A DNA stretch of 64,000 bases from a bacterium (GTDB lineage: Bacteria; Patescibacteriota; Minisyncoccia; Phycocordibacterales; UBA2100). The notes under the pieces were generated by a model that saw nothing but the letters and a program-made list of their open reading frames with translations, did no database searches and had not been told where the DNA came from. This document shows, in pieces, positions 1-64,000 of this stretch. The position numbers and the translations under genes are program-made. The stretch spans positions 19,947 through 83,946 of the forward strand of contig JAUSGQ010000007.1 in assembly GCA_030674455.1 (NCBI GenBank). The letters run 5' to 3'. Numbering within the stretch: the first letter of the stretch is position 1; each line of letters begins with the position of its first letter.

Positions 1-331
1 GCCTACCTGCCACACGGGGACAGTATCGTGTTTCGGTTACGAACTTAAGAAAAACGCGATAAAAGAATTATTTGCTGTAATAAAAGACCGAAAGGCCTCG
101 CTTCCGGAAGGCTCGTACACCACGAGCTTGTTTAAGTCTGGCGTTGACAAGATTTCTCTAAAGGTCAGCGAGGAGGCTATGGAGGTCATACACGCCGCGC
201 AAAAACAAACGAAAGAGCGCTTAACGGAAGAAACGGTGGATTTGCTTTACCACTTGTTCGTGTTACTCGTCGAGAAAGGGCTTACCCTTGAGGAAATCGA
301 AGTTGAAATGCAAAACCGCGCCAAAAAGTAG
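1..331 (+). CDS. hisIE: bifunctional phosphoribosyl-AMP cyclohydrolase / phosphoribosyl-ATP pyrophosphatase HisIE, 3' portion (5' end outside window)
   Basis: Frame 2 is open from base 2. It translates to ...ACHTGxxSCF (the HisI C-terminal Cys motif) followed by ELKKNAIKELFAVIKDRK...EEAMEVIHAAQ, which is HisE-like. Confidence 0.65.
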   Translation, partial: PTCHTGTVSCFGYELKKNAIKELFAVIKDRKASLPEGSYTTSLFKSGVDKISLKVSEEAMEVIHAAQKQTKERLTEETVDLLYHLFVLLVEKGLTLEEIEVEMQNRAKK

Positions 332-414
332 AGATGTTGAAGCGATGTCGTTGTTTGTATTTGCATTGAGTCCATACTGAATACCAAATACTGAATACAA
401 GATACTCAGCATCT

Positions 415-741
415 ATGTCTATGGCGTATTTGAAAATCATTGTTTACGTTCCACTTGCCAACGCTGACGCCGTGCGTAAGGCGATAGGATATGCTGGCGG
501 CGGTAAAATCGGTAATTATTCCTTCTGCAGTTTTAGCAGCAGGGGAGTCGGCAGATTTTTACCGGAGACGGGGGCGCATCCTGCGACAGGAGAGATCGGG
601 AAACTTGAACAAGTGGAAGAGGAGCGCATTGAATTCGTTTGTGAGCCGGAATTAAGGGCAAAAGTGGTTGAGGCAATAAAGCGAGCCCACCCATACGAAG
701 AACCCGCGATTGACATCTGGCCTGTAGAAATCGAGCCTTAG
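415..741 (+). CDS. PII-like domain protein resembling the central insert domain of NIF3/YqfO family (GNYSxCSFxSxGxGxF...HPYEEPAxDI motif); called geneX below
   Basis: 108-aa ORF. The motifs GNYSFCSFSSRGVGRF and HPYEEPAIDIWP match the NIF3 middle domain as I recall it. Confidence 0.5.
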   Translation: MSMAYLKIIVYVPLANADAVRKAIGYAGGGKIGNYSFCSFSSRGVGRFLPETGAHPATGEIGKLEQVEEERIEFVCEPELRAKVVEAIKRAHPYEEPAIDIWPVEIEP

Positions 742-752
742 CCACTTTAATA

Positions 753-784
753 ACATTCCAACATTCTGCAGAATGTTGGAATGT
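753..784. repeat. perfect 32-bp palindrome ACATTCCAACATTCTG|CAGAATGTTGGAATGT, followed by a TTCTAGAAATGCT tail (copy 1 of 2)
   Basis: Self-complementary on inspection. A second near-identical copy lies at 1394..1425. Confidence 0.9.
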
Positions 785-855
785 TCTAGAAATGCTTCGG
801 CGGCTGTTGAACCATTAGCACAATGAGAGACTGGATGTCCCAACGCCATAAACAA

Positions 856-884
856 AGAGCAGGCGGGGCGACCTGCTCTTTTTG
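856..884. terminator. bidirectional rho-independent terminator (AGAGCAGG-loop-CCTGCTCT plus T-run, A-run upstream)
   Basis: GC stem with a T5 run, located between convergent genes 415..741(+) and 898..1380(-). Confidence 0.6.
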
Positions 885-897
885 GGTGTATGGGGGG

Positions 898-1380
898 TCA
901 GTCCACGACCTGAACCGCCTCCTTCATCCTTTCGTCAGTAAAGACCCCAACGCCGGTTGACTCTGATGTCTCGCGCAGACTACCGAACTCGGTCACCTCG
1001 AAGAAACCGAACGTGATCTTTCCGGTCGCTCCGTCCCAGTGGTGAGCGATTGTGTCGAAAACGGCGTACAGACCGTCACCGATGGAGGGACACTTTTCTT
1101 CTCCATCAACCAGCGCTACGACGCGATGGGGCGCATGATACTTTATGGCTCCCGTAGCTTCGCATTCCGCCAAAGAAACCACAAGACTCTTCGCCGGGAC
1201 TATTTGTACGCCCTTTTCCACGATGGTAATCCCAGCAGCTTTTAACGCACGCCGTAATTCGGCGCTGATAATTTCGGGCATAATTGCCTCCATTGATTTA
1301 GGGACGGTTTGCCAAGTGCATTCGTCTCCGCGTGGATAATGCATATATATATATCCTGTCAAGGAAAATCCGGCATACAA
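898..1380 (-). CDS. hypothetical protein (called geneY below). True start may be the internal Met, giving about 130 aa. It is flanked by the 32-bp palindrome pair.
   Basis: 160-aa ORF with no family I can name. It sits between the two palindromes and between the geneX 3' end and its diverged duplicate. Confidence 0.4.
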   Translation of the reverse strand: MYAGFSLTGYIYMHYPRGDECTWQTVPKSMEAIMPEIISAELRRALKAAGITIVEKGVQIVPAKSLVVSLAECEATGAIKYHAPHRVVALVDGEEKCPSIGDGLYAVFDTIAHHWDGATGKITFGFFEVTEFGSLRETSESTGVGVFTDERMKEAVQVVD

Positions 1381-1393
1381 ATTAACCCCCGTG

Positions 1394-1425
1394 ACATTCC
1401 AATATTCTTGAGAATGTTGGAATGT
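1394..1425. repeat. copy 2 of the 32-bp palindrome (2 mismatches), plus CGAGAAATGCTA tail
   Basis: ACATTCCAATATTCTTGAGAATGTTGGAATGT. It is in direct orientation with copy 1 (753..784). Confidence 0.9.
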
Positions 1426-1545
1426 CGAGAAATGCTACTGACACAACTGTCCGTAACTATTGACTCATTCTCACGAATTAGACAATAAGGAATTCTATTG
1501 ATGATTTATAACGATCTATTTTGAGCTGGTTTTTTATCGAATACC

Positions 1546-1623
1546 AACTACTTGCTTATTCGCGCGAATAAGCAAGTAGTTACGCAACTAATCTTCCTCC
1601 CTCCATACTCCATACGCGATACG
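1546..1623. repeat. intergenic element, copy 1. It has a perfect 36-bp palindrome AACTACTTGCTTATTCGC|GCGAATAAGCAAGTAGTT (TTCGCGCGAA core) and a conserved ATACTCCATACGCGATACG tail.
   Basis: A second copy lies at 2615..2706, with one mismatch in the palindrome and an identical tail. Confidence 0.85.
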
Positions 1624-1624
1624 A

Positions 1625-1681
1625 CAAGTTCATCCGTATGAAGAACCGGCGATCGATATTTGGCCGATAGAGATTCTTTAA
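1625..1681 (+). pseudogene. diverged duplicate of the 3' terminus of 415..741 (encodes ...HPYEEPAIDIWPIEIL*)
   Basis: The translation matches the C-terminus of geneX in 14 of 15 residues, while DNA identity is only about 70-75%. There is no start codon and no upstream coding context. Confidence 0.7.
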
Positions 1682-1843
1682 CAAAGAATATTTTGTCCAA
1701 TAGAATTCACACGAAGTTCAAGACCTCTTTGTTACTTTTAATTTTGATTCACCGAACGCAACAATTTGCGTGAGCGTTCTGATCTTATTTCTTTTGTTCT
1801 TTAAGGTCCATCCCCATACCCATCATCTAAAGGAGAGAAGGCC

Positions 1844-2368
1844 ATGATGCCTAGAAAGGGAATTCCGCTTCGGAAACGCGGAGGTAGCTTGTTTTTACGT
1901 AGCTACCTGCTTATAAATTCGTCCCTCTGCAGTATCAGCGGAGCGAATGAGCAGCTTGCGAAACTCTCCGAATCGTTGATTGTGATGACGACGAGTGCTG
2001 CGAATTCAGGAGCGCAGATTAAGGATTTTGAATTCCTAAATCCGATTGAAGTCGTTGTTGTTGCGAGCGCTAACGCCGATGCAGTCTTACTAACTGCAGC
2101 TCAAAGATTGGGCTGTTTTACAGTTTGTATCGGAACTCCTGACGATGAAGTCTCGGCGGATTTCATCACTCCTGATGTATTGGAGGCGTTGGACATGTTG
2201 ATGAACCCAACACAACTTAACGAACGTCTGCGCAACGGGCGCGGTAATAAGGGTTCCTTCTGGCAAACTACGATGTATTGGTGGGACTCGGTTCGCTCGT
2301 CTCGGTGGAAGTGCAAGCAAGCTGCCACTTCGCTCATCGCTAACCTCAATAAGGAAATTGTCGCCTGA
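1844..2368 (+). CDS. hypothetical protein
   Basis: 174-aa ORF with no recognisable family. The start is uncertain. Confidence 0.3.
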   Translation: MMPRKGIPLRKRGGSLFLRSYLLINSSLCSISGANEQLAKLSESLIVMTTSAANSGAQIKDFEFLNPIEVVVVASANADAVLLTAAQRLGCFTVCIGTPDDEVSADFITPDVLEALDMLMNPTQLNERLRNGRGNKGSFWQTTMYWWDSVRSSRWKCKQAATSLIANLNKEIVA

Positions 2369-2614
2369 GTCCGGATTTTGCGCGTTTGGCACGGAGGCAA
2401 TGGATATCCCTCTCGCTGTTCGCAGCGCGGGGGATTTCTACACATATTCATCCGAATAATCGGGAAATTTGTGTCAACCACAGTTACAGTATCGTTCACG
2501 CGCAAGAACATTCTAGTGAATTACTGATAAACACTCAACTCCCTAGCACGTTTCGTCCACCAACTGAGTCAAGATTTCCGCTAGTGAGTTACGTGAAAGT
2601 CAGTAGACCATGCA

Positions 2615-2706
2615 AACTACTTGCTTATTCGCGCGAATGAGCAAGTAGTTGAGTATAAATAGTTGAGTATCGAATCTTTCTATATGAATACTCCATACGC
2701 GATACG
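2615..2706. repeat. intergenic element, copy 2 (palindrome AACTACTTGCTTATTCGCGCGAATGAGCAAGTAGTT plus ATACTCCATACGCGATACG tail)
   Basis: Matches 1546..1623. Confidence 0.85.
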
Positions 2707-2776
2707 CCATACTAGATACATATGCATTGCATATCTGATGGGGTATACTGAATCATTAGTAATGCCTTAAAACCTC

Positions 2777-4213
2777 TTGCTTCAACATATGCTTGACCTT
2801 GGAGAAAAGTGCGGCGTTTTTGGAGTTTACGGGGAAGGATTGGACGTCGCGCGTATAACTTTCTTCGGTCTATTTGCACTTCAACATAGGGGTCAGGAAA
2901 GCTCCGGTATCGCATCTTCTGATGGCAAACGCATTGAATCGCACAAGGGCATGGGGCTCGTCTCGCAGGTCTTTTCCGAAGACGACATAAAAAAACTAAC
3001 CGGCCATATCGCTATCGGGCATAACCGGTATTCAACTGCCGGTGGGTCTCATGCGGATCACGCGCAGCCGACTATCGTGGGCGATTGGAGCATAGCTCTC
3101 GCTCACAACGGCAATATTCCCAGCACAGCCGCTTTGGAGGAATTCCTTCGGGCTCGGAATATTGAAACTGACAAACTTTCTGATTCTAGAATGATAGCGC
3201 AGGCAATCGCCGTGCTTGAGGGTGAAGGAGCGACACTGGAAGACGCGATTAAGAAAGCGTACCCGCTTATGACAGGTGCGTTTTCAATTCTTATAATGTC
3301 GAAAGATAAGCTGATCGCGATTCGCGATGAGTGTGGAATTCGCCCGCTTTCAATCGCAAAGCTCAACGGCGGCTTTGTATTTTCCTCCGAGACATGCGCA
3401 TTTCAAACAGTTGGTGCGGAATTTATTCGCGATGTAAATCCGGGTGAGATGGTAGTAGTAGACGCGAGCGGTTTGCGCGGTGAACAGCTTGTTCCTGCAA
3501 ATCCGAAGTTGGACATATTTGAATTCGTTTACTTTGCTCGACCGGATAGTCATTTACTGGGGAAATCGGTCTATGATGTGAGAAGGAATTTCGGCGTACA
3601 ACTTGCCAAGGAATATCCGCTTCGCGCGGATGTGGTTATCCCCGTTCCGGAAACAGCGATTCCGGTGGCAATCGGCTACGCAAACGAGTCCGGCATTCCG
3701 CTTGAAATGGGGCTGACAAAAAATCGTTACATTCACCGCACATTTATTGAGCCCGAACAGCACATCCGCGACCAGGGGGTGCGAGCGAAGCTCACCCCCA
3801 TTGCTGAAGTTATTAAGGGCAAACGTGTTGCGGTTATCGACGATTCAATAGTGCGCGGCACTACCTCCAGAAAAATCGTCGAGATGCTTTTCGGTGCAGG
3901 CGCTTCTGAAGTGCATTTTCTCGTCTCTTCTCCGCCGATAATGTTCCCTGATTTTTACGGTATTGATACTCCAAAACAGAAGAATCTTTTGGCATCCGAT
4001 AAGTCAATTCTTGAAATGAAGTCGTACCTTGGCGCAACATCGCTTAATTTTCTCTCATACATTGGAATGATAAAAGCAACCGGAATTTCGGAAGACCAGT
4101 TTTCAACGTCGTGTTTTACCGGAGAGTATCCAATAGACATCAAAGAGCGCATGAAGGAAATTGTAGCTAAGAAAGTCTGCTATACGCCGTTTGCGGATAA
4201 ACTGTCGGATTGA
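2777..4213 (+). CDS. purF: amidophosphoribosyltransferase (glutamine PRPP amidotransferase)
   Basis: N-terminal CGVFGV nucleophile motif and a PRTase domain; 478 aa. Confidence 0.9.
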   Translation: MLQHMLDLGEKCGVFGVYGEGLDVARITFFGLFALQHRGQESSGIASSDGKRIESHKGMGLVSQVFSEDDIKKLTGHIAIGHNRYSTAGGSHADHAQPTIVGDWSIALAHNGNIPSTAALEEFLRARNIETDKLSDSRMIAQAIAVLEGEGATLEDAIKKAYPLMTGAFSILIMSKDKLIAIRDECGIRPLSIAKLNGGFVFSSETCAFQTVGAEFIRDVNPGEMVVVDASGLRGEQLVPANPKLDIFEFVYFARPDSHLLGKSVYDVRRNFGVQLAKEYPLRADVVIPVPETAIPVAIGYANESGIPLEMGLTKNRYIHRTFIEPEQHIRDQGVRAKLTPIAEVIKGKRVAVIDDSIVRGTTSRKIVEMLFGAGASEVHFLVSSPPIMFPDFYGIDTPKQKNLLASDKSILEMKSYLGATSLNFLSYIGMIKATGISEDQFSTSCFTGEYPIDIKERMKEIVAKKVCYTPFADKLSD

Positions 4214-4268
4214 TATAGGCAACTCTGGGAAAGGACATCGCACTCTGCAGACCGCGGTCATTGAGACA

Positions 4269-4799
4269 TTAGTCCGCCATGCCATCTATATCGTCTGGCA
4301 GCAGTAGAACGCTCAAAGAACTCTCTCGCGCCAAACCAAGCGATGGGCGATCCGCGAAACCCACATACTCTACCTTCTTTCCCTTATTTAGGACGTATTT
4401 GATTGCCGGAATTAAATCTGTGTCAGAACTCACTATAACGGCGGTATCATACTCGTCCTCAACTGCCCCTATAACGAGGTCAATGGCGATTTTAACATCC
4501 ACTCCCTTTTCTCTGATTTTGTGGTCATAAACAATTCTTCCCCGCTCGATGAGGAATCCTTGAAGCTCTAGTGCGCTAAGAAATTTCTGCTGGCCTTCAA
4601 CCATCTTTTGACTTTGTTCAGTCTGATCATGGTTGCGAACTACTCCGATATAGTATCGTTTTGTCGACAAAGAACGTCCGCGAAGCAGACGGTCAATGAG
4701 TTTCGCGTAATTAAATCTCTTGCCCGGGAAAATGCCGCACTCTTTTAGTCGTTGGTACAGATTCCCGCCATCTATAAAGATAGCTACTTTCTCCGCCAT
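4269..4799 (-). CDS. NYN/LabA-like (PIN-like) domain protein
   Basis: The motifs IFIDGGNL...VDVKIAIDLV...VSSDTDLIPAI are present. The track ORF extends to 4874, but Met at 4799 (MAEKVAIFIDGGN) is the likely start. Confidence 0.7.
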   Translation of the reverse strand: MAEKVAIFIDGGNLYQRLKECGIFPGKRFNYAKLIDRLLRGRSLSTKRYYIGVVRNHDQTEQSQKMVEGQQKFLSALELQGFLIERGRIVYDHKIREKGVDVKIAIDLVIGAVEDEYDTAVIVSSDTDLIPAIKYVLNKGKKVEYVGFADRPSLGLARESSLSVLLLPDDIDGMAD

Positions 4800-5123
4800 C
4801 TGCCCAGTATACAACCAAAACTGCCCTTGCATTTCTGCAGGGGCAGTGAGGTTAGAAACCCCATTGTACACCACTGCACAGTTAATTTCCAGTGAAGGTG
4901 CATAACCCTAAAATAACCTTGAAAAGCTGCCTGTAAGTGCAGGCTCGGAATTCTATTCAGAGCGGAGAATTTCAAGTGATAGTGATTATTATTCTGATGA
5001 GGAGTATTACTATCATGGAGATGAGCCGGATATCTATTCTCCCTAGACACCTAAAATGACATTAGAAGTCTTTATTCTGTGAATTCATCGGTGGACAACA
5101 CGCGGTTCAGCCTGTAGTCTTGT

Positions 5124-6365
5124 TTGATGCAATATAAACCAAGCGATAGGATTCTTAAAAATTATGCGAATGTTCTGGTAAATTTTGCGCTCGGAGGAGG
5201 GAAGGGAATAAAGAAAGGAGAGGTTGTGCGCGTTTCAGCTTCCGAATCGGCGAAGCCGCTTTTTATGGCGGTTTGCAATGCGATTGTGGATGCCGGCGGA
5301 CATGTGATGTCACACTACGGTCCCGACGATGAACAGGGCGACAAGCGCCGCAACGTTTCCGTTTCGCGTTATTTTTACGAGCATGCTACCGACGAGCAGA
5401 TCAAACACTTTCCCGCAAAGTATCTTAAGGGCATCATCGATGAAATGGATCACTCGGTTTTCCTTCTTGCCGAGAAAGACCCGCACGCGCTCAAGGGCAT
5501 AGACGGAAAGAAGATTATGGCGCGCGGGCAAGCTCTCAAGCCGTTTATGGATTGGCGGCACGAGAAAGAATGGAAGGGAAAGTTTACATGGACCATTGCG
5601 CTCTACGGCACGCCAGCTATGGCCAGAGAAGCGGGCCTCTCTGAAAAAGAATACTGGCAACAAATTATCAAAGCCTGCTTTTTGGATGAAAAGGACCCTA
5701 TCGGGAAATGGAAAGCGGTATATCGCGATATAGAAAAATATCGCACTCGCCTCAACAAGTTGTCCCCTCGAATCGACAAACTTCACGCGGTCGGTGAGGA
5801 CATGGATATGTGGTACACGCTGGGAGAGAAGCGTGCGTGGCATGCAGGCTCGGGCCGCAATATACCGTCTTTCGAGATATTTACCTCGCCGGATTGGCGC
5901 GGGACCAACGGCTGGATTCGCGTCAATCAACCGCTTTATCGTTACAGCAATAAAATTACCGGCATCCAGCTGTGGTTTAAGGACGGCCTTGTCGTAAAAA
6001 GCAAAGCAAAAACTAACGAGAAACTGCTAAAGGAAATGATTGCGACGAAAGGTGCCGACAAAATCGGTGAGTATTCATTGACAGACAAACGCCACTCGCG
6101 CATTACCAAATTCATGGCGGAAACATTGTTTGATGAAAACATGGGCGGACCTTTTGGTAACTCACACATTGCGCTCGGCATGAGTTATCGCGACACGTAT
6201 GCAGGTGATGTATCGAAACTTACAGACGCGGAGGCAAAACGCTTGGGCTTCAACGACTCGTCCGTACATACTGATGTTGTTTCAACAACTGACAGAACAG
6301 TAACGGCACACCTCAAAGACGGCTCAACAAAAGTAATCTACAAAGACGGAAAGTTTGTGTTGTGA
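5124..6365 (+). CDS. ampS: aminopeptidase, M29 family (AmpS/PepS-like)
   Basis: At 413 aa the length and overall similarity to the thermophilic metalloprotease M29 family fit, as I recall that family. Confidence 0.65.
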   Translation: MMQYKPSDRILKNYANVLVNFALGGGKGIKKGEVVRVSASESAKPLFMAVCNAIVDAGGHVMSHYGPDDEQGDKRRNVSVSRYFYEHATDEQIKHFPAKYLKGIIDEMDHSVFLLAEKDPHALKGIDGKKIMARGQALKPFMDWRHEKEWKGKFTWTIALYGTPAMAREAGLSEKEYWQQIIKACFLDEKDPIGKWKAVYRDIEKYRTRLNKLSPRIDKLHAVGEDMDMWYTLGEKRAWHAGSGRNIPSFEIFTSPDWRGTNGWIRVNQPLYRYSNKITGIQLWFKDGLVVKSKAKTNEKLLKEMIATKGADKIGEYSLTDKRHSRITKFMAETLFDENMGGPFGNSHIALGMSYRDTYAGDVSKLTDAEAKRLGFNDSSVHTDVVSTTDRTVTAHLKDGSTKVIYKDGKFVL

Positions 6366-6385
6366 TCCTATAGATTTGCAGATTA

Positions 6386-6546
6386 TGACAAAGTGGAATC
6401 AATATTCAAACAGACAAAAGCTCATAGTGATTGTTTTGCTGACGATAATTATTGGAATCGCAGTGTATATTGCTAGAAGCGATTTCCTTACTGGACCGTG
6501 TGCTGGTAAGGTGCCGATATTTGGTTGGCCACAGGGAGGTTGCTGA
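6386..6546 (+). CDS. small hypothetical membrane protein
   Basis: A short ORF with one hydrophobic helix. Support is weak. Confidence 0.2.
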
Positions 6547-6570
6547 CCGGAATCTTGTCATACCGAATAC

Positions 6571-7338
6571 ATGAAAAACTCACAGCAAGGTTTTGCGCCA
6601 TTGTTACTTCTCGCGATTATCGCACTTTTAGCAATCGGCGGCGGGGCGTATGTGTATTTGCAAAAGAAGCAAGTAAATCTGCCCGAAGTGATTAAGACGC
6701 CTGCGCAGGCAAATCCAATTCCACAAACCCTGCCCCCTCAAAACCCTGTCTCTGATGCTAACAATGTAACTGCTAATTGGGAAACGTACACAAGCACTAA
6801 AGATGGCTACTCATTTCGGTATCCTGAAGAATGGAATATAGGCGATGGAGGAATTTTTTCGAAACAAGGAGTTCCAAGTAGTAGAAATGGATTTTTTGGC
6901 GCTTTTTATGCATCTGATTTATATGTACTGATTCACTCGCCGGAAAGCGCGAATTCCACAAGGAGAGCATCACCGCAAGAGGTAATGTCTGATGACTATC
7001 CATCAAATAGAGGTGTTAAAAAAGAAGAATGGCTTCATATTAATAATATTCCGGTTTTGTATTATGATACAACAAGTGACACCATTCCCGACGGTCCGAA
7101 CGGCGATATTAGATTTGTTATATTTACTGCCGAAAAGCAATACGTTTTTGTACTTAGTCCTGGCAATAAGGTGTCCCCGACATCTTTTGTGCCGGAAGAC
7201 ACCAATACAATGAAAAAGATAATTTCGACTTTTTCATTGCTTAATTCTTTTGATAAATTTGTAGATATGACGTCGATTCCGTTGAGTACTTTCCAATTAA
7301 AAACAACACCGTACCAACCATACCAACAAACACAGTAG
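6571..7338 (+). CDS. secreted/membrane-anchored hypothetical protein (N-terminal signal anchor)
   Basis: N-terminal hydrophobic segment LLLLAIIALLAIGGGAYVYL followed by a Pro/Gln-rich linker. Confidence 0.55.
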   Translation: MKNSQQGFAPLLLLAIIALLAIGGGAYVYLQKKQVNLPEVIKTPAQANPIPQTLPPQNPVSDANNVTANWETYTSTKDGYSFRYPEEWNIGDGGIFSKQGVPSSRNGFFGAFYASDLYVLIHSPESANSTRRASPQEVMSDDYPSNRGVKKEEWLHINNIPVLYYDTTSDTIPDGPNGDIRFVIFTAEKQYVFVLSPGNKVSPTSFVPEDTNTMKKIISTFSLLNSFDKFVDMTSIPLSTFQLKTTPYQPYQQTQ

Positions 7339-7430
7339 GTTTGTAATAAGTACGTATTTAAGACATCTAAGCCCCCAAATAATGAGGCGTTGCAATAAGT
7401 TATAATGTTGGCATGTTATACTAATTTCCC

Positions 7431-7982
7431 ATGAAATTTGAATACGCGACTGGATGGTTAAAATTCATCCTTGGATGGGTGGTTGTATTCTTATTTCGAT
7501 TGATTCCATTTCGTCCGCCTAATTTCGAGCCGATGCTCGCTACTATCATGCCGGTCTCAAAACGGTTCGGCATGCTCGGCAGTTTTCTTTTTGGTTTTTT
7601 GGGAATCGTTTTGTTTGACGCAGTCACATCCGGGTGGGGAAGTTGGACTGTGGTAACGGCAATCGCTTACGGGGTGCTCGGTATAGGTTCACAACTTTAT
7701 TTTAGAAATAGGGAAGCCACTGTTAGAAATTTCTTGAGCTTCGGCATCGTTGGAACTATTTTTTACGACGCAGTGACCGGCCTCACCATCGGCCCGATTT
7801 TCCAAGGCCAGTCGTTTATGGTCGCGCTTACGGGCCAAATACCATTCACGCTAATGCACCTCCTCGGCACAGTGGTCTTCGCGACATTTTTAAGCCCCGC
7901 ACTCTATAGGTGGGTAGTTAGGTCGGAAACCCTTGAATTGAGTGTTATTTTGCCGAAATTTGCCAAAATCGGCATTAAGTAG
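7431..7982 (+). CDS. polytopic membrane protein, possibly an ECF-transporter S component or vitamin-uptake protein
   Basis: About 5 predicted TM helices; 183 aa. Confidence 0.4.
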   Translation: MKFEYATGWLKFILGWVVVFLFRLIPFRPPNFEPMLATIMPVSKRFGMLGSFLFGFLGIVLFDAVTSGWGSWTVVTAIAYGVLGIGSQLYFRNREATVRNFLSFGIVGTIFYDAVTGLTIGPIFQGQSFMVALTGQIPFTLMHLLGTVVFATFLSPALYRWVVRSETLELSVILPKFAKIGIK

Positions 7983-8216
7983 TGTAGGACTTACGCAACA
8001 TCTGAATCGTCTTTGCGAGGCTTTGCCGAAGCAATCTAGGGTTAGAGCTGTAGATTCTGGATTGCTTCGCTCCGCTCGCAAAGACGGGAAGCTCGGTTTT
8101 ACGCTGTCTTTTGGGGTTCTTGCGTAGGTCCTATAGTATAAAAGTATTCCGTATACGGTATTCAGTATTCCGACTTCCATACTGTATACAGAATACAAAA
8201 TACTGTATACTGATAA

Positions 8217-9128
8217 TTGATGAATCATGTAACCAGAACACAACAGTTTGACAGAAGATATATAAAACGTTTATTCACTCTCGCGGACAAATTAAAAAAT
8301 GAAAGAGACGAGTCGCTGAAGGGAAAAATAATGGCTGCGCTTTTCTTTGAACCGTCAACGAGAACGCGCCTTTCTTTTTCTTCGGCAATGCTCCGCTTGG
8401 GCGGTTCGGTCATAACCATGGAAAGCGGGCAGGCGTCGTCACAATCAAAGGGCGAGACGCTTGAAGATTCAACCCGTGTTATTAGCAATTACGCTGATGT
8501 GATTGTGATGCGCCATCATGAAACCGGAGCGGCCGACAGAGCTGCCGCGGTTTCCAACGTGCCGATAATAAACGCGGGAGACGGAAATATGGGACAGCAC
8601 CCAACGCAGGCGCTTTTAGATTTATACACAATTCAGCGCGAACTAAAGCGCGAAGATGGGATACATGTGGCCATCATAGGGAATTTGCGATATTACCGTT
8701 CCGCACGGTCGCTCGCATATATTATAGGGAAATACAAGGATATGAAAATTACGTTTGTTTCTTCGCCGGAGCTTCAAATGGCCGATGACGTGAAGAAATA
8801 TCTCACGAGACATAAAGTAGCATGGGATGAAACTGAAGATATGACAGAGGTCGTCAAAAAGGCTGATGTCGTATATCAGACGCGCATTGCGAAGGAATGG
8901 ATAAAAGATGACGCATTGTATGAGAAGCAGAGAGGCCGCTATATCATTACGCGCAAAGTCGCTAATTCAATGAAAAAGGGCGCCATAATCATTCATCCGT
9001 TGCCGCGTATCGGAGAGATAACAGATGATGTCGACACTTCGCCGCATGCCGTGTATTTCCGGCAGGTCCGCTACGGCCTTCTTGTGCGCATGGCGCTTCT
9101 CAAAACTATTCTCTCTGGTCAGAAGTAG
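8217..9128 (+). CDS. pyrB: aspartate carbamoyltransferase catalytic subunit
   Basis: STRTR, HPTQ and HPLP motifs. Confidence 0.9.
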   Translation: MMNHVTRTQQFDRRYIKRLFTLADKLKNERDESLKGKIMAALFFEPSTRTRLSFSSAMLRLGGSVITMESGQASSQSKGETLEDSTRVISNYADVIVMRHHETGAADRAAAVSNVPIINAGDGNMGQHPTQALLDLYTIQRELKREDGIHVAIIGNLRYYRSARSLAYIIGKYKDMKITFVSSPELQMADDVKKYLTRHKVAWDETEDMTEVVKKADVVYQTRIAKEWIKDDALYEKQRGRYIITRKVANSMKKGAIIIHPLPRIGEITDDVDTSPHAVYFRQVRYGLLVRMALLKTILSGQK

Positions 9129-9672
9129 TCTTTTGCCCCAAGATTCTCGCGACTTTGATTCCTAGGAGAACAAATATTCCTCCGAGCACGTATCCTGCAA
9201 GAACGTCGCTCGGATAATGGACGCCTAGGTACAGGCGGCTATATCCTATCGCAATTATTAATACTGCGACTACGCCAATCGTAGGTTTCTTCCACGCGGG
9301 CGGTATTGAATCCCAGATAATCCAGAGAAGAAACGTGTAGAGCGCGAATGAAAAGGTTGCGTGCCCGCTTGGAAAGGAGTACCCGTTATCAGAGAGCATG
9401 TTGAGGTAGCCTGGCGGCCGAGGTCTGGCGATTAATTCTTTAAGTGCGTAAACGGCAATGTAGCTTCCCGATATACAAGCAGACAGGCCTGCCGCAAGCG
9501 CCCATCGCTTCTTATATGCGAGGATAATTAACGCGATGATCGTTAGTGCGGGAATTACTGTCTTATAGTCGCCGAGTTCGGTGAACCAGATATAAAATTG
9601 CGCGAGCGATGGGCTGCGTACTGTATAGAGTGCCTGCTCGAACTGAAGGTCAAATGTCGAAATGATGTTCAT
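9106..9672 (-). CDS. PAP2-family phosphatase (undecaprenyl-diphosphatase-like)
   Basis: PSGH and SRxxxxxHxxSDV motifs in a membrane protein. Confidence 0.8.
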   Translation of the reverse strand: MNIISTFDLQFEQALYTVRSPSLAQFYIWFTELGDYKTVIPALTIIALIILAYKKRWALAAGLSACISGSYIAVYALKELIARPRPPGYLNMLSDNGYSFPSGHATFSFALYTFLLWIIWDSIPPAWKKPTIGVVAVLIIAIGYSRLYLGVHYPSDVLAGYVLGGIFVLLGIKVARILGQKTTSDQRE

Positions 9673-10037
9673 GCTGTAAAGAAATTTATAACACGAGGAG
9701 TAAAGATAATGAGACCGATGAGGAGCGCTGTTAAAGCCGCAACAGATACGGCTGCGGCTGAAAGGTCCTTGATTTTTCCAATGTGAGGGTCGTGAGTGGG
9801 TTGGAATTTATCGCAGAGTTCTTCAAGCGCAGTATTAAAAAGTTCGGCGACGATCACAAAACTAATCATTGTGAGTATGATTAGAAATTCAATTATCGAA
9901 ACGCTGAAAATATAGGAAAAAAGAATCGTGAGAGACATCCATGCAATATGGAATCTGAAATTTGACTCTTCGCGCCAGACGATCAGAAGCCCATTGGCCG
10001 GATACTTAAATCGTTTAAAGTATTCTTTTAATGACAT
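9669..10037 (-). CDS. dgkA: diacylglycerol/undecaprenol kinase family protein
   Basis: EELFNTALE motif, 3 TM helices, 122 aa. Confidence 0.75.
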   Translation of the reverse strand: MSLKEYFKRFKYPANGLLIVWREESNFRFHIAWMSLTILFSYIFSVSIIEFLIILTMISFVIVAELFNTALEELCDKFQPTHDPHIGKIKDLSAAAVSVAALTALLIGLIIFTPRVINFFTA

Positions 10038-10046
10038 ACGAACTTA

Positions 10047-10838
10047 TCAGATACCAGCAAATGTAACCGCTACAAAAATGAACGCTATGCCCAATGCCGT
10101 CATTACAGTTGTCCACAGAGTCGGATGCTGGTGATGGCTCTCGGGCAAGAGGTCGCTTGCCCCGATATACAAAAAGAACCCGCAAAAAAGAGCAAGCGCG
10201 ATCCCAAGAATGTGCTCCGGCAATGTAAAGAAGATGCTTAAAAAGATTCCCATTACGGGTGCAAGAGCGTCGGTCGCGAGCCATTTGAAGGCGCTTTGTT
10301 TGCTACCGCCGTTTTTTAGAATAATGCTGACCGTGTTTATGCCGTCGGAAAAACCATGCGCCAAGACAGCAACAGCAACGATGGCGCCGACAGCAGCCGA
10401 AACCTGAAATGCCAATCCGACAGCAATTCCGTCGAGGAAACTATGTATTGAAAGGCTTCCGGCGCCGATAATCCCTCTTCCACAATGTCCGTCAGAGCCT
10501 GTGGCAGCGGCTTGACCATGCCCTGGTTCATCAGTGTGCGCATGAAGTGTTATGCATCGGTCTAAAAAAAGATACGCGACAAAGCCGAGAGCGACGACGC
10601 TTGTAATTATCGAGATGCCAAAATTCTCCCCCGCAAGAGCGAGTGATTCAGGGAGCAAATCAAAAAAAGCCACCCCGATTACAGAGCCAGCGCTGAATCC
10701 AAGAACAAGGTGTAGACGGTCGGTATATTTCAAAGCGAGCAGTCCACCCAAAAAAGTGGTTGCAAAAGCGATAAGCGCCACGAGAGTGAGCATTAAAGAA
10801 TTATACCAGTAAAACCTCATTAGAAGCGTCGCGGGCAT
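10047..10838 (-). CDS. zupT: ZIP-family metal (zinc) transporter
   Basis: HSFLDGIAVG and HGFSDG motifs. Confidence 0.8.
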   Translation of the reverse strand: MPATLLMRFYWYNSLMLTLVALIAFATTFLGGLLALKYTDRLHLVLGFSAGSVIGVAFFDLLPESLALAGENFGISIITSVVALGFVAYLFLDRCITLHAHTDEPGHGQAAATGSDGHCGRGIIGAGSLSIHSFLDGIAVGLAFQVSAAVGAIVAVAVLAHGFSDGINTVSIILKNGGSKQSAFKWLATDALAPVMGIFLSIFFTLPEHILGIALALFCGFFLYIGASDLLPESHHQHPTLWTTVMTALGIAFIFVAVTFAGI

Positions 10839-10956
10839 ATTCGCGCTCGCTAAAACAATGATTGATTAGTTAAATACGAGCTAAATCTTGCAGAACCTGT
10901 TTCTAACGGGGCAGGCCGTAATGGTTGATAATGCTTCGTAAAAATTATAGACTCCA

Positions 10957-12474
10957 TTGGCTATGGAAAAGACTAAGAATATCTTGCTGAAACGGCCATG
11001 GGTTACCGGTGTGGTCGTTATCGTTGCCGCTCTTGGCTTATGGTATTTCACGCGCTCAAATCAACCAGAGACAATCGACTATGTCGTAGTGGAACGCGGC
11101 ACTGTCGCACAGCTGGTTTCTGTGACAGGCATTGTAAAGGCCGCGAGCGAAGTAGACCTATCGTTTGAAAAAGGCGGCAAAATTACAGGAGTCTTTCACG
11201 GCGTTGGAGAAAGGGTAGGCGCCGGTTCAGCGCTCGTATCTATAGGCAGCGGGGAACTCTCGGCGCAAATAGCGCAGGCAGAGGCAGATGTAAAAGCCCA
11301 ACAGGCGAAACTTGCAGAGCTGGAGCGGGGGGCACGGCCGGAAGACATCGCTGTTTCAGAAGTTGATGTCGAGAATGCAAAAAATGATGTAGTAAATAGC
11401 ATACAGAGTGCGTATCTGAATGCAGACGACGCAATGCGCAACAAGGTTGACCAGCTGTTCTCAAATCCGCGTTCAGATTCTCCCACGTTTAATTTCAATC
11501 TTAGCGATTCGAAACTTAAAAACAAGCTCGAAACGGAACGAGTTCTGATAGAAACTCTATTAAGGAGCTGGAATACCGAGATTTCTAATTCCATTGTAGA
11601 GGTTGACGTCGAACCGTACATCACATTGACAAAAAATAATTTGGCGACGGTACAGAGCTTTCTTGACGAAGTCGCGTTCGCGGTCAACTCCCTGCAATCA
11701 AGCACGTTACTAACTCAAACGACGCTCGACGCCTATAGAGCTGCCATACTTGCCGGCAGAACCAACGTCTCAAATGCGATTGACAGTATAGTTTCTGAGC
11801 AAGAAACTTTACGTACTGCCGTATCAAAATTGGCACTAAAGAAAGCGGGCACAAGTAAAGAGGAAATTGACGCACAAGCGGCTAGAGTGGCCTCGGTGGA
11901 AGCAAGCGTTTTGAATCTCAAAGCTCAGCTCGCAAAGACCGTGATTTATTCGCCTATCTCCGGCATAGTAACGAAACAAGATGCAAAACTTGGAGAGATA
12001 GCTACTGCGGGAACTGTTCTCACATCTATAATTTCAGACGCTAAATATCAAATCGAAGCCAATGTAGCGGAAGCGGATATAGCAAAAATAAAAATCGGCG
12101 ATGACGCGCGCGTAACCCTTGATGCGTACGGCAGCGATGTTGTGTTTGGCGCCCGCGTAACAAAAATAGACCCGGCCGAAACTATCATTGACGGAGTGCC
12201 GACGTATAAAACGACTCTGCAATTTGTGCAGAATGATGCGCGAATTCGCTCCGGCATGACGGCAAATACGGATATCGCGGGACAAAAGCGTGAGACTGTA
12301 CTTTTTATTCCGGGCCGCGCCGTTCTAGGAAAGGGGACCGATAAGACAGTAGCCCTAGTAGGGGGTGCGACGACGACCGAAGTTAAAATCGAAACGGGTT
12401 TGCGCGGTTCGAACGGGGACGTGGAAGTGATATCCGGGCTTAACGAAGGCGACAGAATAAAGGCCAGCCAATAA
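10957..12474 (+). CDS. HlyD/MacA-like periplasmic adaptor (efflux membrane-fusion protein)
   Basis: N-terminal TM anchor, a coiled-coil region and a C-terminal beta-barrel domain. It is followed by ABC ATPase and FtsX permease genes. Confidence 0.75.
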   Translation: MAMEKTKNILLKRPWVTGVVVIVAALGLWYFTRSNQPETIDYVVVERGTVAQLVSVTGIVKAASEVDLSFEKGGKITGVFHGVGERVGAGSALVSIGSGELSAQIAQAEADVKAQQAKLAELERGARPEDIAVSEVDVENAKNDVVNSIQSAYLNADDAMRNKVDQLFSNPRSDSPTFNFNLSDSKLKNKLETERVLIETLLRSWNTEISNSIVEVDVEPYITLTKNNLATVQSFLDEVAFAVNSLQSSTLLTQTTLDAYRAAILAGRTNVSNAIDSIVSEQETLRTAVSKLALKKAGTSKEEIDAQAARVASVEASVLNLKAQLAKTVIYSPISGIVTKQDAKLGEIATAGTVLTSIISDAKYQIEANVAEADIAKIKIGDDARVTLDAYGSDVVFGARVTKIDPAETIIDGVPTYKTTLQFVQNDARIRSGMTANTDIAGQKRETVLFIPGRAVLGKGTDKTVALVGGATTTEVKIETGLRGSNGDVEVISGLNEGDRIKASQ

Positions 12475-12498
12475 CATCTGCAAACTAAGATTTGTGAT

Positions 12499-13230
12499 TT
12501 GGAACTTGCGAAGCATATGCCTCTCATTGAAGTGAAGAATCTCGAGAAAACGTATCACGATGAGGAGGTCGCGACTCAAGTGTTGTTTGGTCTGGACATC
12601 AAGATAAATAAGGGCGAATTTGTGGCCATCATGGGACCATCGGGTTCAGGAAAATCCACGCTTCTTCAGATCCTTGGATTTCTTGACCCGCCCACGGGAG
12701 GCGAGTACTTATTTGATAATAAGAACTCAACGGATTATTCCGAATATGAGGTCGCAAAAGTGAGAAACGAGCGGCTCGGATTTATTTTTCAGTCTTTTAA
12801 CCTGCTTCCGAGAACGACGGTGCTCGATAATGTGAAGCTTCCGCTTGTGTACTCTTCAACGAAGGAGGAGCTTTGGGATGGCATCGCGCGCAAAGCGGTG
12901 GATTCGGTGGGGCTTTCGCATCGCCTCGACTTTGAGCCTTCACAGTTGTCAGGCGGGGAAAAACAGAGAGTCGCTATTGCCCGCGCGCTTGTAAATAATC
13001 CGGATGTCATTTTTGCAGATGAACCAACCGGGAATCTTGATTCAAAATCGGGCGAGATTGTGATGGGCATCATCGGGATGCTTCACGCGAAATTTGGCCA
13101 CACGATAGTCCTCATCACGCACGAAACATATACTGCCGAATACGCCGAGAGAATTATTAAATTGCGCGACGGCAGGATTGAAAGCGACATGAAAGTCGCC
13201 AACCGCCGCGCAGGCGGTTTTATCAAGTAA
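12499..13230 (+). CDS. ABC transporter ATP-binding protein (MacB/LolD-like)
   Basis: Walker A GPSGSGKST, signature LSGGEKQR and Walker B IFADEPTGNLD. The start may be Met at 12517. Confidence 0.9.
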   Translation: MELAKHMPLIEVKNLEKTYHDEEVATQVLFGLDIKINKGEFVAIMGPSGSGKSTLLQILGFLDPPTGGEYLFDNKNSTDYSEYEVAKVRNERLGFIFQSFNLLPRTTVLDNVKLPLVYSSTKEELWDGIARKAVDSVGLSHRLDFEPSQLSGGEKQRVAIARALVNNPDVIFADEPTGNLDSKSGEIVMGIIGMLHAKFGHTIVLITHETYTAEYAERIIKLRDGRIESDMKVANRRAGGFIK

Positions 13231-13238
13231 CAAATCGT

Positions 13239-14477
13239 ATGCCGATTAACCACGCCATTCAAACGGCCTTTCGGGGGCTTAAAGCGAACAAAACACGCTC
13301 TGCACTCACCATACTAGGGATAGTAATCGGGGTCACGGCCATCATCATGGTGGTTTCGCTCGGGCAGGGCGCAAAGAACCTGATTTTAGGCCAAATTCAG
13401 GGTATTGGGGCGAAAACTATCGGCATTGTCCCGGGCCGTCAACCCAAAGGTCCGACTGATATTTTGGCAACGCTCACCGCGTCGCTAAAGGCGCGGGACA
13501 TCGTTGCATTGTCTCGAAAAGATAATGTACCGCATGCGCAGGACATCATGCCAGTAGTTTTTGGAAGCGAGACCGCGTCATACGGAGGTGAAACCTACAG
13601 GCCGACGATATTCGGGGGCAATGAACTGATGGCCGACATTTACGATTCGTATCCCGATCGCGGCAGAAGCATAACGGCAGACGACGTGCGCAGCTCCGCG
13701 GACGTGGTTGTCTTAGGTCAAACGGTAGTTGAAAAGCTTTCTCCCGACCATGACCTTTTGAACGAACGCATAAAAATCAAAGGTAGGAATTTCTTGGTAA
13801 TCGGAATACTTCCGAAAAAGGGCGGGGCCTCATTCATTAACTTTGATGAAATGGCGCTCATGCCGTACACAACCGCTCAAAATTATATTTTTGGCATCAA
13901 GCACTTTAATCGCGTGGTAGTAAGGGCTGACGATGAGTTGAATGTTGATGTGACTGTTAATGACATAAAGTCTACGCTTAGAGAACTGCACGGTATTACC
14001 GACCCGGAGAAAGACGATTTTGGCATTGAGACGCAGGCCGATGCACTGAAAACAGTCGGTACGATCCTCACCACCATGACGGTATTTCTGGCTATGGTTG
14101 CGGCAATATCGCTCGTAGTGGGAGGCATAGGAATTATGAACATAATGCTTGTTTCCGTGACGGACAGAACGCGGGAAATCGGGCTGCGAAAAGCGCTCGG
14201 CGCGACCAATAGAGACATTCTTATGCAATTCCTGCTTGAGGCAATCATCTTGACCGGCATTGGGGGAATCGTAGGCATTTTATTGGGTACCGGACTTTCA
14301 TTTGCAATTTCTTTAGTGATTACAAATGTGTTCGGTCTGATTTGGTCGTTTACATTCCCTCTAGGCGCTGCGATAGTCGGGATTCTAATTTCAACCATTG
14401 TTGGTCTTGTGTTCGGTCTTTACCCCGCTAGAAAGGCCTCACTGATGAGTCCTATTGAGGCTCTTCGGCACGAGTAG
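13239..14477 (+). CDS. ABC transporter permease, FtsX/MacB family
   Basis: MacB-type periplasmic domain and a C-terminal FtsX 4-TM domain. Confidence 0.85.
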   Translation: MPINHAIQTAFRGLKANKTRSALTILGIVIGVTAIIMVVSLGQGAKNLILGQIQGIGAKTIGIVPGRQPKGPTDILATLTASLKARDIVALSRKDNVPHAQDIMPVVFGSETASYGGETYRPTIFGGNELMADIYDSYPDRGRSITADDVRSSADVVVLGQTVVEKLSPDHDLLNERIKIKGRNFLVIGILPKKGGASFINFDEMALMPYTTAQNYIFGIKHFNRVVVRADDELNVDVTVNDIKSTLRELHGITDPEKDDFGIETQADALKTVGTILTTMTVFLAMVAAISLVVGGIGIMNIMLVSVTDRTREIGLRKALGATNRDILMQFLLEAIILTGIGGIVGILLGTGLSFAISLVITNVFGLIWSFTFPLGAAIVGILISTIVGLVFGLYPARKASLMSPIEALRHE

Positions 14478-14532
14478 CCTTTATTCACTTGCAGCGAATT
14501 CAAAGAGCGCGCTGGCTTTCATACGGGGCAGG

Positions 14533-14587
14533 CCCCGCTAGAAAGGCCTCACTGATGAGTCCTATTGAAGCCCTTAGACACGAATAA
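14533..14587 (+). pseudogene. duplicate of the permease 3' terminus (encodes PARKASLMSPIEALRHE*), part of a ~110-bp tandem duplication
   Basis: The first 37 nt are identical to 14423..14459. The last 6 codons differ only synonymously, so the peptide is identical. Confidence 0.75.
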
Positions 14588-14686
14588 ACTTAATTATCTT
14601 GCTGTGTAAGTTATTGATCACGCTGGCCTCCTTACGGGGCATGCGACCGCCAAAGAAACTTTCTCAATTTTGCCAAGACAGAATGT

Positions 14687-14718
14687 CAACGATATCTCAC
14701 GGTCGTGAGATATCGTTG
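14687..14718. promoter_or_regulatory. perfect 15-bp inverted repeat CAACGATATCTCACG-GT-CGTGAGATATCGTTG (operator-like)
   Basis: The palindrome is visible on inspection. There is no T-run, so it is not a typical terminator. Confidence 0.4.
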
Positions 14719-15019
14719 AATGCTTGTGAGCTCCAAAATATGAAACTTAGCGCGCTTACGCAGTCCTAGAAATCGCAAATATGATACAATCGCCATCTAT
14801 GAATATTGACGAGTTGCAAGAAAAAAGCGACAAGATGTTCCATGACCATGGCGATATTCTTATAAAAGTCTTTTCCGTTCTCGTTGCGTTTATTCTCCTG
14901 GCTCTTTGGTTTGCATCTACTGTCCGTCCGCAGGATTTTGCGCCAACCGATATTCAGCAACAAAATAGCTAGAATCTGTTGCGCTGACTCGCCTCATTCA
15001 TACATGGTATTATCAACGT

Positions 15020-16483
15020 ATGGCCGAAAGCGATATTCGAGATGAGCGCTTAAAAAAGCTTGAAAAGTTGAGAGAGGCAGGCATGGAGGCATATCCGGCC
15101 GATTCCCATCGAGACATCAGCATCGGTGATGCCATCGCTACATTTGACGAATTGGAAGCCAGCGGCAAGAAGCTCCACATTGGCGGGCGCATAATGTCGC
15201 TGCGCGGACAGGGCGGAATTGTATTTGCCGACCTTTTTGACGGAACCGGCCGGTTGCAAATAGTTCTTCAGAAGGCGGATATGGATGAATCTCTGTACGC
15301 GCTTTTCACAGAATGCGTCGATACCGGAGATTTTATTGAAGTATTTGGTATAGCATTTAAAACGAAGCGAGGCGAGCCTTCTATCAAAGTCGAAAAGTGG
15401 AGAATGCTTGCAAAAGCGTTGCTTCCGATACCCGACGAGTGGTTTGGGCTAAAGGATGAAGAAAAGCGTCTTCGCGAGCGCGCCGTCGACATTTTGCAAA
15501 ATGAGGAGTTGCGGCAAATGATTATTCGCAAGTCGCGATTTTGGTCTGCGTGCAGGACATTTTTTGAGAAAAAAGGCTTCATGGAAGTTGAAACTCCCGT
15601 ACTCGAAACTTCGCCGGGCGGAGCCGAGGCGAGGCCGTTCATAACGCATCACAATGCGCTCGATATAGACGTGTACCTGCGAATCTCCGCGGGCGAATTG
15701 TGGCAAAAAAGATTGCTTGTCGCAGGATTCCCCAAAATCTTTGAAATAGGGCGTATTTTCCGAAATGAGGGACAGTCCCGAGAGCATTTGCAAGATTACA
15801 CGCAGGTGGAATTTTATGAGGCGTATTCCGATTACAAAAACGGGATGATACAGGTGCAGGAACTTTACAGGCATTTGGCTCACGAGGTATATAAGAAGTA
15901 CACATTCACCATAAACGGATACGAGGTGGATTTTGCCGAAGAATGGAAGACGATTGATTTCTCGGAATCCATTAAAGAACACTTTGGCATTGACCCAATC
16001 AACTGCACGGAAAAGCAAGCGATAGACGCGGCGCGCGAGGCGGGTGTGCTATCGCCAAAAGTTGAGCCGAACAAGGAGCGCTCAATCGACAGTTTGTGGA
16101 AACACATTCGCAAAACGATTGCCGGGCCGGCATTTCTCGTCGGAGTGCCGATTTTTCTTGAACCGCTCGCAAAGCGTTCCTCAAAAAATCCGGAAGTTGT
16201 CGAACGATTCCAGGTCATTCTCGCAGGTTCCGAGGTCGGAAAGGGCTTCAGCGAATTAAATGACCCGATTGACCAGCGAAAGCGCTTTGAAGATCAGCAA
16301 AAACTTCGCGACAAAGGCGATGAAGAAGCCCAGCGGCTTGATTTGGACTACGTGCGCACGATGGAATACGGCATGCCGCCGGCATTCGGATTCGGTGTTT
16401 CGGAGCGCCTCTTTGCTTTCCTAGAGGACAAACCGATACACGAGGTGCAGATATTTCCACTTCTTAGGCCGAAGGCGGACTAA
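15020..16483 (+). CDS. lysS: lysyl-tRNA synthetase, class II
   Basis: N-terminal OB fold and class II motifs; 487 aa. Confidence 0.9.
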   Translation: MAESDIRDERLKKLEKLREAGMEAYPADSHRDISIGDAIATFDELEASGKKLHIGGRIMSLRGQGGIVFADLFDGTGRLQIVLQKADMDESLYALFTECVDTGDFIEVFGIAFKTKRGEPSIKVEKWRMLAKALLPIPDEWFGLKDEEKRLRERAVDILQNEELRQMIIRKSRFWSACRTFFEKKGFMEVETPVLETSPGGAEARPFITHHNALDIDVYLRISAGELWQKRLLVAGFPKIFEIGRIFRNEGQSREHLQDYTQVEFYEAYSDYKNGMIQVQELYRHLAHEVYKKYTFTINGYEVDFAEEWKTIDFSESIKEHFGIDPINCTEKQAIDAAREAGVLSPKVEPNKERSIDSLWKHIRKTIAGPAFLVGVPIFLEPLAKRSSKNPEVVERFQVILAGSEVGKGFSELNDPIDQRKRFEDQQKLRDKGDEEAQRLDLDYVRTMEYGMPPAFGFGVSERLFAFLEDKPIHEVQIFPLLRPKAD

Positions 16484-16492
16484 AGCGCGGCT

Positions 16493-16903
16493 ATGAGAGA
16501 GAGTGAATTTGAGGCTCTTGTGCGCGAGGGATTCGAACGGCTACCGAAAGGGGTACGCGAAAAAATAAGGAATGTGGCTCTACTTGTTGAGGACGAGCCG
16601 TCCGCCGAAGTGCGCAAGCGCGAGGGATTACGCAAATACGAAACGCTTCTCGGATATTATCAGGGAATACCGCTTTCCTATCGCGGCGATAATTACGGCG
16701 TTGGCCCTACTTTGCCGGATACCATCACGCTCTATAAACTGCCCATTGAAGACGAAGCGCATGAACTATTAAGGGCCAGCGAATCGCACGATTTTAAGGA
16801 AGCAGTAACCAAGGTCGTCAGAGATACTATTTGGCACGAGTTCGCACATCACTTTGGGATGAATGAGGGTGAGGTGAGCGAGCGCGAAGAAAAACGCCTC
16901 TAA
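16493..16903 (+). CDS. zincin-like metallopeptidase (DUF1025-like, HEFAHH motif)
   Basis: A C-terminal HExxH motif in a protein of about 136 aa. Confidence 0.6.
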   Translation: MRESEFEALVREGFERLPKGVREKIRNVALLVEDEPSAEVRKREGLRKYETLLGYYQGIPLSYRGDNYGVGPTLPDTITLYKLPIEDEAHELLRASESHDFKEAVTKVVRDTIWHEFAHHFGMNEGEVSEREEKRL

Positions 16904-16921
16904 ATGCTATAATCAGTTGGT

Positions 16922-17158
16922 ATGGAAAATCAAGAGGAATTTAAGGTAAGAGGCGAAGAGCTGATAAAAAAGGTCAAAGAGCTAATTAAGGCCGGAAATG
17001 CGCGCCGCATCATAATAAAGAACGAAGCAGGTGAGACCTTTGTTGAGATTCCGCTCACTGTCGGAGCAGTCGGAGCGCTCATAGCGCCGATGCTCGCCGC
17101 AGTCGGCGCAATAGCGGCACTCGTTACAAAATGCACTATTGTCGTGGTGAAAAAATAG
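16922..17158 (+). CDS. DUF4342-like small protein
   Basis: The pattern FKVxGxELxxKVKELIxxGNxRRIIIKNExG...CTIVV is the DUF4342 signature as I recall it. Confidence 0.6.
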   Translation: MENQEEFKVRGEELIKKVKELIKAGNARRIIIKNEAGETFVEIPLTVGAVGALIAPMLAAVGAIAALVTKCTIVVVKK

Positions 17159-17174
17159 AAATCTTTCGACCTGC

Positions 17175-17456
17175 ATGAAAGATAAAATTCAAAATTTGGA
17201 GGCGGAGTTGCTAGAAATAAAAAGCAGAAACGCGCGCGTAGAGGCCGACAAAGCGTGGGAGACAAGCCGATTCAGGATTTTCTCACTGCTCTTAATTACA
17301 TACGGAATCTCCGCATTTATTCTATACGAGATTGGAAATCAAAATCCATTCCGCAATGCTTTTATACCGACGATTGGATATTTTCTCTCTATACAGTCTT
17401 TGCCATTCCTGAAAAGCAGGTGGATACGGTCATATCTTGAGAAACGCTCCGTCTAA
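17175..17456 (+). CDS. hypothetical membrane protein
   Basis: 93 aa with 2 TM helices. Confidence 0.4.
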   Translation: MKDKIQNLEAELLEIKSRNARVEADKAWETSRFRIFSLLLITYGISAFILYEIGNQNPFRNAFIPTIGYFLSIQSLPFLKSRWIRSYLEKRSV

Positions 17457-17461
17457 GCGAT

Positions 17462-18406
17462 ATGCGGCGTCTATGGGGAAACATAGCAATTTTGATGGTA
17501 ATTGCCGGCTTGGCGTATGCGTATCGAGGACCGATTCAAGAGCAATTTGGCGGCTTAGTAGCAAACCTAGAGGCGACGTTTACGCCGTGTCAGAAACCTA
17601 TCGCATACTCACTTGGAACCTTTGATACTCGCTTTGGTATCTCTAAAGAAAGTTTCTTAAGAGCCGTTGCGGACGCAGAGGCAATATGGGAGAAGCCGAT
17701 AGGAAAGAATTTGTTTCAATATTCTTCCGATGGCCGGCTCGCAGTACACCTTATCTATGACTACCGGCAAGAAGCGACAGATAAGCTTAAGAGGCTCGGA
17801 ATAACTGTCGATGCAAGCAGGGCTTCATACGATTCGCTGAAAGTTAAATACTATGAGGTGAAGTCAGCACTGATGCAATCGCAAAAGCAGTACGAAACGG
17901 CTCTTGCTCTATATAAACAACATCTCGATTCTTATAATCAGGAAGTTGAGTCCTGGAATGCGAAGGGCGGAGCGCCTCGGTCGGAATTCGTACGCTTGAG
18001 TAGCGAAAAGCAAAGTCTCGATGCCGAGTTGTCCGCTTTGAAGTCGCTTCAAGATACAGTTAACGGCTATGTCGATGAGGTAAATTCTATAGCTGTTGTA
18101 TTAAATGGAATGGCAAATGCTCTTAATGTTGACGTCGGTAAATACAACACGATTGGCGCTTCGCGAGGCGAGGAATTCACCGAAGGCGATTATCAAAGCA
18201 AAGGAGGCGAGCAAAAAATAGATATATATGAATTCAGCACGCAGAACAAATTGGTGCGGGTATTAGCTCACGAACTGGGGCACGCTCTCGGTCTTGAGCA
18301 CGTGGAGGGTTCGACATCCATAATGTATGAGCTAAATCAAAGCACCAACGAAAAGCTTTCGTCACAGGACCTCGCAGCATTGAAATCAAAATGTGGCATT
18401 AAGTAG
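17462..18406 (+). CDS. matrixin-like zinc metalloprotease (HELGHALGLEH) with coiled-coil insert, membrane-anchored
   Basis: An HExxHxxGxxH zinc-binding motif and an N-terminal TM segment. Confidence 0.65.
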   Translation: MRRLWGNIAILMVIAGLAYAYRGPIQEQFGGLVANLEATFTPCQKPIAYSLGTFDTRFGISKESFLRAVADAEAIWEKPIGKNLFQYSSDGRLAVHLIYDYRQEATDKLKRLGITVDASRASYDSLKVKYYEVKSALMQSQKQYETALALYKQHLDSYNQEVESWNAKGGAPRSEFVRLSSEKQSLDAELSALKSLQDTVNGYVDEVNSIAVVLNGMANALNVDVGKYNTIGASRGEEFTEGDYQSKGGEQKIDIYEFSTQNKLVRVLAHELGHALGLEHVEGSTSIMYELNQSTNEKLSSQDLAALKSKCGIK

Positions 18407-18481
18407 TTGTTATGCAATAATTGAATCCGGCCAAATTATTAATATAATGCCTAGAACCTAATCCCTAACACCTACTTCTAT

Positions 18482-18754
18482 ATGGACTTGACCAAATTAC
18501 CGAAGCAGTTTTGCGAGAATATCGCCGTGGCTTTGTCGAAAGAATATTTTGTCATGAGCATGCTCACAGGCGAAACGGGAGTCACCTATGCGCTTACTCC
18601 GCAGCATATGAAGCGCTTATCACAATATATTGCCTATCAAATCGCAGAATACGAGAAGCAATTCGGCACTATTACGGCAGAGTGGACGCCAAATATTCAA
18701 AGTCCACTACAAACTAAAGACATTATGGATGGAGGTAAAGACAGCAACAAGTAG
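18482..18754 (+). CDS. hypothetical protein
   Basis: 90-aa ORF. Confidence 0.35.
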   Translation: MDLTKLPKQFCENIAVALSKEYFVMSMLTGETGVTYALTPQHMKRLSQYIAYQIAEYEKQFGTITAEWTPNIQSPLQTKDIMDGGKDSNK

Positions 18755-18821
18755 TTTCGACTAGCTCTAAAAATATGGTATAAATTTGACACTCGTCTTC
18801 TCCTTACGAGTGTCGACGAGT

Positions 18822-18872
18822 GGGGGCGGGATGGAATCCTATCATTGCTGTCCGATAGGCCCGCCCCTTTTA
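18822..18872 (+). terminator. GC-rich hairpin GGGGCGGG...CCCGCCCC plus TTTT. It lies 18 nt upstream of the tyrS start and is preceded by a second hairpin at 18788..18814.
   Basis: The stem and T-run are visible on inspection. It may terminate the upstream gene or act as a tyrS leader attenuator. Confidence 0.5.
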
Positions 18873-18889
18873 CATGCTATATTTTCTAC

Positions 18890-20149
18890 ATGTCTAATAT
18901 CGCACTTTCGCAGGTTTTGCGCGCTCGCGGGTACGTATACCAGCATTCGAGTGAGAAGCTGGAAGAAATTACAGATGGCGCTAAGCGCACGCTTTACTTA
19001 GGCATTGACCCCTCGGCCGACTCCTTACATGTAGGGCAACTACAGGCGTTTCTAATTCTTCGACGATTTCTAGAGGACGGCCACAAGTTAATCTTGTTGA
19101 TAGGCGGAGCCACGGGCATGATAGGCGACCCGAGCGGGAAGTCTGCCGAGCGTGTTCTTCAGGATGAAAAGACTGTCGCACGCAATGCAGAAATTATTTC
19201 GGCGCAAGTCAAAACGCTTCTCGGTTCCGGCGATTTTACCATTCTTGATAACTCCCAGTGGTTGTCTGAATTGAAGCTTATTGATTTTCTGCGCGATGCG
19301 GGCAAGCATTTCTCCGTAAATGCAATGCTTCAGAGAGATTTTATCAAGGAGCGGATAACAAATGTTGAAGAGGGAATATCATACACAGAATTTTCCTATG
19401 CGCTTTTACAAGCGTATGACTATTGGCACTTACACAAGAGTTACCAATGCGACCTGCAAGTTGGCGGCTCCGACCAGTGGGGAAACATTGTTTCTGGTAT
19501 AGATTTCATACGGCGTAAAGAGGGAAAAATCGTCTTCGGGCTAACATGGCCGCTGCTTGTCGATAAATCGGGTAAAAAGTTCGGCAAAAGCGAACAGGGA
19601 ACAATTTGGCTGGATCCGGCGAAAACGTCTCCATTCCAATTCTATCAATTTTGGATAAATATACCCGATGACGCTGTTCAGGAATATTTATTGAAGATGA
19701 CCACCGTTTCAGATTCGGAAATTCGCATGTTAATGACCGAACATAAGAAGAACCCGGGGAGCCGGAAAGCACAAAAGAGATTGGCACACGAGGCAACGAA
19801 ACTGGCTCATGGAGCGGACATCGCGAAAATCGTCGAGGATGTTTCCTCTGTTCTCTTTGGGAAGAAAGAAGCGAAAGAATTAAGCGCGGCCGAGCGCGAG
19901 ATGCTTCAAAAAGAAGCTCCATCATGCGAGGTGCGCCTCGGAGAAACGCTATTAGACATTTTAATTAAGACTAAGCTTGCCACTTCGCGCAGTCAGGCTC
20001 GCCAATTTATAGAAGATAACGCAGTCGCAGTAAACGGTGGCACTGTCTCCTTAATCGACAGGGTAATAATGCATGAGGATTTCCAAGACGCGCCGATTGC
20101 AACCTTAACGCGCGGCAAGCGCAACGCGGTAGTATTAACTCTAGGTTGA
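18890..20149 (+). CDS. tyrS: tyrosyl-tRNA synthetase with C-terminal S4 domain
   Basis: The HIGH-like GDPSAD region, KFGKS (KMSKS) motif and S4 domain are present. The likely ATG start is 18890. Confidence 0.9.
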   Translation: MSNIALSQVLRARGYVYQHSSEKLEEITDGAKRTLYLGIDPSADSLHVGQLQAFLILRRFLEDGHKLILLIGGATGMIGDPSGKSAERVLQDEKTVARNAEIISAQVKTLLGSGDFTILDNSQWLSELKLIDFLRDAGKHFSVNAMLQRDFIKERITNVEEGISYTEFSYALLQAYDYWHLHKSYQCDLQVGGSDQWGNIVSGIDFIRRKEGKIVFGLTWPLLVDKSGKKFGKSEQGTIWLDPAKTSPFQFYQFWINIPDDAVQEYLLKMTTVSDSEIRMLMTEHKKNPGSRKAQKRLAHEATKLAHGADIAKIVEDVSSVLFGKKEAKELSAAEREMLQKEAPSCEVRLGETLLDILIKTKLATSRSQARQFIEDNAVAVNGGTVSLIDRVIMHEDFQDAPIATLTRGKRNAVVLTLG

Positions 20150-20302
20150 ATCTGTCGAGAAAGTACACTTTGCGGCTCAATCCTGATAGAGTGGGCGGAT
20201 GGCCAAGTTTAAAATTAAATCGGACTACAAACCGGCAGGCGACCCCGATACCATAAGTTCTGCGAACTTAGCTACGGGGCGGGACATGCCATATTTTGAT
20301 GT

Positions 20303-22378
20303 ATGAGTAAATCTGGCGTATTCAAGCTACGTAGTGATTATCGACCAGCTGGAGATCAACCTACGGCTATAAAGTCACTCGTCGACGGCTTGAAAGAAGG
20401 GAAACGACACCAGACACTACTTGGCGTCACCGGTTCCGGCAAGACCTTTACGATGGCAAATGTGATTGAAAAAACGCAGAAACCTACGCTCGTCATTGCG
20501 CACAACAAGACGCTTGCCGCTCAACTCACTGCGGAATATCGCGAGTTCTTTCCCGAAAATGCAGTGCATTACTTTGTTTCTTATTACGATTACTATCAGC
20601 CGGAAGCATATATGCCGATAAGCGATACATATATCGAAAAAGAATCGCAAGTAAATGAGGACATAGAAAGGCTGCGGCACGCGGCGACGCAGGCGCTGCT
20701 TACAAGAAAAGATGTCATTGTCGTCGCGTCGGTCTCCTGCATTTATGGCCTAGGTAGCCCGTTTGAGTACGAGAAAGTAAACATGAAGCTCACGAAAGGA
20801 GAGCCGCTCACTCGCGCCGCTCTTATGAGACGACTAATCGGTATGTATTTCGAAAGAGTTGCCGGCGACCTTTCGCCCGGCACTTTTCGCGCGCTTGGCT
20901 CGTACGTGGAGATCATGCCGGCAAACGAGAGAATTATTAAAAGAATCGACCTCTCACAAGGTAAAGTCTCTAAAATAGAAGAAATCGACGCGACAACGCG
21001 TGAATCATTAGGGACGCACGACGCAATATTTGTTTTCCCGGCGAAGCATTATGTGACACCAAAGGATGTGCAAGAACTTGCACTTACTGATATTGAGCTC
21101 GAGCTTAAGGAACAGTTAAAAAAGTTTGATGCGGCTGGCAAAATATTGGAGGCGGAGCGATTGAAGCGAAGGACTCGTCAGGACATCTCAATGATACGCG
21201 AGTTCGGATTCTGCAACGGTATTGAAAATTATTCGCGGCACTTCGACAGACGGCAAGCGGGAGAGCCGCCGCATACTCTGCTTTCGTATTTTACGAAGAA
21301 TGTTGGAAGTTCAACGGATTTTCTCACAATTATAGATGAATCGCACGTTACCGTTCCGCAGATAGGCGGCATGTACGCAGGAGACCGCGCGCGCAAGGAT
21401 ATGCTGGTGCAACACGGATTCCGGCTTCCGAGCGCGATTGATAACAGACCGCTCAATTTTGATGAATTCCAAGAGCGTGTCGGACAAACAATTTATACGA
21501 GCGCGACACCCGGAACGTATGAATTAGAACATAGCGGCAAACCTATCGAACAGGTCATCCGCCCTACAGGACTCGTTGACCCAGAAATTATCGTGAAGCC
21601 CATCGTGGGCGGTGGACCGAGGACGGTCCTCAAGGGAGCCCGAGGACCGTCCTCGGTCCCCGAGAAGTATCCGGGGCAGGTAAAGGATTTCATCGCCGAG
21701 GCAGAAATCGTTACCAAGCGGGGCGGACGCTCGATGGTCACCGTCCTTACGAAAAAAATGGCAGAAGATCTGACAACCTTTTTGCTCGAAAAGAAGATTA
21801 GAGCGCAGTATGTACATTCCGACGTGAAAACAATCGAAAGAATAGAAATTCTTACGAATTTCCGCAAGGGCACGTTTGATGTATTGGTCGGCGTCAACTT
21901 ATTGCGAGAAGGATTGGATTTGCCCGAAGTCGAGCTCGTAGGAATTATGGACGCCGATAAAGAGGGCTTTCTGCGTTCCGAAACTTCACTCATCCAAACA
22001 ATCGGCCGAGCTGCGAGAAACGTGCTGGGTCGTGTGATTTTGTACGCGGATTCTCCTACGGGTTCTATGGAGAGGGCAATTCGCGTGACAAATGAGAGGC
22101 GCGCCCGCCAAATTGAATACAATAAGAAGCATGGTATTACGCCAAAAACGATAAAGACTAGGATAAAAGATATCGTGGGAGATATCGTAAGCGCAAGAAG
22201 GCGTGCGGTATTTGACCTTGCAAAGCTCGATTCTGCGGCATATGCGGGAAGCAAGGCAAGCTTAATCACAGCCAAGCGACGAGAAATGCGAGAGGCAGCG
22301 AGTATACTTGATTTTGAAACAGCCGCGCTTTTGCGGGATGAAATTCAAGAACTTGAAAAGGGTAAACGAAAGCGATAA
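20303..22378 (+). CDS. uvrB: excinuclease ABC subunit B
   Basis: Helicase motifs GVTGSGKT, the beta-hairpin region YYDYYQPEAY and a C-terminal UVR domain. Confidence 0.95.
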   Translation: MSKSGVFKLRSDYRPAGDQPTAIKSLVDGLKEGKRHQTLLGVTGSGKTFTMANVIEKTQKPTLVIAHNKTLAAQLTAEYREFFPENAVHYFVSYYDYYQPEAYMPISDTYIEKESQVNEDIERLRHAATQALLTRKDVIVVASVSCIYGLGSPFEYEKVNMKLTKGEPLTRAALMRRLIGMYFERVAGDLSPGTFRALGSYVEIMPANERIIKRIDLSQGKVSKIEEIDATTRESLGTHDAIFVFPAKHYVTPKDVQELALTDIELELKEQLKKFDAAGKILEAERLKRRTRQDISMIREFGFCNGIENYSRHFDRRQAGEPPHTLLSYFTKNVGSSTDFLTIIDESHVTVPQIGGMYAGDRARKDMLVQHGFRLPSAIDNRPLNFDEFQERVGQTIYTSATPGTYELEHSGKPIEQVIRPTGLVDPEIIVKPIVGGGPRTVLKGARGPSSVPEKYPGQVKDFIAEAEIVTKRGGRSMVTVLTKKMAEDLTTFLLEKKIRAQYVHSDVKTIERIEILTNFRKGTFDVLVGVNLLREGLDLPEVELVGIMDADKEGFLRSETSLIQTIGRAARNVLGRVILYADSPTGSMERAIRVTNERRARQIEYNKKHGITPKTIKTRIKDIVGDIVSARRRAVFDLAKLDSAAYAGSKASLITAKRREMREAASILDFETAALLRDEIQELEKGKRKR
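21614..21662. repeat. in-frame palindromic insert in uvrB (CCGAGGACGGTCCTC-AAGGGAGC-CGAGGACCGTCCTCGG), encoding GGGPRTVLKGARGPSSVPE
   Basis: The inverted repeat is visible. Relative to E. coli UvrB as I recall it, this region carries an extra segment of about 20 aa. Confidence 0.7.
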
Positions 22379-22488
22379 TTCTCAATTTACAATTTTGCAA
22401 TTTGCAATGAATTTACAATGATTAATTTACAACATTTATAAATTGAACCTTGATTGAAAATCGATAATTAAAAATTTAAAATTCAAGC

Positions 22489-23415
22489 ATGACCTTAGAC
22501 ATACGACATAATGTCCCCCTCGCTCCTCTGACCACTTTTAATATCGGCGGTCCGGCCAGATATTTCACCTACGTTCGCACAGAAAATGATATGCGGGAGG
22601 CGGTACTCTGGGCAAAGCAGAAATCAATCGACTTTGTTATTCTTTCCGGCGGCAGCAATGTGCTTATACCGGATGAAGGATTAAACAAACTCGTTATCCA
22701 TGTCATTAAGGGCGATTTTAGTATTCGGGAACAGTCGCTCACAGCCGATGCGGGATGTAATCTTTTGAAACTCATTCGAGCCGCCAGCGAAAACAATTTG
22801 GGAGGGTGGGAGAAACTGGCCGGCATTCCTGGGACGATTGGAGGTGCCATTCGCGGCAACGCAGGCGCGTTCGGGACTGAGATCAAAGACTTGCCCGTGA
22901 AAGTTCGTGCGCTGAATTATAAAACTTCGGAAATTAAGGAATTCCAAAATGCGGATTGCGGTTTTGCTTACCGCCGCAGCTTCTTTAAAGACAATCCGGA
23001 GTGGATTATTACGAATTTAGCAGTCAGACTGCTAAAAGTTGCCGAAGTTGAAAGTATAAGATTGATAGAGTACACCATAGCCGAACGAGAACAACGCCAT
23101 TTGCAGAATATACAAGCCGCAGGTTCGTATTTTATGAATCCGATTGTTCCGCCTGTGATTCAAGAACTCTTTGAGAACGATAAGGGTTTAAAATCAAAAG
23201 AGAATAGAGTCCCCGCGGGGTGGCTTATAGAAAGGGCAGGTATGAAAGGAGTAAAAGTCGGTGATGCCATTTCGAGTATTCAGCACCCAAATTATTTGGT
23301 TAACGATGGCAATGCGACCGCCAAAGATGTCAAACAGCTGGCACAAAGTATTAAGGACGCCGTTCACGCAAAGTTCGGTGTCAATCTCTGTGAAGAGGCA
23401 GTGATATTGTCTTGA
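22489..23415 (+). CDS. murB: UDP-N-acetylenolpyruvoylglucosamine reductase
   Basis: FAD-binding domain with the GGSN motif and a MurB C-terminal domain. Confidence 0.85.
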   Translation: MTLDIRHNVPLAPLTTFNIGGPARYFTYVRTENDMREAVLWAKQKSIDFVILSGGSNVLIPDEGLNKLVIHVIKGDFSIREQSLTADAGCNLLKLIRAASENNLGGWEKLAGIPGTIGGAIRGNAGAFGTEIKDLPVKVRALNYKTSEIKEFQNADCGFAYRRSFFKDNPEWIITNLAVRLLKVAEVESIRLIEYTIAEREQRHLQNIQAAGSYFMNPIVPPVIQELFENDKGLKSKENRVPAGWLIERAGMKGVKVGDAISSIQHPNYLVNDGNATAKDVKQLAQSIKDAVHAKFGVNLCEEAVILS

Positions 23416-23461
23416 TGAATGTCACTGCAACCTGTAACCTGTATCCTATAACCTACCCGAT

Positions 23462-24034
23462 ATGGAAAACTTTGCTGAAAGGACTCATGAGGCCATGCAA
23501 GATGTCGTTATGGTGCCGGGCGCTCCGGGGCCAGCCGTTCACTACTACATGATTCGAGGCGGTTCTAAGCAAAGAAACATTACAATTTGGCAAACGGGAA
23601 CGGTTGGCGGCGAATATATAAAAACGTACGGACACTACCATGTCGGTGATTTAGATGAGACTTATAAAATTCTGGAAGGAGAGGGAATCGCTCTTCTTCA
23701 AAAACTAGTAGTGGAAAATGGCGTTCCCGTTATTGACAGAGTCGATGAATTCAAAGCAATTAAGGTGAAGGCGGGCGATTCCATATACATGCCCCCGGGG
23801 TATGGGCATTTGGTAGTGAATACGGGAAGGACATGGCTCGTAACATCAGACGACAGCCCCGTCGATGGTTTTAACGATTCGGCATCTATGCCAGGACACG
23901 CTGATTACGAACCGGTAAAAAAGATGCGTGGATTTGCATATTACGTTGTCGAAAAAAGCGGCGCGCCCGCCCTCGTGCGCAATCCATTATATAAAGAAAT
24001 ACGTTCAGAAATATTAAATGGATTGTCTCAATAG
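23462..24034 (+). CDS. cupin-type glucose-6-phosphate isomerase (archaeal cPGI-like)
   Basis: At 190 aa with TYGHYH, ILEGEG and YMPPGYGHLVVNTG motifs, it resembles Pyrococcus-type cupin PGI in motifs and length as I recall them. Confidence 0.6.
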   Translation: MENFAERTHEAMQDVVMVPGAPGPAVHYYMIRGGSKQRNITIWQTGTVGGEYIKTYGHYHVGDLDETYKILEGEGIALLQKLVVENGVPVIDRVDEFKAIKVKAGDSIYMPPGYGHLVVNTGRTWLVTSDDSPVDGFNDSASMPGHADYEPVKKMRGFAYYVVEKSGAPALVRNPLYKEIRSEILNGLSQ

Positions 24035-24075
24035 TCATGATATATTTTAGTTTGGCATAAATTTGGGAGGACGCG

Positions 24076-24489
24076 ATGAATAAAAAACAGCTGCGGCTGT
24101 TTGTATTACCAGGGTCGTTATTAGCGCTGACGTTAGCGCTAATGATGTGGAACGGTAACACTTTTGATCTTTTTACTACCAATATTTGGTATGACAAGAT
24201 CATGCATTTGCTGGGAGGCGCCGGAGCGTGCATTCTAACGCTCTGGATTGCATCTATGCTAACGGATGATACGCGATGGAAAATTCTTCGCTTCGGTCTT
24301 CCGTTCGTAGGTGTAATTGGGGCCATTTGTTTCGGTCTAGGTTGGGAAGGATTAGAAGATTACTTCCCGATAATAACCGACTATGTCATCCAAAGCTCGG
24401 GGGATACCCTAGCGGATTTGTTTTTTGACATAGTCGGGGGCTATATCTCCTCCAGATACTATGAAGAAATCTGGAGGTGGCAATTATGA
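24076..24489 (+). CDS. hypothetical membrane protein
   Basis: 137 aa with 3-4 TM helices. Confidence 0.4.
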   Translation: MNKKQLRLFVLPGSLLALTLALMMWNGNTFDLFTTNIWYDKIMHLLGGAGACILTLWIASMLTDDTRWKILRFGLPFVGVIGAICFGLGWEGLEDYFPIITDYVIQSSGDTLADLFFDIVGGYISSRYYEEIWRWQL

Positions 24490-24490
24490 A

Positions 24491-24536
24491 GGCGACGAGG
24501 AATCGGCGATGACGCTACCTCGTCGCCGATTCTTTT
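24491..24536 (+). terminator. rho-independent terminator GGCGACGAGG...CCTCGTCGCC plus T-run
   Basis: Perfect 10-bp stem with a T-run immediately after it. Confidence 0.7.
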
Positions 24537-24590
24537 ATGTTATATTGCTCAGTACCAACCCTAGCGCAAAGCGAGGGTCGGTTTGTGTTT

Positions 24591-27287
24591 ATGTCAAAAA
24601 AAAACGAACATTCAGGGGAAGCCGAGAAAATCGTAGTTAAAGGCGCACGCACGCATAACTTGAAGAACATCACGGTAGAAATACCGCGGAATAAAATGGT
24701 GGTTTTTACAGGCCTTTCCGGCTCTGGGAAATCATCTCTCGCTTTTGACACCATATTTGCCGAGGGCCAGCGCAAATACGTGGAGTCTCTTTCTGCCTAT
24801 GCCCGTCAGTTCTTGCGGCAAATGCAAAAACCGGATGTCGATGAGATATCCGGCCTATCTCCTGCCATTTCAATAGACCAAAAATCGCGCTCGAATAATC
24901 CACGTTCCACAGTCGCTACAATTACCGAAATCTATGATTATCTGCGTGTTCTCTATGCGAGAGTAGGCAAACCTCACTGCACTATCTGCGGCAGGGAAGT
25001 TAAGAAACATACGAATGAGGAGATACTTGAGTCAGTTCTCAAAATAGTGGACAAGGCTCGAAAGTACCAAGGAGAGACCTTAAAATACCCAAGGTCTCAC
25101 CTTAAGGTTCAAGATAAGAAGCTCACAAAAAATGTATCGAGCGCAAAGGTCACAATAACGTCACCGGTGGTTGTCGGTAGAAAAGGGGAGTACTACCAGC
25201 TTCTTTATGACTTGCTCAATAAGGGATTCGAGAAAGTAATAATTGATGGCGAAGAGAAGAAGCTGCGTGAAAGAATCATTCTCGAGAAGAATCATAAACA
25301 CGATATAGATGTCGTGGTCGATGAAATATTTGTCAGTGAATTTGCCGACGATGCGAAAGCTGCGCGCGAACGGGCATCGGAAGCTATCGAAAGAGCTCTG
25401 CATGAATCCAATGGGCTGGTAAAGATAATAGGCGCGAGCGGAGAATCACACATTGTCTCGGCAAAGTTTATGTGCCCGTACGACGGATTCTCATTTCCTG
25501 AAATCGAGCCGCGGCTCTTTTCGTTCAATTCTCCGCATGGCGCTTGCCCCGCATGCAATGGCCTAGGTTCTAAGTATTTCTTTGGCGACGAGCCGTGCGA
25601 TGTGTGTAATGGTGCCCGGTTGCGTCCGGAGGCATTAAATGTGTTTCTTGGGACAAATAGTCGAGGAGACACCTCGCAAGCGAGGAGCCACCTCGACTCA
25701 CCCCATGGTCTGCATATTGTCGATTTAAGCTCGTCATCTATAGACGACGCAAAGAAATTCTTTGACTCGCTTAAACTTACCAAAAAGGAAGAGGAAATAT
25801 CCAAGGTCGTAATCAAAGAAATTATGAGCCGGCTGCGCTTTATGCAAGATGTCGGCATTGAATACTTAACACTCGACCGAAAAGCCAACACTCTATCGGG
25901 CGGTGAAGCACAGCGCATTCGTCTGGCATCACAGCTTGGAAGCGGGCTCGTTGGCGCGCTCTATGTGCTTGATGAGCCGACAATCGGGCTTCACCAGCGC
26001 GACAACGACAAACTTATTGAGACTCTCAAACACCTGCGCGATATCGGCAATACAGTAATCGTGGTAGAACACGATGAGGACACCATTTTCGCATCCGATT
26101 ACATCGTGGATCTAGGCCCTGGCGCTGGCATTCATGGAGGTAATGTCGTGGTGTCGGGGTGGCTCGATGAGCTATTGACCGCCAAATCCAATAAGTCCGG
26201 CTCGCGTACTCTTGCGTATCTACGTGGAGAGTCATCAATTGAAACGCCGGAGAAATGGCGAACTGCTGACAGAGGAAAGATAAAAATTCGCGGGGCTTCA
26301 AAATTTAACATTAAAAATATAAACGTTGATATACCGCTCGGCAAACTTGTGGCAATCACGGGGGTGTCTGGTTCCGGCAAGTCGACGTTTCTCTATGAGA
26401 TGCTTCATCGCAATTTGCTGGCGCGCTTTGATAAGCGGTACCGTACGGCAAAAATCTACAACTGCAAGGAATTCAGCGGAACGGAATATCTTTCACGCTC
26501 CATATTGATTGATCAATCGCCCATAGGAAGAACCCCGCGCTCAAATCCTGCAACGTACACAGGTGCTTTCACGCACATTCGCGACCTATTCGCGATGAGC
26601 GAGGATGCTCGAGCGCGCGGATGGGGTCCGGGACGATTTAGCTTCAATGTAAAAGGCGGGCGATGTGAGGTATGCCAGGGCAACGGCCTTGTCGCTGTCG
26701 AAATGCACTTTTTGCCGACGGTCTATGTCACATGCGACATGTGCAACGGAAAACGTTTTATGAAGGAGACACTTGATGTTAAATATAAAAAGAAAAGCAT
26801 TTATGACGTGTTATCCATGACCGTCGAAGAGGCCTCGGCCTTCTTTGAGGATGTTCCTGCAATATCTGACAGGTTAAAAACTTTGTCTGATGTTGGCCTG
26901 GACTATCTAGAACTCGGCCAGAGCGCGACAACTCTATCCGGCGGTGAAGCGCAGCGAGTGAAAATTGCGTCAGAACTATATCGGCCGTTGGATGCAAAAA
27001 CGATGTACCTGTTGGATGAACCCACTGTGGGACTCCACTACGACGACGTGCAAAAACTTATCGATATATTGCAAAAGCTGGTTCAGCGGGGAAATAGCGT
27101 CGTTGTTATCGAACACAATCTTGATGTCTTGAAATGCGCAGATTGGATTATGGATATGGGACCGGAAGGAGGCGCCGGAGGCGGCGAAATCGTAGCCCGA
27201 GGAACGCCGCTCGAAGTTTCTAAAACCGACGGCTCATACACCGGATATTATCTGAAGCGAGTTTTGAAGAGAAAGGTAAAAGATTGA
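24591..27287 (+). CDS. uvrA: excinuclease ABC subunit A
   Basis: Two ABC modules with zinc-finger Cys clusters. The start is set at Met 24591 to avoid overlapping the terminator. Confidence 0.95.
25660..25697. repeat. in-frame imperfect palindrome or direct repeat in uvrA (GTCGAGGAGACACCTCGC-AA-GCGAGGAGCCACCTCGAC), encoding [14 protein letters not shown]
   Basis: It uses the same CGAGGA/TCCTCG word as the uvrB insert. Relative to E. coli UvrA as I recall it, this region is about 18 aa longer. Confidence 0.55.
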
Positions 27288-27303
27288 GATGTCATCTCAA
27301 TCT
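27281..27303. terminator. hairpin AGATTGAGATG-T-CATCTCAATCT overlapping the uvrA stop codon (family of 3)
   Basis: 11-bp arms. Related copies lie at 36390..36420 and 41847..41867. Confidence 0.5.
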
Positions 27304-27538
27304 TTTCATCCTAAAGGGGTTTTAAAGCTATCCGGAGCTTAAGCTTGACTCAAATTCTGCAGGGTGTACAAAGCCATTATCATCGGCTGTTTTGTGGTCG
27401 ATGATCCGTTCCTCTGAGGGAAAGTGAGGGATTGTAGGTGGCATAAAAAGCCACACGCGGGATGTATTCAAAGCATCCCCAATGTGACCGGACTCTGACA
27501 CAACACGATTCGTGTGTTGCAGTGGCCGGTCTTTTTCT

Positions 27539-30500
27539 TTATGTATATGCATCGACCGAGATAGATTTGAGTTCAGACGCCTTAATTCCTGCAAAAGCCA
27601 TGATGAATGCCTCGGCAAGCTGGCGATTGGTTATGAGCGGTATATTCAAGTCCACCGCTTTTCGGCGGATTATGTAGCCGTCTATCGCATCGCGGCCAAA
27701 TGCTTGAGCGGGAATATTTATTATCAAATCTACTTTACCTTTCTCTATAAGCGTTCCTACATTGGGCTCCTTGCCTCCGATTTTATAAACCTTTTCACAT
27801 GCAATTCCATTTTCTCTCATAAAATCGGCAGTATGCTCGGTGGCAAATAACTTGAAATTCATTTTGGCCAATTCTTGCAGAGCGGATAGTAATTTAATTT
27901 TATTTTCCTCTTTTCCCAAGGAAATCAGTATATTTCCCGACGCTTTGGTCGGGATCCCGACCTCGCTTCGCGAGCGTCGGGACTTATACGGCAATCTCCG
28001 ACGCTTTGGTCGGGGCAGGCGGAATCCTGAAGCAAGCATTGATTTAATCAGAGCTTCTGAAAATGTATCACCAAAACAAGCGACTTCGCCGGTAGAAGCC
28101 ATTTCCACGTTGGAAACGGGGTCGGCACCCTTTATGCGCGCATAGGAGAATTGCGGCGACTTTACTGCAATGTAATCAAGTTCAAGGGTGCGATAATCGC
28201 CGGAAACGTCTTTACCGAGCATCGCGCGCGTAGCAATATCAATAAAGTTATATCCCGTAGCTTTTGACACGAAAGGAAAGCTTCGAGATGAACGAACATT
28301 GCACTCAATGACTTGCAAATGGTTATCTTTTGCGATGAATTGAATATTGAACGGGCCGGTAATTTTCAGTTCTTTGACGACGTCCTTCGTGATGTGTTTA
28401 GCTCGTCGAATTGTCTCCATATATGTGCGCTGGGGAGGCAAAACCACCGTAGCGTCGCCAGAGTGCGTGCCGGCATTTTCGACGTGCTCCGTAATCGCGT
28501 AAATTATGAGCTTCCCGCGCGAAGCAACTCCGTCAATTTCAATTTCCCGCGCATTCTCGATAAATTTGGAAATCACGACCGGATGTTCCGTAGAGATATC
28601 AACCGCGCGTTTGAGAAAGCGCAAAAGAGATGTCTCGTCGTGCGCAACGCTCATCGCAGAGCCGGAGAGAACATATGACGGCCGGACAAGCACGGGATAT
28701 CCGATTCGCGCCGCAGCTATCGCTGCTTCTTTATGAGTAGTAAGTTCTACCCACTCGGGCTGATCAATTTCGAGCCTATCAAGAAGTTTAGAGAATGTGT
28801 GCCTGTCTTCGGCGCGGTCTATATCTTCTGGTTTTGTTCCCATGATTCTTACTCCTCGCTTATGCAGTGGGAGCGCGAGATTATTCGGAATTTGGCCGCC
28901 AGTAGAAATTACGACTCCTCGCGCTTTCTCAAATTGATAAATATCTAGAACACGCTCAAGCGAAAGTTCTTCAAAATACAGTCGGCTCGACATGTCGTAG
29001 TCGGTTGAAACGGTCTCCGGATTTGAATTTATCATTATCGTTTCGTATTCATTTTTTGAAAGAGTTTTTAACGCTTGTACGCAAGACCAATCAAATTCTA
29101 CCGACGAACCGATGCAATACGGTCCGCTTCCAAGGACGATCATACTTTTCTTGGTGCGACCTATATCATTCTCGGTCCCGTTATACGTCACATACAGATA
29201 ATTTGTTTTGGCGGGAAATTCTCCAGCCAAAGTGTCGATTTGCTTTATAACTGGCAGGATTTTGTGGCGCATTCGCTCCTGTCGGATCTTATCCTCAGTA
29301 CTTTTAATCAATGTGGCAATTTGAATATCAGAAAAACCAAGCTTCTTAGCCTCGAGCATGTCTTCTCTAAGAAGGTCTGACCTTCCAGGAAGGTCAGACC
29401 TTCTGAGATTTCTCGAGCAACGCATGATGTTCTTCATTTTTTCTAGAAACCACGGATCAATGCCGCCGGAAAGACGGCTGATCTTTGAGACGGACGTACC
29501 TCTGCGAAGTGCCTCTGCAATGGCAAAAATGCGGCGGGTAGTCGGGTGCTTGATTTCATCCAGATAATTTGCCACGCGAAAGTTACCATTTTTATGCGCT
29601 ACAAAACCATCCGCGCCAATGGAAAGCATACGAATAGCTTTCTGCAGTACCTCCTCAAAACTTCTGCCGATTGCCATCACTTCTCCCACACTTTTCATCT
29701 CCGTACCAATTTGCGTGATGGCATTCTCAAATTTCGTCAAATCCCAGCGCGGCATTTTAAGCACGATGTAATCAAGCGCCGGCTCGAAACAGGCCGTCGT
29801 GGATTTGGTTACCGAGTTTTTTAGTTGCGGCAGAGTAAAGCCCATTGCGAGTTTCGCCGCAATGAACGCGAGCGGATATCCTGTGGCCTTTGAGGCAAGC
29901 GCAGATGAGCGGGAAAGGCGCGCATTAACTTCTATGACGCGATAATCTCCGGTTTTCGGATGAAGCGCGTACTGTATATTGCATTCTCCCACGACGCCGA
30001 GATGCCTGATGGTCTTTATCGCGATTTCGCGCAAGCGATGATACTCCTCGTTCGTAAGAGTTTGTGACGGCGCCACGACCATACTTTCGCCCGTATGAAT
30101 GCCCATCGGGTCTATGTTTTCCATATTGCAAACGGAAATGCAGTTGTCGGTTCTGTCGCGCACAATTTCATACTCAACTTCTTTCCAACCGCACAAATCT
30201 TCTTCGATCAATACCTGCGGACTCGAGCCAAAGATTTCTGACAGTTTAGCGACAAGTTCTTTTTCCGTACGAACCACTCCGGAGCCAAGGCCGCCCAAGG
30301 CGAATCCCGCGCGCAACATGACCGGATAACCGATTTTTGTCGCCGCCTTTTTGGCATCAGATATATTTCTTGCTGCGAAACTTCGCGCTGTCTTAACATC
30401 AATTTTTTGCAGCCGCTTTATGAACATGTCTCTATCTTCTGTTTCGCGTATGACAGATACCGGTGTTCCCAAAACCTGCACTTTGTATTTAGAGAGAATC

Positions 30501-30838
30501 CCTTTCTCCTCCAGTTCAAGGCCGAGATTAAGCGCGGTTTGGCCGCCGAACCCTAGGAGAATCGCATCGGGTTTTTCTTTCTTGATAACCTGTACGGCAA
30601 ACGGCAAGGTAAGTGGCAAGAGGTAGACGACGTCTGCTACGTTTTCACTCTTTGCATCAGTTCCTTGAGCTGGCGAGTCCGTTTGAACTGTTGCGATATT
30701 CGGATTTATGAGTATGACGCGAATGCCTTCTTCTTTAAGAGCCTTAATCGCTTGTGTGCCGGAGTAATCAAATTCTCCGGCCTGACCGATTTTAAGACCG
30801 CCTGAACCGAGCAACAATACTTTTTTTATGGTCGTCAT
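27539..30838 (-). CDS. carB: carbamoyl-phosphate synthase large subunit
   Basis: 1099 aa with two ATP-grasp halves and an MGS-like C-terminal domain. Confidence 0.95.
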   Translation of the reverse strand: MTTIKKVLLLGSGGLKIGQAGEFDYSGTQAIKALKEEGIRVILINPNIATVQTDSPAQGTDAKSENVADVVYLLPLTLPFAVQVIKKEKPDAILLGFGGQTALNLGLELEEKGILSKYKVQVLGTPVSVIRETEDRDMFIKRLQKIDVKTARSFAARNISDAKKAATKIGYPVMLRAGFALGGLGSGVVRTEKELVAKLSEIFGSSPQVLIEEDLCGWKEVEYEIVRDRTDNCISVCNMENIDPMGIHTGESMVVAPSQTLTNEEYHRLREIAIKTIRHLGVVGECNIQYALHPKTGDYRVIEVNARLSRSSALASKATGYPLAFIAAKLAMGFTLPQLKNSVTKSTTACFEPALDYIVLKMPRWDLTKFENAITQIGTEMKSVGEVMAIGRSFEEVLQKAIRMLSIGADGFVAHKNGNFRVANYLDEIKHPTTRRIFAIAEALRRGTSVSKISRLSGGIDPWFLEKMKNIMRCSRNLRRSDLPGRSDLLREDMLEAKKLGFSDIQIATLIKSTEDKIRQERMRHKILPVIKQIDTLAGEFPAKTNYLYVTYNGTENDIGRTKKSMIVLGSGPYCIGSSVEFDWSCVQALKTLSKNEYETIMINSNPETVSTDYDMSSRLYFEELSLERVLDIYQFEKARGVVISTGGQIPNNLALPLHKRGVRIMGTKPEDIDRAEDRHTFSKLLDRLEIDQPEWVELTTHKEAAIAAARIGYPVLVRPSYVLSGSAMSVAHDETSLLRFLKRAVDISTEHPVVISKFIENAREIEIDGVASRGKLIIYAITEHVENAGTHSGDATVVLPPQRTYMETIRRAKHITKDVVKELKITGPFNIQFIAKDNHLQVIECNVRSSRSFPFVSKATGYNFIDIATRAMLGKDVSGDYRTLELDYIAVKSPQFSYARIKGADPVSNVEMASTGEVACFGDTFSEALIKSMLASGFRLPRPKRRRLPYKSRRSRSEVGIPTKASGNILISLGKEENKIKLLSALQELAKMNFKLFATEHTADFMRENGIACEKVYKIGGKEPNVGTLIEKGKVDLIINIPAQAFGRDAIDGYIIRRKAVDLNIPLITNRQLAEAFIMAFAGIKASELKSISVDAYT
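27935..28015. repeat. structured insert in the carB C-terminal region (direct repeats TCCCGACGCTTTGGTCGGG x2 with CTCGCTTCGCGAG between), encoding RPKRRRLPYKSRRSRSEVGIPTKAS on the minus strand
   Basis: Nested hairpins are visible. An arginine-rich segment of about 25 aa is absent from E. coli CarB at this position, as I recall it. Confidence 0.6.
29370..29404. repeat. perfect 17-1-17 palindrome AGAAGGTCTGACCTTCC-A-GGAAGGTCAGACCTTCT in frame in carB, encoding RRSDLPGRSDL
   Basis: The palindrome reads RSDLPGRSDL on both strands. It appears to be an 11-12-aa insertion relative to other CarB sequences. Confidence 0.75.
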
Positions 30839-30843
30839 ATGAG

Positions 30844-30943
30844 TGCCAATCTACAAATGGACTCCAATCTACAAATAACTACGAATAAGCAATGCTCACA
30901 TTTGTAGCTATTCGTAGTATTCGGATGATTCGTAGATTGGGAC
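30844..30943. repeat. ~100-bp composite palindromic repeat (CCAATCTACAAAT ... ATTCGTAGATTGG), family copy R1 of 6, REP/BIME-like
   Basis: It shares words with the copies at 42502, 47001, 48156, 49350 and 61654, and it fills the carA-carB spacer. Confidence 0.85.
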
Positions 30944-30955
30944 ATAATAAATATT

Positions 30956-32014
30956 CTAGATGCTGATAGAACGTATAAACTCATCAAATATCCATGCGGT
31001 GTCCGTTGGCCCCGGTGCTGCCTCGGGGTGGAACTGCACAGCTCGCCAGGCTTTTGATTTGTGCTTGATGCCCTCCACGCTTCCGTCATTCGCGTTGGTG
31101 AACCATACAGCCCAATCATGCGGAAGCGATTTTGCGTCAACAGCATACCCGTGATTTTGCGATGTTATGTAACAACGGCCTGTCTCCTGATCTACGCATG
31201 GTTGATTTTGTGAGCGATGACCGTATTTGAGCTTGTATGTACTTCCGCCCGCGGCGAGCGCCAAGAGTTGAGTTCCGAGGCAGATGCCTAATATCGGCTT
31301 TGGCATAAGCATTGCACGCTTGAGATTTTCAATTGTATTGCCGCACATGTTTGGGTCGCCGGGCCCGTTGGAAATCACAAGCGCATCATGCGGCTCATTC
31401 GCAAAATCATAGTCCCATGGAACGCGTACGATCGTAATTTCAGGGCGCACGAGTGAGCGCAAAATATTTTCCTTCATCCCGCAGTCAACTATAACGATGG
31501 TAGTGGCCCCATTGCCGTACGTTTCCGGCTTTTTTATACTGACCCGCGCAACGAGATTCTCCTTATTCGGGTCAACAAAAGCCGATGCAGTGAGGCGTCG
31601 CCTCACTGCATTCACAGGCCTGGCGTCTATTATGCCGAGCATCACACCGTGTTCGCGCAATTTTTTTGCAAGCGCACGCGTATCTACGCCCGTAATTGCC
31701 GGAACACCGGAGCGCTTAAGCCACTCCGATAATGACTCGCACGCCAACTGGTGCGAATAATTCTCGGAATAGTCCGCCACGATTAGGCCAGCGGCCTGGA
31801 TTTTATCGGATTCAAAATATTTACGTTCTGGCACGCCATAATTTCCCACCAGAGGATAGCTCAAGACAATGATTTGTCCTGCATATGAGGGGTCCGATAA
31901 GCTCTCTACATATCCGACCATCCCCGTGTTAAAAACCACCTCGCCGGATGCCGATACGGGTGCGCCAAAGCTTTTACCCTCAAATACTGTCCCGTCTTTA
32001 AGAGTTAATTTCAT
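30956..32014 (-). CDS. carA: carbamoyl-phosphate synthase small subunit (glutamine amidotransferase)
   Basis: GATase class I motifs, including ICLGHQ-like GICLGTQ. Confidence 0.9.
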   Translation of the reverse strand: MKLTLKDGTVFEGKSFGAPVSASGEVVFNTGMVGYVESLSDPSYAGQIIVLSYPLVGNYGVPERKYFESDKIQAAGLIVADYSENYSHQLACESLSEWLKRSGVPAITGVDTRALAKKLREHGVMLGIIDARPVNAVRRRLTASAFVDPNKENLVARVSIKKPETYGNGATTIVIVDCGMKENILRSLVRPEITIVRVPWDYDFANEPHDALVISNGPGDPNMCGNTIENLKRAMLMPKPILGICLGTQLLALAAGGSTYKLKYGHRSQNQPCVDQETGRCYITSQNHGYAVDAKSLPHDWAVWFTNANDGSVEGIKHKSKAWRAVQFHPEAAPGPTDTAWIFDEFIRSISI

Positions 32015-32238
32015 AATGTATGAGACCCTACTTCGCTTCCTCCTACGTCAAGACTACGGAGGACAAGAAAGCTACGAAGGGTTGCTCTCTCATGAAAATG
32101 CCCGCTTACTGCGGGCAGAAATGGAGAGCAAAAAAATACACCCGGGCGGGTGTTTCTCTTATTAATTCCTTGCGAGTTCATTAAAGTTGAATTATATGCC
32201 CATATTTGCCGGTGTCAAATTTTAACCTGGCTGTGGAT

Positions 32239-33561
32239 ATGTCGCGTGAGTATACTGGAAACATGGTGCGCGATGACTTAATCAAATTTAAATTGCCCGA
32301 CAGTCCGGGTATATACTATTATCGAAATTCGAGGGGCAAAATTCTATACATTGGTAAAGCTACATCTCTGCGCGACCGCGTACGGAGCTATTTTTTGTCA
32401 GGTCTATCGGAATCTCGAAGCACGGCAATCGCAGCAATGATAGATGAGACGCACTCCGTCACATGGCAAACGACCGAGTCGGTTCTTGAAGCTCTGATAC
32501 TCGAAGCGAATGAGATAAAAAAACATCAGCCGAAATACAATGCACGAGAAAAGGACGACAAGAGCTTTAATTTTCTCGTAATCACAAAGGAAGATTTCCC
32601 GCGCGTTTTAGTAATTCGCGGCCGCGAACTATTTTCTCCACTTATCGCTAATCGCTATTCGCTAACCGCTATCTTCGGCCCATATCCGCAGGGACGTTCA
32701 CTGCAAGAAGCTCTGAAAATCGTTCGGAAAATATTTCCTTTCCGCGATAAATGCATTCCATGTGACACTGCGGAAAAATCCTTACTTTCTAATTCGCGCG
32801 AATTAGAAAGTAAAGAAACTCATGTACATCTTAAACATAAATGCAGGCCGTGCTTCAATCATCAGATAGGATTATGTCCCGGTGTATGCAGTGGGGAAAT
32901 ATCAAAAAACGATTATGCTCGAACTATACGACACATTAAGACTCTATTTTCAGGGAAAATAAAGAGGTTGAAGAGGGATCTGGAACGAGAAATGAGAGCC
33001 GAATCGAAAGCCGAGCGATTTGAAAAGGCCGCCATATTGCGTCGACAAATTGGTTCGTTAAACCACATACGCGACGTATCGCTAATAAATAACGATAACA
33101 TGGCCGATTTACCCAGGAAACCTACGAGGATAGAGGCGTATGACGTGGCACATACGTCGGGATCGGAGACAGTAGCCGTAATGACTGTTGTGAATAATGG
33201 CGAGCCCGAAAAGAGTTCCTACAGAAAATTCAAGATTCAAACTGCTGCAAACGACGACATTGGAGCACTCAAAGAGGTTCTCTCACGCCGCCTGGCGCAC
33301 TCGGAGTGGCCCTTGCCGAGCGTGTTTGTTGTGGACGGAGGAACTGCGCAATTGCGTGCGGCCGCAAATATTCTAAAAGACGCTGGTATAATGATTCCCG
33401 TGGTATCTGTGGTAAAAAACGAATTTCATAAACCCGAACGGCTCATGGGAGATACGAATGCAATTAAGACCTTGGGAAAAGAAATTCTTCTTGCCAATCA
33501 AGAAGCGCATCGTTTTGCGATTACGTATCATAGAAAACGACGAGGTCGACTAACGATATGA
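32239..33561 (+). CDS. uvrC: excinuclease ABC subunit C, short form lacking C-terminal HhH
   Basis: GIY-YIG motif (PGIYYY...ILYIGKA), a UVR domain and an RNase H-like endonuclease domain. The track start at 32206 is also possible. Confidence 0.85.
   Translation: MSREYTGNMVRDDLIKFKLPDSPGIYYYRNSRGKILYIGKATSLRDRVRSYFLSGLSESRSTAIAAMIDETHSVTWQTTESVLEALILEANEIKKHQPKYNAREKDDKSFNFLVITKEDFPRVLVIRGRELFSPLIANRYSLTAIFGPYPQGRSLQEALKIVRKIFPFRDKCIPCDTAEKSLLSNSRELESKETHVHLKHKCRPCFNHQIGLCPGVCSGEISKNDYARTIRHIKTLFSGKIKRLKRDLEREMRAESKAERFEKAAILRRQIGSLNHIRDVSLINNDNMADLPRKPTRIEAYDVAHTSGSETVAVMTVVNNGEPEKSSYRKFKIQTAANDDIGALKEVLSRRLAHSEWPLPSVFVVDGGTAQLRAAANILKDAGIMIPVVSVVKNEFHKPERLMGDTNAIKTLGKEILLANQEAHRFAITYHRKRRGRLTI
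32782..32813. repeat. perfect 32-bp palindrome TTACTTTCTAATTCGC|GCGAATTAGAAAGTAA in frame in uvrC (encodes LSNSRELESK)
   Basis: TTCGCGCGAA core, as in the intergenic copies and the yggS copy. Confidence 0.8.
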
Positions 33562-33574
33562 TTATGAGTGTTGT

Positions 33575-34069
33575 ATGAGTAAAGAAAACGGAGAAGGCGG
33601 GAATGTCGTCAATTTGAAACGGCGATTGGAACAACTAAAGGCGACGCGTAGCCTAAGACCTACAGCAGACGCTCAACAGCAGGAAACCATCCCACCGCTA
33701 ACGGACAAAGAAGTGTTACAAAAAGCTAGAGAGATTGTGGAAAGATTCCCGGGCATTGCCTCGTTGGCTAAAGACTTAGATAGTCAAGAGATCGCCCTTG
33801 GCCGGATACCGAGTGAAAGAAATGTTGAACTGGCACGTGCTGGTTATGAGGAAGAATTGGGACGAGCCCGAGAGAGAGCCGAGGTGAATGTCCGAAACAA
33901 ACCTGAATCCCCATTACAGAATAGACTTCAGGAGGATGTCAGAATCATGTTCGCTGGATATGAATGGACGCAACCGGTGTTTTTCAATACCAAATATGCC
34001 GCCTATGCCCGCGCCTATCTCGAAAAATTTGATCCAAAATTCAAACTGCCTGATTTTACCGACATATGA
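33575..34069 (+). CDS. hypothetical protein
   Basis: 164 aa. Its stop overlaps the start of the next ORF (ATGA). Confidence 0.4.
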   Translation: MSKENGEGGNVVNLKRRLEQLKATRSLRPTADAQQQETIPPLTDKEVLQKAREIVERFPGIASLAKDLDSQEIALGRIPSERNVELARAGYEEELGRARERAEVNVRNKPESPLQNRLQEDVRIMFAGYEWTQPVFFNTKYAAYARAYLEKFDPKFKLPDFTDI

Positions 34070-34461
34070 TGAATAAATGGAAGCAAGGAAAAGTCGTTAG
34101 CTTAAAAGTTGCGCAGTTGAAAATTCAGCGCAGGGAGACATCCGAACTTTCGGCCAAAGAAAGAATGCACCTCTCGCTATTCGCAAAAGAGACTATTCCT
34201 AAACTTAACGAAAAAGTCTTGATGGAAGACTTTATGAGAAGATTTCATAAGGCAGATCTATCCAAGGTCAGACACAACATCGAAGAGATAAGAAGAGATA
34301 TACGGCGGGAGATCGGCGGTTTTACGGAGATTGTTAAACAGAGCTACAAACTTAAAGACCTAGAAGAGTTACTGCTTAAATACAAAACTGGAGAAAGTTC
34401 TGCACCCTTAACGTTTATTTACGCAGCCGCGCAGGAATATATTAAACGAGTTTACCTTTAG
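34066..34461 (+). CDS. hypothetical protein
   Basis: 131 aa. It is translationally coupled to the upstream ORF. Confidence 0.4.
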   Translation: MMNKWKQGKVVSLKVAQLKIQRRETSELSAKERMHLSLFAKETIPKLNEKVLMEDFMRRFHKADLSKVRHNIEEIRRDIRREIGGFTEIVKQSYKLKDLEELLLKYKTGESSAPLTFIYAAAQEYIKRVYL

Positions 34462-34488
34462 GATGAATTGAGGTGTTATAATTTCGAA

Positions 34489-35460
34489 ATGTCGCGGACT
34501 ATAGTCGGCGTTTTGCGCGGGGGGACATCAAACGAATATGCTCTTTCGCTCAAAACGGGTGCGGCTCTTCTTTCTGCACTACCGGAAGAGAAGTATGACA
34601 CTCGCGATATTCTCGTGGACAAGAGCGGCGTGTGGCATTCGCGAGGAATTCCAATGGATGCTCCGCGTGCGCTGGCGCAAATCGATGTCGTTCTGAACGG
34701 ATTGCACGGCGGCGCCGGCGAAGATGGCACGGTGCAGCGCCTATTAGATAGGGCAGGAGTCGCATATGCAGGTTCGCGCGCGCGAGGCGCAGCTGTTTCG
34801 CTCAACAAATCCCTTTCGCACGAAATTTTGCAGAAAGCGGGAATACAGATGCCGCGCGCCGTTTCATTTACCCTTAACAATCAAATTGATACCGGCGAGA
34901 TGGCTCAAGCGGTTTTCTCTCAATTCGGCCCTCCATATATTGTAAAGCCCGTGAATGATGGCGCTTCTCATGGCATTCGTTTTGCCGTCAATCTGCTCGA
35001 GCTGCCGGATGCTATCGGCGACATTTTGGATGAATACGGAGCTGCCCTGATTGAAGAGTTTGTCTTAGGGGATGAAGTCAGTGTGGGTGTAATTGATAAT
35101 TATCGCGGACAAGAATTGTACGTTTTGCCGCCGGCACATGTGCATTACCCCGATGAGAGCAAATTTCTCACTCACCATGTACATGAGAACGCGACTGCGA
35201 AATACGAATGCCCGAGCAATTTCACGCACGAGGAAAAACAAGCTATTGAAGAAATGGCGCGGACCGCTCACCGCGCACTCGAACTTTCGCATTTTTCACG
35301 CGCCGACATTATCTTGACGCGCCGAGGCCCGTACCTCTTGGAGGTTAACGCATTGCCCGGATTGTATTCCGGAGCATCCCTTCCGGTAATGCTTGAAGCC
35401 GTCGGAGCATCAACAGGGGAGTTTGTAGAGCATGCAATCGGTCTCGCGAAGCAATATTAG
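34489..35460 (+). CDS. ddl: D-alanine--D-alanine ligase
   Basis: ATP-grasp fold with Ddl N-terminal motifs (GGxSxE). The likely start is Met 34489. Confidence 0.85.
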   Translation: MSRTIVGVLRGGTSNEYALSLKTGAALLSALPEEKYDTRDILVDKSGVWHSRGIPMDAPRALAQIDVVLNGLHGGAGEDGTVQRLLDRAGVAYAGSRARGAAVSLNKSLSHEILQKAGIQMPRAVSFTLNNQIDTGEMAQAVFSQFGPPYIVKPVNDGASHGIRFAVNLLELPDAIGDILDEYGAALIEEFVLGDEVSVGVIDNYRGQELYVLPPAHVHYPDESKFLTHHVHENATAKYECPSNFTHEEKQAIEEMARTAHRALELSHFSRADIILTRRGPYLLEVNALPGLYSGASLPVMLEAVGASTGEFVEHAIGLAKQY

Positions 35461-35507
35461 ATTATTTGCTAGTCTGGCAGAAAACCTGTAACCTACACCC
35501 TGTTCAT

Positions 35508-35580
35508 GGGCCGGTAGTTCAGTGGTAGAACGTCTCATTTGCAATGAGAAGGTCGGGGGTTCGATTCCTCTCCGGTCCAC
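35508..35580 (+). tRNA. tRNA-Ala (anticodon UGC)
   Basis: Acceptor stem GGGCCGG/CCGGTCC with the G3:U70 Ala identity pair, anticodon loop CTCATTTGCAATGAG (TGC) and T-loop GGTTCGATTCC. Confidence 0.9.
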
Positions 35581-35650
35581 CCCGTTAGAGATTAGTAACG
35601 TCTTTATTACTGATTCGTCGAATAACTCTTTTATATATCTAAAGGTATAA

Positions 35651-36376
35651 ATGATCTCTAACGGGGTCCACAAAATGATTAGTGCAAATCTTAGGAATAT
35701 AGAAGGCGAAATGAGTAGCGCGGGTAGGAAAGTTACCTTGGTTGCTGTAACAAAAAGCGTGGGGATAGACGAAACAAACGAAATCATTAAAGCGGGAGTG
35801 CGCGCAATCGGAGAAAATAGAGTCGAGGATTTTGAAAAGAAAATCACGCAATTGCTTCCGGTAGAAAAGCATTTCATCGGGCAAATTCAATCGCGAAAGA
35901 TTAAACGAATTGTAGAACTATTTGATGTTATTCAATCTGTCGATTCAATCGAGCACTTAGAGAAAATCGAGAGGGAGGCAGTCTCTCAAAACAAAAAAAT
36001 AAAAATTCTTCTACAGTTCAATATTTCACGGGAGGCGCAAAGAGGCGGCTTCGAACCAAGTGATGTCGTACAAATTATTAAAGCTATTGGAAGGTATTCA
36101 CTATCGGTTAATTCGCGCGAATTAACCGATAAGAGCAATAGCATTTTGTCGATTCAACATGTGGAAATCATCGGAGTGATGGGAATGGCTAGCGATACTA
36201 CAGATACTGAAGTGGTGAGAGAGCAGTTTCGCTTGCTAAAAGATATTAGAGACCAATTGCAGTCGAAATATCCTAAAATCAAAGAACTGTCGATGGGCAT
36301 GTCTAGTGACTGCCAAATCGCCCTGGAGGAAGGCGCCACAATACTGCGAATCGGCAGGGCACTATTCAGCAATTAG
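35651..36376 (+). CDS. yggS: YggS-family pyridoxal phosphate homeostasis protein
   Basis: VTKSV, GENRVQ-like GENRVE, HFIGQIQSRK and SMGMSSD motifs. Confidence 0.85.
   Translation: MISNGVHKMISANLRNIEGEMSSAGRKVTLVAVTKSVGIDETNEIIKAGVRAIGENRVEDFEKKITQLLPVEKHFIGQIQSRKIKRIVELFDVIQSVDSIEHLEKIEREAVSQNKKIKILLQFNISREAQRGGFEPSDVVQIIKAIGRYSLSVNSRELTDKSNSILSIQHVEIIGVMGMASDTTDTEVVREQFRLLKDIRDQLQSKYPKIKELSMGMSSDCQIALEEGATILRIGRALFSN
36105..36128. repeat. perfect 24-bp palindrome CGGTTAATTCGC|GCGAATTAACCG in frame in yggS (encodes SVNSRELTDK)
   Basis: Same TTCGCGCGAA core and the same reading frame (NSREL) as the uvrC copy. Confidence 0.8.
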
Positions 36377-36389
36377 CGCGTTTCTTTGA

Positions 36390-36420
36390 CAATCCAATGA
36401 GATGTCATCTCATTGGATTG
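36390..36420. terminator. hairpin CAATCCAATGAGATG-T-CATCTCATTGGATTG, 14 nt after the yggS stop
   Basis: 15-bp arms. It belongs to the same GAGATGNCATCTC family as 27281 and 41847. Confidence 0.5.
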
Positions 36421-36551
36421 CATAATTGACGGGGTGATGTACTATGCTGGCGTAATGTAAGTTTTCCATAGCTTGAGTAGGTTGCATTAGACCAAGGGAA
36501 GCGAGGAAAGGTTGGTTTACATTTTTATACAGAAAACAAAAAAATAGCATC

Positions 36552-36893
36552 ATGGCAAAGAAACTTTACGTCGGCGGGCTGCCTTACAGCACGACCGATG
36601 CAGAACTCAAGGACGCTTTCTCGCAGTCTGGTTCCGTCGTGTCGGCCGTCGTCATCATTGATAAGATGAGCGGGCGCTCGAAGGGATTCGGATTCGTAGA
36701 AATGTCATCCGATGAGGAAGCGCAGAAAGCGATAGACGCTTTCAACGGGAAGGACTTCGGCGGACGAACCCTCACAGTAAACGAGGCTCGCCCGATGGAG
36801 GAGAGACCGCGACGCGATTTCCGAGGTGGCGGCAATGGCGGCAGTGACCGCGGCGGCTACGGAGGAGGCGACAGAGGCGGACGAAGCTGGTAA
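36552..36893 (+). CDS. RRM-domain RNA-binding protein with Gly/Arg-rich tail
   Basis: RNP-1 motif KGFGFVEM and RNP-2 motif LYVGGL. Confidence 0.9.
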   Translation: MAKKLYVGGLPYSTTDAELKDAFSQSGSVVSAVVIIDKMSGRSKGFGFVEMSSDEEAQKAIDAFNGKDFGGRTLTVNEARPMEERPRRDFRGGGNGGSDRGGYGGGDRGGRSW

Positions 36894-36911
36894 TTTTTCA
36901 GCTTTTCAAAC

Positions 36912-36948
36912 AAAAAGCTCTGTGGTAAAACGCAGAGCTTTTTGTTTT
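36912..36948 (+). terminator. rho-independent terminator (AAAGCTCTG...CAGAGCTTT plus TTTGTTTT)
   Basis: Stem plus T-run directly after the RRM gene. Confidence 0.7.
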
Positions 36949-37155
36949 ATCTGTCGAGGATAGCGAGAGAAGTGAAAGAGTACTCTCTTTCACTTCTGAG
37001 CGGCGCAGACAGCAAAGGTGATAACCCCGCGGCTTGCCGCGGAAACCTTTCATACGCATCTGACCTATAACCTTTTACCTGACACCTGTAACCTGTTGCG
37101 TGATATCCACAAGCTAGTAAAGGAAATTACACTCTGATGAGTCATACTGTACTCA

Positions 37156-37536
37156 ATGCTTAGATACCGCTCTCTTCTCGGGTGGGGAATTACGATATAC
37201 GCCATTATGTATGTGGTGTGGGCCGGCTTCACCATATACGGATTTATAGTGGGCACTGCGCCTCATGTCGCGGCTCTGCTCATCCTGCTCGTGATTGCCG
37301 CGATTGCCGGAAGTTCTCTGCGCCTCGCCTCATGGAAAGACATCTTTCCATACTCGCTCACGTGGGCTGTATCAATGGCAATATTGAATTCTGTCATGTC
37401 TATGCCATATGTCGGATGGAATGTATTTGCGGAACCATACGTCTGGGCTAGTTATGCGCTCGTCGTGCTTGTCCCGCTATTTTGCGCCGAGCAAGTTTCT
37501 ATAACGGATGAGATGTCGTCGCGGTGGCACACGTAG
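37156..37536 (+). CDS. hypothetical membrane protein
   Basis: 126 aa with 3-4 TM helices. Confidence 0.4.
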   Translation: MLRYRSLLGWGITIYAIMYVVWAGFTIYGFIVGTAPHVAALLILLVIAAIAGSSLRLASWKDIFPYSLTWAVSMAILNSVMSMPYVGWNVFAEPYVWASYALVVLVPLFCAEQVSITDEMSSRWHT

Positions 37537-38798
37537 GCGCTATGGCAGTTACTCAAGATGCAGTAATTCTATCCGATGCGGGACATAGGTTCGGGTTTCT
37601 CCACATTCACAGATTTGTATTTCGAATAGGGTTGAGCATCGCGAATACATTCGCTTGGATTTTCGTGCTTCAGTATTTTATAAATATAACGAGCAGCCTC
37701 TCGCGGGCATTTATTGCCGTATTTGTAATGTATGCAATCGGGCAGGTGGTGACTATTATTTTGACGCCCATTTCCGCGGCACACTTGCGCCGCGGCACGA
37801 GGCATTCGCTATTTTTCGGCGCACTCGTCGCCGGCGGCGCATATATAACGCTCGGTGCAACTCTTGGTGGAATATTCAACGGCGCGTCGATGGGGTTGGC
37901 ATCGACACCTGTAGACGGGCCGACTGGATGGGGAATAGCGGTATTTGCGATACTCCTCGGCGCATACAGAGCCATTTATTGGGTTCCATACCAACTCCGC
38001 TCATCCACAGAGGAGCACGGTCGCTCCCGCCTGCCGCTTGTATACGAGGCTTTAATCGCTCTCATGCCAGCGTTTGCGGGAATCACGATGGCGGTTGAGC
38101 CATTTGCTCCTCTGCGCCTACTCTTCGGTAGTGCTGTCTTGCTTGCTGTTTCTCTTTTGCCGATTCTGCCGCTCAAAGATTATTACGAAAGATTTTCGTG
38201 GAATTACGGAGAGACCTTCGCACAATTATTAAAGCCCCGCAATCGCCGCTTGCTATCATCTTCGTTTAGCGGGGGATTGCAGGGAACAGTACTATTCCTG
38301 ATATGGCCGATTTATGTTTTCTTTCTCGTTGGCACAAATTACAAAGTCCTTGGAGCAATATTGAGTGTTACATTTTTTGCGGTGCTTCTTCTGCGCTACG
38401 CCTATCGCAAGCTGGCTCACAAGGTGAAATTCAGCCAATCAGTCGTAGTTCACATCGTATTTTCCATGTCGGGTTGGGTGATGCGGATTTTTGTCGGCTC
38501 GCCACTCGGTGTAGTTCTTGCTGATTCTTATTCCCATATCGGCGCTCCTCGAACTTCTCACAGCATAGACACGCACACCATGGAACAAACTGCCGACAAC
38601 GGCTCGTTTATCGATGAATACACCGCTCTCAAAGAAATTGGGCTGGCCATTGGCAGAATCGGCGCGTGCGCAATAGCGGGATTACTTTTCGTGCTTACAA
38701 CGCCTCCAATAGCGCTCACCGGCATGCTGCTTATAGCGGGAATTTCCGCGGCGGTTTCTGTATATATGGAACGAACCGCCGAGCGAAATTCATTTTAA
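37524..38798 (+). CDS. polytopic membrane protein (transporter-like, about 10-12 TM)
   Basis: 424 aa and hydrophobic throughout. No family can be named with confidence. Confidence 0.45.
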   Translation: MAHVGAMAVTQDAVILSDAGHRFGFLHIHRFVFRIGLSIANTFAWIFVLQYFINITSSLSRAFIAVFVMYAIGQVVTIILTPISAAHLRRGTRHSLFFGALVAGGAYITLGATLGGIFNGASMGLASTPVDGPTGWGIAVFAILLGAYRAIYWVPYQLRSSTEEHGRSRLPLVYEALIALMPAFAGITMAVEPFAPLRLLFGSAVLLAVSLLPILPLKDYYERFSWNYGETFAQLLKPRNRRLLSSSFSGGLQGTVLFLIWPIYVFFLVGTNYKVLGAILSVTFFAVLLLRYAYRKLAHKVKFSQSVVVHIVFSMSGWVMRIFVGSPLGVVLADSYSHIGAPRTSHSIDTHTMEQTADNGSFIDEYTALKEIGLAIGRIGACAIAGLLFVLTTPPIALTGMLLIAGISAAVSVYMERTAERNSF

Positions 38799-39023
38799 AA
38801 TAATCAATTTAGGTATATCCTTGGTTCGGGAATGTGTGATAGTTGGCCTGTTTGCGATTGACCTTGGTCCGGCCCAATCCAGACTGAAGAGAAACTACAT
38901 AACCAATTGTTGACTCTCCCGGGTGAACATGGACTCATTCACTCATTACTCGCGGCCAGGCTCTCCTCCTGGTCGCTTTTTTTTGCAAAAAAAAAGACGC
39001 GTCCGGACGCCGTTCAGCCTAAT

Positions 39024-39353
39024 CTAATTGTTCTCATCTGGCTGGCTTTTACTTATAAAAGAAACCTTGGGCAGTATTATCGGACGCCGTGCATCCTCCT
39101 CAGGTTTCTTAGCTACCGAAGATTCTGGCTGTATATTTTCTTGCGAATGTTCTGTGTTTTTAGCCAGAATTTGCTTCATTCGAGATTCAGGAATCGCATC
39201 AAGGGCCTCTCGCAAGGTAATATTCTTTCTACCTGCAAATCTTGGCTTAGCGAATGGCTTTGGTTCTTCTTTCATGCATGGAATGAACTCGAAGTCTATC
39301 CTATAGTTTTGTGAGATTCTCGCTTTCTGTAATTTTCCCACCATAGTGCACAT
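39024..39353 (-). CDS. hypothetical protein (weak call; overlaps the next ORF by about 58 nt)
   Basis: ORF only. Confidence 0.2.
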   Translation of the reverse strand: MCTMVGKLQKARISQNYRIDFEFIPCMKEEPKPFAKPRFAGRKNITLREALDAIPESRMKQILAKNTEHSQENIQPESSVAKKPEEDARRPIILPKVSFISKSQPDENN

Positions 39354-39745
39354 TCAAGAAACTCTTCCGGATCCTTATTTGCGTCAACATTTTCGTTATC
39401 CCAGTCAGTCAACTTTTGAATGGCAGCAATCGCCTTTTGGTCGACGGCATCACCCACATTTGGCTCGATTGGGGGAGTATTTGTGACTACACGTATCTTC
39501 TCCATTCTTAGTCGTACTTCATCATTTGATCCATACTTGCTTATGATCGCTTTTGCGTTTCGATCCGCCTGCTGTTCTAACCTCCGTTTGTCCATCTCTC
39601 GTGTCCTCAGATTCGTCATAAATCCCTCTACATCTCGTTTGTGCGCAACAACATTTCTAACTTCTCGAGTATGCACTATTCTATTTCTGGGGAATTGGAC
39701 CACTTTGCCCGGCTTATCTTTGTTGTCGCTGCCGCTTTCAATCAT
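39296..39745 (-). CDS. hypothetical protein
   Basis: 149-aa ORF. Confidence 0.3.
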   Translation of the reverse strand: MIESGSDNKDKPGKVVQFPRNRIVHTREVRNVVAHKRDVEGFMTNLRTREMDKRRLEQQADRNAKAIISKYGSNDEVRLRMEKIRVVTNTPPIEPNVGDAVDQKAIAAIQKLTDWDNENVDANKDPEEFLECALWWENYRKRESHKTIG

Positions 39746-39785
39746 GTTAGTACTATATCACTTTCCACGCTCGCGAGTATGTTTA

Positions 39786-40265
39786 CTACAATAATGATTC
39801 AATCACCTCTTTTACAACAGTCCCATCCGTCTGTCCTTTCAACTCTTTCATAACCGCGCCGACGAGCTTACCCCTAAACGCGGCGTTTTGCGTCGCGTCG
39901 GGCGAACCGCCTTCGGCGGTTTTAGCCATTTTCTCTTTGACTTGTTTTGCAACCACCTCAATTTGCTCGCGCGACATCTGAGCCGGCATATATTCCTCGA
40001 GTATTTTCATTTCCGCTTCTTCTTTCTGCGCTAAGTCTTCGCGGTTGCCCGCTTTGAATTGCTGAATAGAGTCTTTGCGCTGTTTAACCGCACGCTTGAT
40101 TACATTAAGTGCGTCCGCATCCGCAATCTGCTCTTGCGGCTTAATGCCTTTTGAGACCAGTTCGTTCGTGAAAGCTGATAGCAACCCGCGCAAAGTGTTC
40201 ATTTTTAGCGAGTCCTTTGCCCTCATCGCATCGGTCAATTCCTCGCGTATTTTTGCACTCAACAT
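39786..40265 (-). CDS. yqeY: GatB/YqeY-domain protein
   Basis: Typical YqeY length (159 aa), with LKMNTLRGLLSAFTNE and EEYMPAQMSREQIE segments. Confidence 0.75.
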   Translation of the reverse strand: MLSAKIREELTDAMRAKDSLKMNTLRGLLSAFTNELVSKGIKPQEQIADADALNVIKRAVKQRKDSIQQFKAGNREDLAQKEEAEMKILEEYMPAQMSREQIEVVAKQVKEKMAKTAEGGSPDATQNAAFRGKLVGAVMKELKGQTDGTVVKEVIESLL

Positions 40266-40310
40266 ATACGCGAATTATAACAAAATCAGACCGTGGTACA
40301 ATGCTGAAAT

Positions 40311-41444
40311 ATGGAATGGTCTATTTTTGTAACCCCAGGAGCGCTTGTTCTGTTTTTCGTACTTCTTTACGTAAAGCGTCGCGCAATTGCAGACTATTTT
40401 ATTGTTGTATCTCAAAAAGCGGTTGATGAAAGTCTCAAGGTAGCGGAACAAAGAACTAGAGAGGTCATGAAAGATGAAAGGGAAAGAATTACTGAATTAG
40501 TAGAGGCGCGCATGAAGCTTAACGATCAATCACTAGAAGCAAAAAAAGATTTAATACTTGAAAGCGTTAAGAATATGCGCGAGGAAATTAATCGTAGTCA
40601 GGACAGGCTTGTTAAGACTGACGAGAAGAGAGTCACGGAATTTGAGAATCTACGAACTCTGATGTCAGAGCAGAAGGCCGTCACTCAGTCGCTGCAGTTG
40701 ACAACTGATAACCTAAGGCGAGTGCTTTCGAATAACCAGATGCGCGGTTCATTCGGGCAGGAAGTGGCTGAGGATCTTTTAAAAATGGCAGGCTTTGTTA
40801 AGGGTCAAAATTACTCCTCACAGGAACAACAAGGTTCTGGCAATAAGCCGGATTTCACGATTTTACTTCCCGATGGAACCAAGGTGAATATTGACGTAAA
40901 ATTCCCGTTCCAAGCTCTTCAGCGACTCCAAGAAACAGAAGATAAAGAACAACAAAAACAATATCTTGCGGAATTTAAGGGAGCCATAAAAACCAAGATG
41001 AAAGAAGTTACGACGCGTGATTATATAAATCCTGAGGAAAATACGGTTGACTTTGTAATAATGTTCATCCCAAATGAAATGATTTTTAGTTTCATTTATG
41101 AGAAATTTGACGATGTTTGGAGAGATGGGATGAAAAGCAAAGTTGTCATGTGCGGCCCTTTTGGATTTGTTGCCATTTTACGAATGATTCAGCAGTCGTA
41201 TGAGAATTTTAAGTATCAGAAAGATTTACATAACATAATTGCGCAAATTAAGATATTTGAGACTGAATATATAAAATTTAGTGAATCACTTGATACTCTG
41301 GGCGATAAAATTTTATTGGTTGATAAACAATACCAAGTAGTTTCTGGTGTGCGTGACCGGCAACTAACGAAAGTGATCGATAAAATTCGCTCAGGTGGAA
41401 CTGTTTTAAACGAACCAGTATTAAAGATTAGCTCTAAGGACTAG
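40311..41444 (+). CDS. rmuC: DNA recombination protein RmuC
   Basis: N-terminal TM anchor, a coiled coil and a C-terminal RmuC nuclease-like region (GSFGQ...DFTILLPDGTKVNIDVKFP). Confidence 0.8.
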   Translation: MEWSIFVTPGALVLFFVLLYVKRRAIADYFIVVSQKAVDESLKVAEQRTREVMKDERERITELVEARMKLNDQSLEAKKDLILESVKNMREEINRSQDRLVKTDEKRVTEFENLRTLMSEQKAVTQSLQLTTDNLRRVLSNNQMRGSFGQEVAEDLLKMAGFVKGQNYSSQEQQGSGNKPDFTILLPDGTKVNIDVKFPFQALQRLQETEDKEQQKQYLAEFKGAIKTKMKEVTTRDYINPEENTVDFVIMFIPNEMIFSFIYEKFDDVWRDGMKSKVVMCGPFGFVAILRMIQQSYENFKYQKDLHNIIAQIKIFETEYIKFSESLDTLGDKILLVDKQYQVVSGVRDRQLTKVIDKIRSGGTVLNEPVLKISSKD

Positions 41445-41515
41445 AGAAGCACAGCTTGAGGACTAGACTAGACCTTGCTGTGATGTTCAGCGTGGGTTAT
41501 AGTGTTCGCTTCATG

Positions 41516-41824
41516 GCAAAGATAGCTATCATAGAGACAGGAGGGAAGCAGTACCTGGTCACCCAGGATTCTGTTTTGAATGTTGAAAAGCTTCCCGCAA
41601 CTGACGGTAAAATCACTTTTGATAAGGTGTTGCTTGTGGATGACGGAAAAGAAACCACGGTTGGCGCACCATATATCGCCGGCGCAGTAGTCTCCGCGGA
41701 GCATGTTGCAGAAGGAAGAAACCCGACAGTTACCGTAATCAAATACCGCCAAAAGAGCCGATATTTCAAAAAGAGGGGACACAGACAGCCATTCACGAAA
41801 GTAAGAATCACCGCCCTGCCGTAG
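41516..41824 (+). CDS. rplU: 50S ribosomal protein L21
   Basis: MAKIAIIETGGKQY start. It is followed by terminator CCGCCCT...AGGGCGG-TTTT overlapping the stop. Confidence 0.9.
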   Translation, partial: AKIAIIETGGKQYLVTQDSVLNVEKLPATDGKITFDKVLLVDDGKETTVGAPYIAGAVVSAEHVAEGRNPTVTVIKYRQKSRYFKKRGHRQPFTKVRITALP

Positions 41825-41846
41825 GGCGGTTTTCTTATCCCAATCG

Positions 41847-41867
41847 ATTGAGATGACATCTCAATCC
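41847..41867. terminator. hairpin GATTGAGATG-A-CATCTCAATC after rplU (family of 3)
   Basis: 10-bp arms. A second hairpin ATGAGGTT-TAA-CCTCAT follows. Confidence 0.5.
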
Positions 41868-41890
41868 GATGAGGTTTAACCTCATAGATT

Positions 41891-42496
41891 CTAACGTCTG
41901 GAATCGAGAGCGCTTTTTATTGTGTCGGGGTCGGCGTATTCAATTTCGCTACCGGTGGAAAGGCCTCTGCCGAGCGATGTAACTCTCAATGAATGGCCCT
42001 TTGCAAGGGATTCCAATTCCTCTTTAAGCCGGATGGATGTGGCATCACCTTCGGGATTGGCAGGAAATGCCAAAATTATTTCTTTTAATCCGCCTTTGGC
42101 CAATTTTGGAACATACGCAATTAGCTCGCGCAGTCGCAAACCACTAAGTACTTCCGATGCGAGCGACACCGTTCCACCGAATACGAAATATTTTCCACGA
42201 TACGTTCCACTTCGCTCAATGGCCAAAAGGTCAGTATCGTTCGCTACAACGGCAAGCAGAGTGCTGTCGCGCTCCAGGTTTTCGCATATCGAGCATATCG
42301 CACGCTTACCCGAGTGATATCGCATGCACTCCAAACACTGGTGAACGGCGGCGCTTAGACTTTCAATAGCCGCCGCGAGTTCAGCGCGCGTCCTTTGCGA
42401 ACTACGCAGAAGAAACTGAACAAACCTGCCGGCTTGCCGCGGGCCGATGCCGGGGAATTTCTCGAATATTGATGACAGTTTTTCAATGGAATCCAT
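41891..42496 (-). CDS. recR: recombination protein RecR
   Basis: HhH motif (KFPGIGPRQA), C4 zinc finger, Toprim domain and a C-terminal Walker B-like segment. Confidence 0.9.
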   Translation of the reverse strand: MDSIEKLSSIFEKFPGIGPRQAGRFVQFLLRSSQRTRAELAAAIESLSAAVHQCLECMRYHSGKRAICSICENLERDSTLLAVVANDTDLLAIERSGTYRGKYFVFGGTVSLASEVLSGLRLRELIAYVPKLAKGGLKEIILAFPANPEGDATSIRLKEELESLAKGHSLRVTSLGRGLSTGSEIEYADPDTIKSALDSRR

Positions 42497-42501
42497 ATTG
42501 T

Positions 42502-42597
42502 CCCAATCTACGAATCATCCGAATACTACAAATGACTGCAAATACTCGCATTTCTTATTCGTAGACATTTGTAGATTGGAATCCATTTGTAGATTGG
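42502..42597. repeat. composite GTAG-palindromic repeat, copy R2, filling the recR-dnaB spacer
   Basis: It has the words CCAATCTACGAAT and ATTTGTAGATTGG, the latter twice. Confidence 0.85.
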
Positions 42598-42601
42598 CAC
42601 T

Positions 42602-43990
42602 TCAAAACGGTGAATCTTCTTCACCGACTTTTGCCTCGGTCGCAAAATCTCCAAAATCGCTCTTTTCTATCGGAAGAAAAGTGGTTTTGGCCTCATCAAA
42701 CCGCAGGTCGATTTTACCCACGGGGCCGTTGCGGTGCTTCTCTATCATGATTTCTGCAATGCCCGGCCTGTCTGAATTCTCGTTCATTTTGTCGTCGCGG
42801 TGTATGAACATGACGACATCCGCGTCTTGCTCCAGAGCGCCCGAGTCGCGAAGGTCGGAGAGGCGCGGTTTTCCTCGCCGACTCTCCACCGCACGCGAAA
42901 GCTGGGAAAGCGCAAGAACCGGCACGTCTAGCTCGCGCGCCATTGCTTTAAGTGAGCGGGATATTTCCGTTATCTGCTGGACCATTGAATCTCCTCCGCG
43001 CGCGTGAAGGGGAGTTATAAGCTGAAGATAATCAATTACGACGAGACCAAGACCTTTTTCCATCTTTAGCCGGCGGGCGACAGAACGCATCGAGAGAACC
43101 GTACTGCTTGGCCTGTCATCAATGTATATAGGCGCTTCGGATAGAACACTGAGTCCCGCCTGCAGCCGCTCGTATTCCGCGTCTTTTGAAATCTTGCCGG
43201 TGCGCAAGCGCCACGCATCAACTCCCGCCTGAGCCGCGAGCATTCTGTCTACGAGCTGTTGGGAACTCATTTCCAAAGAGAAGATGCCGACAGCCGTTCC
43301 ATGCTTAGTCGCTGTCTGGCGAGCTATGTCCAAAGCAAGCGCAGTCTTTCCCATTGAAGGTCTCGCCGCGAGAATGATGAGGTCTGATTTTTGGAAGCCA
43401 GCGAGAATATTATCTAGCTGGGGAAAACCGGTGGGAACGCCTCGTATCGTGCCGCCGTGTTTCTGAAGATGCTCCAACCGTTCCCACGCTTCCGACAACT
43501 CGTCTTTGAGCGCCGAAAAAGATTGCAGCATCGGCGAATTAGCAACTCTAAAAACTGCGGCCTGCGCCTCATCTAAGATTTCTTCTATTTCGCGGTCTTC
43601 CTGAAAGCCAAGCTCTCCAATCGTTGAGGCGGCATTTATGAGTGAGCGAAGAATAAATTTCGTCTGTACAACGTGCGCGTAATGCTGGGCGCTCCCGGGG
43701 CTCGCCGCGGCTCCCGTTAATTCCGAAAGGTACGCCGCACCGCCTATGTCCGCGAGTTGCTTTCGTTCTTTGAGCTTGCCGGAAACTGTAACTACATCAA
43801 TGGGTTCGCCTTTAGAGTAAAGAGCCATCATTGATTCATAGATGACGCGATGCTTACCGGCATAAAACGAGTCCGCGATTACAATGTCCGCGACCTCGTA
43901 CATCGCGTTCTGGTTCATCATGAGCGCCCCGAGGAGTGCGCGCTCTGTTTCAACATCTTGCGGCGGAACTCTCGGAGTATTCACTGACAT
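42602..43990 (-). CDS. dnaB: replicative DNA helicase
   Basis: DnaB N-terminal domain, Walker A GARPSMGKT and RecA-like motifs. Confidence 0.9.
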   Translation of the reverse strand: MSVNTPRVPPQDVETERALLGALMMNQNAMYEVADIVIADSFYAGKHRVIYESMMALYSKGEPIDVVTVSGKLKERKQLADIGGAAYLSELTGAAASPGSAQHYAHVVQTKFILRSLINAASTIGELGFQEDREIEEILDEAQAAVFRVANSPMLQSFSALKDELSEAWERLEHLQKHGGTIRGVPTGFPQLDNILAGFQKSDLIILAARPSMGKTALALDIARQTATKHGTAVGIFSLEMSSQQLVDRMLAAQAGVDAWRLRTGKISKDAEYERLQAGLSVLSEAPIYIDDRPSSTVLSMRSVARRLKMEKGLGLVVIDYLQLITPLHARGGDSMVQQITEISRSLKAMARELDVPVLALSQLSRAVESRRGKPRLSDLRDSGALEQDADVVMFIHRDDKMNENSDRPGIAEIMIEKHRNGPVGKIDLRFDEAKTTFLPIEKSDFGDFATEAKVGEEDSPF

Positions 43991-44109
43991 TTCGCGATTC
44001 TATCACGGCACGCATTTATAAATACTATGGAATCAACTTCAATTCTGTGTTCTACATGGGGAAAACTATCTAGGTGGTAAACTTTACTCGTACCCCCAGT
44101 TTTAGAGAG

Positions 44110-44197
44110 AAAGCCATGCATTTTTGACGGTGCGGGTTTATCTTCCCTTCTACAGGTGCCTATCATGACCGATAGGCCGTCAAAAATGCATGGCTTT
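44110..44197. other. long structured element with 21-bp inverted repeat AAAGCCATGCATTTTTGACGG / CCGTCAAAAATGCATGGCTTT and an inner hairpin CCTATC..GATAGG, inside a 457-nt noncoding region
   Basis: The inverted repeat is visible on inspection. This is the largest intergenic region in the window. Confidence 0.5.
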
Positions 44198-44456
44198 TGA
44201 AAGTTCGTGTTGCCATAAGGTTGACGTTATGGTATTGTTCTGTTATTGTCACGGTGTAAGCGAGTCACAGCAAAACATAATCCCTAAAATAGTCAAATAA
44301 ATCAACCCAAAAGCAACTTTATGCCCGGTAGGACAATTTCGAATCGCATTGTATGAACAATCAACATCACAGTAAGCAAATATTGACGGGTCGGTTTTTA
44401 CATATGTACACAGGTACAACTACTGCAGAAATTATTCGAAATTGTACTAACCGGGT

Positions 44457-45476
44457 ATGATCACATTTTCGCCGCGAGCAGTATCAAAGGATCTATTGTC
44501 TGAACTTCAGGACCGTTCTCGGCACGTTCTTATAGAGCGATTCGGCCTCGGCCCCAAGGGCATCTCAAGGACACTCGATTCGATCGGCCAAGAATACGGC
44601 ATCACGCGCGAACGCATTCGCCAGATAGAAAACCACGCTGTCGCGCAGGTACGAGAATCATCGAAATACGCCGAGCACACTGCGCACCTTAACGATCTAA
44701 AAACCGCGATTCACAACCTGGGCGCGGTTCTTTCGAACCAAACCATACTTTCGAACATTGCGGATGAAAAAGACCGCAATCATGTTGTATTCCTGCTTAC
44801 CGTCGGCCATCATTTCACAGACCGCCGCGAGAACAACGACTTTTATGCGCGATGGCACACCGACGAACAGCTGGCGGACCAAGTGGAGCGGGCGCTTACG
44901 AGCTTGGCCAGCTCGATCGAACCAGACAAGCTGACGCCGGAAGAAGAGTTTTTACAGATTTTTGCAAAGGCACTCAAACAGGAAGGAATTAAGAATCGCC
45001 CGAATGAAGTGCTGTCGAGATGGCTCGTCATATCAAAGCGCATAGGCCGCAATCCGCTTGGCGAATGGGGTAGGGCGGATTCTCCGCACGTGAGAATAAA
45101 GAACACGCGCGATTTTGCATACCTCACTTTGCGCCGCCACGGCTCGCCGATGCACTTCACAGAAGTTGCGAAGAACATCAGAGACCTTTTTGGCCGCGAA
45201 GCTCATCCCGCAACGACGCACAACGAGCTAATCAAAGACAACCGCTTCGTTTTGGTAGGCCGCGGATTGTATGCACTCAAAGAGTGGGGCTACCAGCCGG
45301 GCGTCGTTCGCGATGTCATCAAAGCCATTCTCGAACGCGAGGGAGCGCTCACGCGAGAAGAGATAGTTGAACGAGTACGGCGCGAACGCTATGTCAAAGA
45401 CGCGACTATTGCCGCCAATCTTCAGCACGGCATTTTCATTCGACTTTCGGATGGACGCCACTCTCTCGCGAAATAA
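44457..45476 (+). CDS. sigma-70 region-4-like HTH domain protein (N-terminal), function unknown
   Basis: The segment LGPKGISRTLDSIGQEYGITRERIRQIENHAVAQVR resembles a sigma-70 region 4 HTH. Confidence 0.45.
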   Translation: MITFSPRAVSKDLLSELQDRSRHVLIERFGLGPKGISRTLDSIGQEYGITRERIRQIENHAVAQVRESSKYAEHTAHLNDLKTAIHNLGAVLSNQTILSNIADEKDRNHVVFLLTVGHHFTDRRENNDFYARWHTDEQLADQVERALTSLASSIEPDKLTPEEEFLQIFAKALKQEGIKNRPNEVLSRWLVISKRIGRNPLGEWGRADSPHVRIKNTRDFAYLTLRRHGSPMHFTEVAKNIRDLFGREAHPATTHNELIKDNRFVLVGRGLYALKEWGYQPGVVRDVIKAILEREGALTREEIVERVRRERYVKDATIAANLQHGIFIRLSDGRHSLAK

Positions 45477-45537
45477 GATTTTGGGGTCCGACCGATATAA
45501 CGCTAGCAAATGCGGTCGCATTTGCTAGCGTTATAGA

Positions 45538-46998
45538 TTGCATATCACTGCTGGGCAATGTTCTGGAAATGGTATAATTGTATATATGGCAGACACGCCC
45601 GTGCATGGTCCTCCTTCGGACGTAAAGAAGTTTTTTAACGCGATCAAATCCTTTGACTGGGATGAGTGGAACGATTATTTCTATTTTTGGGGAATTTCGC
45701 GATTTCTATATCACACAATAATTTTCTTCGGCTTATTGGGCATTCTGTCGCTACAAGTCCCAAATCTATTTCTTTTTGCAACAGGGTGGCTAATTGGAAC
45801 CGCACCCATTTGGCTTCCGATAGCCATGCTAATCGGATTCTACGAGATATGGTTCTGGTATGTCCGCTCGAATTTTATTTTTCATAAAAAACCGGTGCTG
45901 TTGGAGATGAGGATACCGCGCGAAATCACCAAATCTCCCCGAGCGATGGAAACAGCGCTCACGAATTTATGGGTGCCTCAAGGAGTCACGACGCTATACC
46001 AGCGAATGTTTAAAGGAATGGTTCTACCATGGTATTCGCTGGAAATGGCCTCCTTGGGGGGTGAAATTCACTTCTATATTTGGGTCTGGCAGGACTGGCG
46101 AAAGATAGTCGAGGCAACTCTCTATGCGGAATATCCTGAAATCGAACTGCATGAGGCGGAAGATTATGCACAAAAGTTTGTTTATAACCCAGAGACGCAG
46201 ACGTGCTACGGATGCGGGTGGCGGTTAGAACCGTATAATCCAAAAGTCAGATATATAGACGCGTACGTGATGAAAACATATATCGACTTGGAGCTCGATA
46301 AAGACCCAAAAGAGGAATTTAAAATTGACCCGCTTGCAGAAGTTCTGGAGGTTATGGGTTCCATGAACAAAGACCAGCAGATGTGGATACAGTTTCTGAT
46401 AACTCCGGAATTTAAATGGGGCAAACTTAGTCCAAAAGAAAGCGATTGGTCGGCTAGGGTTAAATGGGAAGTGGAGAAAATCCGCGCGACATCGCTCACG
46501 TTCTCTAAAGAGGCAGAGGCATTGCTCACAGAACGCCAGAGAATGCTCGCCCGCCCGAGGCCGACGTGGGTTCAGGAACATCAACTGGAGACCATGCAGA
46601 GAAATCTCGGCAAACATCCCTTTGCAGTGGTCCCGCGCGGGATTTTTATATCGCCGCACAAAGATTTCGGCGTGCGATTTTGGGACATGCGATGGATATG
46701 GCGGCCATTTGCAAATCCGCAGTACATGACACAAATGCGTAATCGCTGGTATCACACGGTAATGGATTATCCGTGGCAGGACTTTCACGATATGCGCTGG
46801 GAAATGCTTACCAAACGCTTTATTGATGCCTACAGGCGCAGGTCGGGCTTTTACAGCCCATGGGATTTTCCTCCGAATGTTATGACAACTGAATTACTCG
46901 CGACGTTCTATCATCCGCCAAGCAGTTCAATCAAAGTGCCGGGCCTAGTCCGCATTGAATCAAAGAAGTCTGCGCCACCGCCGAATCTTCCACAATAA
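45538..46998 (+). CDS. large Trp-rich membrane-anchored hypothetical protein
   Basis: 486 aa with N-terminal TM helices. It has no recognisable family, and the start is uncertain (Met 45586 is possible). Confidence 0.4.
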   Translation: MHITAGQCSGNGIIVYMADTPVHGPPSDVKKFFNAIKSFDWDEWNDYFYFWGISRFLYHTIIFFGLLGILSLQVPNLFLFATGWLIGTAPIWLPIAMLIGFYEIWFWYVRSNFIFHKKPVLLEMRIPREITKSPRAMETALTNLWVPQGVTTLYQRMFKGMVLPWYSLEMASLGGEIHFYIWVWQDWRKIVEATLYAEYPEIELHEAEDYAQKFVYNPETQTCYGCGWRLEPYNPKVRYIDAYVMKTYIDLELDKDPKEEFKIDPLAEVLEVMGSMNKDQQMWIQFLITPEFKWGKLSPKESDWSARVKWEVEKIRATSLTFSKEAEALLTERQRMLARPRPTWVQEHQLETMQRNLGKHPFAVVPRGIFISPHKDFGVRFWDMRWIWRPFANPQYMTQMRNRWYHTVMDYPWQDFHDMRWEMLTKRFIDAYRRRSGFYSPWDFPPNVMTTELLATFYHPPSSSIKVPGLVRIESKKSAPPPNLPQ

Positions 46999-47000
46999 GT

Positions 47001-47114
47001 CCCAATCTGCAAATATATTCCAATCAACGAATGAATCCCAATCTACAAATGGCTACGAATGGACAATGCTTACATTTGTAGTTATTCGTAGTATTCGTAT
47101 CATTTGTAGATTGG
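47001..47114. repeat. composite GTAG-palindromic repeat, copy R3 (ends 7 nt before the mltG start)
   Basis: Same family. Confidence 0.85.
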
Positions 47115-47120
47115 AACTCT

Positions 47121-48152
47121 ATGGCTTCCTTTGAAAAATTCCTTGAACGCGCATTCGACGCATATGACCGCGTTTTGAATGATTTGTCGAATCGATGGCG
47201 GGAACACGCGAATCGCAGAACGATAATTACGCTCCTATCCGTCGGCACATTGGCGATAGTGTTATACCTGAACGTCATACGACCGCCGGACAACTTTCCG
47301 CTCGATACGCTCGTGACTATAGAAGATGGCGCGACGGTAAGCGATGCCGCCTCGGTGCTTGAGTCAAATCACGTTGTGCGTTCCGGAACGGCCTTGCGAT
47401 ATCTCATTATCCTGCTTGGTGACCAGAAAAATGTGCATGCAGGAGATTATCTTTTTAAAGAACCGCGCGATTTATTCAGCGTAGCGCGCGCTATTGTAAT
47501 CGGGGCATATGGACTGGAACCTCTGCGCATTCGCATTCCCGAGGGCGCGACGACAAAAGAAATGGCGCGCATTTTAGAAGCGCGGCTTCTGCGCTTCAAC
47601 GGCGATACATTTATCGCTGAAGCACAACCGCTGGAGGGATTCCTTTTTCCCGATACCTATTATTTTCTTCCGAACGCAAGCGAAGAACTTGTGATTCGAA
47701 CAATGCGTCAGACATTTGACACGCGGACATCGGAAATTGACGCACAAATCAAATCATTCGGAAAACCACTGAATGACGTCATTATAATGGCATCTCTTTT
47801 AGAGCGTGAGGCGCGCACATCAAAAGACAGAAGAATGATTGCCGGAGTTTTGTGGAATCGGTTGAACAAAGGCATGTTGCTCCAGGTTGACGCCGCTTTT
47901 CGCTACACCATCGGAAAGGGAACATACCAGCTGACGACAGAAGACCTCGCGAGCGATTCCCCCTACAACACGTATCGGAACCCAGGGTTGCCGCCGACAC
48001 CCATCGGTAGCCCAAGTCTTGATTCCATCCTGGCGGCCGTTACTCCCCTCAAGCATAACTATTTATATTACCTTGCCGATAGAAGCGGAGTTACTCACTA
48101 CAGCAAGACATACGCCGAACATTTGCGATATAAGCGAAAATATATAGACTAA
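47121..48152 (+). CDS. mltG: endolytic murein transglycosylase MltG (YceG family)
   Basis: N-terminal TM anchor and LEGFLFPDTY, ASLLEREA and NTYRNPGLPPTPI motifs. Confidence 0.9.
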   Translation: MASFEKFLERAFDAYDRVLNDLSNRWREHANRRTIITLLSVGTLAIVLYLNVIRPPDNFPLDTLVTIEDGATVSDAASVLESNHVVRSGTALRYLIILLGDQKNVHAGDYLFKEPRDLFSVARAIVIGAYGLEPLRIRIPEGATTKEMARILEARLLRFNGDTFIAEAQPLEGFLFPDTYYFLPNASEELVIRTMRQTFDTRTSEIDAQIKSFGKPLNDVIIMASLLEREARTSKDRRMIAGVLWNRLNKGMLLQVDAAFRYTIGKGTYQLTTEDLASDSPYNTYRNPGLPPTPIGSPSLDSILAAVTPLKHNYLYYLADRSGVTHYSKTYAEHLRYKRKYID

Positions 48153-48155
48153 AGT

Positions 48156-48266
48156 GCCAATCTGCGAATGATACGAATACTACGAATGGCTACAAATGTG
48201 AGTGTTGATTATTCGTAGTTATTTGTAGATTGGAATATATTCGTAGATTGGTACTTGTTAGATTGG
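48156..48266. repeat. composite GTAG-palindromic repeat, copy R4
   Basis: Same family. Confidence 0.85.
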
Positions 48267-48273
48267 AACATGT

Positions 48274-49392
48274 ATGTCAAAAACAGTTTTCGTTGGTTTG
48301 TCGGGTGGCGTCGATTCCGCCGTTTCGGCTGCGCTGCTTAAAGAGCAAGGCTATAACGTCGCTGGCGTATTCATAAAAATCTGGCAACCTGAATTTATAG
48401 AATGCACGTGGGCGAAAGACCGTCTGGACGCGATGCGCGTTTGCGTTTCGCTCGGAATCCCGTTCCAGGAAATAGACCTTTCATCTGATTACAAACGCAC
48501 GGTTGTGGACGACATGATCTCCGCATATTCGCGCGGCATCACTCCAAATCCGGATGTCCTGTGCAATAGACACATAAAATTCGGCAGTTTTATGAACTAT
48601 GCGCGCAAAGAGGGTGCGGATTATATTGCGACGGGACATTACGCCCGTGTCGCCTTAGGCGACCGCAGATTTACGCAGAAAGAACCCAAAAACGTATACA
48701 AATTATTAAGAGGGTCAGATAACAATAAAGACCAGTCATACTTCTTGTACTTATTGAAACAGGATGACCTTGTGCATACGCTATTCCCCGTGGGAAATCT
48801 TTTAAAGTCAGAGGTAAGGAAGCTTGCAGCTAAGTTTTCTCTTCCTGTTGCAGAAAAATCCGATAGCCAAGGATTGTGCTTTGTCGGCGATGTGACGATG
48901 AAGGATTTTCTCTCGAGATATATGAAACTCGACGAAGGAAAAGTCATAGATACAAATGGCACATGCATAGGCAGTCACGAAGGAGCTGCGCTTTATACGA
49001 TAGGACAACGACACGGATTCACAACCGAGCGCCTTGCGGGTGACAGAACCCCGTACTATGTCGTCTCTGTTAATATTCCCGCGAATACAATAACTGTTTC
49101 CACAAGGCGCGACGACGCAACGCAAAAAGATATACGCATCGACTCAATGCATTGGATATCGGGCGCTCCGGAAATGCCGTTGCGCGCACAAACACAGGCG
49201 AGATATAGAGAAAAACCGAGCGAAGCAACAATTTCTGTAGAGGGTGGAGGTGTGAGCGTTGCTTTTGATGAGCCGCAAATTGCCGCGGCCGGGCAATCGA
49301 TCGTTGTGTATAACGACGACACATGTTTAGGCGGAGGCACCATAGAGTACCAATCTACGAATGAATTCCAATCTACAAATAACTACGAATAA
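48274..49392 (+). CDS. mnmA: tRNA-specific 2-thiouridylase MnmA. The last ~14 codons (YQSTNEFQSTNNYE) are encoded by repeat copy R5.
   Basis: PP-loop SGGVDS and MnmA domains. The ORF reads into the repeat before reaching a stop. Confidence 0.9.
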   Translation: MSKTVFVGLSGGVDSAVSAALLKEQGYNVAGVFIKIWQPEFIECTWAKDRLDAMRVCVSLGIPFQEIDLSSDYKRTVVDDMISAYSRGITPNPDVLCNRHIKFGSFMNYARKEGADYIATGHYARVALGDRRFTQKEPKNVYKLLRGSDNNKDQSYFLYLLKQDDLVHTLFPVGNLLKSEVRKLAAKFSLPVAEKSDSQGLCFVGDVTMKDFLSRYMKLDEGKVIDTNGTCIGSHEGAALYTIGQRHGFTTERLAGDRTPYYVVSVNIPANTITVSTRRDDATQKDIRIDSMHWISGAPEMPLRAQTQARYREKPSEATISVEGGGVSVAFDEPQIAAAGQSIVVYNDDTCLGGGTIEYQSTNEFQSTNNYE

Positions 49393-49444
49393 TCATTTCT
49401 CCACATTTGTAGCCATTCGTAGTATTCGTGCATTCGTAGATTGG
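49350..49444. repeat. composite GTAG-palindromic repeat, copy R5
   Basis: Same family. Confidence 0.85.
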
Positions 49445-49459
49445 GACTATACTATTTAA

Positions 49460-50341
49460 ATGCAAACATATGCACGTGGTGCGTCATCAGTAGCTCACGG
49501 TTATGGTGCGCAAAATATTGGGAGTGTATTGATTACAAAAGCAGACGGCGAGCAAGAAATGTTCGTCCCTACCAAGCTGGATAACTCTCTAGCACGCGTA
49601 GGCGTTGGGCCAGACATGCGCAAGCGTGTCATTGACCATGTCATACGCGAACTGAAACCCGGCATGACTACTGAAGAAATTTATCGGCACGCTTTCGATA
49701 TCCTGCGTAGGGAAGAAAGCGCGCCCATGGCGGCGCGCTATTCGATAAAGCGGGCGGTTTTCGCCCTTGGTCCTTCGGGATTTCCTTTTGAGCAATTCCT
49801 GGCGGAGATACTGCGCGCGCACGGATGGACATGCCGCACTGGAGCAGCACTCAATGGTCACTGTGCTCCACACGAAGTAGATGTGTTAGCAGAAAAGAGC
49901 GGAAGAAAAATCGGAATCGAAGCAAAGTTCCACAATGATGCCGGGGGAAAGACCGATATTAAAGACGCACTTTATGTGCATGCCCGCTATGAGGATTTGA
50001 AGAAAACGACGGAGGAATCTTCCCACGTTGATGAGGGGTGGCTCGTCACTAATACTACTTTTACACACAACGCAATCCGCTATGCGCAATGCTCCGGCCT
50101 GACGCTCCTCGGATGGGATTATCCGAACGGCCGCGGACTCCTGCCTATGATAGAAGAAGCAAAAGTCCATCCTTTGACCTGCCTCACGACTCTTACAGAG
50201 GGTGAAAAACGGCAATTGCTCGACAACAAAATTGTTCTGTGCAAGAGCGTGCAATCGCGGCACCTGCTGGATGAATACGGCATCCGGCCAGGACGAATAC
50301 CTCAAGTAATGGAGGAAGCCCAGCGCCTATGCGGGATATGA
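49460..50341 (+). CDS. ATP-cone domain + Mrr-like restriction-endonuclease (PD-(D/E)XK) domain protein
   Basis: N-terminal ATP-cone-like segment (VPTKLDNSLARVGV...) and a C-terminal Mrr_cat-like segment (FEQFLAEILRAHGW...VDVLAEK...IEAKF...LVTNTTFT). The real start may be an internal Met. Confidence 0.5.
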   Translation: MQTYARGASSVAHGYGAQNIGSVLITKADGEQEMFVPTKLDNSLARVGVGPDMRKRVIDHVIRELKPGMTTEEIYRHAFDILRREESAPMAARYSIKRAVFALGPSGFPFEQFLAEILRAHGWTCRTGAALNGHCAPHEVDVLAEKSGRKIGIEAKFHNDAGGKTDIKDALYVHARYEDLKKTTEESSHVDEGWLVTNTTFTHNAIRYAQCSGLTLLGWDYPNGRGLLPMIEEAKVHPLTCLTTLTEGEKRQLLDNKIVLCKSVQSRHLLDEYGIRPGRIPQVMEEAQRLCGI

Positions 50342-50449
50342 GTACAGTATACAGTATTCCGTATTCCGTATTCTGTATTCTGTATTTTTTATACAGTATA
50401 CTAGATACTGAATACAGTATACACGTTTAAGGGTGCTATACTTTGAATT

Positions 50450-50953
50450 ATGGAATCAGTAGCGCAATTCACAGACACTACGATAGTGATGTTTGCAAAA
50501 CTGGTTCTTGCTGTTGTGTTGGGGGGAATCATCGGCACGGAGCGCGCCGTCATGGCGCGGCAGGCGGCCGGCACTCGCACGTTCGGCCTTGTCGCCCTCG
50601 GAGCATGTCTCTTTGTCCTCACCGCGAATTACGTTGATTTGGCTCATCTCGGTATCGTTAATTTCGACCCGATGCGGGTAGCCGCGGCAATCATTACGGG
50701 CGTTGGTTTCTTGGGAGGCGGACTCATTATTTTCAGAGGCGAGACTCAACACGGCATCACTACAGCGGCCGGTTTGTGGATCTCTTCCGCCGTCGGAATT
50801 GCCGTCGCTTTTGGACTATACGCGATAGCGATATTCTCCACCGTTCTCGTTCTTTTGATTTTTACAGGTATGTGGTACATGGAAAACCGCTTCAAGCACT
50901 GGTTCGAAGACCACAAACCGGAAATAGAAAGAAAAGCTGATAACGGTTTGTAG
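50450..50953 (+). CDS. mgtC: MgtC/SapB family membrane protein
   Basis: LGGIIGTER motif and 4-5 TM helices; 167 aa. Confidence 0.8.
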   Translation: MESVAQFTDTTIVMFAKLVLAVVLGGIIGTERAVMARQAAGTRTFGLVALGACLFVLTANYVDLAHLGIVNFDPMRVAAAIITGVGFLGGGLIIFRGETQHGITTAAGLWISSAVGIAVAFGLYAIAIFSTVLVLLIFTGMWYMENRFKHWFEDHKPEIERKADNGL

Positions 50954-51040
50954 AAAATACTCGAGGTGACTCCTTGCATTGGGCGAGGTGTCTCCTCGGG
51001 TATTTTCCCAGCTATGCCAGTCCTCTGCTATACTGCCTCA

Positions 51041-51844
51041 ATGTCCACCTACTACAAACCCGATAGAAACCCCGGTTGGAATTACGGCGGAGAGCGATTC
51101 CGTCTTTCGCGTTCTAAAATTGCGCTTTTCCTCGACTGCCCGCGATGCTTCTATGTCGACAACAAGCTCGGCACCGCCCGTCCACCCGGATATCCGTTTA
51201 ATCTTAACAGCGCGGTGGATGCGCTTTTAAAGAAAGAATTCGACACACATAGAAACGGGAAGACAACGCATCCCCTCATGAAAGCTTACGGATTAGATGC
51301 CGTACCGTTCGCCGACGAGCGCATGGATGAATGGCGCGATTCACTGCGGCGAGGCATACAGTTTAAGCACAAAACAGGTCTTTTGGTCACAGGAGGTGTC
51401 GACGATGTGTGGGTAAGGCCCAACGGAGAACTAATAATTGTAGATTACAAAGCCACGAGTAAGGATGCAAAAATAACCGAGCTTGACCAGGAATGGCAGG
51501 ATGGTTACAGACGACAGATGGAAATTTACCAATGGCTGTTCCGGCAGAACGGTTTCAAAGTTTCTGATACAGGGTACTTTGTTTACGCAAACGCAGGCAG
51601 AGACAAAGAAGCATTCGACGGCGTGCTCAATTTTGAAGTTACTCTCGTTCCATACAAAGGCGACGACTCGTGGGTTGAGGGTAAGCTCGTAGAACTGAAA
51701 AAATGTCTTGATAGCGACGAACTTCCCGAGGCATCCGCGGAGTGCGATTATTGCAGGTACCGCGAAGCTGTCGGAAAAAAGATGCTGGCATTCACAAAGA
51801 AGCCGCAAAAGAAAACAGCGGGTGACGGGACTCTAGGAATATGA
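51041..51844 (+). CDS. Cas4-like PD-(D/E)XK nuclease with Cys cluster (standalone, no CRISPR nearby)
   Basis: N-terminal CPRC, the IVDYKA motif and a C-terminal ECDYC motif. The track start at 50966 is also possible. Confidence 0.5.
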   Translation: MSTYYKPDRNPGWNYGGERFRLSRSKIALFLDCPRCFYVDNKLGTARPPGYPFNLNSAVDALLKKEFDTHRNGKTTHPLMKAYGLDAVPFADERMDEWRDSLRRGIQFKHKTGLLVTGGVDDVWVRPNGELIIVDYKATSKDAKITELDQEWQDGYRRQMEIYQWLFRQNGFKVSDTGYFVYANAGRDKEAFDGVLNFEVTLVPYKGDDSWVEGKLVELKKCLDSDELPEASAECDYCRYREAVGKKMLAFTKKPQKKTAGDGTLGI

Positions 51845-51977
51845 AAACACAAATCCTAAATCCTAAGCTCTAAACAAATCTTTAGCACCAAAACCCGAAA
51901 CGAAACATTTTTGAATTTGAAAATTGTGATTTTGATTTTGTTTAGGATTTAGATATTAGAGTTTAGGATTTCTTCCA

Positions 51978-52712
51978 ATGATTATGACCGAGAAGCAGGA
52001 ACAGGAATCGGACGTTAAGATGGAAGAATCATGGAAAAACGCGTTAAAGGATGAATTCGGGCAGGACTACTTCAAGCAACTGCGGGAATTCGTCAAAGGC
52101 GAGTACAAGCATGCCATCGTGTACCCGCCGCCAAAGAATATCTTTCGCGCGTTTGAGCTTTGCCCCTTTGATAAAGTCGAGGTTGTGCTACTCGGACAAG
52201 ACCCATATCACGGCCCGAAACAGGCAAATGGACTCTGTTTCGCAGTGAGCGAAGGGCTTGCTCTACCGCCCTCTCTTCAGAATATCTTTAAGGAATTGGC
52301 CGCAGATATGGGATTGTCCCACGATGCCTTGCTTGCCCGTCGAAGCCTTGGCGAAGTCGGGGCGAAGAAGGGTGGAACTCTTGAGGATTGGGCCAAGCAA
52401 GGTGTTCTACTACTCAATGCAACATTGACCGTGGCAGCGCGCGCGCCCGGTTCGCATCAAGGAAAGGGGTGGGAAGAATTTACCGATGCGGTTATACGCA
52501 AACTTTCTAACGAGCGCGAGAATCTAGTCTTTATTCTTTGGGGCAACTACGCAAAAGCCAAAGGCGCGCACATCGACCGCACCAAGCACCTCGTCATTGA
52601 ATCCGCGCACCCTTCGCCTTTTTCCGCCGACCGCTTCTTCGGCTCTAAACCTTTCAGCAAAACGAACGAATATCTGAAAGCCCACGACAAAAAGCCGATT
52701 GATTGGTTGTAA
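51978..52712 (+). CDS. ung: uracil-DNA glycosylase, family 1
   Basis: GQDPYHGP, LLLNATLTV and HPSPFSA motifs, with C-terminal KKPIDWL. Confidence 0.9.
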   Translation: MIMTEKQEQESDVKMEESWKNALKDEFGQDYFKQLREFVKGEYKHAIVYPPPKNIFRAFELCPFDKVEVVLLGQDPYHGPKQANGLCFAVSEGLALPPSLQNIFKELAADMGLSHDALLARRSLGEVGAKKGGTLEDWAKQGVLLLNATLTVAARAPGSHQGKGWEEFTDAVIRKLSNERENLVFILWGNYAKAKGAHIDRTKHLVIESAHPSPFSADRFFGSKPFSKTNEYLKAHDKKPIDWL

Positions 52713-52713
52713 T

Positions 52714-52742
52714 CTTCTACCAAGGTCTTACCTTGGTAGAAG
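52714..52742. repeat. 27-bp GTAG-type palindrome CTTCTACCAAGGT-CTT-ACCTTGGTAGAAG (REP-like, left flank of RAYT). It begins 2 nt after the ung stop, and its right arm encodes the RAYT C-terminal LLPR.
   Basis: The palindrome is visible. Inverted-centre copies lie at 53439..53465 and 53235..53258. Confidence 0.85.
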
Positions 52743-53420
52743 TTCGTTATCATCTTGCCGAGCATATATTTTTGCCTCCTCGATAAGTTGGTCAATCGTT
52801 TGCGAAGCATCGAGTATTTCCAACACCGGCTCTTTGTTTATGATAGAGGACTCCGGACGCGTTCCTGAGTAGTCGAGAAAACTGGAGTACTGATACTCCG
52901 ATAAAAATTTCCGCAAATTCTTTTCGTTCTGTATCGAACATTGTTTCCATTTCGGCTCTATTAGCTCTGCAGGGTTTGCATGAATATAACTAACTACTCT
53001 ATTTAGATTCTGATCCGACTCTATTCGTTTCGCCTTAAAGGTGCCTTGAAACAATGCTCCGTTACGTTCGTATTTGATATTGAAGTACATCGTGTAGCCC
53101 GTTCCGAGCTGTCGCATAAAGGATGTGATGCCTCCATAATTATGTTCACGTAAAAACAGGTGATGATGGTTTGGCATCAGGCAGTACGCGCCAATGTCCA
53201 CGAGTTTTTCTTTTCTCTCAACTGCCGCCACGAGTTCTACCAAGGTCTTACCTTGGTTGATGTTGCTGATATGTATTGGTTCGCGACTGTTACATGCATA
53301 TAGAAGCATCACAAATCGCTCGTAGTCTTCTGGATTTGTGAAAACGACCCGCTTATCAACGCCGCGATTGTAGCAGTGATACCATTCGTTCGGTGCGAAG
53401 GAAATTGTTCGCTGTCCCAT
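52728..53420 (-). mobile_element. IS200-like HUH tyrosine transposase (REP-associated tyrosine transposase, RAYT-like)
   Basis: WYHCYNRG (YHVxxRG-like), HUH motif CLMPNHHHLFL and catalytic-Tyr region YIHANPAE. The track ORF starts at TTG 53510, but the likely start is Met 53420. Confidence 0.75.
53235..53258. repeat. internal copy of the RAYT-flank palindrome (TTCTACCAAGGTCTTACCTTGGTTGA) in frame inside the RAYT gene (encodes INQGKTLVEL)
   Basis: Same word, with arms degenerate by 2 nt. Confidence 0.7.
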
Positions 53421-53438
53421 ATCGATAATAATAACATG

Positions 53439-53465
53439 TTCTACCAAGGTAAGACCTTGGTAGAG
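53439..53465. repeat. right-flank palindrome TTCTACCAAGGT-AAG-ACCTTGGTAGAG (centre inverted relative to the left copy)
   Basis: The REP pair is in inverted orientation around the RAYT gene. Confidence 0.85.
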
Positions 53466-53484
53466 ACTTCCAGTGGATAAGAGT

Positions 53485-53574
53485 TTCTTCGGCTCAAAAC
53501 CCTTAGGCAAGACGAATGAATACCTTGTGGATCTTCCAAAGGTCTCTCCTCGAGAATTCAGTATTTTGAGGTGA
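53485..53574 (+). pseudogene. diverged duplicate of the ung 3' terminus (encodes FFGSKPLGKTNEYL... then diverges)
   Basis: About 80% nucleotide identity to ung 52634..52680 (FFGSKPFSKTNEYL). There is no upstream coding context. Confidence 0.7.
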
Positions 53575-53730
53575 GGCCTTGGGGATTTTTAAGGTTTAAC
53601 CTTGGTTGCATAACGAGTTTTCTCTCCCTTTACTGACTACGTACTACTAACTACTGACTGCCAAGCCAATTGACTCTCTCTCTCTGATTTGAGATAGTGT
53701 CGCCAGTCGACCTAATGCATTAGGTCTTAT

Positions 53731-53997
53731 ATGGAGGCAAAAATGGCTGATGAGAAAACGCATCCGACATACGCGCAACTCGTTGCGAAAGTCGAGCGGT
53801 TGGAAAGGAATGAGAAACGGTTAGTAGAGTGGTCCAAAACACTTGGACCCATCTTCAAACAGCTTGAGGACGCACTGAATGACCTCGCCACGAACCACGG
53901 CAGGTCGCAGTCTCGCGCTCAAATACTGATGGAACCGTTCATCTCACTCGAAACCAAGCCGGATGGAAGCCCCATGCGGCCGATAGAAGGAGGGTGA
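53731..53997 (+). CDS. hypothetical protein
   Basis: 88-aa ORF preceded by a TACTACTAACTAC repeat block. Confidence 0.35.
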   Translation: MEAKMADEKTHPTYAQLVAKVERLERNEKRLVEWSKTLGPIFKQLEDALNDLATNHGRSQSRAQILMEPFISLETKPDGSPMRPIEGG

Positions 53998-54012
53998 GAC
54001 TTGCTTTATCGT

Positions 54013-54048
54013 GGCGCCTTCCGAGCAATCGGAAGGCGCTGGACTTAT
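54013..54048. terminator. hairpin GCGCCTTCCGA-GCAA-TCGGAAGGCGC between convergent genes
   Basis: 11-bp stem with a weak T-run. Confidence 0.5.
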
Positions 54049-55329
54049 TTAGGCTCGCAAAAGAGAGAGGAACTTTTCTCTATCCAAATGCGGACCAATA
54101 ATTGCGAGGTTCAATCCTTCTGTCCGCAACAGGTCTTTAGCTACTCTGAAAACATCTGACGCTTTCACTTTGTCTATGCCCCTTGTGATGTCCTCCATCG
54201 TGCGGATTTTGCCGAGACTAATAAGAGATGTCGCGGCCTGCGCGGCCACGGCGTCGCTCGTTTCGAGCGCCATGGCAAGCGTTCCCTTGATGTGTGCTTT
54301 TGCCTTCTTAAGTTCTTCGTCCGATACCTTCACGTTCTTTATCTTGCGGAATTCCGCGAGAATAGTAGTGATGGCCTTTTCCAGCTTTCCATGCTCAACG
54401 CCGGCCTGAACCGCAAGGTAGCCGGTGTCTGGATATTTCTCAACCGATGCATGTACTGAATAGGCGAGGCCTCTCTTTTCGCGCACTTCCAAAAACAAAC
54501 GGCTCGACATGCCGCCGCCTAGTATAGTCGCTAGAACTTCCAAAACGTATTCATCCTTGTGCGCATAAGGATATGAAGGAACGCCGAGCATCAATTGAGT
54601 CTGGTCGGTTTTCTTTTCCTTAATTGCAACGCGAGGACTCACTTGCATTGACGCGAAAGGAACAAACCGCGGAGCGGGACTCTTCGCCACTTTCCCGAAT
54701 GAACGGTTTATAGCATCCAAAACTTTCTGTTCCGATATCGCGCCTGCAACGCACACCACAGTATTTTCCGGAGTGTAGTGATGCTTCAAATAATTTGCAA
54801 AATCCTTCCGCATGAACGTGCGGATGTTATCTTTCGGTCCCAAGATTGTTCGCCCCAACGGGTGGTCGCCGCCAAAAATGAGTTCATCAAACACGTTATC
54901 AATAATACGCATCGGCATGTCCTCATACATATCAATTTCTTGAATGATCGCACCGCGCTCCTTCGTAATTTCCTTGCCGGGCAATGTCGAGTTGAGGAAA
55001 ATGTCGCTGATTACATCAAGAGCCGTGTCCAAATACTTACTGCTCACTTTCGCGTAATATGCCGTCCTGTCCTTCGCGGTGAACGCGTTATAAACGCTTC
55101 CTATCGCATCCAATTCTTCGCTGATGAGCCGCGCGCTCGGGCGATTCTTCGTCCCTTTAAAAAACATGTGCTCAAGAAAGTGCGCCAGGCCGTTCTCTTC
55201 TTTTGTTTCGTAGCGCGAACCAGTACCCGCCATAACGACAACAGTCGCCGTTTTGGCATCGAGCATTGGCACGAGTACGACACGGAGTCCGTTATGCAGA
55301 GTGTGGATGTTGTACTTCATTCCGAGCAA
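54049..55329 (-). CDS. M16-family (insulinase-like) zinc peptidase
   Basis: HFLEHMFFKGT (HxxEH) motif; 426 aa. Confidence 0.85.
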   Translation of the reverse strand: MLGMKYNIHTLHNGLRVVLVPMLDAKTATVVVMAGTGSRYETKEENGLAHFLEHMFFKGTKNRPSARLISEELDAIGSVYNAFTAKDRTAYYAKVSSKYLDTALDVISDIFLNSTLPGKEITKERGAIIQEIDMYEDMPMRIIDNVFDELIFGGDHPLGRTILGPKDNIRTFMRKDFANYLKHHYTPENTVVCVAGAISEQKVLDAINRSFGKVAKSPAPRFVPFASMQVSPRVAIKEKKTDQTQLMLGVPSYPYAHKDEYVLEVLATILGGGMSSRLFLEVREKRGLAYSVHASVEKYPDTGYLAVQAGVEHGKLEKAITTILAEFRKIKNVKVSDEELKKAKAHIKGTLAMALETSDAVAAQAATSLISLGKIRTMEDITRGIDKVKASDVFRVAKDLLRTEGLNLAIIGPHLDREKFLSLLRA

Positions 55330-55557
55330 TACTATCGCCTTATCGCACCCAAAGCAATTTTGAATAATAAACTTCTTTTAATCATGACTAATAATCATGA
55401 CAAATAGAGCGAATATCGGCAGATAAAACACTCTGTACATACTTCATGCGACCGCATGATGTATGTACACATGGATTTCTACCAATATCAGAACCTGTAA
55501 CCCGAATCTCTGAGGGCACTTACATGACGAACGGATGGTGGGGTATAATCTTCACAC

Positions 55558-57534
55558 ATGGATATACACGAAATTCGGGCGAAATATCTGGAATTCTTCG
55601 AGAGGCGCGGGCATGCGCTTATTCCTTCGGCGCCTATAATTCCGGAAAATGACCCTACGACTCTCTTTACAGGAAGCGGAATGCAGCCCTTGATTCCGTA
55701 TCTTCTCGGCAAAAAGCACCCCGTGGGAGATCGGCTCGTGAATTCACAAACATGCTTTCGAGCGATGGATATCGACGAGGTAGGCGATAATCGCCACACA
55801 ACGTTTTTTGAGATGCTTGGAAATTGGTCCCTCGGAGATTACTTCAAGAGTGAACAGTTGCCGTGGCTTTTCGAATTTCTCACCGAAGAAATCGGGCTCG
55901 ACCCCAAGCGGCTTTATGTAACCGCTTTCATCGGAGACGAAAAAAACGGAATTCCTCGCGACACTGAATCAGTCGCGATTTGGAAATGGCTATTTGAAAA
56001 AAATGGGATTGATGCCAAAGAGGTCGCACTCGGCTCCGAGGCGGATGGATACAGAATCGGTATGCAAGTCGGCCCTAATCCTGCGGACGGGCAAGGACGC
56101 ATTTTTTATTACGACGCAAGCAAGAATTGGTGGAGCCGCGCCGGCACGCCGGAGGAAATGCCGGAGGGAGAGCCGGGAGGCCCCGATTCGGAAGTATTTT
56201 ACGATTTTCAGACTCCGCACGACAAGAAATTTGGCAACGAGTGCCATCCGAATTGCGAATGCGGACGTTTCCTGGAAATCGGCAACTCCGTTTTTATGCA
56301 ATACATAAAACAAGGCAATTCCTTCTCTCTATTGCCAAAACAAAACGTAGACTTCGGCGGCGGTCTCGAACGTATTGCGGCCGCTAAAAATAGTAATCCT
56401 GACGTATTCACCACAGATGTCTTTGAGAAACTAATTGAGCTTCTGGAATTTTATTCCGATGGAAAGTCGTATGACGACAGCCGATACACAGGAAGCTTCC
56501 GCATAATTGCAGACCACATGCGCGCGGCAACATTTATGATTGCCGACGGAGTTAAACCATCCAATACCGACCGCGGTTACATTTTGCGGCGGCTTATCCG
56601 CCGCGCCGCGCAACACGCGATATCGCTCGGCTGCGCTCAGGGGCAAGAGAAGGAGAACGAGCTGGTTCGATGCGCGACTCTGGTTATTGAAAAATATAAA
56701 GGGTGGTACACGAAGTTGGGTGGCGAGGAAATGTACGAAACCATCTCGCGAGAAATATGGCAGGAAGAAAAACAGTTTGCTCATGCCCTCGAGCAGGGGA
56801 CTCGCGAGTTTGAAAAGATGACTACAGGCACTATTTCCGGCGAGCAAGCGTTCATGCTTTTCACAACCTATGGCTTCCCACTCGAGATGACGCTCGAAAT
56901 GGCGCAGGAAAAAGGAAAATCTGTCGATGTAATGGCCTTTAAAGCGCTCATGGAAAAGCACAAAGACACTTCGCGCGCAGGTTCGGGGCAGAAATTCAAA
57001 GGAGGTCTTGCCGATACTTCAGTCGCAACAACCCGCCTGCATACAGCGCACCACCTTTTGTTGAAAGCTCTCCAAATAGTTCTGGGGCCGCAGGTGAAGC
57101 AGAGGGGAAGCAACATCACGAGCGAGCGCCTGCGAATAGATTTCTCTCACGGCGAGAAAATGAAGCCGGAGCAAATTGCGGAAGTTGTAAGAATCGTGAA
57201 TGAGAAAATCAAAGAGGCGTTACCTGTCATAAACTCGACGCTTCCAAAGAGAGAAGCGGAAAAACTCGGAGCACAGCAAGAGTTCGGCGCGAAATATCCC
57301 GACATGGTTTCCGTATATTCCGTGGGGCCAGAAGGAGCGACAAAAGATAACCCGCAATTTGAAAAAACATTTTCAATAGAATTCTGCGGCGGCCCTCACG
57401 TCGAGAATACCGGCGACCTAGCCGGTATTCGAGATCCTGACGGCAGTCGCCGGAAGGATGTATTCAAAATCCTGAAGGAAGAAGCGGTGGCATCAGGAAT
57501 AAGACGCATCAAGGCGGTATTGGTAAGGGATTGA
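55558..57534 (+). CDS. alaS: alanyl-tRNA synthetase, short form (catalytic + editing domains, no C-Ala domain)
   Basis: Class II AlaRS N-terminal motifs and the editing HxxxH (TAHHLL) motif. At 658 aa it is shorter than the ~870 aa of typical bacteria. Confidence 0.9.
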   Translation: MDIHEIRAKYLEFFERRGHALIPSAPIIPENDPTTLFTGSGMQPLIPYLLGKKHPVGDRLVNSQTCFRAMDIDEVGDNRHTTFFEMLGNWSLGDYFKSEQLPWLFEFLTEEIGLDPKRLYVTAFIGDEKNGIPRDTESVAIWKWLFEKNGIDAKEVALGSEADGYRIGMQVGPNPADGQGRIFYYDASKNWWSRAGTPEEMPEGEPGGPDSEVFYDFQTPHDKKFGNECHPNCECGRFLEIGNSVFMQYIKQGNSFSLLPKQNVDFGGGLERIAAAKNSNPDVFTTDVFEKLIELLEFYSDGKSYDDSRYTGSFRIIADHMRAATFMIADGVKPSNTDRGYILRRLIRRAAQHAISLGCAQGQEKENELVRCATLVIEKYKGWYTKLGGEEMYETISREIWQEEKQFAHALEQGTREFEKMTTGTISGEQAFMLFTTYGFPLEMTLEMAQEKGKSVDVMAFKALMEKHKDTSRAGSGQKFKGGLADTSVATTRLHTAHHLLLKALQIVLGPQVKQRGSNITSERLRIDFSHGEKMKPEQIAEVVRIVNEKIKEALPVINSTLPKREAEKLGAQQEFGAKYPDMVSVYSVGPEGATKDNPQFEKTFSIEFCGGPHVENTGDLAGIRDPDGSRRKDVFKILKEEAVASGIRRIKAVLVRD

Positions 57535-57615
57535 CATAGGACTTAATACGTGCTATCGTTTAGATACTCGGTGTTTGAGACCGGGCTCGTTTTTCAATTC
57601 TTCAAGGGGAAGCAA

Positions 57616-58395
57616 ATGAACAAACGCGATTCGATCTTTGCAACATTTGTCCTGCTCATCGCACTATTCGGATGTGCAGAACAGGAAAACATAAACCTCG
57701 TAGACGGCGTTGCACCAGTTTCCACAGCGTTTGTCGATATTGAGCCGACGCTTCGTGAAATGGCAGCAATGGCCCCGGCCGAGCGCGCTTCATACCTCGC
57801 CCGGGTCCGGCCGCGCCTTGCACTTGACGTGGTTCAGTACCTGCGTAATCAAAGGAAGATCACACGGGATCAGAAAGTGAACAATGTGACTTTCTTTTTC
57901 GGTTCGCTGAAAGAAGTGAGCGCAGAAAGTCATGGCGGTGGCAGACACCAAGGCTACTTCAATGACCAGCTCGTGGCCAGGGTCGAGGTGGCAGGAGCTG
58001 CGCCCATTGAGGTTATCGTTAAATGCCTCAACGGCCTTTTCATGACAATCAATCGCCTGAATTCACTGCAGACGGTCGGTAACTACCCGATTCTCGAACG
58101 CTTCAAAATCGGGCGTCACGAAGGGCTGGTGCACCATGTTAGTTACCAGCTCGCAATGGACATTGCCCAACGTTTTAACTTGCCATTGTATCGCGGTCGC
58201 GGCAAGGGGGAGATGCGCATCACCCCTGACCAAGCTCGTGTACTTGAAAGCGAGACAGACCGTGTTCGGGTCAGGGTTCATGTGGTCGAGGGCGATCGGT
58301 TCGACCTCGTCAACATGACGTTTACACCGTCACCGCTCCGAGGAGTGACCAGAGGTGCTGTTCTCGACTTGAAGACCGGCACGTTCAAGCGGTAG
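57616..58395 (+). CDS. putative lipoprotein (lipobox LFGC)
   Basis: Signal peptide with a lipobox Cys. The track ORF starts at 57550. Confidence 0.45.
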   Translation: MNKRDSIFATFVLLIALFGCAEQENINLVDGVAPVSTAFVDIEPTLREMAAMAPAERASYLARVRPRLALDVVQYLRNQRKITRDQKVNNVTFFFGSLKEVSAESHGGGRHQGYFNDQLVARVEVAGAAPIEVIVKCLNGLFMTINRLNSLQTVGNYPILERFKIGRHEGLVHHVSYQLAMDIAQRFNLPLYRGRGKGEMRITPDQARVLESETDRVRVRVHVVEGDRFDLVNMTFTPSPLRGVTRGAVLDLKTGTFKR

Positions 58396-58443
58396 CCGGG
58401 TCGAGGAAGTAAAATACCCGTAGTTGCAGTTGCATCACGGAAG

Positions 58444-58493
58444 AAGGCGGCCAATGGTACGAACCGTACTGAATTGTGGTCGCCTTTTTTCTT
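58444..58493 (+). terminator. rho-independent terminator (GGCGGCCA...TGGTCGCC plus T6)
   Basis: Stem with a nested hairpin and a T-run. Confidence 0.65.
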
Positions 58494-58562
58494 ACATAAT
58501 TTTTACACTACTTACTACTAACTACCGACTACTAACTATTTTCTGCGTTATAATGTTAGCTA

Positions 58563-59726
58563 ATGTCCTTGTCATTTGCACATAAGCGCGAAAGGGTCAT
58601 CGCAGTCGCCGATATTGCGAGCGACAGCGCGGGCGCTTGCATTGCGCTCGTGCGCGACGACGCGCCTGCTTCAATTATTTGCGCGGAACGTTCATCGCTC
58701 ACATACGACGAGAAATCACCGGAGCAAGCAATAACCAGCATCCTTTCTCTTCTTGAAGACGCGAGCGCAAAGGTGATGCGCATATATTCAAAGTTACCGA
58801 ATGCAGATAAGCGGCCGATTTCTTCCGTACACGCGATAATTCATACGCCTCTCGTAACTTCGCAAACTGAGCGAGCTGATACTTCATTCAAAACAGAAGA
58901 ACTCATAACGCACAATGTTATCGGGAATCTGGCGAGAACGGCTCTCACAGGCCAGAAAGACTTGGACAAGGCGCGATTATTTGAAGCCGGCGTTGCAAGC
59001 ATAGAGCTGAACGGTTACCGGACGGGGCGTCCGGTCGGCAGGCGCGCCCACAATGTTTCCGTCGCGGCACTCATCTCGCAATGCGAGCCGGAACTTCGCG
59101 CCAAAATCGTCGACACATTGCGAAAGGGATTCGGCGTGCAAAATCCGGTGCTTCACAGCGACACGCGCGCGATTCTACTCGGCACGCATGCCAACTCAAT
59201 TCGCACGAACATCCACTTTACGATTGACGTCTCCGGCTACTCAACGAATTGCGTGGTCATTCACAAGGATGCCGCCGCAGAGCATCTTGTCGTCCCCGAA
59301 GGAGTGCGGACAATTTTGAAACGCATCGCCGGGAAGGGACTGGCAGAAGAGAAACTTTCTCTGATGAAGATGGTGTCGCGCGATTCGTGCACCACAACAG
59401 CCTGCGAGGAACTCAATGCCACACTCGCGCGCGTCGAACCGGAGCTTGTGAAGATTTTTGGCGAAGCCTTCAGTAAACTCATTTCCGAGCGCCGCATGCC
59501 CAACGACCTCGTGCTTATAGTCGCTCCGGATTTCGCGCCATGGATGAGCAATTTCTTTTCCCGTATTGATTTCGGGCAATTTACGGTCACCGCGAGACAA
59601 TTTTCAGTCCACGCCCTCACACCCGAGGCCATGCGCGATTCCGTCTCGGGCAATTTAGGGCCAAAGGTTGACGCCTGGCTCTCGCTAGGCACCGCACTTG
59701 CCAGCGCAGATGAGAAATCCACATAA
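58563..59726 (+). CDS. hypothetical protein, possibly an actin-like (ASKHA) ATPase
   Basis: N-terminal IAVADIASDSAG and later IDVSGYSTNCVV resemble the phosphate-1 and phosphate-2 motifs. The similarity is weak. Confidence 0.3.
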   Translation: MSLSFAHKRERVIAVADIASDSAGACIALVRDDAPASIICAERSSLTYDEKSPEQAITSILSLLEDASAKVMRIYSKLPNADKRPISSVHAIIHTPLVTSQTERADTSFKTEELITHNVIGNLARTALTGQKDLDKARLFEAGVASIELNGYRTGRPVGRRAHNVSVAALISQCEPELRAKIVDTLRKGFGVQNPVLHSDTRAILLGTHANSIRTNIHFTIDVSGYSTNCVVIHKDAAAEHLVVPEGVRTILKRIAGKGLAEEKLSLMKMVSRDSCTTTACEELNATLARVEPELVKIFGEAFSKLISERRMPNDLVLIVAPDFAPWMSNFFSRIDFGQFTVTARQFSVHALTPEAMRDSVSGNLGPKVDAWLSLGTALASADEKST

Positions 59727-59866
59727 AAGAGTATCTTGTATACTGTATGCTGTATTCAGTATGATAGAATCATCGTTATACACTTTAGTTGCGAGAGGGA
59801 GTTGTGTATTTATGAGTTATACTAAATACTAATACGGAATACTGTATACCGTATACTAATTTTGAT

Positions 59867-61249
59867 ATGGCTAAAGACTATTTCCAGGACATTCTGCAAC
59901 CGGATGATGGTAAACCAGCAAGTTCCTTTGTTACTGGCAAGAATCTGCGCGACGCAGGTCAGGAATCACAAGGTGCAGGCGAGCGCTCAATAAGAAACAT
60001 CACGGTCACACGCGCTTCGCGCCCTCGTGGAATGTCCAGCGATGTGAGAGATTCTGTCTCCGAGCCGCAGCCGCCATACGAAAGGTCTAGTTTGGGAGGC
60101 CAGCGGCGCGTTTGGATTTGGGTAGTTGCGGCGATTTCGGTCGTCGTTCTGGGTGTACTTGCGATTTTTGCATTCCGCAGCACGGCGATAACGGTAACGC
60201 AGAGGTCACGTCCGATAATCTTCGACCAGTCCGTGCATTTCGTTGCTAACGCGACCGCAGATGACCCTACTGCACTTACATACACAGTCGTCACCAACGA
60301 ACTTGAAGACACTGCCGTAGTTCCGTCAAACGGAACAGAGCGCGTGGAAGAAAAGGCAAGCGGAACGATACAAGTTTTCAATTCATATTCCGCAGCTCCC
60401 GTACGTCTTATAAAAAACACGAGATTCTCGACACCTGACGGTTTGATTTTCAGAGTTCCCGCAACTGTCGTGATTCCGGGAAAGAAGGGGACTACGCCCG
60501 GCTCCGTGGAGGTTACCGTTTCTGCCGATCAGGCGGGCGAGAAGTACAAAGTCGGTCCGATTGATAAATTTACTCTGCCCGGCCTAAAGACAAGTCCGGA
60601 AATGTACAAAGGAGTATACGGGCGTTCCACTGCGGCATTTACCGGAGGCTTCATCGGCGACAGGCCAGCCATGGAGGCAGGCGCGCTTGATGCTGCAAAA
60701 GCCGAGGTTCGTGGCCGCTTGGAAACTAAGGCGCGCGACGGCGCACGCGCACTCGGGAATGATACATCGACAGTCTTTCCGGATCTGATACGCATCACCT
60801 ACGAATCACTGCCGCCGACGGCAGAAGCTGGCGGAGGTTCTCGCATCCACGAAAAAGCCAGAGTTGAAATCCCTGTACTGCCTGCGCAAGCATTCGCGAA
60901 AACTGTCGTGGAGGGAGTCGGCGAGAATACGGAGGGCACAAGCTTTACGATTCAAGGCTTGGATAATCTGACCGCAAGAGGCGGTGCGACAATTTCTAAT
61001 GTAGCACTTGGCAAAGACGCGATTGATTTCACGCTCTCGGGCAATGCGGTACTCGTTTGGAATGTCGATTCTGCAGCACTCGCGGCGGCTCTCGCCGGAC
61101 GAGATGAAAGTGCATTTCAGGGCATAATAACTGGCTTTCCTAGCATTCAGGAAGCTCGCGCCAGAATCGAACCTTTTTGGAAGAGCACATTCCCTGCATC
61201 GGCTTCCGACATCAAAGTTGAGTTCGCGCCGCTTCAATCGTCGCAATAG
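59867..61249 (+). CDS. membrane-anchored hypothetical protein (single TM near residue 90, large extracytoplasmic domain)
   Basis: 460-aa ORF with one hydrophobic segment. Confidence 0.4.
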   Translation: MAKDYFQDILQPDDGKPASSFVTGKNLRDAGQESQGAGERSIRNITVTRASRPRGMSSDVRDSVSEPQPPYERSSLGGQRRVWIWVVAAISVVVLGVLAIFAFRSTAITVTQRSRPIIFDQSVHFVANATADDPTALTYTVVTNELEDTAVVPSNGTERVEEKASGTIQVFNSYSAAPVRLIKNTRFSTPDGLIFRVPATVVIPGKKGTTPGSVEVTVSADQAGEKYKVGPIDKFTLPGLKTSPEMYKGVYGRSTAAFTGGFIGDRPAMEAGALDAAKAEVRGRLETKARDGARALGNDTSTVFPDLIRITYESLPPTAEAGGGSRIHEKARVEIPVLPAQAFAKTVVEGVGENTEGTSFTIQGLDNLTARGGATISNVALGKDAIDFTLSGNAVLVWNVDSAALAAALAGRDESAFQGIITGFPSIQEARARIEPFWKSTFPASASDIKVEFAPLQSSQ

Positions 61250-61446
61250 TTTCTTCTCTCGATGCTTTTCCCGTCTTTCACTCCTCATAATGCGGCTTCG
61301 GGGTTGACTCGCCGGCAATTAACTGATATTGTCCCCTGCGCAGATATGTCCGTACACACGAATTACCGCAATCAATTTGTTGCAGTGATTTCGAGAGTAC
61401 TTCTGTCGGCCGGAATGTCATCGCGCTTTTCTTTCGTGTGATGAAT

Positions 61447-61653
61447 ATGGCCGAACAAGAATCTGTGGAAGGAGTTGTTGAGGAAGCTCTTCCGAATACG
61501 CTTTTTCGAGTGAGAATGCCGTCGGGAGAATTAGTAATCGCGTATCTGGCCGGCAAGATGCGCCTGCACAGGATAAAAGTCCTTGTGGGAGATAAGGTTT
61601 CCGTGCATCTCGACCCATACGGAGGTCGCGCGCGAATTATAAGGAGGGTTTAG
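61447..61653 (+). CDS. infA: translation initiation factor IF-1
   Basis: S1-like domain (GVVEEALPNTLFRVRM...). Confidence 0.9.
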   Translation: MAEQESVEGVVEEALPNTLFRVRMPSGELVIAYLAGKMRLHRIKVLVGDKVSVHLDPYGGRARIIRRV

Positions 61654-61749
61654 TTCCAATCTGCAAATGAATTCCAATCTACAAATAACTACAAATGAGA
61701 AAGCGGATATTCGTAGCCATTTGTAGTATTCGTATCATTCGTATATTGG
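61654..61749. repeat. composite GTAG-palindromic repeat, copy R6, between infA and rpmJ
   Basis: Same family. It starts immediately after the infA stop. Confidence 0.85.
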
Positions 61750-61758
61750 TACATATTT

Positions 61759-61872
61759 ATGAAGGTAAAAGCATCAGTTAAAAAGATATGCATGCATTGC
61801 AAACATGTAAAGCGCCACGGGCGTCTTTTGGTTATCTGCTCCAACCCGCGGCATAAACAGAGGCAGGGATAA
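61759..61872 (+). CDS. rpmJ: 50S ribosomal protein L36
   Basis: [37 protein letters not shown]. It is not in the ORF track because it is under 60 aa. Confidence 0.9.
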
Positions 61873-62032
61873 GCACGAAATCCGAAACTCGAAATCCGAA
61901 AAAACACAAAATATGAAAAATATAAAAAAGATTCCAGAAATACAGCGAGGTGGCTTGAGTTTTGGATTTAGAATTTATAATTTTGCCTATTTTTCGGATT
62001 TCGTGCTTCGTGCTTCGAATTTCTAAATTATT

Positions 62033-62416
62033 ATGTTGCGTATCTCAGGAGTAACCGTGCCGGAAAATAAGCGCCTCGAAATAGCGCTCACATCTATATA
62101 TGGTGTCGGCCGTTCTCGTGCGCTTTCCGTTCTTTCGCAACTCGGCATAGACGCTGGCAAGCGCGCATCTCAACTATCTGCTACTGACGAAAACAAGCTG
62201 CGCGTGTCTATCGAAAAGTTTGCCGTGGAGGGCGAGCTCAAGCGCCAGATAAGCAGCCACATCAGGCGCCTCAAAGACATTAAATCGTATCGAGGGTCCC
62301 GGCACGCAAAGCATCTGCCGGCGCGCGGCCAGAGAACAAAAACCAATTCTCGCACCACCCGCGGCAATGTTCGCAAGACAATGACATCCGGCAAGCGCAA
62401 ACTCGAAAAGACATAG
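62033..62416 (+). CDS. rpsM: 30S ribosomal protein S13
   Basis: RISGVTVPENKRLEIALTSIYGVG. Confidence 0.95.
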   Translation: MLRISGVTVPENKRLEIALTSIYGVGRSRALSVLSQLGIDAGKRASQLSATDENKLRVSIEKFAVEGELKRQISSHIRRLKDIKSYRGSRHAKHLPARGQRTKTNSRTTRGNVRKTMTSGKRKLEKT

Positions 62417-62561
62417 TCTTTTCTAGAAAGTAGCAAGTATCAAGTATCATGTATCAAACAATATCCAAGCATCAAATCAATAAATCAAAAACTTTCACTT
62501 ATCACTTAATTACTGATACTTATTTGATACTTGCTAATTGAGACTTGATACTTAATGTAAT

Positions 62562-62996
62562 ATGGGAAAAAAACGTATAATCAGAAAATCAGGAGGCAGC
62601 GTGGATGCGGGTCTAAAATCGCGCTCGCTTGCTCGGGTAGCCAAGAAGAACCTCGTATCGGGCATTCTCAATATTCACGCGACATACAACAACACCAAGA
62701 TACTTCTTGCCGACAAGGATGGAAACACTGTTGCGTGGTCATCCTCCGGCGCTCTTGGATTCTCCGGCGCAAAGAAAGGCACTCCTTTTGCAGCCGCCAA
62801 GGTGGGTGAAATAGTCGGCGACAAAGCGAATATAATCGGCATTAAAGAAGTTGATGTGGTTATCCGCGGCGTCGGCGCTGGGCGCGAATCCGCACTGCGC
62901 GCATTCGCGGGAAAGGGAATTGACGTATTACGCATTTCAGACGATACACCGATTCCTCACAACGGCCCGCGCCCGCCGAAGCCGAGGAGAATTTAA
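62562..62996 (+). CDS. rpsK: 30S ribosomal protein S11
   Basis: IHATYNNT...SSSGALGFSGAKKGTPFAA. Confidence 0.95.
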   Translation: MGKKRIIRKSGGSVDAGLKSRSLARVAKKNLVSGILNIHATYNNTKILLADKDGNTVAWSSSGALGFSGAKKGTPFAAAKVGEIVGDKANIIGIKEVDVVIRGVGAGRESALRAFAGKGIDVLRISDDTPIPHNGPRPPKPRRI

Positions 62997-63175
62997 TAGA
63001 AAAATAATGAGTTTACGAATATATTTTTCATTACCCAGCACCTTTAACATCAAATTATTTATTGAATATGAGTCACAAAACAGATACTATCCTGCAGTTC
63101 AGCGACCGATATCACGTGAAAGGTGCTGGGTGTAAGATTTACTAAACTCGTTATCACTCGTTAAGAAAATCTAAC

Positions 63176-63793
63176 ATGCTTCAAATTAAATCAAAATACA
63201 AAATTGCCAAACGCCTCGGTGCCGGAATTTTCGAGCAGACGCAAACTCAAAAGTTCGCACTTTCAGAGGCGCGCTCAAAAGCGACCAAAACTCCTCGCGG
63301 AAGACGCGGCGGTTCCGATTACGGACGACAGCTTTTGGAAAAACAACGCCTTCGATTTACATACGGACTTTCAGAGCGCCAGCTATCCAACTATGCGGAA
63401 GAAGCGTTTTCACAGCCGAATCCGCCGGCTGCTCTTCACAAAGCTCTTGAAATGCGCGCCGATAATGCCGCCTATCGCGCAGGAATAGCTACAACCAGGA
63501 GAGCCGCGCGTCAAATCGTTTCCCACGGCCACATAACGGTCAACGGAAAACGAATAACGATACCTTCGTACAAGGTTCACAAGGGAGATGTCATCGCGGT
63601 ACGCGAGGGAAGCCGCACGAGTTCGCTCTTTACCAGATTAACTGACCCGGAGGAGGCATCTAAAGGAACAAAGTCTGCATGGATAGTGCTTGATGCGCCG
63701 CTTATGAAGGCGGAGGTGGTGGAAGAGCCGACCTACACGCCAGCGGAGAGCGGAATTGACTATTCGACAGTGTTTGAGTTTTATAGCAGATAG
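63176..63793 (+). CDS. rpsD: 30S ribosomal protein S4
   Basis: S4 N-terminal and S4 RNA-binding domains. Confidence 0.9.
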   Translation: MLQIKSKYKIAKRLGAGIFEQTQTQKFALSEARSKATKTPRGRRGGSDYGRQLLEKQRLRFTYGLSERQLSNYAEEAFSQPNPPAALHKALEMRADNAAYRAGIATTRRAARQIVSHGHITVNGKRITIPSYKVHKGDVIAVREGSRTSSLFTRLTDPEEASKGTKSAWIVLDAPLMKAEVVEEPTYTPAESGIDYSTVFEFYSR

Positions 63794-63889
63794 TGTTATA
63801 ATTGCACCCGTTTTTTGTCACATCGGCTCTATTTATTAATTTTAGTATTATTTATTTAGCGTTTATTAATTAGATTTTTCGTATTTGAT

Positions 63890-64000
63890 ATGTCTGACTA
63901 CCACATAGCCCTGCCTTCCAAGCCTCGTGTTGTTTCCGAATCCGAAAGGAGCGGTACATACGAGATAGACGGATTGTACCCGGGTTATGGATACACTCTC
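63890..64000 (+). CDS. rpoA: DNA-directed RNA polymerase alpha subunit, 5' portion (continues beyond window)
   Basis: MSDYHIALPSKPRVVSESERSGTYEIDGLYPGYGYTL, in the expected position after rpsD. Confidence 0.75.
   Translation, partial: MSDYHIALPSKPRVVSESERSGTYEIDGLYPGYGYTL

Follow-up and report, generated by a model that had tools for sequence, protein, structure and literature searches.

What are the palindromes that lie within several genes of this locus, and how do they come to leave the reading frames intact? We analysed the window, a 64-kb stretch of DNA, and ~85 kb of one syntenic region, with L081-L085 as the relatives. The host of these hairpin families is a Kaiserbacteria-like clade of CPR/Patescibacteria with tiny genomes, and the species tree paired the window with L081 and grouped L082, L083 and L084 (100% support each). 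Pfam identified uvrB (20303-22378), uvrA (24537-27287), carB (27539-30838, minus strand), carA (30956-32014, minus strand), uvrC (32206-33561), yggS (35651-36376) and a Y1 transposase ORF (52728-53510, minus strand). The original prediction had placed palindromes in "essential" genes, for which housekeeping is the better word. Those in uvrB, uvrA, carB (twice), uvrC and yggS were found at or near the places named, and when the reading frames were checked every listed hairpin kept its frame. A hairpin in carA (31585-31611) and a second site in uvrA were found in addition to that list.

In-frame hairpins exceed expectation

Hairpin density was compared with controls generated by codon permutation or synonymous shuffling of the CDS. 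The 54.9 kb of CDS contained 11 hairpins of 11 or more paired bp, where 1.4-1.65 were expected (max 4), and four of 15 bp or more, where shuffled controls had none, in keeping with the unusual density first proposed. Strong in-frame hairpins are therefore ~8-fold above codon-shuffled controls. Folds of -20 kcal/mol or lower were obtained in 73 windows of 44 nt (17-29 in controls), and ssDNA folding of each element gave z scores of -4 to -7.5, equalled by 0 of 200 shuffles. Seven of the 11 CDS hairpins lay within 20.3-36.4 kb, which holds 27% of the CDS (P = 0.013). As synonymous shuffling destroys them, the palindromes are non-random features at the nucleotide level. The excess reached 8-25 times expectation across six related genomes (the window and five syntenic relatives), and loci from Bacillus, Neomoorella, Limnoglobus and Nostoc had hairpin counts near expectation, making the excess clade-specific. 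Chance, composition or a metagenome-assembly artefact can hardly be entertained as an explanation. The ~8-fold deficit of hairpins in the controls and their lack of long ones speak against chance, the same elements with intact frames in independent NCBI, JGI, ENA and Logan assemblies speak against artefact, and shuffled controls, cross-genome families and metagenome copies together refuted this reading, for which no support was found.

Elements in uvrB, uvrA, carB and carA

The uvrB hairpin (21612..21661, plus strand; 19/20 bp) folded as ssDNA at -27.1 kcal/mol (z = -7.5) and is a doublet of two inverted GAGGACnGTCCTC copies encoding the peptide GGPRTVLKGARGPSSV. It falls in a 22-aa gap relative to UvrB of PDB 2fdc, and the window UvrB exceeds the closest CPR UvrBs by ~15 aa. 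The same site holds other palindromes in L081 and L084 and none in L085; three palindromes at one site that is empty in a fourth genome fit a permissive loop. Site 1 of uvrA (25069..25103, plus strand) is a doublet of inverted E5-like units (AAGGAGAGACCTT ... AAGGTCTCACCTT) encoding a 12-residue peptide within a ~29-aa additional segment relative to UvrA in PDB, ~6-9 aa of which are shared with L083 only. Site 2 (25659..25698, plus strand) is a doublet of CGAGGAGnCACCTCG from the E3 family and encodes an 11-residue peptide. The site 2 element is present in uvrA of L082, missing from uvrA of L081, L083, L084 and L085, and recurs in uvrC of L082 and L083 and, at the peptide level, in many UvrC relatives.

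The gapped site 2 of carB (27935..28015, minus strand) contains the E1-family hairpins CCCGACCAAAGCGTCGG, TCCCGACGCTCGCGAAGCGAGGTCGGGA and TCCCGACCAAAGCGTCGGGA in that order and adds ~25 residues. It is identical to L084 at 48/48 nt next to a right flank matching at 41/60, and it is empty in L081, L082, L083 and L085; its E1b unit is also found in L081 uvrB and L083 uvrC. In carA, the E2 hairpin ATGCAGTGAGGCGnCGCCTCACTGCAT (31585..31611, minus strand), encoding NAVRRRLTAS, showed 28/28 identity with L083 between flanks of 40/60 and 45/60 and was missing from L081, L082, L084 and L085. In these alignments, the elements are conserved above the surrounding coding DNA (48/48 vs 41/60 nt). Site 1 of carB (29366..29408, minus strand; 20/21 bp, z = -6.9) is an E5-type doublet of two inverted AAGGTCnGACCTT units with the peptide RRSDLPGRSDLL. 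One CTACCAAGGTCnnACCTTGGTAG copy occupies this site in L081 and L085, arm or loop variants of it occur in L082 and L083, and L084 has a degenerate form. The window site is 18 nt longer than in the relatives, the extra length being an inverted duplication.

Most elements are additional peptide segments relative to homologues, and their distribution conflicts with the species tree. The presence/absence polymorphism anticipated among sister genomes was seen at clean in-frame sites, which rules out that the inserts are conserved features of these protein families.

Elements and heptamer arrays in uvrC and yggS

The tandem heptamer run predicted in uvrC to encode LIANRYSLTAI was recovered by TRF as four GCTAnnn copies of period 7 (32644..32671, plus strand), one of ~19 period-7 arrays in the 64-kb window. 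Orthologous uvrC arrays are built from different units (GCTACAA/G in L081, GCTAAAA in L085), and hairpin inserts break up the array in L082, L083 and L084. An E4 palindrome centred on ATTCGCGCGAAT (32779..32816, plus strand) encodes SLLSNSRELESKE; many UvrC relatives have it at this site, and it is lacking in P0008, P0010, P0017, P0036, P0066 and P0107. The L083 uvrC contains a hybrid of two arm variants. In yggS, E4 (36102..36131, plus strand) encodes LSVNSRELTDK within a ~18-aa additional segment relative to YggS in PDB. Its presence varies among relatives of 68-71% identity, its arms carry compensatory changes with respect to L082 and L083, and YggS relatives have a further insert nested in the E4 centre. 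In structure models of YggS and UvrC, the inserts map to low-confidence loops. UvrC residues 168-196, a coil with which the insert coincides, have a pLDDT of ~32 in the AF2 model, and YggS residues 143-158, coinciding with E4, are the only segment below 50 in a model with a mean of 82.

Palindromes of this kind could be made in place by local mutation (template switching at quasi-palindromes, hairpin-templated repair or replication slippage), which duplicates adjacent sequence in inverted or tandem form; the genome would then be strongly prone to forming hairpins and heptamer runs, without any mobile element. We consider this reading unlikely although several observations agree with it. At carB site 1, a hairpin that relatives already have is duplicated in inverted form over 18 nt, orthologous arms differ yet stay complementary with the arm-variant hybrid in L083 uvrC as a further case, the uvrC arrays have genome-specific units, and ~19 period-7 arrays occur in 64 kb. 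Inspection of the junctions revealed no target motif and no target-site duplication, the latter also in its favour. Local mutation does not explain why the same 18-48-nt sequences occur in unrelated genes and genomes, the 48/48 identity where coding DNA is 73% identical, or a hairpin family that flanks a transposase gene of the RAYT type in three genomes. It probably helps resident elements to grow and be maintained rather than giving rise to them.

Dispersal and structure of the families

The idea that the palindromes are private to single genes was rejected, as families are shared across unrelated genes and genomes. E4 was found in uvrC (two sites), yggS and intergenic DNA (AACTACTTGCTTATTCGCGCGAATAAGCAAGTAGTT, 1546..1581, with a second copy at 2615-2650), E3 in uvrA and uvrC, and E1b in carB, uvrB and uvrC. 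Another E3 copy (50957..51000, minus strand; -26.3 kcal/mol) lies at the 5' edge of a PD-(D/E)XK nuclease ORF. A metagenome scan matched E4 in at least 120 stretches, and the 80 loci read contained 96 copies (up to four per 8.7 kb), with Fmt, ComEC, TatD, a glycosyltransferase and YggS among the host genes. Twenty-two of the 96 copies were in stretches open for 100 codons or more and seven were inside a complete ORF, with 32 located at most 60 nt downstream of an ORF. This commonest family is mostly extragenic, chiefly just downstream of genes. Of the three frames of E4, two are closed by stop codons, and every coding copy is read in the remaining one, ANSxELA. Its alignment was paired in 92% of cells with double changes at 9 of 15 pairs, a covariation score reached by 0 of 500 shuffles.

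A role at the RNA or DNA level had also been proposed. Covariation of the arms is compatible with such a role; patchy presence among close relatives opposes an essential one. The corresponding explanation is that the hairpins are selected mRNA or DNA structures (RNase or gyrase sites, pausing, attenuation or protein binding) regulating their hosts. Stems held by compensatory changes, conservation above flanking coding DNA and the terminator- or stabiliser-like position of most extragenic E4 copies directly after ORF 3' ends are consistent with this, and a function at the RNA level is assumed for REPs of other bacteria (PMC3733652). We nevertheless judge it improbable. The same gene occurs with or without the element among close relatives, indicating that it is dispensable, unrelated sequences hold the uvrB site, and dispersal over many gene families is left unexplained. 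An Rfam gathering search of the window returned tRNA only and no family matching the hairpins.

That the inserts are kept for their peptides, as loop extensions of UvrABC, CarAB and YggS with palindromy as a by-product, is very improbable. Recurrent motifs (NS[RHC] with 13 further protein letters, and PRSHLG) speak for it. Against it, the same peptide occurs in unrelated proteins, disorder is predicted for the inserts, relatives do without them, and most E4 copies are non-coding; moreover, the peptides do not force the hairpins because synonymous shuffling removes them.

E5 hairpins on both sides of a RAYT-like gene

A RAYT-like Y1 (HUH) transposase gene of 230 aa (52728..53420, minus strand) scored 33.9 bits against Pfam Y1_Tnp (cut-off 23) and 43.6 bits against NCBIfam REP_Tyr_transpos, under that model's cut-off of 80. 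The protein is identical to P0121 with homologues widespread in Patescibacteria, and H85, H87 and Y145 (H-x-H and Tyr) are invariant. Its neighbours, an M16 peptidase and AlaRS, are the same in L206, and the gene is vertically inherited. The E5 hairpin CTACCAAGGTCTTACCTTGGTAG (52712..52744) overlaps the stop codon, and a copy with an inverted loop (53440-53464) lies 20 nt upstream of the start, preceding the real start codon as placed in P0121. The E5 core CAAGGTnnnACCTTG is found at both ends of the gene in the window, L206 and L207. This flanking of RAYT by the CTACCAAGGTnnnACCTTGGTAG family in three genomes is the classical REP-RAYT (REPtron) arrangement. The original prediction had missed that families are common to genes and genomes, one of them being the REP flanking the RAYT gene. 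The palindrome it noted within the RAYT gene does exist (53236-53260) but is not an insertion, as this E5 copy encodes NQGKTLVE, residues conserved in RAYT homologues. E5 is the only family tied to RAYT; the contigs with E4 that were examined yielded no RAYT. The GTAG tag is lacking in E1, E2, E3 and E6.

Spread and persistence of the elements

The reading we favour, and hold to be fairly probable, is that the palindromes are copies of several REP/REPIN-type hairpin repeat families filtered by selection. The repeat unit is a 13-36-nt stem-loop, frequently as an inverted doublet. Units would move as single-stranded hairpins, blind to genes, by way of RAYT or some comparable route that depends on ssDNA, and coding copies would persist only with a length that is a multiple of three, a stop-free frame and a surface loop or linker as the site; such a filter would make the elements look frame-keeping. 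Resident elements may then grow by inverted duplication from singlet to doublet, as at carB site 1, or by nested insertion into existing hairpins, and the arms may stay complementary through selection for the hairpin or hairpin-templated correction. There was no sign of the insertion mechanism choosing frame-neutral lengths that had been suggested. As E4 is mostly extragenic and has a single open coding frame, frame-keeping looks like purifying selection on frame-blind insertions. As a counterpoint, untargeted insertion does not readily account for the same element at the same codon junction in genomes that are not sisters. The tie of E5 alone to RAYT, the RAYT score under the NCBIfam cut-off and junctions showing neither target motif nor target-site duplication also count against the favoured reading, and neither a transposition event nor an intermediate was seen. 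Certain copies leave protein length unchanged, a hint that they overwrote existing sequence instead of being inserted. Such cases are E5 in RAYT, E4 in Fmt (judged by eye) and the single E5 in carB, which adds no length relative to human CPS1.

Comparison with known systems

The closest likeness is to REP/REPIN-RAYT systems (REPtrons; PMC3733652; Bertels and Rainey 2011, PMC3116915), which have 20-40-nt stem-loops, frequently as inverted doublets, numerous families in each genome with most copies a short way past ORF ends, and a Y1/HUH RAYT gene with its own hairpins on its flanks. As here, a minority of REPs lie within genes and keep the frame, extending the protein by up to 20-30 residues, with uvrA, uvrB and uvrC as notable hosts (PMC3733652), and many of the intragenic GTAG/CGTC REPs described lie in uvrABC and recBCD (Di Nocera et al. 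2013, PMC3733652). CPR/Patescibacteria is not among the phyla listed in that survey (PMC3733652). The intragenic density is very high here (at least nine elements in six genes within 16 kb), several families are without the GTAG tag, only one is linked to RAYT, and abundant heptamer arrays accompany the elements. Intragenic REPs have been known since 2013 in other phyla, and their occurrence in a CPR lineage involves no new mechanism. The elements would be a known kind of selfish DNA, and what is new is this lineage and the unusual density.

The comparison with Rickettsia drawn in the original prediction was apt. Rickettsia palindromic elements (RPE) were reportedly described by Ogata et al. 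in 2000; to our knowledge they are confined to Rickettsia and have no dedicated transposase. RPE resemble the present elements as palindromic repeats in frame in unrelated housekeeping genes and polymorphic between species (PMC10969869). Proteins tolerate both as additional peptide segments, but RPE are ~100-150 bp compared with 20-50 nt here. A sequence relationship is not expected.

Elhai et al. reportedly described small dispersed repeats (SDR) and tandem heptamer (STRR) repeats in Nostoc and other cyanobacteria in 2008. Non-coding DNA is the main setting described for SDRs, for which an RNA intermediate was proposed. The present elements share with SDRs a very small size, stems backed by compensatory changes, nested insertions (here in the E4 centre of YggS relatives), and hairpins inside heptamer arrays (here in uvrC of L082-L084) in a genome rich in arrays. 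They differ in phylum, and for them a RAYT-type DNA route is more likely than an SDR-style RNA intermediate. MITEs such as Correia, ERIC and BOX (PMC10969869) are likewise non-autonomous small repeats capable of in-frame fusions. They are typically >100 bp with IS-matching terminal inverted repeats and target-site duplications, none of which apply to the elements described here.

In-frame hairpins in coding sequence exceed chance

Genes were identified using Pfam, and in-frame elements were located using a hairpin search together with inspection of segments that were extra relative to homologues. Single hairpins were detected in uvrB (gene 20303-22378, hairpin 21612-21661), uvrC (32206-33561, real start probably 32263; hairpin 32779-32816), yggS (35651-36376; hairpin 36102-36131) and carA, listed between carB and uvrC (hairpin 31585-31611). 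Two sites each were found in uvrA (24537-27287; site 1 at 25069-25103, site 2 at 25659-25698) and in carB (27539-30838, minus strand; site 1 at 29366-29408, site 2 at 27935-28015). The gene list also places murB between uvrB and uvrA, and ddl between uvrC and yggS. The original prediction held that such elements keep the reading frame and that uvrC also carries a tandem heptamer run; all of the in-gene elements were in frame, and the run is real, at 32644-32671. Ribosomal bypass (hopping) and mini-inteins were considered as readings of these segments and rejected, as there were no in-frame stops and the elements are much too short.

Folding as single-stranded DNA gave z values of -4 to -7.5 for the elements, and for none of them did any of 200 shuffles fold equally well. 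Every unit formed a hairpin, as expected of the stem-loops of GTAG-type REPs (unit about 20-40 nt). Hairpin density in the 54.9 kb of coding sequence of the window was compared with controls made by codon permutation or synonymous-codon shuffling, a comparison proposed with the original prediction, and an excess was found. Eleven hairpins with at least 11 paired bases were observed as compared to 1.4-1.65 in controls (control maximum 4), and four with at least 15 paired bases as compared to none. A folding-energy scan gave 73 coding windows at or below -20 kcal/mol versus 17-29 in controls. Synonymous shuffling removes the hairpins, indicating that they are features of the DNA and no by-product of the encoded peptides. 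The segment from 20.3 to 36.4 kb makes up 27% of the coding DNA and holds 7 of the 11 hairpins (P = 0.013). Enrichment in nucleotide-excision-repair (NER) genes within the window alone was not significant (P = 0.05-0.12), and a bias of the intragenic elements towards repair genes is only suggestive.

Hairpins were also present in open reading frames beyond the flagged genes, at 57405-57430 (AlaRS), 4820-4847 (ORF 4269-4874), 24120-24143 (ORF 24076-24489) and 2401-2444 (ORF 2386-2640).

Inserts are polymorphic among relatives

Among species-representative genomes the closest UvrB loci were from Parcubacteria/Patescibacteria (63-64% identity), and relatives of the window UvrC carry the name Candidatus Kaiserbacteria in the protein database. 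The comparison covered the one 64-kb window and one syntenic region in five relatives (loci L081-L085). Over 3007 aligned residues the window shared 82-84% protein and 73-75% DNA identity with L081-L084, and protein identity with L085 was 74%. A neighbour-joining tree grouped the window with L081 and L082 with L083 and L084, each with 100% support, and placed L085 outside.

As compared to solved structures, the hairpins coincided with extra segments of 22 aa in UvrB, about 18 aa in YggS, about 29 and 18 aa in UvrA and about 25 aa at carB site 2. Presence and absence of the hairpin segments across the six related genomes was clean and in frame. Besides the window, only one relative carried each of three elements: L084 that of carB site 2, L083 the carA hairpin and L082 that of uvrA site 2. 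At the uvrB site there were three different palindromes (window, L081 and L084) and none in L085, and the relatives carried private inserts of their own. The YggS insert was likewise present in some relatives and absent in others at 66-71% identity. Filled and empty sites among relatives thus set aside the possibility, raised with the original prediction, that the inserts are fixed features of these protein families. A purely functional reading, in which the hairpins are there for what they do for the host gene, leaves this dispensability unexplained.

Such segments make UvrC length vary within the clade, between 402 and 529 aa. UvrC without inserts is short in this clade (402-430 aa), and no helix-hairpin-helix family was reported among the UvrC Pfam matches (window 32206-33561 and the alignment of relatives).

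The sharing pattern conflicts with the tree. Empty sites resembled those of the outgroup and flanks diverged within a few bases. To explain each shared element takes two or more gains at one junction, three or more precise losses, or lateral transfer of a very short patch. Hairpin counts were also raised in the loci of the relatives (3-5 versus 0.2-0.5 expected), were intermediate in other CPR loci, and were 0-2 versus 0.3-1.8 expected in loci from Bacillus, Neomoorella, Limnoglobus, actinobacteria and Nostoc.

Elements are more conserved than their flanks and lie in low-confidence loops of two protein models

Element identity between genomes was 48/48 at carB site 2 (flank 41/60), 28/28 in carA (flanks 40/60 and 45/60), 29/34 at uvrA site 2 (flanks 41/60 and 38/60) and 30-32/35 in yggS (flank about 38/60). 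A run of 48 identities would arise with a probability of about 3e-7 if identity per base were 73%. Between-genome similarity was higher in the elements than in the adjoining coding DNA, a sign of constraint or recent movement of the elements. Short-patch homologous recombination was weighed as a source of the identical elements, but sequence similarity falls off a few bases outside the element, which makes a normal recombination tract unlikely. Across 12 copies of E4, one of six hairpin repeat families (E1-E6), 92% of stem positions were paired and 9 of 15 pairs had changes on both sides, a covariation score reached by none of 500 shuffles.

A check of whether inserts occupy surface loops had been proposed with the original prediction; in the two models covered, YggS and UvrC, they lay in low-pLDDT loop or coil. 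The YggS model had a mean pLDDT of 82 and dropped below 50 only at residues 143-158, the E4 insert, modelled as coil between a helix and a strand. In the UvrC model (mean 66.7) the insert region, residues 168-196, scored about 32, and the heptamer-encoded residues 127-130 were below 50.

Several YggS relatives (database proteins P0243, P0265, P0274, P0271 and P0260) had nested insertions of an extra 11-15 aa (e.g. PLRIKLRAGTA), which split the E4 palindrome at its exact centre, between the encoded NS and REL. In three YggS relatives the insert at the E4 centre was 11 aa. The centring of the nested segments in E4 suggests that existing hairpins appear to be insertion targets.

Hairpins belong to dispersed repeat families

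The E4 consensus, CTATCGGCTAATTCGCGCGAATTAGCCGATAG, encodes NS[RHC]EL and was found at two uvrC sites, in yggS and in two intergenic copies in the window. E3 was found in uvrA (window and L082), in uvrC (L082 and L083) and at 50957-51000, and the E1b unit of E1, CCCGACCAAAGCGTCGGG, in carB, uvrB and uvrC of different genomes. Over the six genomes E1b, E3 and E5 occupied 3-7 places each, and E2 and E6 one site each. The dispersed copies typical of REPs were therefore clear for E4 and weak for the other families. A purely in-situ origin, with each hairpin arising where it now stands, would leave these sequences common to different genes and genomes unexplained.

Searching metagenomes with the E4 consensus gave at least 120 matching stretches; 80 loci were evaluated and contained 96 copies, with up to four copies per 8.7 kb. 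For only 22 of the 96 was the surrounding frame open over 100 codons or more; relative to complete ORFs, 32 were at most 60 nt downstream and 7 were inside. The metagenome copies were mainly extragenic and near ORF 3' ends, and placement just downstream of ORFs is the classical REP habitat. The exception is the window at 20-36 kb, with 9 intragenic elements. Coding hosts of E4 in metagenomes, identified by eye, were Fmt, a ComEC-like protein, TatD, a glycosyltransferase and YggS. Every coding copy was read as ANSxELA, and both other frames contained stop codons.

Regarding the GTAG tag, E5 ends in GGTAG, the intergenic E4 of the window in AGTAG and the E4 consensus in GATAG; E1, E2, E3, E6 and the hairpins flanking the RAYT of L207 (a locus with a RAYT homologue) were without a GTAG-type tag. 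Inspection by eye revealed no shared insertion target or target-site duplication at the E1, E2 and E3 junctions.

The window contained further palindromes. Imperfect intergenic palindromes of about 98 nt (30846-30943, 42503-42600, 47020-47117, 48157-48254, 49350-49447 and 61652-61752) are made of 9-10-nt units with CTAC or GTAG (CTACAAATRG / ATTCGTAG) bounded by CCAATCTAC ... GTAGATTGG, fold as single-stranded DNA at -18.7 kcal/mol (z = -5.1), and look like REPIN/BIME-type clusters with a GTAG tag. A third small hairpin family, GATTGAGATGnCATCTCAATC (27278-27306, 36390-36420 and 41846-41866), sits at or directly after the stop codons of uvrA, yggS and ORF 41456-41824 and resembles a terminator or a 3'-end REP. 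Other long perfect intergenic palindromes were at 750-787 and 1393-1426, 45496-45535, 55434-55469 and 14686-14719 (sequences ACATTCCAAyATTCT..., TATAACGCTAGCAAATGCG..., TGTACATACTTCATGCG... and TCAACGATATCTCACG...), several with a GGTC/GACC or CGGTCG centre. Two directly repeated 70-nt copies that are 86% identical (14423-14492 and 14533-14602) lie at the end of and just after a MacB-like gene and contain CTGATGAGTCC; CTGATGAG also occurs near 5040 and 37135. An Rfam gathering search of the window returned tRNA-Ala only, and an Rfam E-value search of 14300-14800, a suspected CUGAUGA/hammerhead-like repeat, returned nothing credible.

E5 flanks a RAYT-like gene

A Y1/IS200-type transposase ORF was identified by Pfam at 52728-53510 (minus strand), scoring above the cut-off for Y1_Tnp (33.9 bits versus 23) and below the curated cut-off for NCBIfam REP_Tyr_transpos (43.6 bits versus 80). 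A sequence search of the PDB with this RAYT-like protein gave no match. Homologues of 224-240 aa were widespread in Patescibacteria, and H85, H87, Y145, H147 and N149 were invariant in 16 of them, including an H-x-H motif and a tyrosine that we assign, by analogy with IS200/IS605-type enzymes, to the HUH motif and catalytic tyrosine. An in-frame element had also been predicted inside the RAYT gene; the palindrome is present (53236-53260, encoding NQGKTLVE) but is not an insertion, since YQGKTLVD is conserved in homologues of the same length.

E5 hairpins (CTACCAAGGTnnnACCTTGGTAG) were found at both ends of the gene, at 52712-52744 overlapping the stop and at 53440-53464, 20 nt upstream of the start, with the loop inverted in one of the two. 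The hairpin core also flanked the RAYT homologues in L206 (68% identical) and L207 (55%), giving the REPtron arrangement, a RAYT gene flanked by its cognate hairpin, at all three loci. On these sequence grounds E5 is demonstrably the cognate of the RAYT-like gene. No RAYT was found on contigs bearing E1-E4 and E6, and tblastn found none on the E4-bearing metagenome contigs, which are short. In carB, in-frame E5 was complete in L081 and L085, varied in an arm or the loop in L082 and L083 and was degenerate in L084; the window copy is an inverted doublet formed via 18 extra bases, and the doublet at uvrA site 1 consists of E5-like units.

The RAYT neighbours were the same in the window (49460-53510) and L206 (4001-8693), namely AlaRS, an M16 peptidase, a PD-(D/E)XK nuclease and an Mrr-like nuclease, and the L206 gene also adjoins a uracil-DNA glycosylase and a DNA_binding_1 (methyltransferase-type) gene. 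The L207 RAYT had other neighbours. A neighbourhood kept in two genomes fits a domesticated, vertically inherited gene among DNA-handling genes.

Origin of the elements and comparison with known systems

The simplest account is that the palindromes are REP/REPIN-type hairpin repeats of several families. Such repeats would spread without regard to genes, by an insertion step and a RAYT role that we infer, and coding copies would persist only where they add in-frame, stop-free sequence to tolerant loops. Local processes (inverted duplication, nested insertion and upkeep of arm complementarity) would act as well. A quite different and improbable route is site-directed copying or conversion, in which loop-coding segments would receive, or be overwritten by, a conserved hairpin cassette, rather than simple RAYT-moved junk. 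It would explain why non-sister genomes have identical cassettes of 28-48 nt at the same codon junctions, why some copies add no protein length and why NER genes are possibly preferred; such a preference would then reflect element-host conflict over the system that handles hairpin DNA.

On the REP/REPIN account, REP-RAYT systems and in-frame hairpin DNA are extended to the Candidate Phyla Radiation. CPR genomes are about 1 Mb and gene-dense, leaving little room for selfish repeats except inside genes. Hundreds of related MAGs, in which sites are filled or empty, elements exceed their hosts in conservation and the distribution conflicts with the tree, offer a natural experiment, usable for gain and loss rates and the mode of element movement. 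Inserts that inflate and vary protein lengths may also mislead work on CPR genomes that relies on alignment, phylogenetic markers or structure prediction.

The 64-kb window contained about 19 tandem heptamer arrays, nearly all intergenic, including those at 374-406, 2688-2719, 8143-8213, 22383-22421, 23425-23454, 37063-37096, 50343-50423, 51851-51866, 53631-53659, 58507-58538, 59737-59857, 61876-62017 and 62428-62553. Their units differ (ATACTGA, AACCTGT, ACTACTA, AATCCTA, AAGTATC and others), and the arrays are often inverted blocks, potentially long hairpins between genes. Intergenic heptamer arrays recall the STRR repeats of cyanobacteria, in which SDR elements are hairpin repeats of 21-27 nt that carry nested insertions and often lie within heptamer arrays. 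The joint occurrence of mini-hairpins, nested insertions and heptamer arrays is reminiscent of SDR/STRR, and the arrays and nested mini-hairpins may possibly be a CPR counterpart of these repeats, which would imply a shared mobilisation route.

MITEs are defined by the terminal inverted repeats of a parent IS and a target-site duplication; there was no parent IS element in the window, and by eye no target-site duplication at the clean filled/empty junctions (carB site 2 and carA). Rickettsia RPEs are the classic in-frame case, and the likeness is functional only, as those elements form Rickettsia families of about 100-150 bp (about 150 bp in PMC10969869), whereas the present units measure 13-48 nt and occur in a CPR bacterium. 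GTAG- and CGTC-tagged REPs were described by Di Nocera et al. 2013 (PMC3733652), whose intragenic examples, in which the inserts add 20-30 residues, include uvrA, uvrB, the excinuclease complex, recBCD and polA, and CPR is not among the phyla listed there. A literature search on palindromic, RAYT or in-frame elements in CPR, Kaiserbacteria or Patescibacteria found nothing relevant. The window provides an independent, distant replicate of the unexplained gathering of intragenic REPs in uvrABC, its own bias being only suggestive, and is best read as a REP-RAYT system whose intragenic load is unusually heavy, with apparently no earlier description of such systems in the phylum.

Follow-up and report, generated by a model that had tools for sequence, protein, structure and literature searches.

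A perfect palindrome inside carB of a Patescibacteria genome is probably a REP-type inverted doublet linked to a RAYT-like transposase

We analyzed a 64-kb stretch of an uncultured Patescibacteria genome (hereafter the window), in which carB, the gene for the large subunit of a CPS1-like carbamoyl-phosphate synthase, occupies positions 27539..30838 on the minus strand. The top PDB matches of this 1099-aa open reading frame (ORF) were human CPS1 (1162 bits) and E. coli CarB (825 bits), and Pfam found all CPSase domains in it. Positions 29370..29404 of the gene form a perfect 17-1-17 palindrome of 35 bp, AGAAGGTCTGACCTTCC-A-GGAAGGTCAGACCTTCT, whose single mismatch with its own reverse complement is the central base. 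Together with base 29369, the palindrome makes up codons 479-490 of carB (minus strand), which encode RRSDLPGRSDLL, and the peptide RRSDLPGRSDL is encoded by the palindrome from either strand. The sequence, the ORF and the translation bear out what the original prediction had stated on this point: the 35-bp palindrome is real, it lies in frame in carB and it yields the same peptide from both strands.

The palindrome has an inner level of symmetry that the original prediction did not describe. Each arm is itself a 7-1-7 mini-palindrome (GAAGGTC-N-GACCTTC), so the 35-mer consists of two 18-nt units. Unit 1 (29371..29385), GAAGGTC-T-GACCTTC, contains the core AAGGT-N3-ACCTT; unit 2 (29389..29403), GAAGGTC-A-GACCTTC, is the exact reverse complement of unit 1, with complementary sub-centres (T and A). 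The arms can be extended imperfectly to 21 nt (29366..29408; TCTA-AGAAGGTC ... GACCTTCT-GAGA, 95% complementary); their TCTA foot is similar to TCTA-CCAAGGT, the foot of the repeats on either side of a transposase gene of the window. When the window was shuffled 100 times with its dinucleotides preserved, no perfect arm exceeded 12 nt, versus 17 nt in carB. The hairpin predicted for this site has an energy of -32.6 kcal/mol as RNA and -19.2 as DNA, with z about -5.5 to -5.9 (-5.5 for RNA). Scanning the window with Rfam revealed no family at the carB site, the sole match being a tRNA at 35508-35579, and a scan of positions 29000-29800 gave no terminator-like or promoter-like site at the palindrome. 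The exact arm word had been expected to recur elsewhere in the genome. At up to three mismatches, a search of the 64-kb window returned the palindrome itself (0.12 matches expected) and no second copy; only the core recurs.

The site falls within the oligomerisation domain of CarB (Pfam CPSase_L_D3, aa 428-510), not between the two synthetase halves, where it had originally been placed. In the predicted structure the element sits at the junction of a helix (462-480), a loop (481-486) and a second helix (487-499), and the palindrome-coded block is a low-confidence loop (pLDDT 55, versus 85 and 90 on either side). Its flanks, L...R(E/K)(D/E)xLEAKK, are preserved. The segment had been taken for an insert of 11-12 residues missing from other CarB proteins. 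Alignment to more than 150 orthologs gave an excess of only 6 codons (18 bp), and the six additional residues were found in comparisons with both 60 and 155 CarB homologs. The homologous loop is present in other CarBs, and in close orthologs the same codons are palindromic at native length. As modeled, the helix-loop-helix of the oligomerisation domain appears to tolerate six added residues.

In close relatives, a shorter perfect palindrome was found at the identical carB codons, without change in length and centred on the same nucleotide of the same codon. It reads CTACCAAGGTC-g-GACCTTGG(T/c)AG in loci L002 and L167 and CTACCAAGGT-ctc-ACCTTGGTAG in L117; further versions occur in L120, L001, L168, L007, L008, L019, L086, L169, L170 and L091. 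These palindromes vary by lineage, yet they stay palindromic and have the core CAAGG-N5-CCTTG in common. The state of the site was bimodal across the 39 orthologs with DNA: eight loci showed 10-11 of 11 possible pairs and 29 of the 31 others showed 1-5, with L120 (8 pairs) and L046 (6 pairs) as the only intermediates. Non-palindromic orthologs had a mean of 3.1 pairs versus a null of 2.7; as they retain no residual symmetry, a simple scheme of slow decay after an ancient insertion is unsupported. Where the palindromes differ, the arms covary. Both sides had changed in 8 of 14 pairs, and double-change cells numbered 29 versus 12.1 ± 3.0 in shuffles (reached in 0 of 500), with slid-partner controls pairing at only 25-40%. 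The best match to this carB in the species-representative genome collection was 82% identical. The basic single unit entails no length change relative to non-palindromic orthologs or outgroups, a feature that simple transposase-style insertion leaves unexplained.

The doubled state was found at the same site in L166, whose CarB is 74% identical to that of the window. The L166 element, AGAAGGTCTGACCTTC-tag-GAAGGTCAGACCTTCT, matches the window element at 33 of 35 nt and has unrelated flanks, on which ground homologous recombination of a larger carB fragment between the two lineages was rejected. All 11 residues shared by the two elements use the same codon (p about 5e-5, given a gene-wide frequency of 0.41 for the same codon at the same residue), and synonymous sites between the two genes are near saturation. 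The DNA of the element is conserved beyond coding need, and from this sequence comparison the double element appears to behave as a discrete unit. Read as direct repeats, the two 18-nt units differ at three positions, each exactly in the way that a perfect inverted repeat requires. The same double-unit design, with complementary sub-centres, occurs in L166 carB, in L166 uvrC (a 46-bp perfect palindrome) and in the window uvrB. Tandem duplication followed by drift was rejected on the inverted-repeat type of the differences and on the complementary sub-centres of four independent double units. Units of the GAAGG type were found outside the window carB only in L166 carB, L083 and L081.

A single-copy gene for a RAYT-like Y1 (HUH) tyrosine transposase of 230 aa lies 23 kb from the palindrome (52728..53420, minus strand), in the conserved order Peptidase_M16 / transposase / UDG. 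The protein scored 33.9 bits against Pfam Y1_Tnp (cut-off 23), and its sole NCBIfam match, REP_Tyr_transpos (NF047646), reached 43.6 bits, under the cut-off of 80. HHH and YIHANP motifs are visible in its sequence. When the PDB was searched by sequence, the transposase alone gave no match and a 40-sequence profile gave weak, non-significant matches only. The predicted structure (pLDDT 89.9) best matched 4ER8, TnpA_REP bound to a REP hairpin, with E=1.2e-5, and this was the only match with E<=0.001. Homologs of the transposase have been named RayT by JGI. By domain, motifs and fold, the window enzyme qualifies as a Y1 HUH tyrosine transposase of the IS200/IS605 superfamily, to which RAYTs belong, and it represents a divergent subfamily.

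The transposase gene is flanked by inverted TTCTACCAAGGT-N3-ACCTTGGTAGAA palindromes. The copy at its 3' end (52714..52742) reads CTTCTACCAAGGT-ctt-ACCTTGGTAGAAG (13-3-13) and the copy at its 5' end (53440..53464) reads TCTACCAAGGT-aag-ACCTTGGTAGA; their loops are complementary, and the two copies are therefore in inverted orientation. A third copy, with one mismatch, lies inside the transposase ORF (53237..53259) and encodes NQGKTLVE. Flanking repeats were also found at the transposases of L092, L163 and L165, and on the 3' side at that of L161; their central bases indicate a direct, not an inverted, orientation. A degenerate copy of the repeat core is located in uvrA (25076..25110, plus strand; TACCCAAGGTCTCACCTTAAGG, peptide YPRSHLKV), where orthologs differ in length.

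Sequence comparisons within the window and across genomes suggest a link between the carB element and the transposase-flanking repeats. The core AAGGT-N3-ACCTT occurs seven times in the window (0.05 expected): four times around the transposase gene, once in uvrA and twice in the carB palindrome, with four of the seven copies inside genes. In L165, the transposase ortholog (84% identical) is flanked by CTACCAAGGTC-g-GACCTTGGTAG, identical at 23 of 23 nt to the palindrome at the carB site of L002, and in L092 the transposase-flanking repeat is found within the genome's own carB too. The window carB units are of the GAAGG type and the flanking repeats of the CAAGG type, with an identity of about 17/24 nt; they have the core AAGGT-N3-ACCTT and the TCTA foot in common. 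The flanking repeats carry a GTAG/CTAC foot paired within the stem, instead of which the carB element has TGAG/CTAA. In L050/L163 (one genome), the outer arms of the carB-site palindrome differ from the genome's own transposase-flanking repeats.

Palindromes are common in this clade, with a density of 1.96 per 10 kb in the related Patescibacteria loci versus 0.18 elsewhere (11-fold). ORFs of at least 200 aa hold 62% of them, and 21 sequence families recur at more than one locus. An explanation by DNA uptake sequences or restriction sites was dismissed, the palindromes comprising more than 20 unrelated arm families with symmetry far beyond any short core. The first mismatch beside 148 clade palindromes was G-T or T-G in 16% of cases, versus about 17% by chance. 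This absence of a G-T excess is a signature of a process at the DNA level, not of an RNA stem. Within the window, the broader collection of palindromic elements in coding sequences that had been proposed at the outset is indeed present: palindromic or hairpin-forming DNA occurs in uvrA, uvrB, uvrC, carA and at two further carB sites, where ortholog length varies, and the element of uvrC is also present in a PLP-binding (YggS-like) gene.

We consider it probable that the carB palindrome is an intragenic REP-type hairpin repeat in the form of an inverted doublet (a compact REPIN-like arrangement), belonging to the repeat population of the RAYT-like transposase. A single unit of about 23 bp, CTA-CCAAGGTC-N-GACCTTGG-TAG, coding L-PRSDLG-R and presumably the older form, lies at exactly these carB codons in relatives. 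The window lineage would have exchanged the 6-codon core of this unit for a 12-codon element in which two 17-nt units are exact reverse complements of each other, most likely through one inverted duplication. The doubling may have proceeded by fold-back or template switching on an extruded hairpin, or by transposase-mediated joining of two units, and the transposase may have acted on the carB copy. The ribosome would read through the element, adding six residues to the CarB loop, and Watson-Crick symmetry would be kept by a DNA-level process rather than by selection on an RNA stem. We judge the carB element to be a tolerated passenger, presumably neutral, and no device serving carB.

A lesser but appreciable chance is left to purely in-place hairpin-templated mutation, by quasi-palindrome correction or replicative template switching, with no transposase involved. 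An imperfect inverted repeat in the loop DNA would have been made perfect and lengthened on repeated occasions, and it would resemble the transposase repeats only incidentally. Quasipalindrome-templated mutation is template switching at hairpins in E. coli; it resembles the present case in its perfect inverted symmetry, in the concerted change of arms and in a possible inverted duplication that doubles a unit. Perfectly Watson-Crick palindromes without wobble excess, a base unit that leaves length unchanged, the all-or-none state of the site, the concerted change of both arms, sub-centres that are complementary in double units as a fold-back copy would yield, and the many unrelated palindrome sequences behind the clade-wide enrichment are all consistent with it. 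However, such a process leaves unexplained the identical arms that recur across unrelated genes and genomes and the association with a transposase. The 23-nt identity between the L002 carB palindrome and the L165 transposase-flanking repeats and the near-identity of the double element between the window and L166, despite near-saturated synonymous sites, also argue against it, as does the lack of proto-palindromy in non-palindromic orthologs, where pairing is close to the null.

It is improbable that the palindrome is a selected cis-element of carB, such as an mRNA structure pacing translation between the synthetase halves, a site for an RNase or regulator, or an operator for a dimeric protein. 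A position conserved in many lineages, compensatory changes, the invariant CAAGG...CCTTG core and a very stable predicted mRNA hairpin speak for such a role. Yet the element is entirely missing from 31 of the 39 clade orthologs with DNA and from all outgroups, its stems show neither tolerance nor excess of G-U pairs, and its 1-nt centre is typical of DNA symmetry and unlike an RNA loop. The site also matched no Rfam family, terminator-like or promoter-like site, and the same palindrome families occur in uvrA, uvrB, uvrC and the transposase gene as well as in intergenic DNA.

The original prediction likened the element to the Rickettsia palindromic elements (RPEs). That it belongs to these families, or is another MITE-like insertion of the whole 35 bp, is highly improbable. 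The element is palindromic, in frame and located in a loop of a conserved enzyme, other in-frame inserts exist in the window, and a 36-nt unit is common to the window and L166 between unrelated flanks. But the net gain is 18 bp rather than 35, no clean insertion is apparent relative to orthologs, and relatives have counterparts of half of the element at the same site. The host belongs to the Patescibacteria, and the carB element is much shorter than RPE-1, which measures about 100-150 bp. We know of no transposase for RPE-1, whereas the enzyme associated with the present repeats is a Y1 transposase typical of REPs. The comparison is functionally apt in that RPEs, too, are palindromic repeats that loops of conserved proteins accommodate in frame (Ogata et al. 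2000, as cited in PMC3733652); the carB element differs from RPEs in host and length, probably in sequence, and in not being a clean insertion, and the evidence favours a REP/RAYT-type system. An artefact of assembly or amplification is hardly credible: inverted chimeras, including fold-back ones, can occur in metagenome assemblies, but the reading frame is intact, the same structure is present in the independent assembly L166, over a dozen independent assemblies have palindromes at this site, and an identical protein (P0001) has been deposited in NCBI.

As an extension of the REP-type interpretation, we see a small chance that, in this Patescibacteria clade, the RAYT-type enzyme, or a linked hairpin-dependent repair, overwrites a set stretch of 6-12 codons with the current repeat variant wherever a housekeeping gene has a tolerant site. 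Overwriting would explain the four or more unrelated palindromes at the same carB codons among close relatives, the all-or-none state of the site and the near-identical element in two distant genomes. If true, repeats would be exchanged like cassettes with no net insertion, and a domesticated transposase would be rewriting protein loops in situ and making them diverse, by a route not described before.

The carB element and its putative enzyme resemble REPs and REPINs and the RAYT transposases associated with them (Nunvar 2010, PMC2817692; Bertels & Rainey 2011, PMC3116915; E. coli TnpA_REP, PDB 4ER8) in several respects. Both systems consist of a short hairpin repeat and a single-copy Y1 (HUH) gene located between two inverted repeat copies in a conserved gene order. 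In both, repeat palindromy is preserved through complementary changes, as noted for REPs (Nunvar 2010, PMC2817692), units form inverted doublets (REPINs, the common form there), and a GTAG/CTAC tetranucleotide lies at the foot of the flanking repeats. In contrast, the units described here are perfect palindromes with GTAG in the stem rather than in an unpaired head, and only 1-3 nt separate the units of a doublet, against tens of nt there. Most of the clade palindromes lie within genes (62% in long ORFs), the copy number is apparently low (as judged from the 64 kb of the genome covered), and the base unit occupies the carB site without length change. The transposase is divergent, below the NCBIfam cut-off, with a repeat copy in its own ORF, and the host is a member of the Patescibacteria rather than of the Proteobacteria.

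REPs within genes have been described. Di Nocera, De Gregorio & Rocco (2013, PMC3733652) reported GTAG REPs within genes of known proteins, frequently as dimers and frequently in repair genes such as uvrA, and assigned the intragenic elements RPE-4 and RPE-6 to the GTAG REPs as well. The intragenic GTAG/CGTC REP inserts described there for Opitutus, Thauera, Rickettsia and others add 20-30 aa. The elements of the window are likewise in frame and favour excision-repair genes (uvrA, uvrB, uvrC), besides carA and carB. They differ in that the carB element adds 6 aa on top of a palindromic block of native length, and in that the same codons hold different repeat variants across the clade. Intragenic REPs are already known (2013); what is new here is the host clade and the turnover in place at codons that stay the same. 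A literature search on palindromic or REP elements in CPR/Patescibacteria found no relevant paper among those searched.

To our knowledge, REP/RAYT biology has so far been studied almost only in Proteobacteria, and the carB finding would extend it to the Candidate Phyla Radiation, where such repeats may be largely intragenic rather than intergenic in very compact genomes. The carB site offers a clean natural series, in which fixed codons hold different perfect palindromes in many lineages and one doubled state. It lends itself to tests of how REP hairpins, those of REPINs included, are copied and exchanged and how their symmetry is maintained. The elements yield lineage-specific peptides and strong hairpins in the core genes carA, carB, uvrA, uvrB and uvrC, and they can mislead the annotation, alignment and assembly of metagenome-derived Patescibacteria genomes. 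The RRSDLPGRSDLL segment of the window CarB is arginine-rich.

The 35-bp palindrome at 29370-29404, AGAAGGTCTGACCTTCC-A-GGAAGGTCAGACCTTCT, is real and perfect (17-1-17), differing from its own reverse complement only at the central base; imperfect pairing around it extends to 29366-29408. By comparison, the longest perfect arm was at most 12 nt when the window was shuffled 100 times with its dinucleotide composition preserved. The palindrome lies in a 1099-codon minus-strand ORF (27539-30838) identified as carB from its best PDB matches, human CPS1 (1162 bits) and E. coli CarB (825 bits), the mitochondrial human enzyme being the nearer of the two to this bacterial protein. Every CPSase domain was found (Pfam), and the nearest proteins are those of uncultured Patescibacteria (Kaiserbacteria/Paceibacteria-like). 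With base 29369 added, the palindrome accounts for codons 479-490, RRSDLPGRSDLL. It is in frame and both strands encode RRSDLPGRSDL, as originally predicted, but the proposed insert of 11-12 residues does not hold: alignments of 60 and 155 homologs give the window CarB an excess of six residues. Where the window has L-RRSDLPGRSDLL-R, relatives have L-PRSDLG-R, L-SRRRLD-x or T-ARSHLA-V. A feature unremarked in the original prediction is that both arms form smaller 7-1-7 palindromes of their own, GAAGGTC-N-GACCTTC, so that the 35-mer consists of two 18-nt units. No second copy of the arm word occurs in the 64-kb window. Searches for a terminator, a promoter or an Rfam family at the site were negative, yet the hairpin is predicted to be strong as RNA (-32.6 kcal/mol) and could affect translation or replication as a side effect.

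The encoded segment falls within the oligomerisation domain (Pfam CPSase_L_D3, aa 428-510). In the AlphaFold model it runs from the last part of helix 462-480 through loop 481-486 into the beginning of helix 487-499, and pLDDT drops there to a block mean of 55, versus 85 and 90 on either side. Model confidence is also low at two further window-specific inserts, aa 55-64 and 944-968. The first (30647-30676) reads SPAQGTDAKS, and nine other homologs have variable inserts of 8-20 aa there. The second, in the aa 939-975 region (27914-28024), is a 25-aa insert, KRRRLPYKSRRSRSEVGIPTKASG; its DNA includes two copies of CCGACCAAAGCGTCGG and has a folding energy of -47 kcal/mol. Relatives have similar peptides (SRRSRSDVGIPTKASG, GVGVPTSAKGG), both there and at another carB site.

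Many relatives, whose carB loci (L numbers) were drawn from genomes and metagenomes, carry a perfect palindrome centred at the identical nucleotide of the identical codon, with length unchanged. The versions are CTACCAAGGTC-g-GACCTTGGTAG (L002), CTACCAAGGT-ctc-ACCTTGGTAG (L117), ATCAAGGT-ctc-ACCTTGAT (L120), CACGGCAAGGC-aag-GCCTTGCCGTG (L001), TCACGGCAAGGT-ctc-ACCTTGCCGTGA (L168), TGGCAAGGCC-c-GGCCTTGCCA (L007), CTGTCAAGGCG-t-CGCCTTGACAG (L008, lengthened to 14-1-14 in L019) and others in L086, L169, L170 and L091, and all have CAAGG-N5-CCTTG in common. The flanking residues co-vary (P..G, S..D, A..A), as DNA symmetry requires. Among 13 sequences, 8 of the 14 pairs have changed on both sides, and double-change cells number 29, a count that none of 500 shuffles reached (12.1 +/- 3.0); in a control with the pairing partner shifted sideways only 25-40% were paired. 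The palindromy of REPs, which are small hairpin repeats, is maintained via complementary mutations (Nunvar et al. 2010, PMC2817692). The state of the carB site is bimodal: eight loci have 10-11 of 11 pairs and 29 of the 31 others have 1-5 (mean 3.1, versus a within-gene null of 2.7), the only intermediates being L120 (8 pairs) and L046 (6 pairs). Palindromic and non-palindromic states are intermixed in a neighbour-joining tree. Every sampled member of the window's subclade (82-87% amino-acid identity) has a palindrome, of at least four sequence types in all, and one is absent only from the P0010/L081 lineage (79%). One assembly, GCA_030648875.1, holds two different carB loci, L168 and L170 (proteins P0004 and P0006), so this bin is a mixture of two related genomes.

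The doubled form recurs at the same site in locus L166, whose CarB is only 74% identical to that of the window. There, AGAAGGTCTGACCTTC-tag-GAAGGTCAGACCTTCT matches the window element at 33 of 35 nt, with unrelated flanks and a different net length change (+2 aa). All 11 residues common to the two elements use identical codons; over the whole gene a shared residue has the same codon with a probability of 0.41, which gives p ~5e-5. We conclude from these sequence comparisons that the doubled carB form recurs as a discrete unit. Between the two 18-nt direct units of the window there are three differences, exactly those that a perfect inverted repeat demands, and complementary sub-centres also occur in the double units of L166 carB, L166 uvrC and window uvrB. 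The uvrC unit of L166 (6473-6518) is a 46-bp perfect palindrome of two CAAGGCG-type units, ACATATCAAGGCGACGCCTTGCT/AGCAAGGCGTCGCCTTGATATGT, of the same design as the window carB element. Both features favour inverted duplication, or a pairing of two units as in REPINs (doublets of inverted REPs), over tandem slippage as the origin of the carB doublet.

Such palindromes are common across the clade. Counting perfect palindromes with arms of at least 10 nt and loops of at most 4 nt, we found 148 in 756 kb of related Patescibacteria loci, a density of 1.96 per 10 kb versus 0.18 in other loci. Of these, 62% lie within ORFs of at least 200 aa, and 69 form 21 families with arm 9-mers in common across genes and genomes. 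The first stem-flanking position is G-T or T-G in 16%, which is the chance level and gives no sign of an RNA-level stem. One clade family, ATGTTCGAC(T/C)T-cgt-A(A/G)GTCGAACAT (for example L002 2072, L007 7731, L117 11215 and 16180), and its compensated variant ATGAACGACTT-cgt-AAGTCGTTCAT occur in at least seven genomes, in carB and in long ORFs that are apparently uvrA, carA or uvrC.

Within the window, palindromic or REP-like elements are present in uvrA, uvrB, uvrC and carA, at positions of variable length among orthologs. The double-unit palindrome of uvrB (21614-21659, plus strand) has 18-nt perfect arms, each a 6-1-6 mini-palindrome with sub-centre g or c, and a 10-nt spacer; it encodes a 16-aa insert, GPRTVLKGARGPSSVP, where orthologs have 0-20 aa. 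At this site locus L139 encodes PRSDL...QGPTL, that is, two CAAGG-type units in two reading frames. The family TCTAATTCGC/GCGAATTAGA, encoding LSNSREL, is in frame both in uvrC (32782-32813; LLSNSRELESK), within an insert of ~25 aa missing in some relatives, and in a PLP-binding YggS-like gene (36102-36131; LSVNSRELTDK). The carA palindrome (31585-31611; 13-1-13, perfect) encodes NAVRRRLTA in a hypervariable linker, and the uvrA element (25076-25110), a cluster of AAGGT/ACCTT half-sites, encodes YPRSHLKV. GTAG REPs are found within genes, frequently as dimers and frequently in repair genes, uvrA among them, and Rickettsia RPE-4 and RPE-6 are intragenic GTAG REPs (Di Nocera et al. 2013, PMC3733652). 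Among the papers covered by our search, none dealt with palindromic or REP-type elements in CPR/Patescibacteria.

A minus-strand ORF at 52728-53420 matches Pfam Y1_Tnp over the cut-off; its sole NCBIfam match, REP_Tyr_transpos, scores 43.6 bits, under the cut-off of 80. JGI labels its homologs "REP element-mobilizing transposase RayT", and for its predicted structure (pLDDT 89.9) the best and only match at E<=0.001 is PDB 4ER8, E. coli TnpA_REP with a bound REP hairpin. The gene order Peptidase_M16/transposase/UDG is kept in the window and in loci L161 and L165, resembling the single-copy, vertical inheritance of REP-associated tyrosine transposases (RAYTs) (Bertels et al. 2017). By definition, a RAYT gene invariably has an inverted pair of REPs around it (Nunvar et al. 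2010, PMC2817692); here, perfect palindromes TTCTACCAAGGT-ctt/aag-ACCTTGGTAGAA, inverted relative to each other, bracket the gene at 52714-52742 and 53440-53464. A third copy inside the ORF (53237-53259) encodes NQGKTLVE and maps to a loop that is modelled with low confidence; it looks ancient, as QG[KRP]TL is conserved at this position across the family to ~50% identity. The repeats flanking the L165 transposase (84% identical) match the palindrome at the L002 carB site at 23 of 23 nt, and the L092 transposase-flanking repeat, TCTATAGAGGCG-n-CGCCTCTATAGA, also lies in frame in L092 carB, at a different hot spot. The window contains seven copies of the core AAGGT-N3-ACCTT, where 0.05 would be expected: four around the transposase gene, one within uvrA and two in the carB palindrome, which also has a TCTA foot in common with the transposase-flanking repeats.

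The best-supported reading is that the carB palindrome is an intragenic REP doublet, belonging to a population tied to the window's RAYT-like transposase. An older single unit at these codons, as in relatives, would have undergone inverted duplication, and the doublet would be tolerated in a CarB loop. Two points weigh against this: the window carB units are a GAAGG variant whereas the transposase-flanking repeats are CAAGG, and arrival by simple insertion is unexplained because the single unit alters no length. The principal rival is a purely hairpin-templated origin of the palindrome. A selected carB cis-element is unlikely, since most carB orthologs lack the palindrome, the RNA signature is absent and identical palindrome families occur in unrelated genes.

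Intergenic palindromes, perfect or near-perfect and with arms of up to 19 nt, lie at 752-785, 1546-1581, 2615-2650, 14686-14719, 27278-27306, 36390-36420, 41846-41866 and 45496-45535; those at 1546 and 2615 form a pair, and a gene-end family has the form GATTGAGATG-N-CATCTCAATC. These may be terminators, operators or additional families of REPs. A perfect 21-nt inverted repeat with a 46-nt spacer is present at 44110-44130 and 44177-44197.

Follow-up and report, generated by a model that had tools for sequence, protein, structure and literature searches.

An in-frame insert in carB is a copy of a double-hairpin DNA element dispersed in Patescibacteria and Omnitrophota

Introduction

Rickettsia palindromic elements (RPEs), which Ogata et al. 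reportedly described in 2000 as selfish repeats lying in frame in protein-coding genes, are Rickettsia-specific, AT-richer and ~100-150 bp long, and we know of no nuclease gene associated with them. Mitochondrial double-hairpin elements (DHEs) and GC clusters are tiny two-hairpin mobile units that occupy intergenic DNA, rRNA and protein-coding genes, some of them in frame. RPEs are mentioned in passages of PMC1779305 and PMC10969869, and the DHEs of Allomyces and the GC clusters of yeast are cited in passages of PMC2800124 and PMC4478555. Among bacterial palindromes, REP, BIME and REPIN sequences go with RAYT transposases (PMC3116915, PMC3337134) and palindrome-associated elements (PATEs) derive from IS200/IS605 (PMC3119063, PMC6006769), while SegB of phage T4 is a free-standing GIY-YIG homing endonuclease in a tRNA gene region (PMC2330249, PMC2988022).

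Here we describe a block of hairpins in carB, found in a 64-kb stretch of bacterial DNA (the window; all positions are those of its 64,000 nucleotides). In the interdomain linker of carB a 48-bp double-hairpin element, E, has inserted in frame, with a partial second copy 14 nt away, and Patescibacteria and Omnitrophota contain E as a dispersed DNA family.

Results

The host gene, carB (27539-30838, minus strand), encodes a carbamoyl-phosphate synthase large subunit of 1099 aa that matches the full-length model TIGR01369 over residues 2-1081 with 1432 bits (cut-off 1027). This CarB is a 100% match to one deposited as 'MAG: bacterium', and its nearest relatives are Parcubacteria/Kaiserbacteria-like. 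The insert adds ~25 residues (75 nt, no stop codon) where the last catalytic domain gives way to the MGS-like allosteric domain; aligned to human CPS1, it follows the end of the carbamate-phosphorylation domain and precedes MGS-like strand 1. An earlier note on this DNA had described a structured insert foreign to CarB in the MGS-like C-terminal region, and both statements hold: the orthologue and human CPS1 alignments agree on the position, where that region begins, and the segment is absent from 25 of 27 close orthologues, which read GFRLPKK|NILISLG. No homologous non-repetitive segment was seen at this position in the orthologue alignment, and the sole orthologue with anything at the site, P0010, has the same hairpin doublet.

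At the nucleotide level the block (27935-28015, 81 bp) consists of three hairpins with a common CCCGAC/GTCGGG stem. Hairpin A (27935-27954; plus strand T-CCCGAC-GCTTTG-GTCGGG-A) has a 7-bp TCCCGAC/GTCGGGA stem and a loop of 6 nt that reads CAAAGC in the coding strand. Hairpin B (27955-27982; plus strand T-CCCGAC-CTCGCTTCGCGAGC-GTCGGG-A) has the same 7-bp outer stem, TCCCGAC/GTCGGGA, with a bulged G on the coding strand, where the mini-hairpin CTCGC-GAA-GCGAG is nested inside. Together they make up the core element E (27935-27982), a dyad-symmetric double hairpin of 48 bp that encodes S953-G968 (SRRSRSEVGIPTKASG) and is bounded by AAG (K952, 27983-27985) and AAT (N969, 27932-27934); as a unit E is the same on either strand, its first hairpin having a bulged G and its second, the inverse of the first, a bulged C. 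The adjoining spacer (27983-27996; plus strand cttatacggcaatc), with the minus-strand codons (T)TG CCG TAT AAG for L-P-Y-K, is similar to the native R-L-P-K-K codons when compared with orthologues. Beyond it lies the segment of hairpin C (27997-28015; plus strand T-CCGAC-GCTTTG-GTCGG-GG), an extra hairpin at 27990-28015 whose CCGAC-GCTTTG-GTCGG falls at 27998-28013 and whose positions 27998-28014 repeat 17 nt of hairpin A exactly. Hairpin C is contained in a 24-nt insertion (27990-28013) that is flanked by TGCC..TGCC on the coding strand and missing from the otherwise homologous L001 allele; it is read as RPKRR and hairpin A as PTKASG, that is, in different frames.

The direct copies reported in the earlier note are real, albeit as an exact repeat of 17 nt (CCGACGCTTTGGTCGGG, spacing 61), the quoted 19-mer matching at only 18 of 19 positions; likewise, the palindromic CTCGCTTCGCGAG is present but nested in a third CCCGAC/GTCGGG hairpin rather than free-standing. 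Translation gives the basic peptide RPKRRRLPYKSRRSRSEVGIPTKAS(G) as claimed, and the suggested folding of the minus-strand RNA indeed returns strong structure, at -45.6 kcal/mol for a 91-nt stretch (z = -6.15); as DNA the same stretch folds at -24.9 kcal/mol (z = -3.9). With up to three mismatches, the 18-mer CCCGACCAAAGCGTCGGG occurs twice in the window versus 0.03 times expected (0 of 100 shuffles), and the 64-kb window has three CCGAC..GTCGG hairpins, all at the carB insert. The earlier note gave no mechanism, and the 48-bp double-hairpin unit, the extra hairpin and the cross-phylum family had escaped it.

Comparison with related alleles defines the insertion point. Four orthologues show the empty site as ..CCN AAG AAR | AAY ATT.. 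or, in L005, ..AGG AAA | GGC ATA.., and no duplicated bases distinguish empty AAG|AAT from filled AAG[E]AAT at either of two carB sites, so E does not qualify as a MITE with terminal inverted repeats and target-site duplication. L001 has a 48-nt E at the same carB point, where it is 91.7% identical to the window versus 73.7% in the rest of carB, and identity at third codon positions is 75% in E versus 44% elsewhere in carB. The nucleotide sequence of E is either constrained or young. The insert at carB-944 is common to two non-sister CarB lineages and missing from the sister lineage P0009, and no recombination tract was detected around it between the window and L001; its history may be one of repeated precise loss, hot-spot re-insertion or short conversion. 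A second carB palindrome (29366-29408) looks as if native RSDL codons had been duplicated locally in inverted orientation.

E is not confined to this site. The same architecture is present at carB residue ~551/561 (again AAG^AAT) and in the uvrA and uvrB genes of relatives; carA, carB, uvrA and uvrB of this lineage hold several such hairpin inserts each. A pattern scan of species-representative genomes returned more than 118 stretches with at least 96 unique complete elements of 41-74 bp, whose consensus is AG^[Y-CCCGAC-G-(variable inner hairpin)-GTCGGG-R][Y-CCCGAC-(loop or inner hairpin)-C-GTCGGG-R]. Among the matches listed, nearly all come from Patescibacteria (CPR) or Omnitrophota, ~70% have A-G at -3/-2 on the left flank, and 96 copies contain 89 different inner hairpin sequences with pairing kept; between L001 and L005, too, the inner stem is remodelled with its pairing intact. 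Copies occur in intergenic DNA in both orientations, upstream of tRNA genes and in long ORFs in all three frames, at least 23 of the 96 lying inside single ORFs of 250 aa or more (carB, uvrA and uvrB included), where depending on frame they read PRR..VGVPT..SG, APT..VGVPT..VG or PD... Being absent from orthologues, frame-preserving and repeated elsewhere, the carB insert has the hallmarks of an in-frame palindromic selfish element. Within the 64-kb window, strict and relaxed searches found no further copies beyond chance. Scanning metagenomes for the carB-specific subfamily (inner TCGCGAAGCGA) retrieved only the same carB allele as L001 and so gave no evidence of this exact variant at other loci; a scan of viral contigs with the family pattern gave a single match which, since it lacks the second hairpin and lies on a G+C-rich contig, we take as chance and hence not as evidence for a phage vector.

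Of six small GIY-YIG-type ORFs in the scanned loci, four (one of them degenerate), at four loci, lie within 152 nt of E. When loci were fetched independently of E, via homology to the GIY-YIG protein, all seven had the order tRNA nt 1-10, E and ORF, and in each the stop codon of the ORF is the TAG of the intact tRNA. In these cassettes, seen at L093, L095 and L129-L138, the first 10 nt of an intact tRNA close the ORF, the nuclease has 86-104 aa and E is the 5' module; the insertion points, TAG^CTCAG or CTCAG^TTGG, fall in the tRNA D-loop region, and the GIY-YIG subclade co-varies with E variant and insertion point. A simple long target duplication does not account for the tRNA-upstream copies, where E sits inside the upstream copy of the tRNA 5' end, not between two copies. 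At the carB locus there is E only, with no flanking GIY-YIG ORF or tRNA fragment. The sole tRNA gene of the window (35507-35582) has no E, and neither a GIY-YIG cassette nor a transposase was seen in the 64 kb; Pfam annotation of its 63 ORFs gave housekeeping families only among the best 25 of 76 matched families.

Among the E copies listed, the stems comprise 445 Watson-Crick pairs, with seven G-T pairs in sense versus nine in antisense orientation, and no sense/antisense asymmetry in stem energy or strand asymmetry in G-U pairs was found. Stems so nearly pure in Watson-Crick pairing and free of strand bias speak for a DNA-level element and against an RNA structure. In Rfam the block's best match was NsiR8, whose 23 bits fall short of the gathering score of 61, and others were weaker. 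By size and composition, an insert of 25 aa and 75 nt that consists of three simple hairpins has no room for intein blocks or an intron core.

Discussion

We think it likely that carB contains E as a solo copy that lacks an ORF, is translated and is probably neutral; a GIY-YIG nuclease, as we infer, may have mobilised it. Its intact frame suggests that it is transcribed and translated within CarB, where it would form a basic, Gly/Pro/Ser-rich, probably disordered surface loop before allosteric strand 1 that the enzyme seems to tolerate. An AF2 model of mediocre quality (mean pLDDT 65.8), in which the insert is a coil at pLDDT < 50, lends this weak support. So to our minds, the insert is probably selfish or neutral DNA and not an adaptation of CarB.

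More tentatively, and with clearly less than even confidence, we propose that E is the cognate DNA structure of undescribed minimal cassettes that home into the D-loop-coding part of tRNA genes and whose nuclease also scatters solo doublets into protein-coding genes. Across Patescibacteria and Omnitrophota, each cassette of the proposed class would combine the hairpin doublet with a stand-alone GIY-YIG nuclease of 86-104 aa and a second copy of the tRNA 5' end. Within our main reading, though less firmly than the rest of it, the cassette nuclease, either structure- or sequence-specific, or another enzyme acting in trans, would nick or break DNA after AG, and repair by short templated copying of E would leave a solo copy; alternatively, E may move by cut-and-paste in hairpin form. 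Intra-strand template switching could then maintain perfect stem complementarity, and hairpin C may be a later local templated duplication of hairpin A. What ties the GIY-YIG nuclease to mobilisation is a correlation.

Another enzyme may be envisaged. That a single-strand HUH (Y1) transposase, be it RAYT or the TnpA of IS200/IS605, moves E as an independent element of the REP/REPIN or PATE kind seems rather unlikely to us, and this judgement includes the corollary that E and cassette merely share the tRNA D-loop as target, dead tRNA 5' copies serving as safe landing sites. E could be an independent parasite that accumulates in dispensable tRNA 5' pseudo-copies made by the cassettes. Two inverted, bulge-marked hairpins (G-bulge, then C-bulge) do recall a REP doublet, E is symmetric at the DNA level, and its lack of target duplication together with a short conserved 5' flank (AG) is what IS200/IS605-type insertion would leave; REPIN/RAYT biology (PMC3116915, PMC3337134) also speaks for this reading. 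However, ORFs within 3 kb of E at 118 loci include no recurrent transposase-like family, the top neighbours being housekeeping genes, a GTAG-type motif is absent, and at least a quarter of E copies are intragenic. Moreover, opportunistic colonisation predicts a lower frequency than the seven out of seven at which E was found in cassettes sampled independently of it.

Placement exactly at a domain boundary and a strong predicted fold (z = -6.15) might instead speak for an RNA-level device selected in carB mRNA, such as a domain-boundary pause, an RNase site or a stabiliser. We regard this as improbable, considering that E is also intergenic, in both orientations, in all frames and in unrelated genes, that its stems show neither G-U enrichment nor sense/antisense asymmetry, and that most close orthologues lack the hairpins and no Rfam family matches. 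Even less probable is a lineage-specific CarB loop selected as protein, for instance a basic regulatory or interaction loop: the segment is in frame, stop-free, highly basic and kept in two lineages, but nucleotide conservation extends beyond the peptide to synonymous positions, one 17-mer is read in two frames within the insert, in other proteins copies of E are read in three frames, and sister lineage P0009 lacks the segment. We give least credence to the block having arisen de novo, with no import, through local template-switch or fold-back replication errors. Hairpin C does copy hairpin A locally, and the other carB palindrome (29366-29408) looks like a local inverted duplication; the 48-bp core, however, agrees arm for arm with a consensus from ~100 unrelated loci in two phyla, which makes its local invention impossible. 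The genome scan thus rules out such an origin for the core, and hairpin C may have arisen in this way.

If GIY-YIG scattering is indeed how E spreads, it would be a GIY-YIG-driven counterpart of REP/RAYT and a source of peptide loops in reduced genomes. CPR bacteria are ultra-small with streamlined genomes, yet here an essential enzyme gene bears what seems to be translated selfish DNA, which bears on how new surface loops enter conserved proteins. As the front module of tiny nuclease-gene cassettes in tRNA genes, E also bears on how such genes are parasitised without being killed, and it offers a testable handle on the movement of hairpin repeats, with a minimal GIY-YIG nuclease rather than an HUH transposase as candidate enzyme. 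In the literature on CPR/Patescibacteria palindromic, REP or GIY-YIG/tRNA elements available to us, an incomplete library that leaves novelty unproven, we found no description of E or of these cassettes. In practice, E inserts lengthen proteins and disturb CPR marker-gene alignments and phylogenies, and they are usable as strain-level markers.

Among described systems, REPs share with E short G+C-rich imperfect palindromes in inverted doublets that are non-autonomous, cause no target duplication and flank the gene of a presumed mobilising enzyme. E thus has the REP/REPIN inverted doublet but not the extragenic location: REPs are extragenic, number hundreds of copies per genome and depend on a Y1 HUH transposase, whereas E is often intragenic and low-copy in the window, and its flanking gene encodes a GIY-YIG nuclease, no RAYT-like neighbour being found within 3 kb at 118 loci. 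PATEs resemble E in that both ends form hairpins, the target is not duplicated and a short conserved flank abuts; E differs in that there is no internal sequence between its hairpins, the flank is just AG (~70% of listed copies) rather than the 4-5 nt targets of that family, and a search of the ORFs up to 3 kb away at 118 loci gave no TnpA partner. Integron attC-like ends read RYYYAAC..GTTRRRY, compared with YCCCGAC..GTCGGGR in E.

SegB and the cassettes have in common a GIY-YIG gene in or beside tRNA genes and presumed spread by cleavage of cassette-free alleles. Seg proteins, however, exceed 200 aa, include a DNA-binding domain, come from phages and go without a hairpin doublet, whereas the cassettes encode the catalytic domain only (86-104 aa), use the tRNA TAG as stop, duplicate the tRNA 5' end and always contain E; the carB insert, unlike SegB, has no ORF whatever. 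Mitochondrial DHEs and GC clusters resemble E as two-hairpin units with intergenic and in-frame genic insertions, but they are organellar, unrelated in sequence and without a GIY-YIG/tRNA cassette. RPEs, finally, are like E a short palindromic family that is found in frame in housekeeping genes, read as an extra peptide at a tolerant surface site, also intergenic and patchy among orthologues. Compared by size and architecture, not by sequence homology, E is set apart from them by its 41-74 bp, its two adjacent G+C-rich hairpins with the fixed CCCGAC/GTCGGG stem, its tie to GIY-YIG/tRNA cassettes and its host range of Patescibacteria and Omnitrophota, the carB host being a Parcubacteria-like member of the CPR.

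Results

The block at 27935-28015 lies within carB (27539-30838, minus strand; TIGR01369, 1432 bits) and on the plus strand reads as hairpin A (T-CCCGAC-GCTTTG-GTCGGG-A, 27935-27954), hairpin B (T-CCCGAC-CTCGCTTCGCGAGC-GTCGGG-A, 27955-27982), a spacer (cttatacggcaatc, 27983-27996) and hairpin C (T-CCGAC-GCTTTG-GTCGG-GG, 27997-28015). Exact direct repetition extends over 17 nt, with a spacing of 61; our window search found the 18-mer (up to 3 mismatches) twice against 0.03 expected, and all CCGAC..GTCGG hairpins of the 64-kb window fall at 27935-28015. The structured repeat block proposed in the earlier note is real, but the palindrome that it places between the two copies forms the inner, nested end of a third hairpin sharing the same outer stem. 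Folding, suggested there as a check, gave -45.6 kcal/mol for the stretch as RNA with a z-score (-6.15) far beyond shuffles, and z -3.9 for the stretch as DNA. On the coding strand, the core 48 nt are [T-CCCGAC-G-CTCGC-GAA-GCGAG-GTCGGG-A][T-CCCGAC-CAAAG-C-GTCGGG-A], a G-bulged hairpin followed by the C-bulged inverse of the same hairpin, so that this unit (hereafter E) is the same read from either strand.

The window CarB has its nearest relatives in Parcubacteria/Kaiserbacteria-like CPR bacteria. That the encoded peptide, RPKRRRLPYKSRRSRSEVGIPTKASG, is unexpected in CarB was borne out by orthologue alignment: 25 of 27 close CarB proteins read GFRLPKK|NILISLG without interruption, one of them (P0021) with two extra residues (GS) at the site and no more, and SRRSRSDVGIPTKASG occurs at the insert point in P0010, the CarB of locus L001, only. 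In codons, the unoccupied site reads ..CCN AAG AAR | AAY ATT.., exactly where L001 has 48 nt inserted; the window allele has L001's 48 nt plus 24 nt more upstream, which contain hairpin C, and codon-level comparison with orthologues revealed no duplicated bases at the junctions. Alignment to human CPS1 (5dot) runs to ..GFKIPQ and picks up again past the insert, which puts it after the final synthetase domain and before strand 1 of the MGS-like allosteric domain. A shallow AF2 model (mean pLDDT 65.8), with residues 944-966 as coil (pLDDT <50) between helix 926-936 and strand 969-974, weakly suggests a coil loop at this position.

In a neighbour-joining tree the window CarB is sister to P0009 (46/50 bootstraps); P0010 sits in a different clade whose other members lack this insert, and no recombination tract was found around it. 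Over the 48 nt, window and L001 agree at 44 positions (91.7%; 75% at third-codon positions), against 73.7% in the remaining carB, where third positions (44%) are near saturation. When metagenomes were scanned for this inner-sequence subfamily, only the P0010-type carB allele came back; its presence in five assemblies rules out an assembly artefact. The insert at carB residue 563 is patchy, too, being carried by P0009 and P0010 and missing from the window. This history may reflect repeated precise loss, independent hot-spot insertions that stem from related master copies, or transfer of a very short allele segment.

E is not confined to this site. Its architecture recurs with other inner hairpins in carB of both L001 and L005 (residue ~551/561), where the junction is once more AAG^AAT, as well as in uvrB of L005 and uvrA of L001; between these two loci the inner stem is remodelled and pairing kept. 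Scanning species-representative genomes with CCCGACG-N(8-22)-GTCGGGRTCCCGAC yielded at least 118 stretches, including at least 96 unique complete doublets; some 8-10 of those listed are chance matches without a second hairpin, from genomes of high G+C. Hosts among the listed stretches are overwhelmingly Patescibacteria (many classes) and Candidatus Omnitrophota, one being the complete genome of Velamenicoccus archaeovorus. A-G precedes E in ~70% of listed copies. Inner hairpin 1 takes 89 distinct sequences in the 96 copies with pairing maintained (perfect stem of 3.9 bp vs 2.0 in shuffles).

At least 23 copies lie within single ORFs of at least 250 aa and, depending on frame, encode PRR..VGVPT..SG, APT..VGVPT..VG or PD..; in the window insert, one 17-mer is read in two frames. 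The stems of these 23 copies hold 445 Watson-Crick pairs and G-T pairs that are few and strand-even (7 sense vs 9 antisense), with no difference in stem energy between strands. A selected RNA structure would tolerate G-U on one strand, an asymmetry that E stems do not have, and the pattern is that expected from a DNA-level palindrome. An Rfam search of the block gave no match.

Sixteen of the 96 listed elements precede a tRNA gene by 13-81 nt, and ~13 of these sit inside a copy of the initial ~25 nt of that same tRNA, following TAG^ or CTCAG^ in the D-loop region. At four loci (L064, L093, L095, L028) an ORF of 86-98 aa with a GIY-YIG catalytic domain (PF01541, from a Pfam scan of the ORFs at L093, L095 and L028; that of L064, degenerate with an in-frame stop, is a putative one) separates the E-bearing pseudo-fragment from the intact tRNA. 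As an independent test, we searched for homologues of the small GIY-YIG protein and fetched their contigs: all seven independent loci (L129, L130, L131/132, L133, L134, L135/136, L137/138) share one layout. In it, tRNA nt 1-10 (..TAG) lead into E or a variant close to it, followed by CTCAG or TTGGTA and then by a GIY-YIG ORF; this ORF runs into the intact tRNA, whose initial 10 nt supply its final codons and TAG stop. In one nuclease subclade (P0126, P0128) the insertion point is CTCAG^TTGG and the second hairpin takes the variant form AGCCGAC..GTCGGCT.

Across L093, L095, L064, L028 and L129-L138, cassettes consist of tRNA nt 1-10 or 1-15, the double hairpin and an 86-104 aa GIY-YIG ORF, the TAG stop codon being T8-A9-G10 of the intact tRNA (Thr, Lys, Ile, Val). 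The hairpin doublet flanks the ORF on both sides in L095, two cassettes with different hairpins are nested in L134, and L133 carries the element in the D-loop of a second tRNA-Ile copy. A short form without ORF (L010, in tandem units, L012, L071, L110, L123 and ~8 more loci) comprises a copy of the initial ~25 nt of the tRNA, with E inside and sometimes with leader, that precedes the intact tRNA by 13-46 nt, and may be the cassette minus its ORF.

The window holds 27 perfect hairpins with stems of at least 9 bp vs ~3 in shuffles. In carB, the 'first' insert (29366-29408, minus strand) is a perfect palindrome with 17-bp arms (AGAAGGTCTGACCTTCC-T-GGAAGGTCAGACCTTCT). It encodes RRSDLPGRSDLL where orthologues have RSDLG alone, the window thus having 6 aa more. 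Native codons duplicated locally in inverted orientation seem a better account of it than the import of an element. A third lineage-specific insert (SPAQGTDAKS, residues 55-64, ~30647-30676) has no strong hairpin in the window copy; unrelated 9-20 aa inserts in five other orthologues mark this site as an insertion hot spot. Further G+C-rich in-ORF hairpins in uvrB (21614-21659), uvrA (25659-25698) and carA (31585-31611) coincide with short inserts that are patchy among orthologues, one also occurring in 2 of 3 uvrA orthologues and another, RRRLTAS, also in L007. Directly after tRNA-Ala (35507-35582) lies a MITE-like element (35583-35665) with terminal inverted repeats CCCCGTTAGAGAT..ATCTCTAACGGGG and repeated TCCAC flanks at the tRNA 3' end; its repeat type is that of the in-frame PVRxxxSNGV carB insert of five orthologues (e.g. 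L005, residue 197). Zero-loop perfect palindromes at 1546-1581, 2615-2650, 32782-32813 and 36102-36131, two intergenic ~1 kb apart and two inside ORFs, differ in their arms and have the centre ATTCGC|GCGAAT in common; those at 743-794 and 1393-1426 are akin. Intergenic palindromes at 27278-27306, 36390-36420 and 41846-41866, one of them between convergent uvrA and carB, share TGAGATG-N-CATCTCA and may be terminators or protein-binding sites.

Discussion

Our data show the block in carB to be a solo copy of E plus an extra hairpin, from a family of dispersed double-hairpin DNA with the GIY-YIG/tRNA cassette as its 'home'. The observation itself is real and its earlier reading correct but incomplete. 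In CarB, the insert is probably translated as a tolerated loop without a role of its own. As for spread, the cassette nuclease or another trans-acting enzyme might break DNA after AG, repair of such breaks might proceed through short, E-templated copying, and template switching within one strand could keep the stems perfect. The main rival sees E as a REPIN- or PATE-like element that is moved by an unseen HUH transposase and merely colonises dead tRNA copies. E does resemble a REP doublet in build, and among ORFs within 3 kb of E in the 118 listed loci we found neither a RAYT gene nor a recurrent transposase-like gene; to our minds, this rival is unlikely.

E is probably in-frame palindromic selfish DNA, a known kind of element, and is similar in mode of action to Rickettsia palindromic elements and to the double-hairpin elements or GC clusters of mitochondria. 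It differs from REP/RAYT systems, whose repeats are extragenic, and from MITEs in lacking target duplication. In the literature searched, the coverage of which is incomplete, we found no published description of E or of the cassettes, and the more novel side of our findings may be the GIY-YIG/tRNA link. SegB of phage T4 is a GIY-YIG homing endonuclease within a tRNA cluster (PMC2330249); the cassettes are reminiscent of it but far smaller and always carry E.
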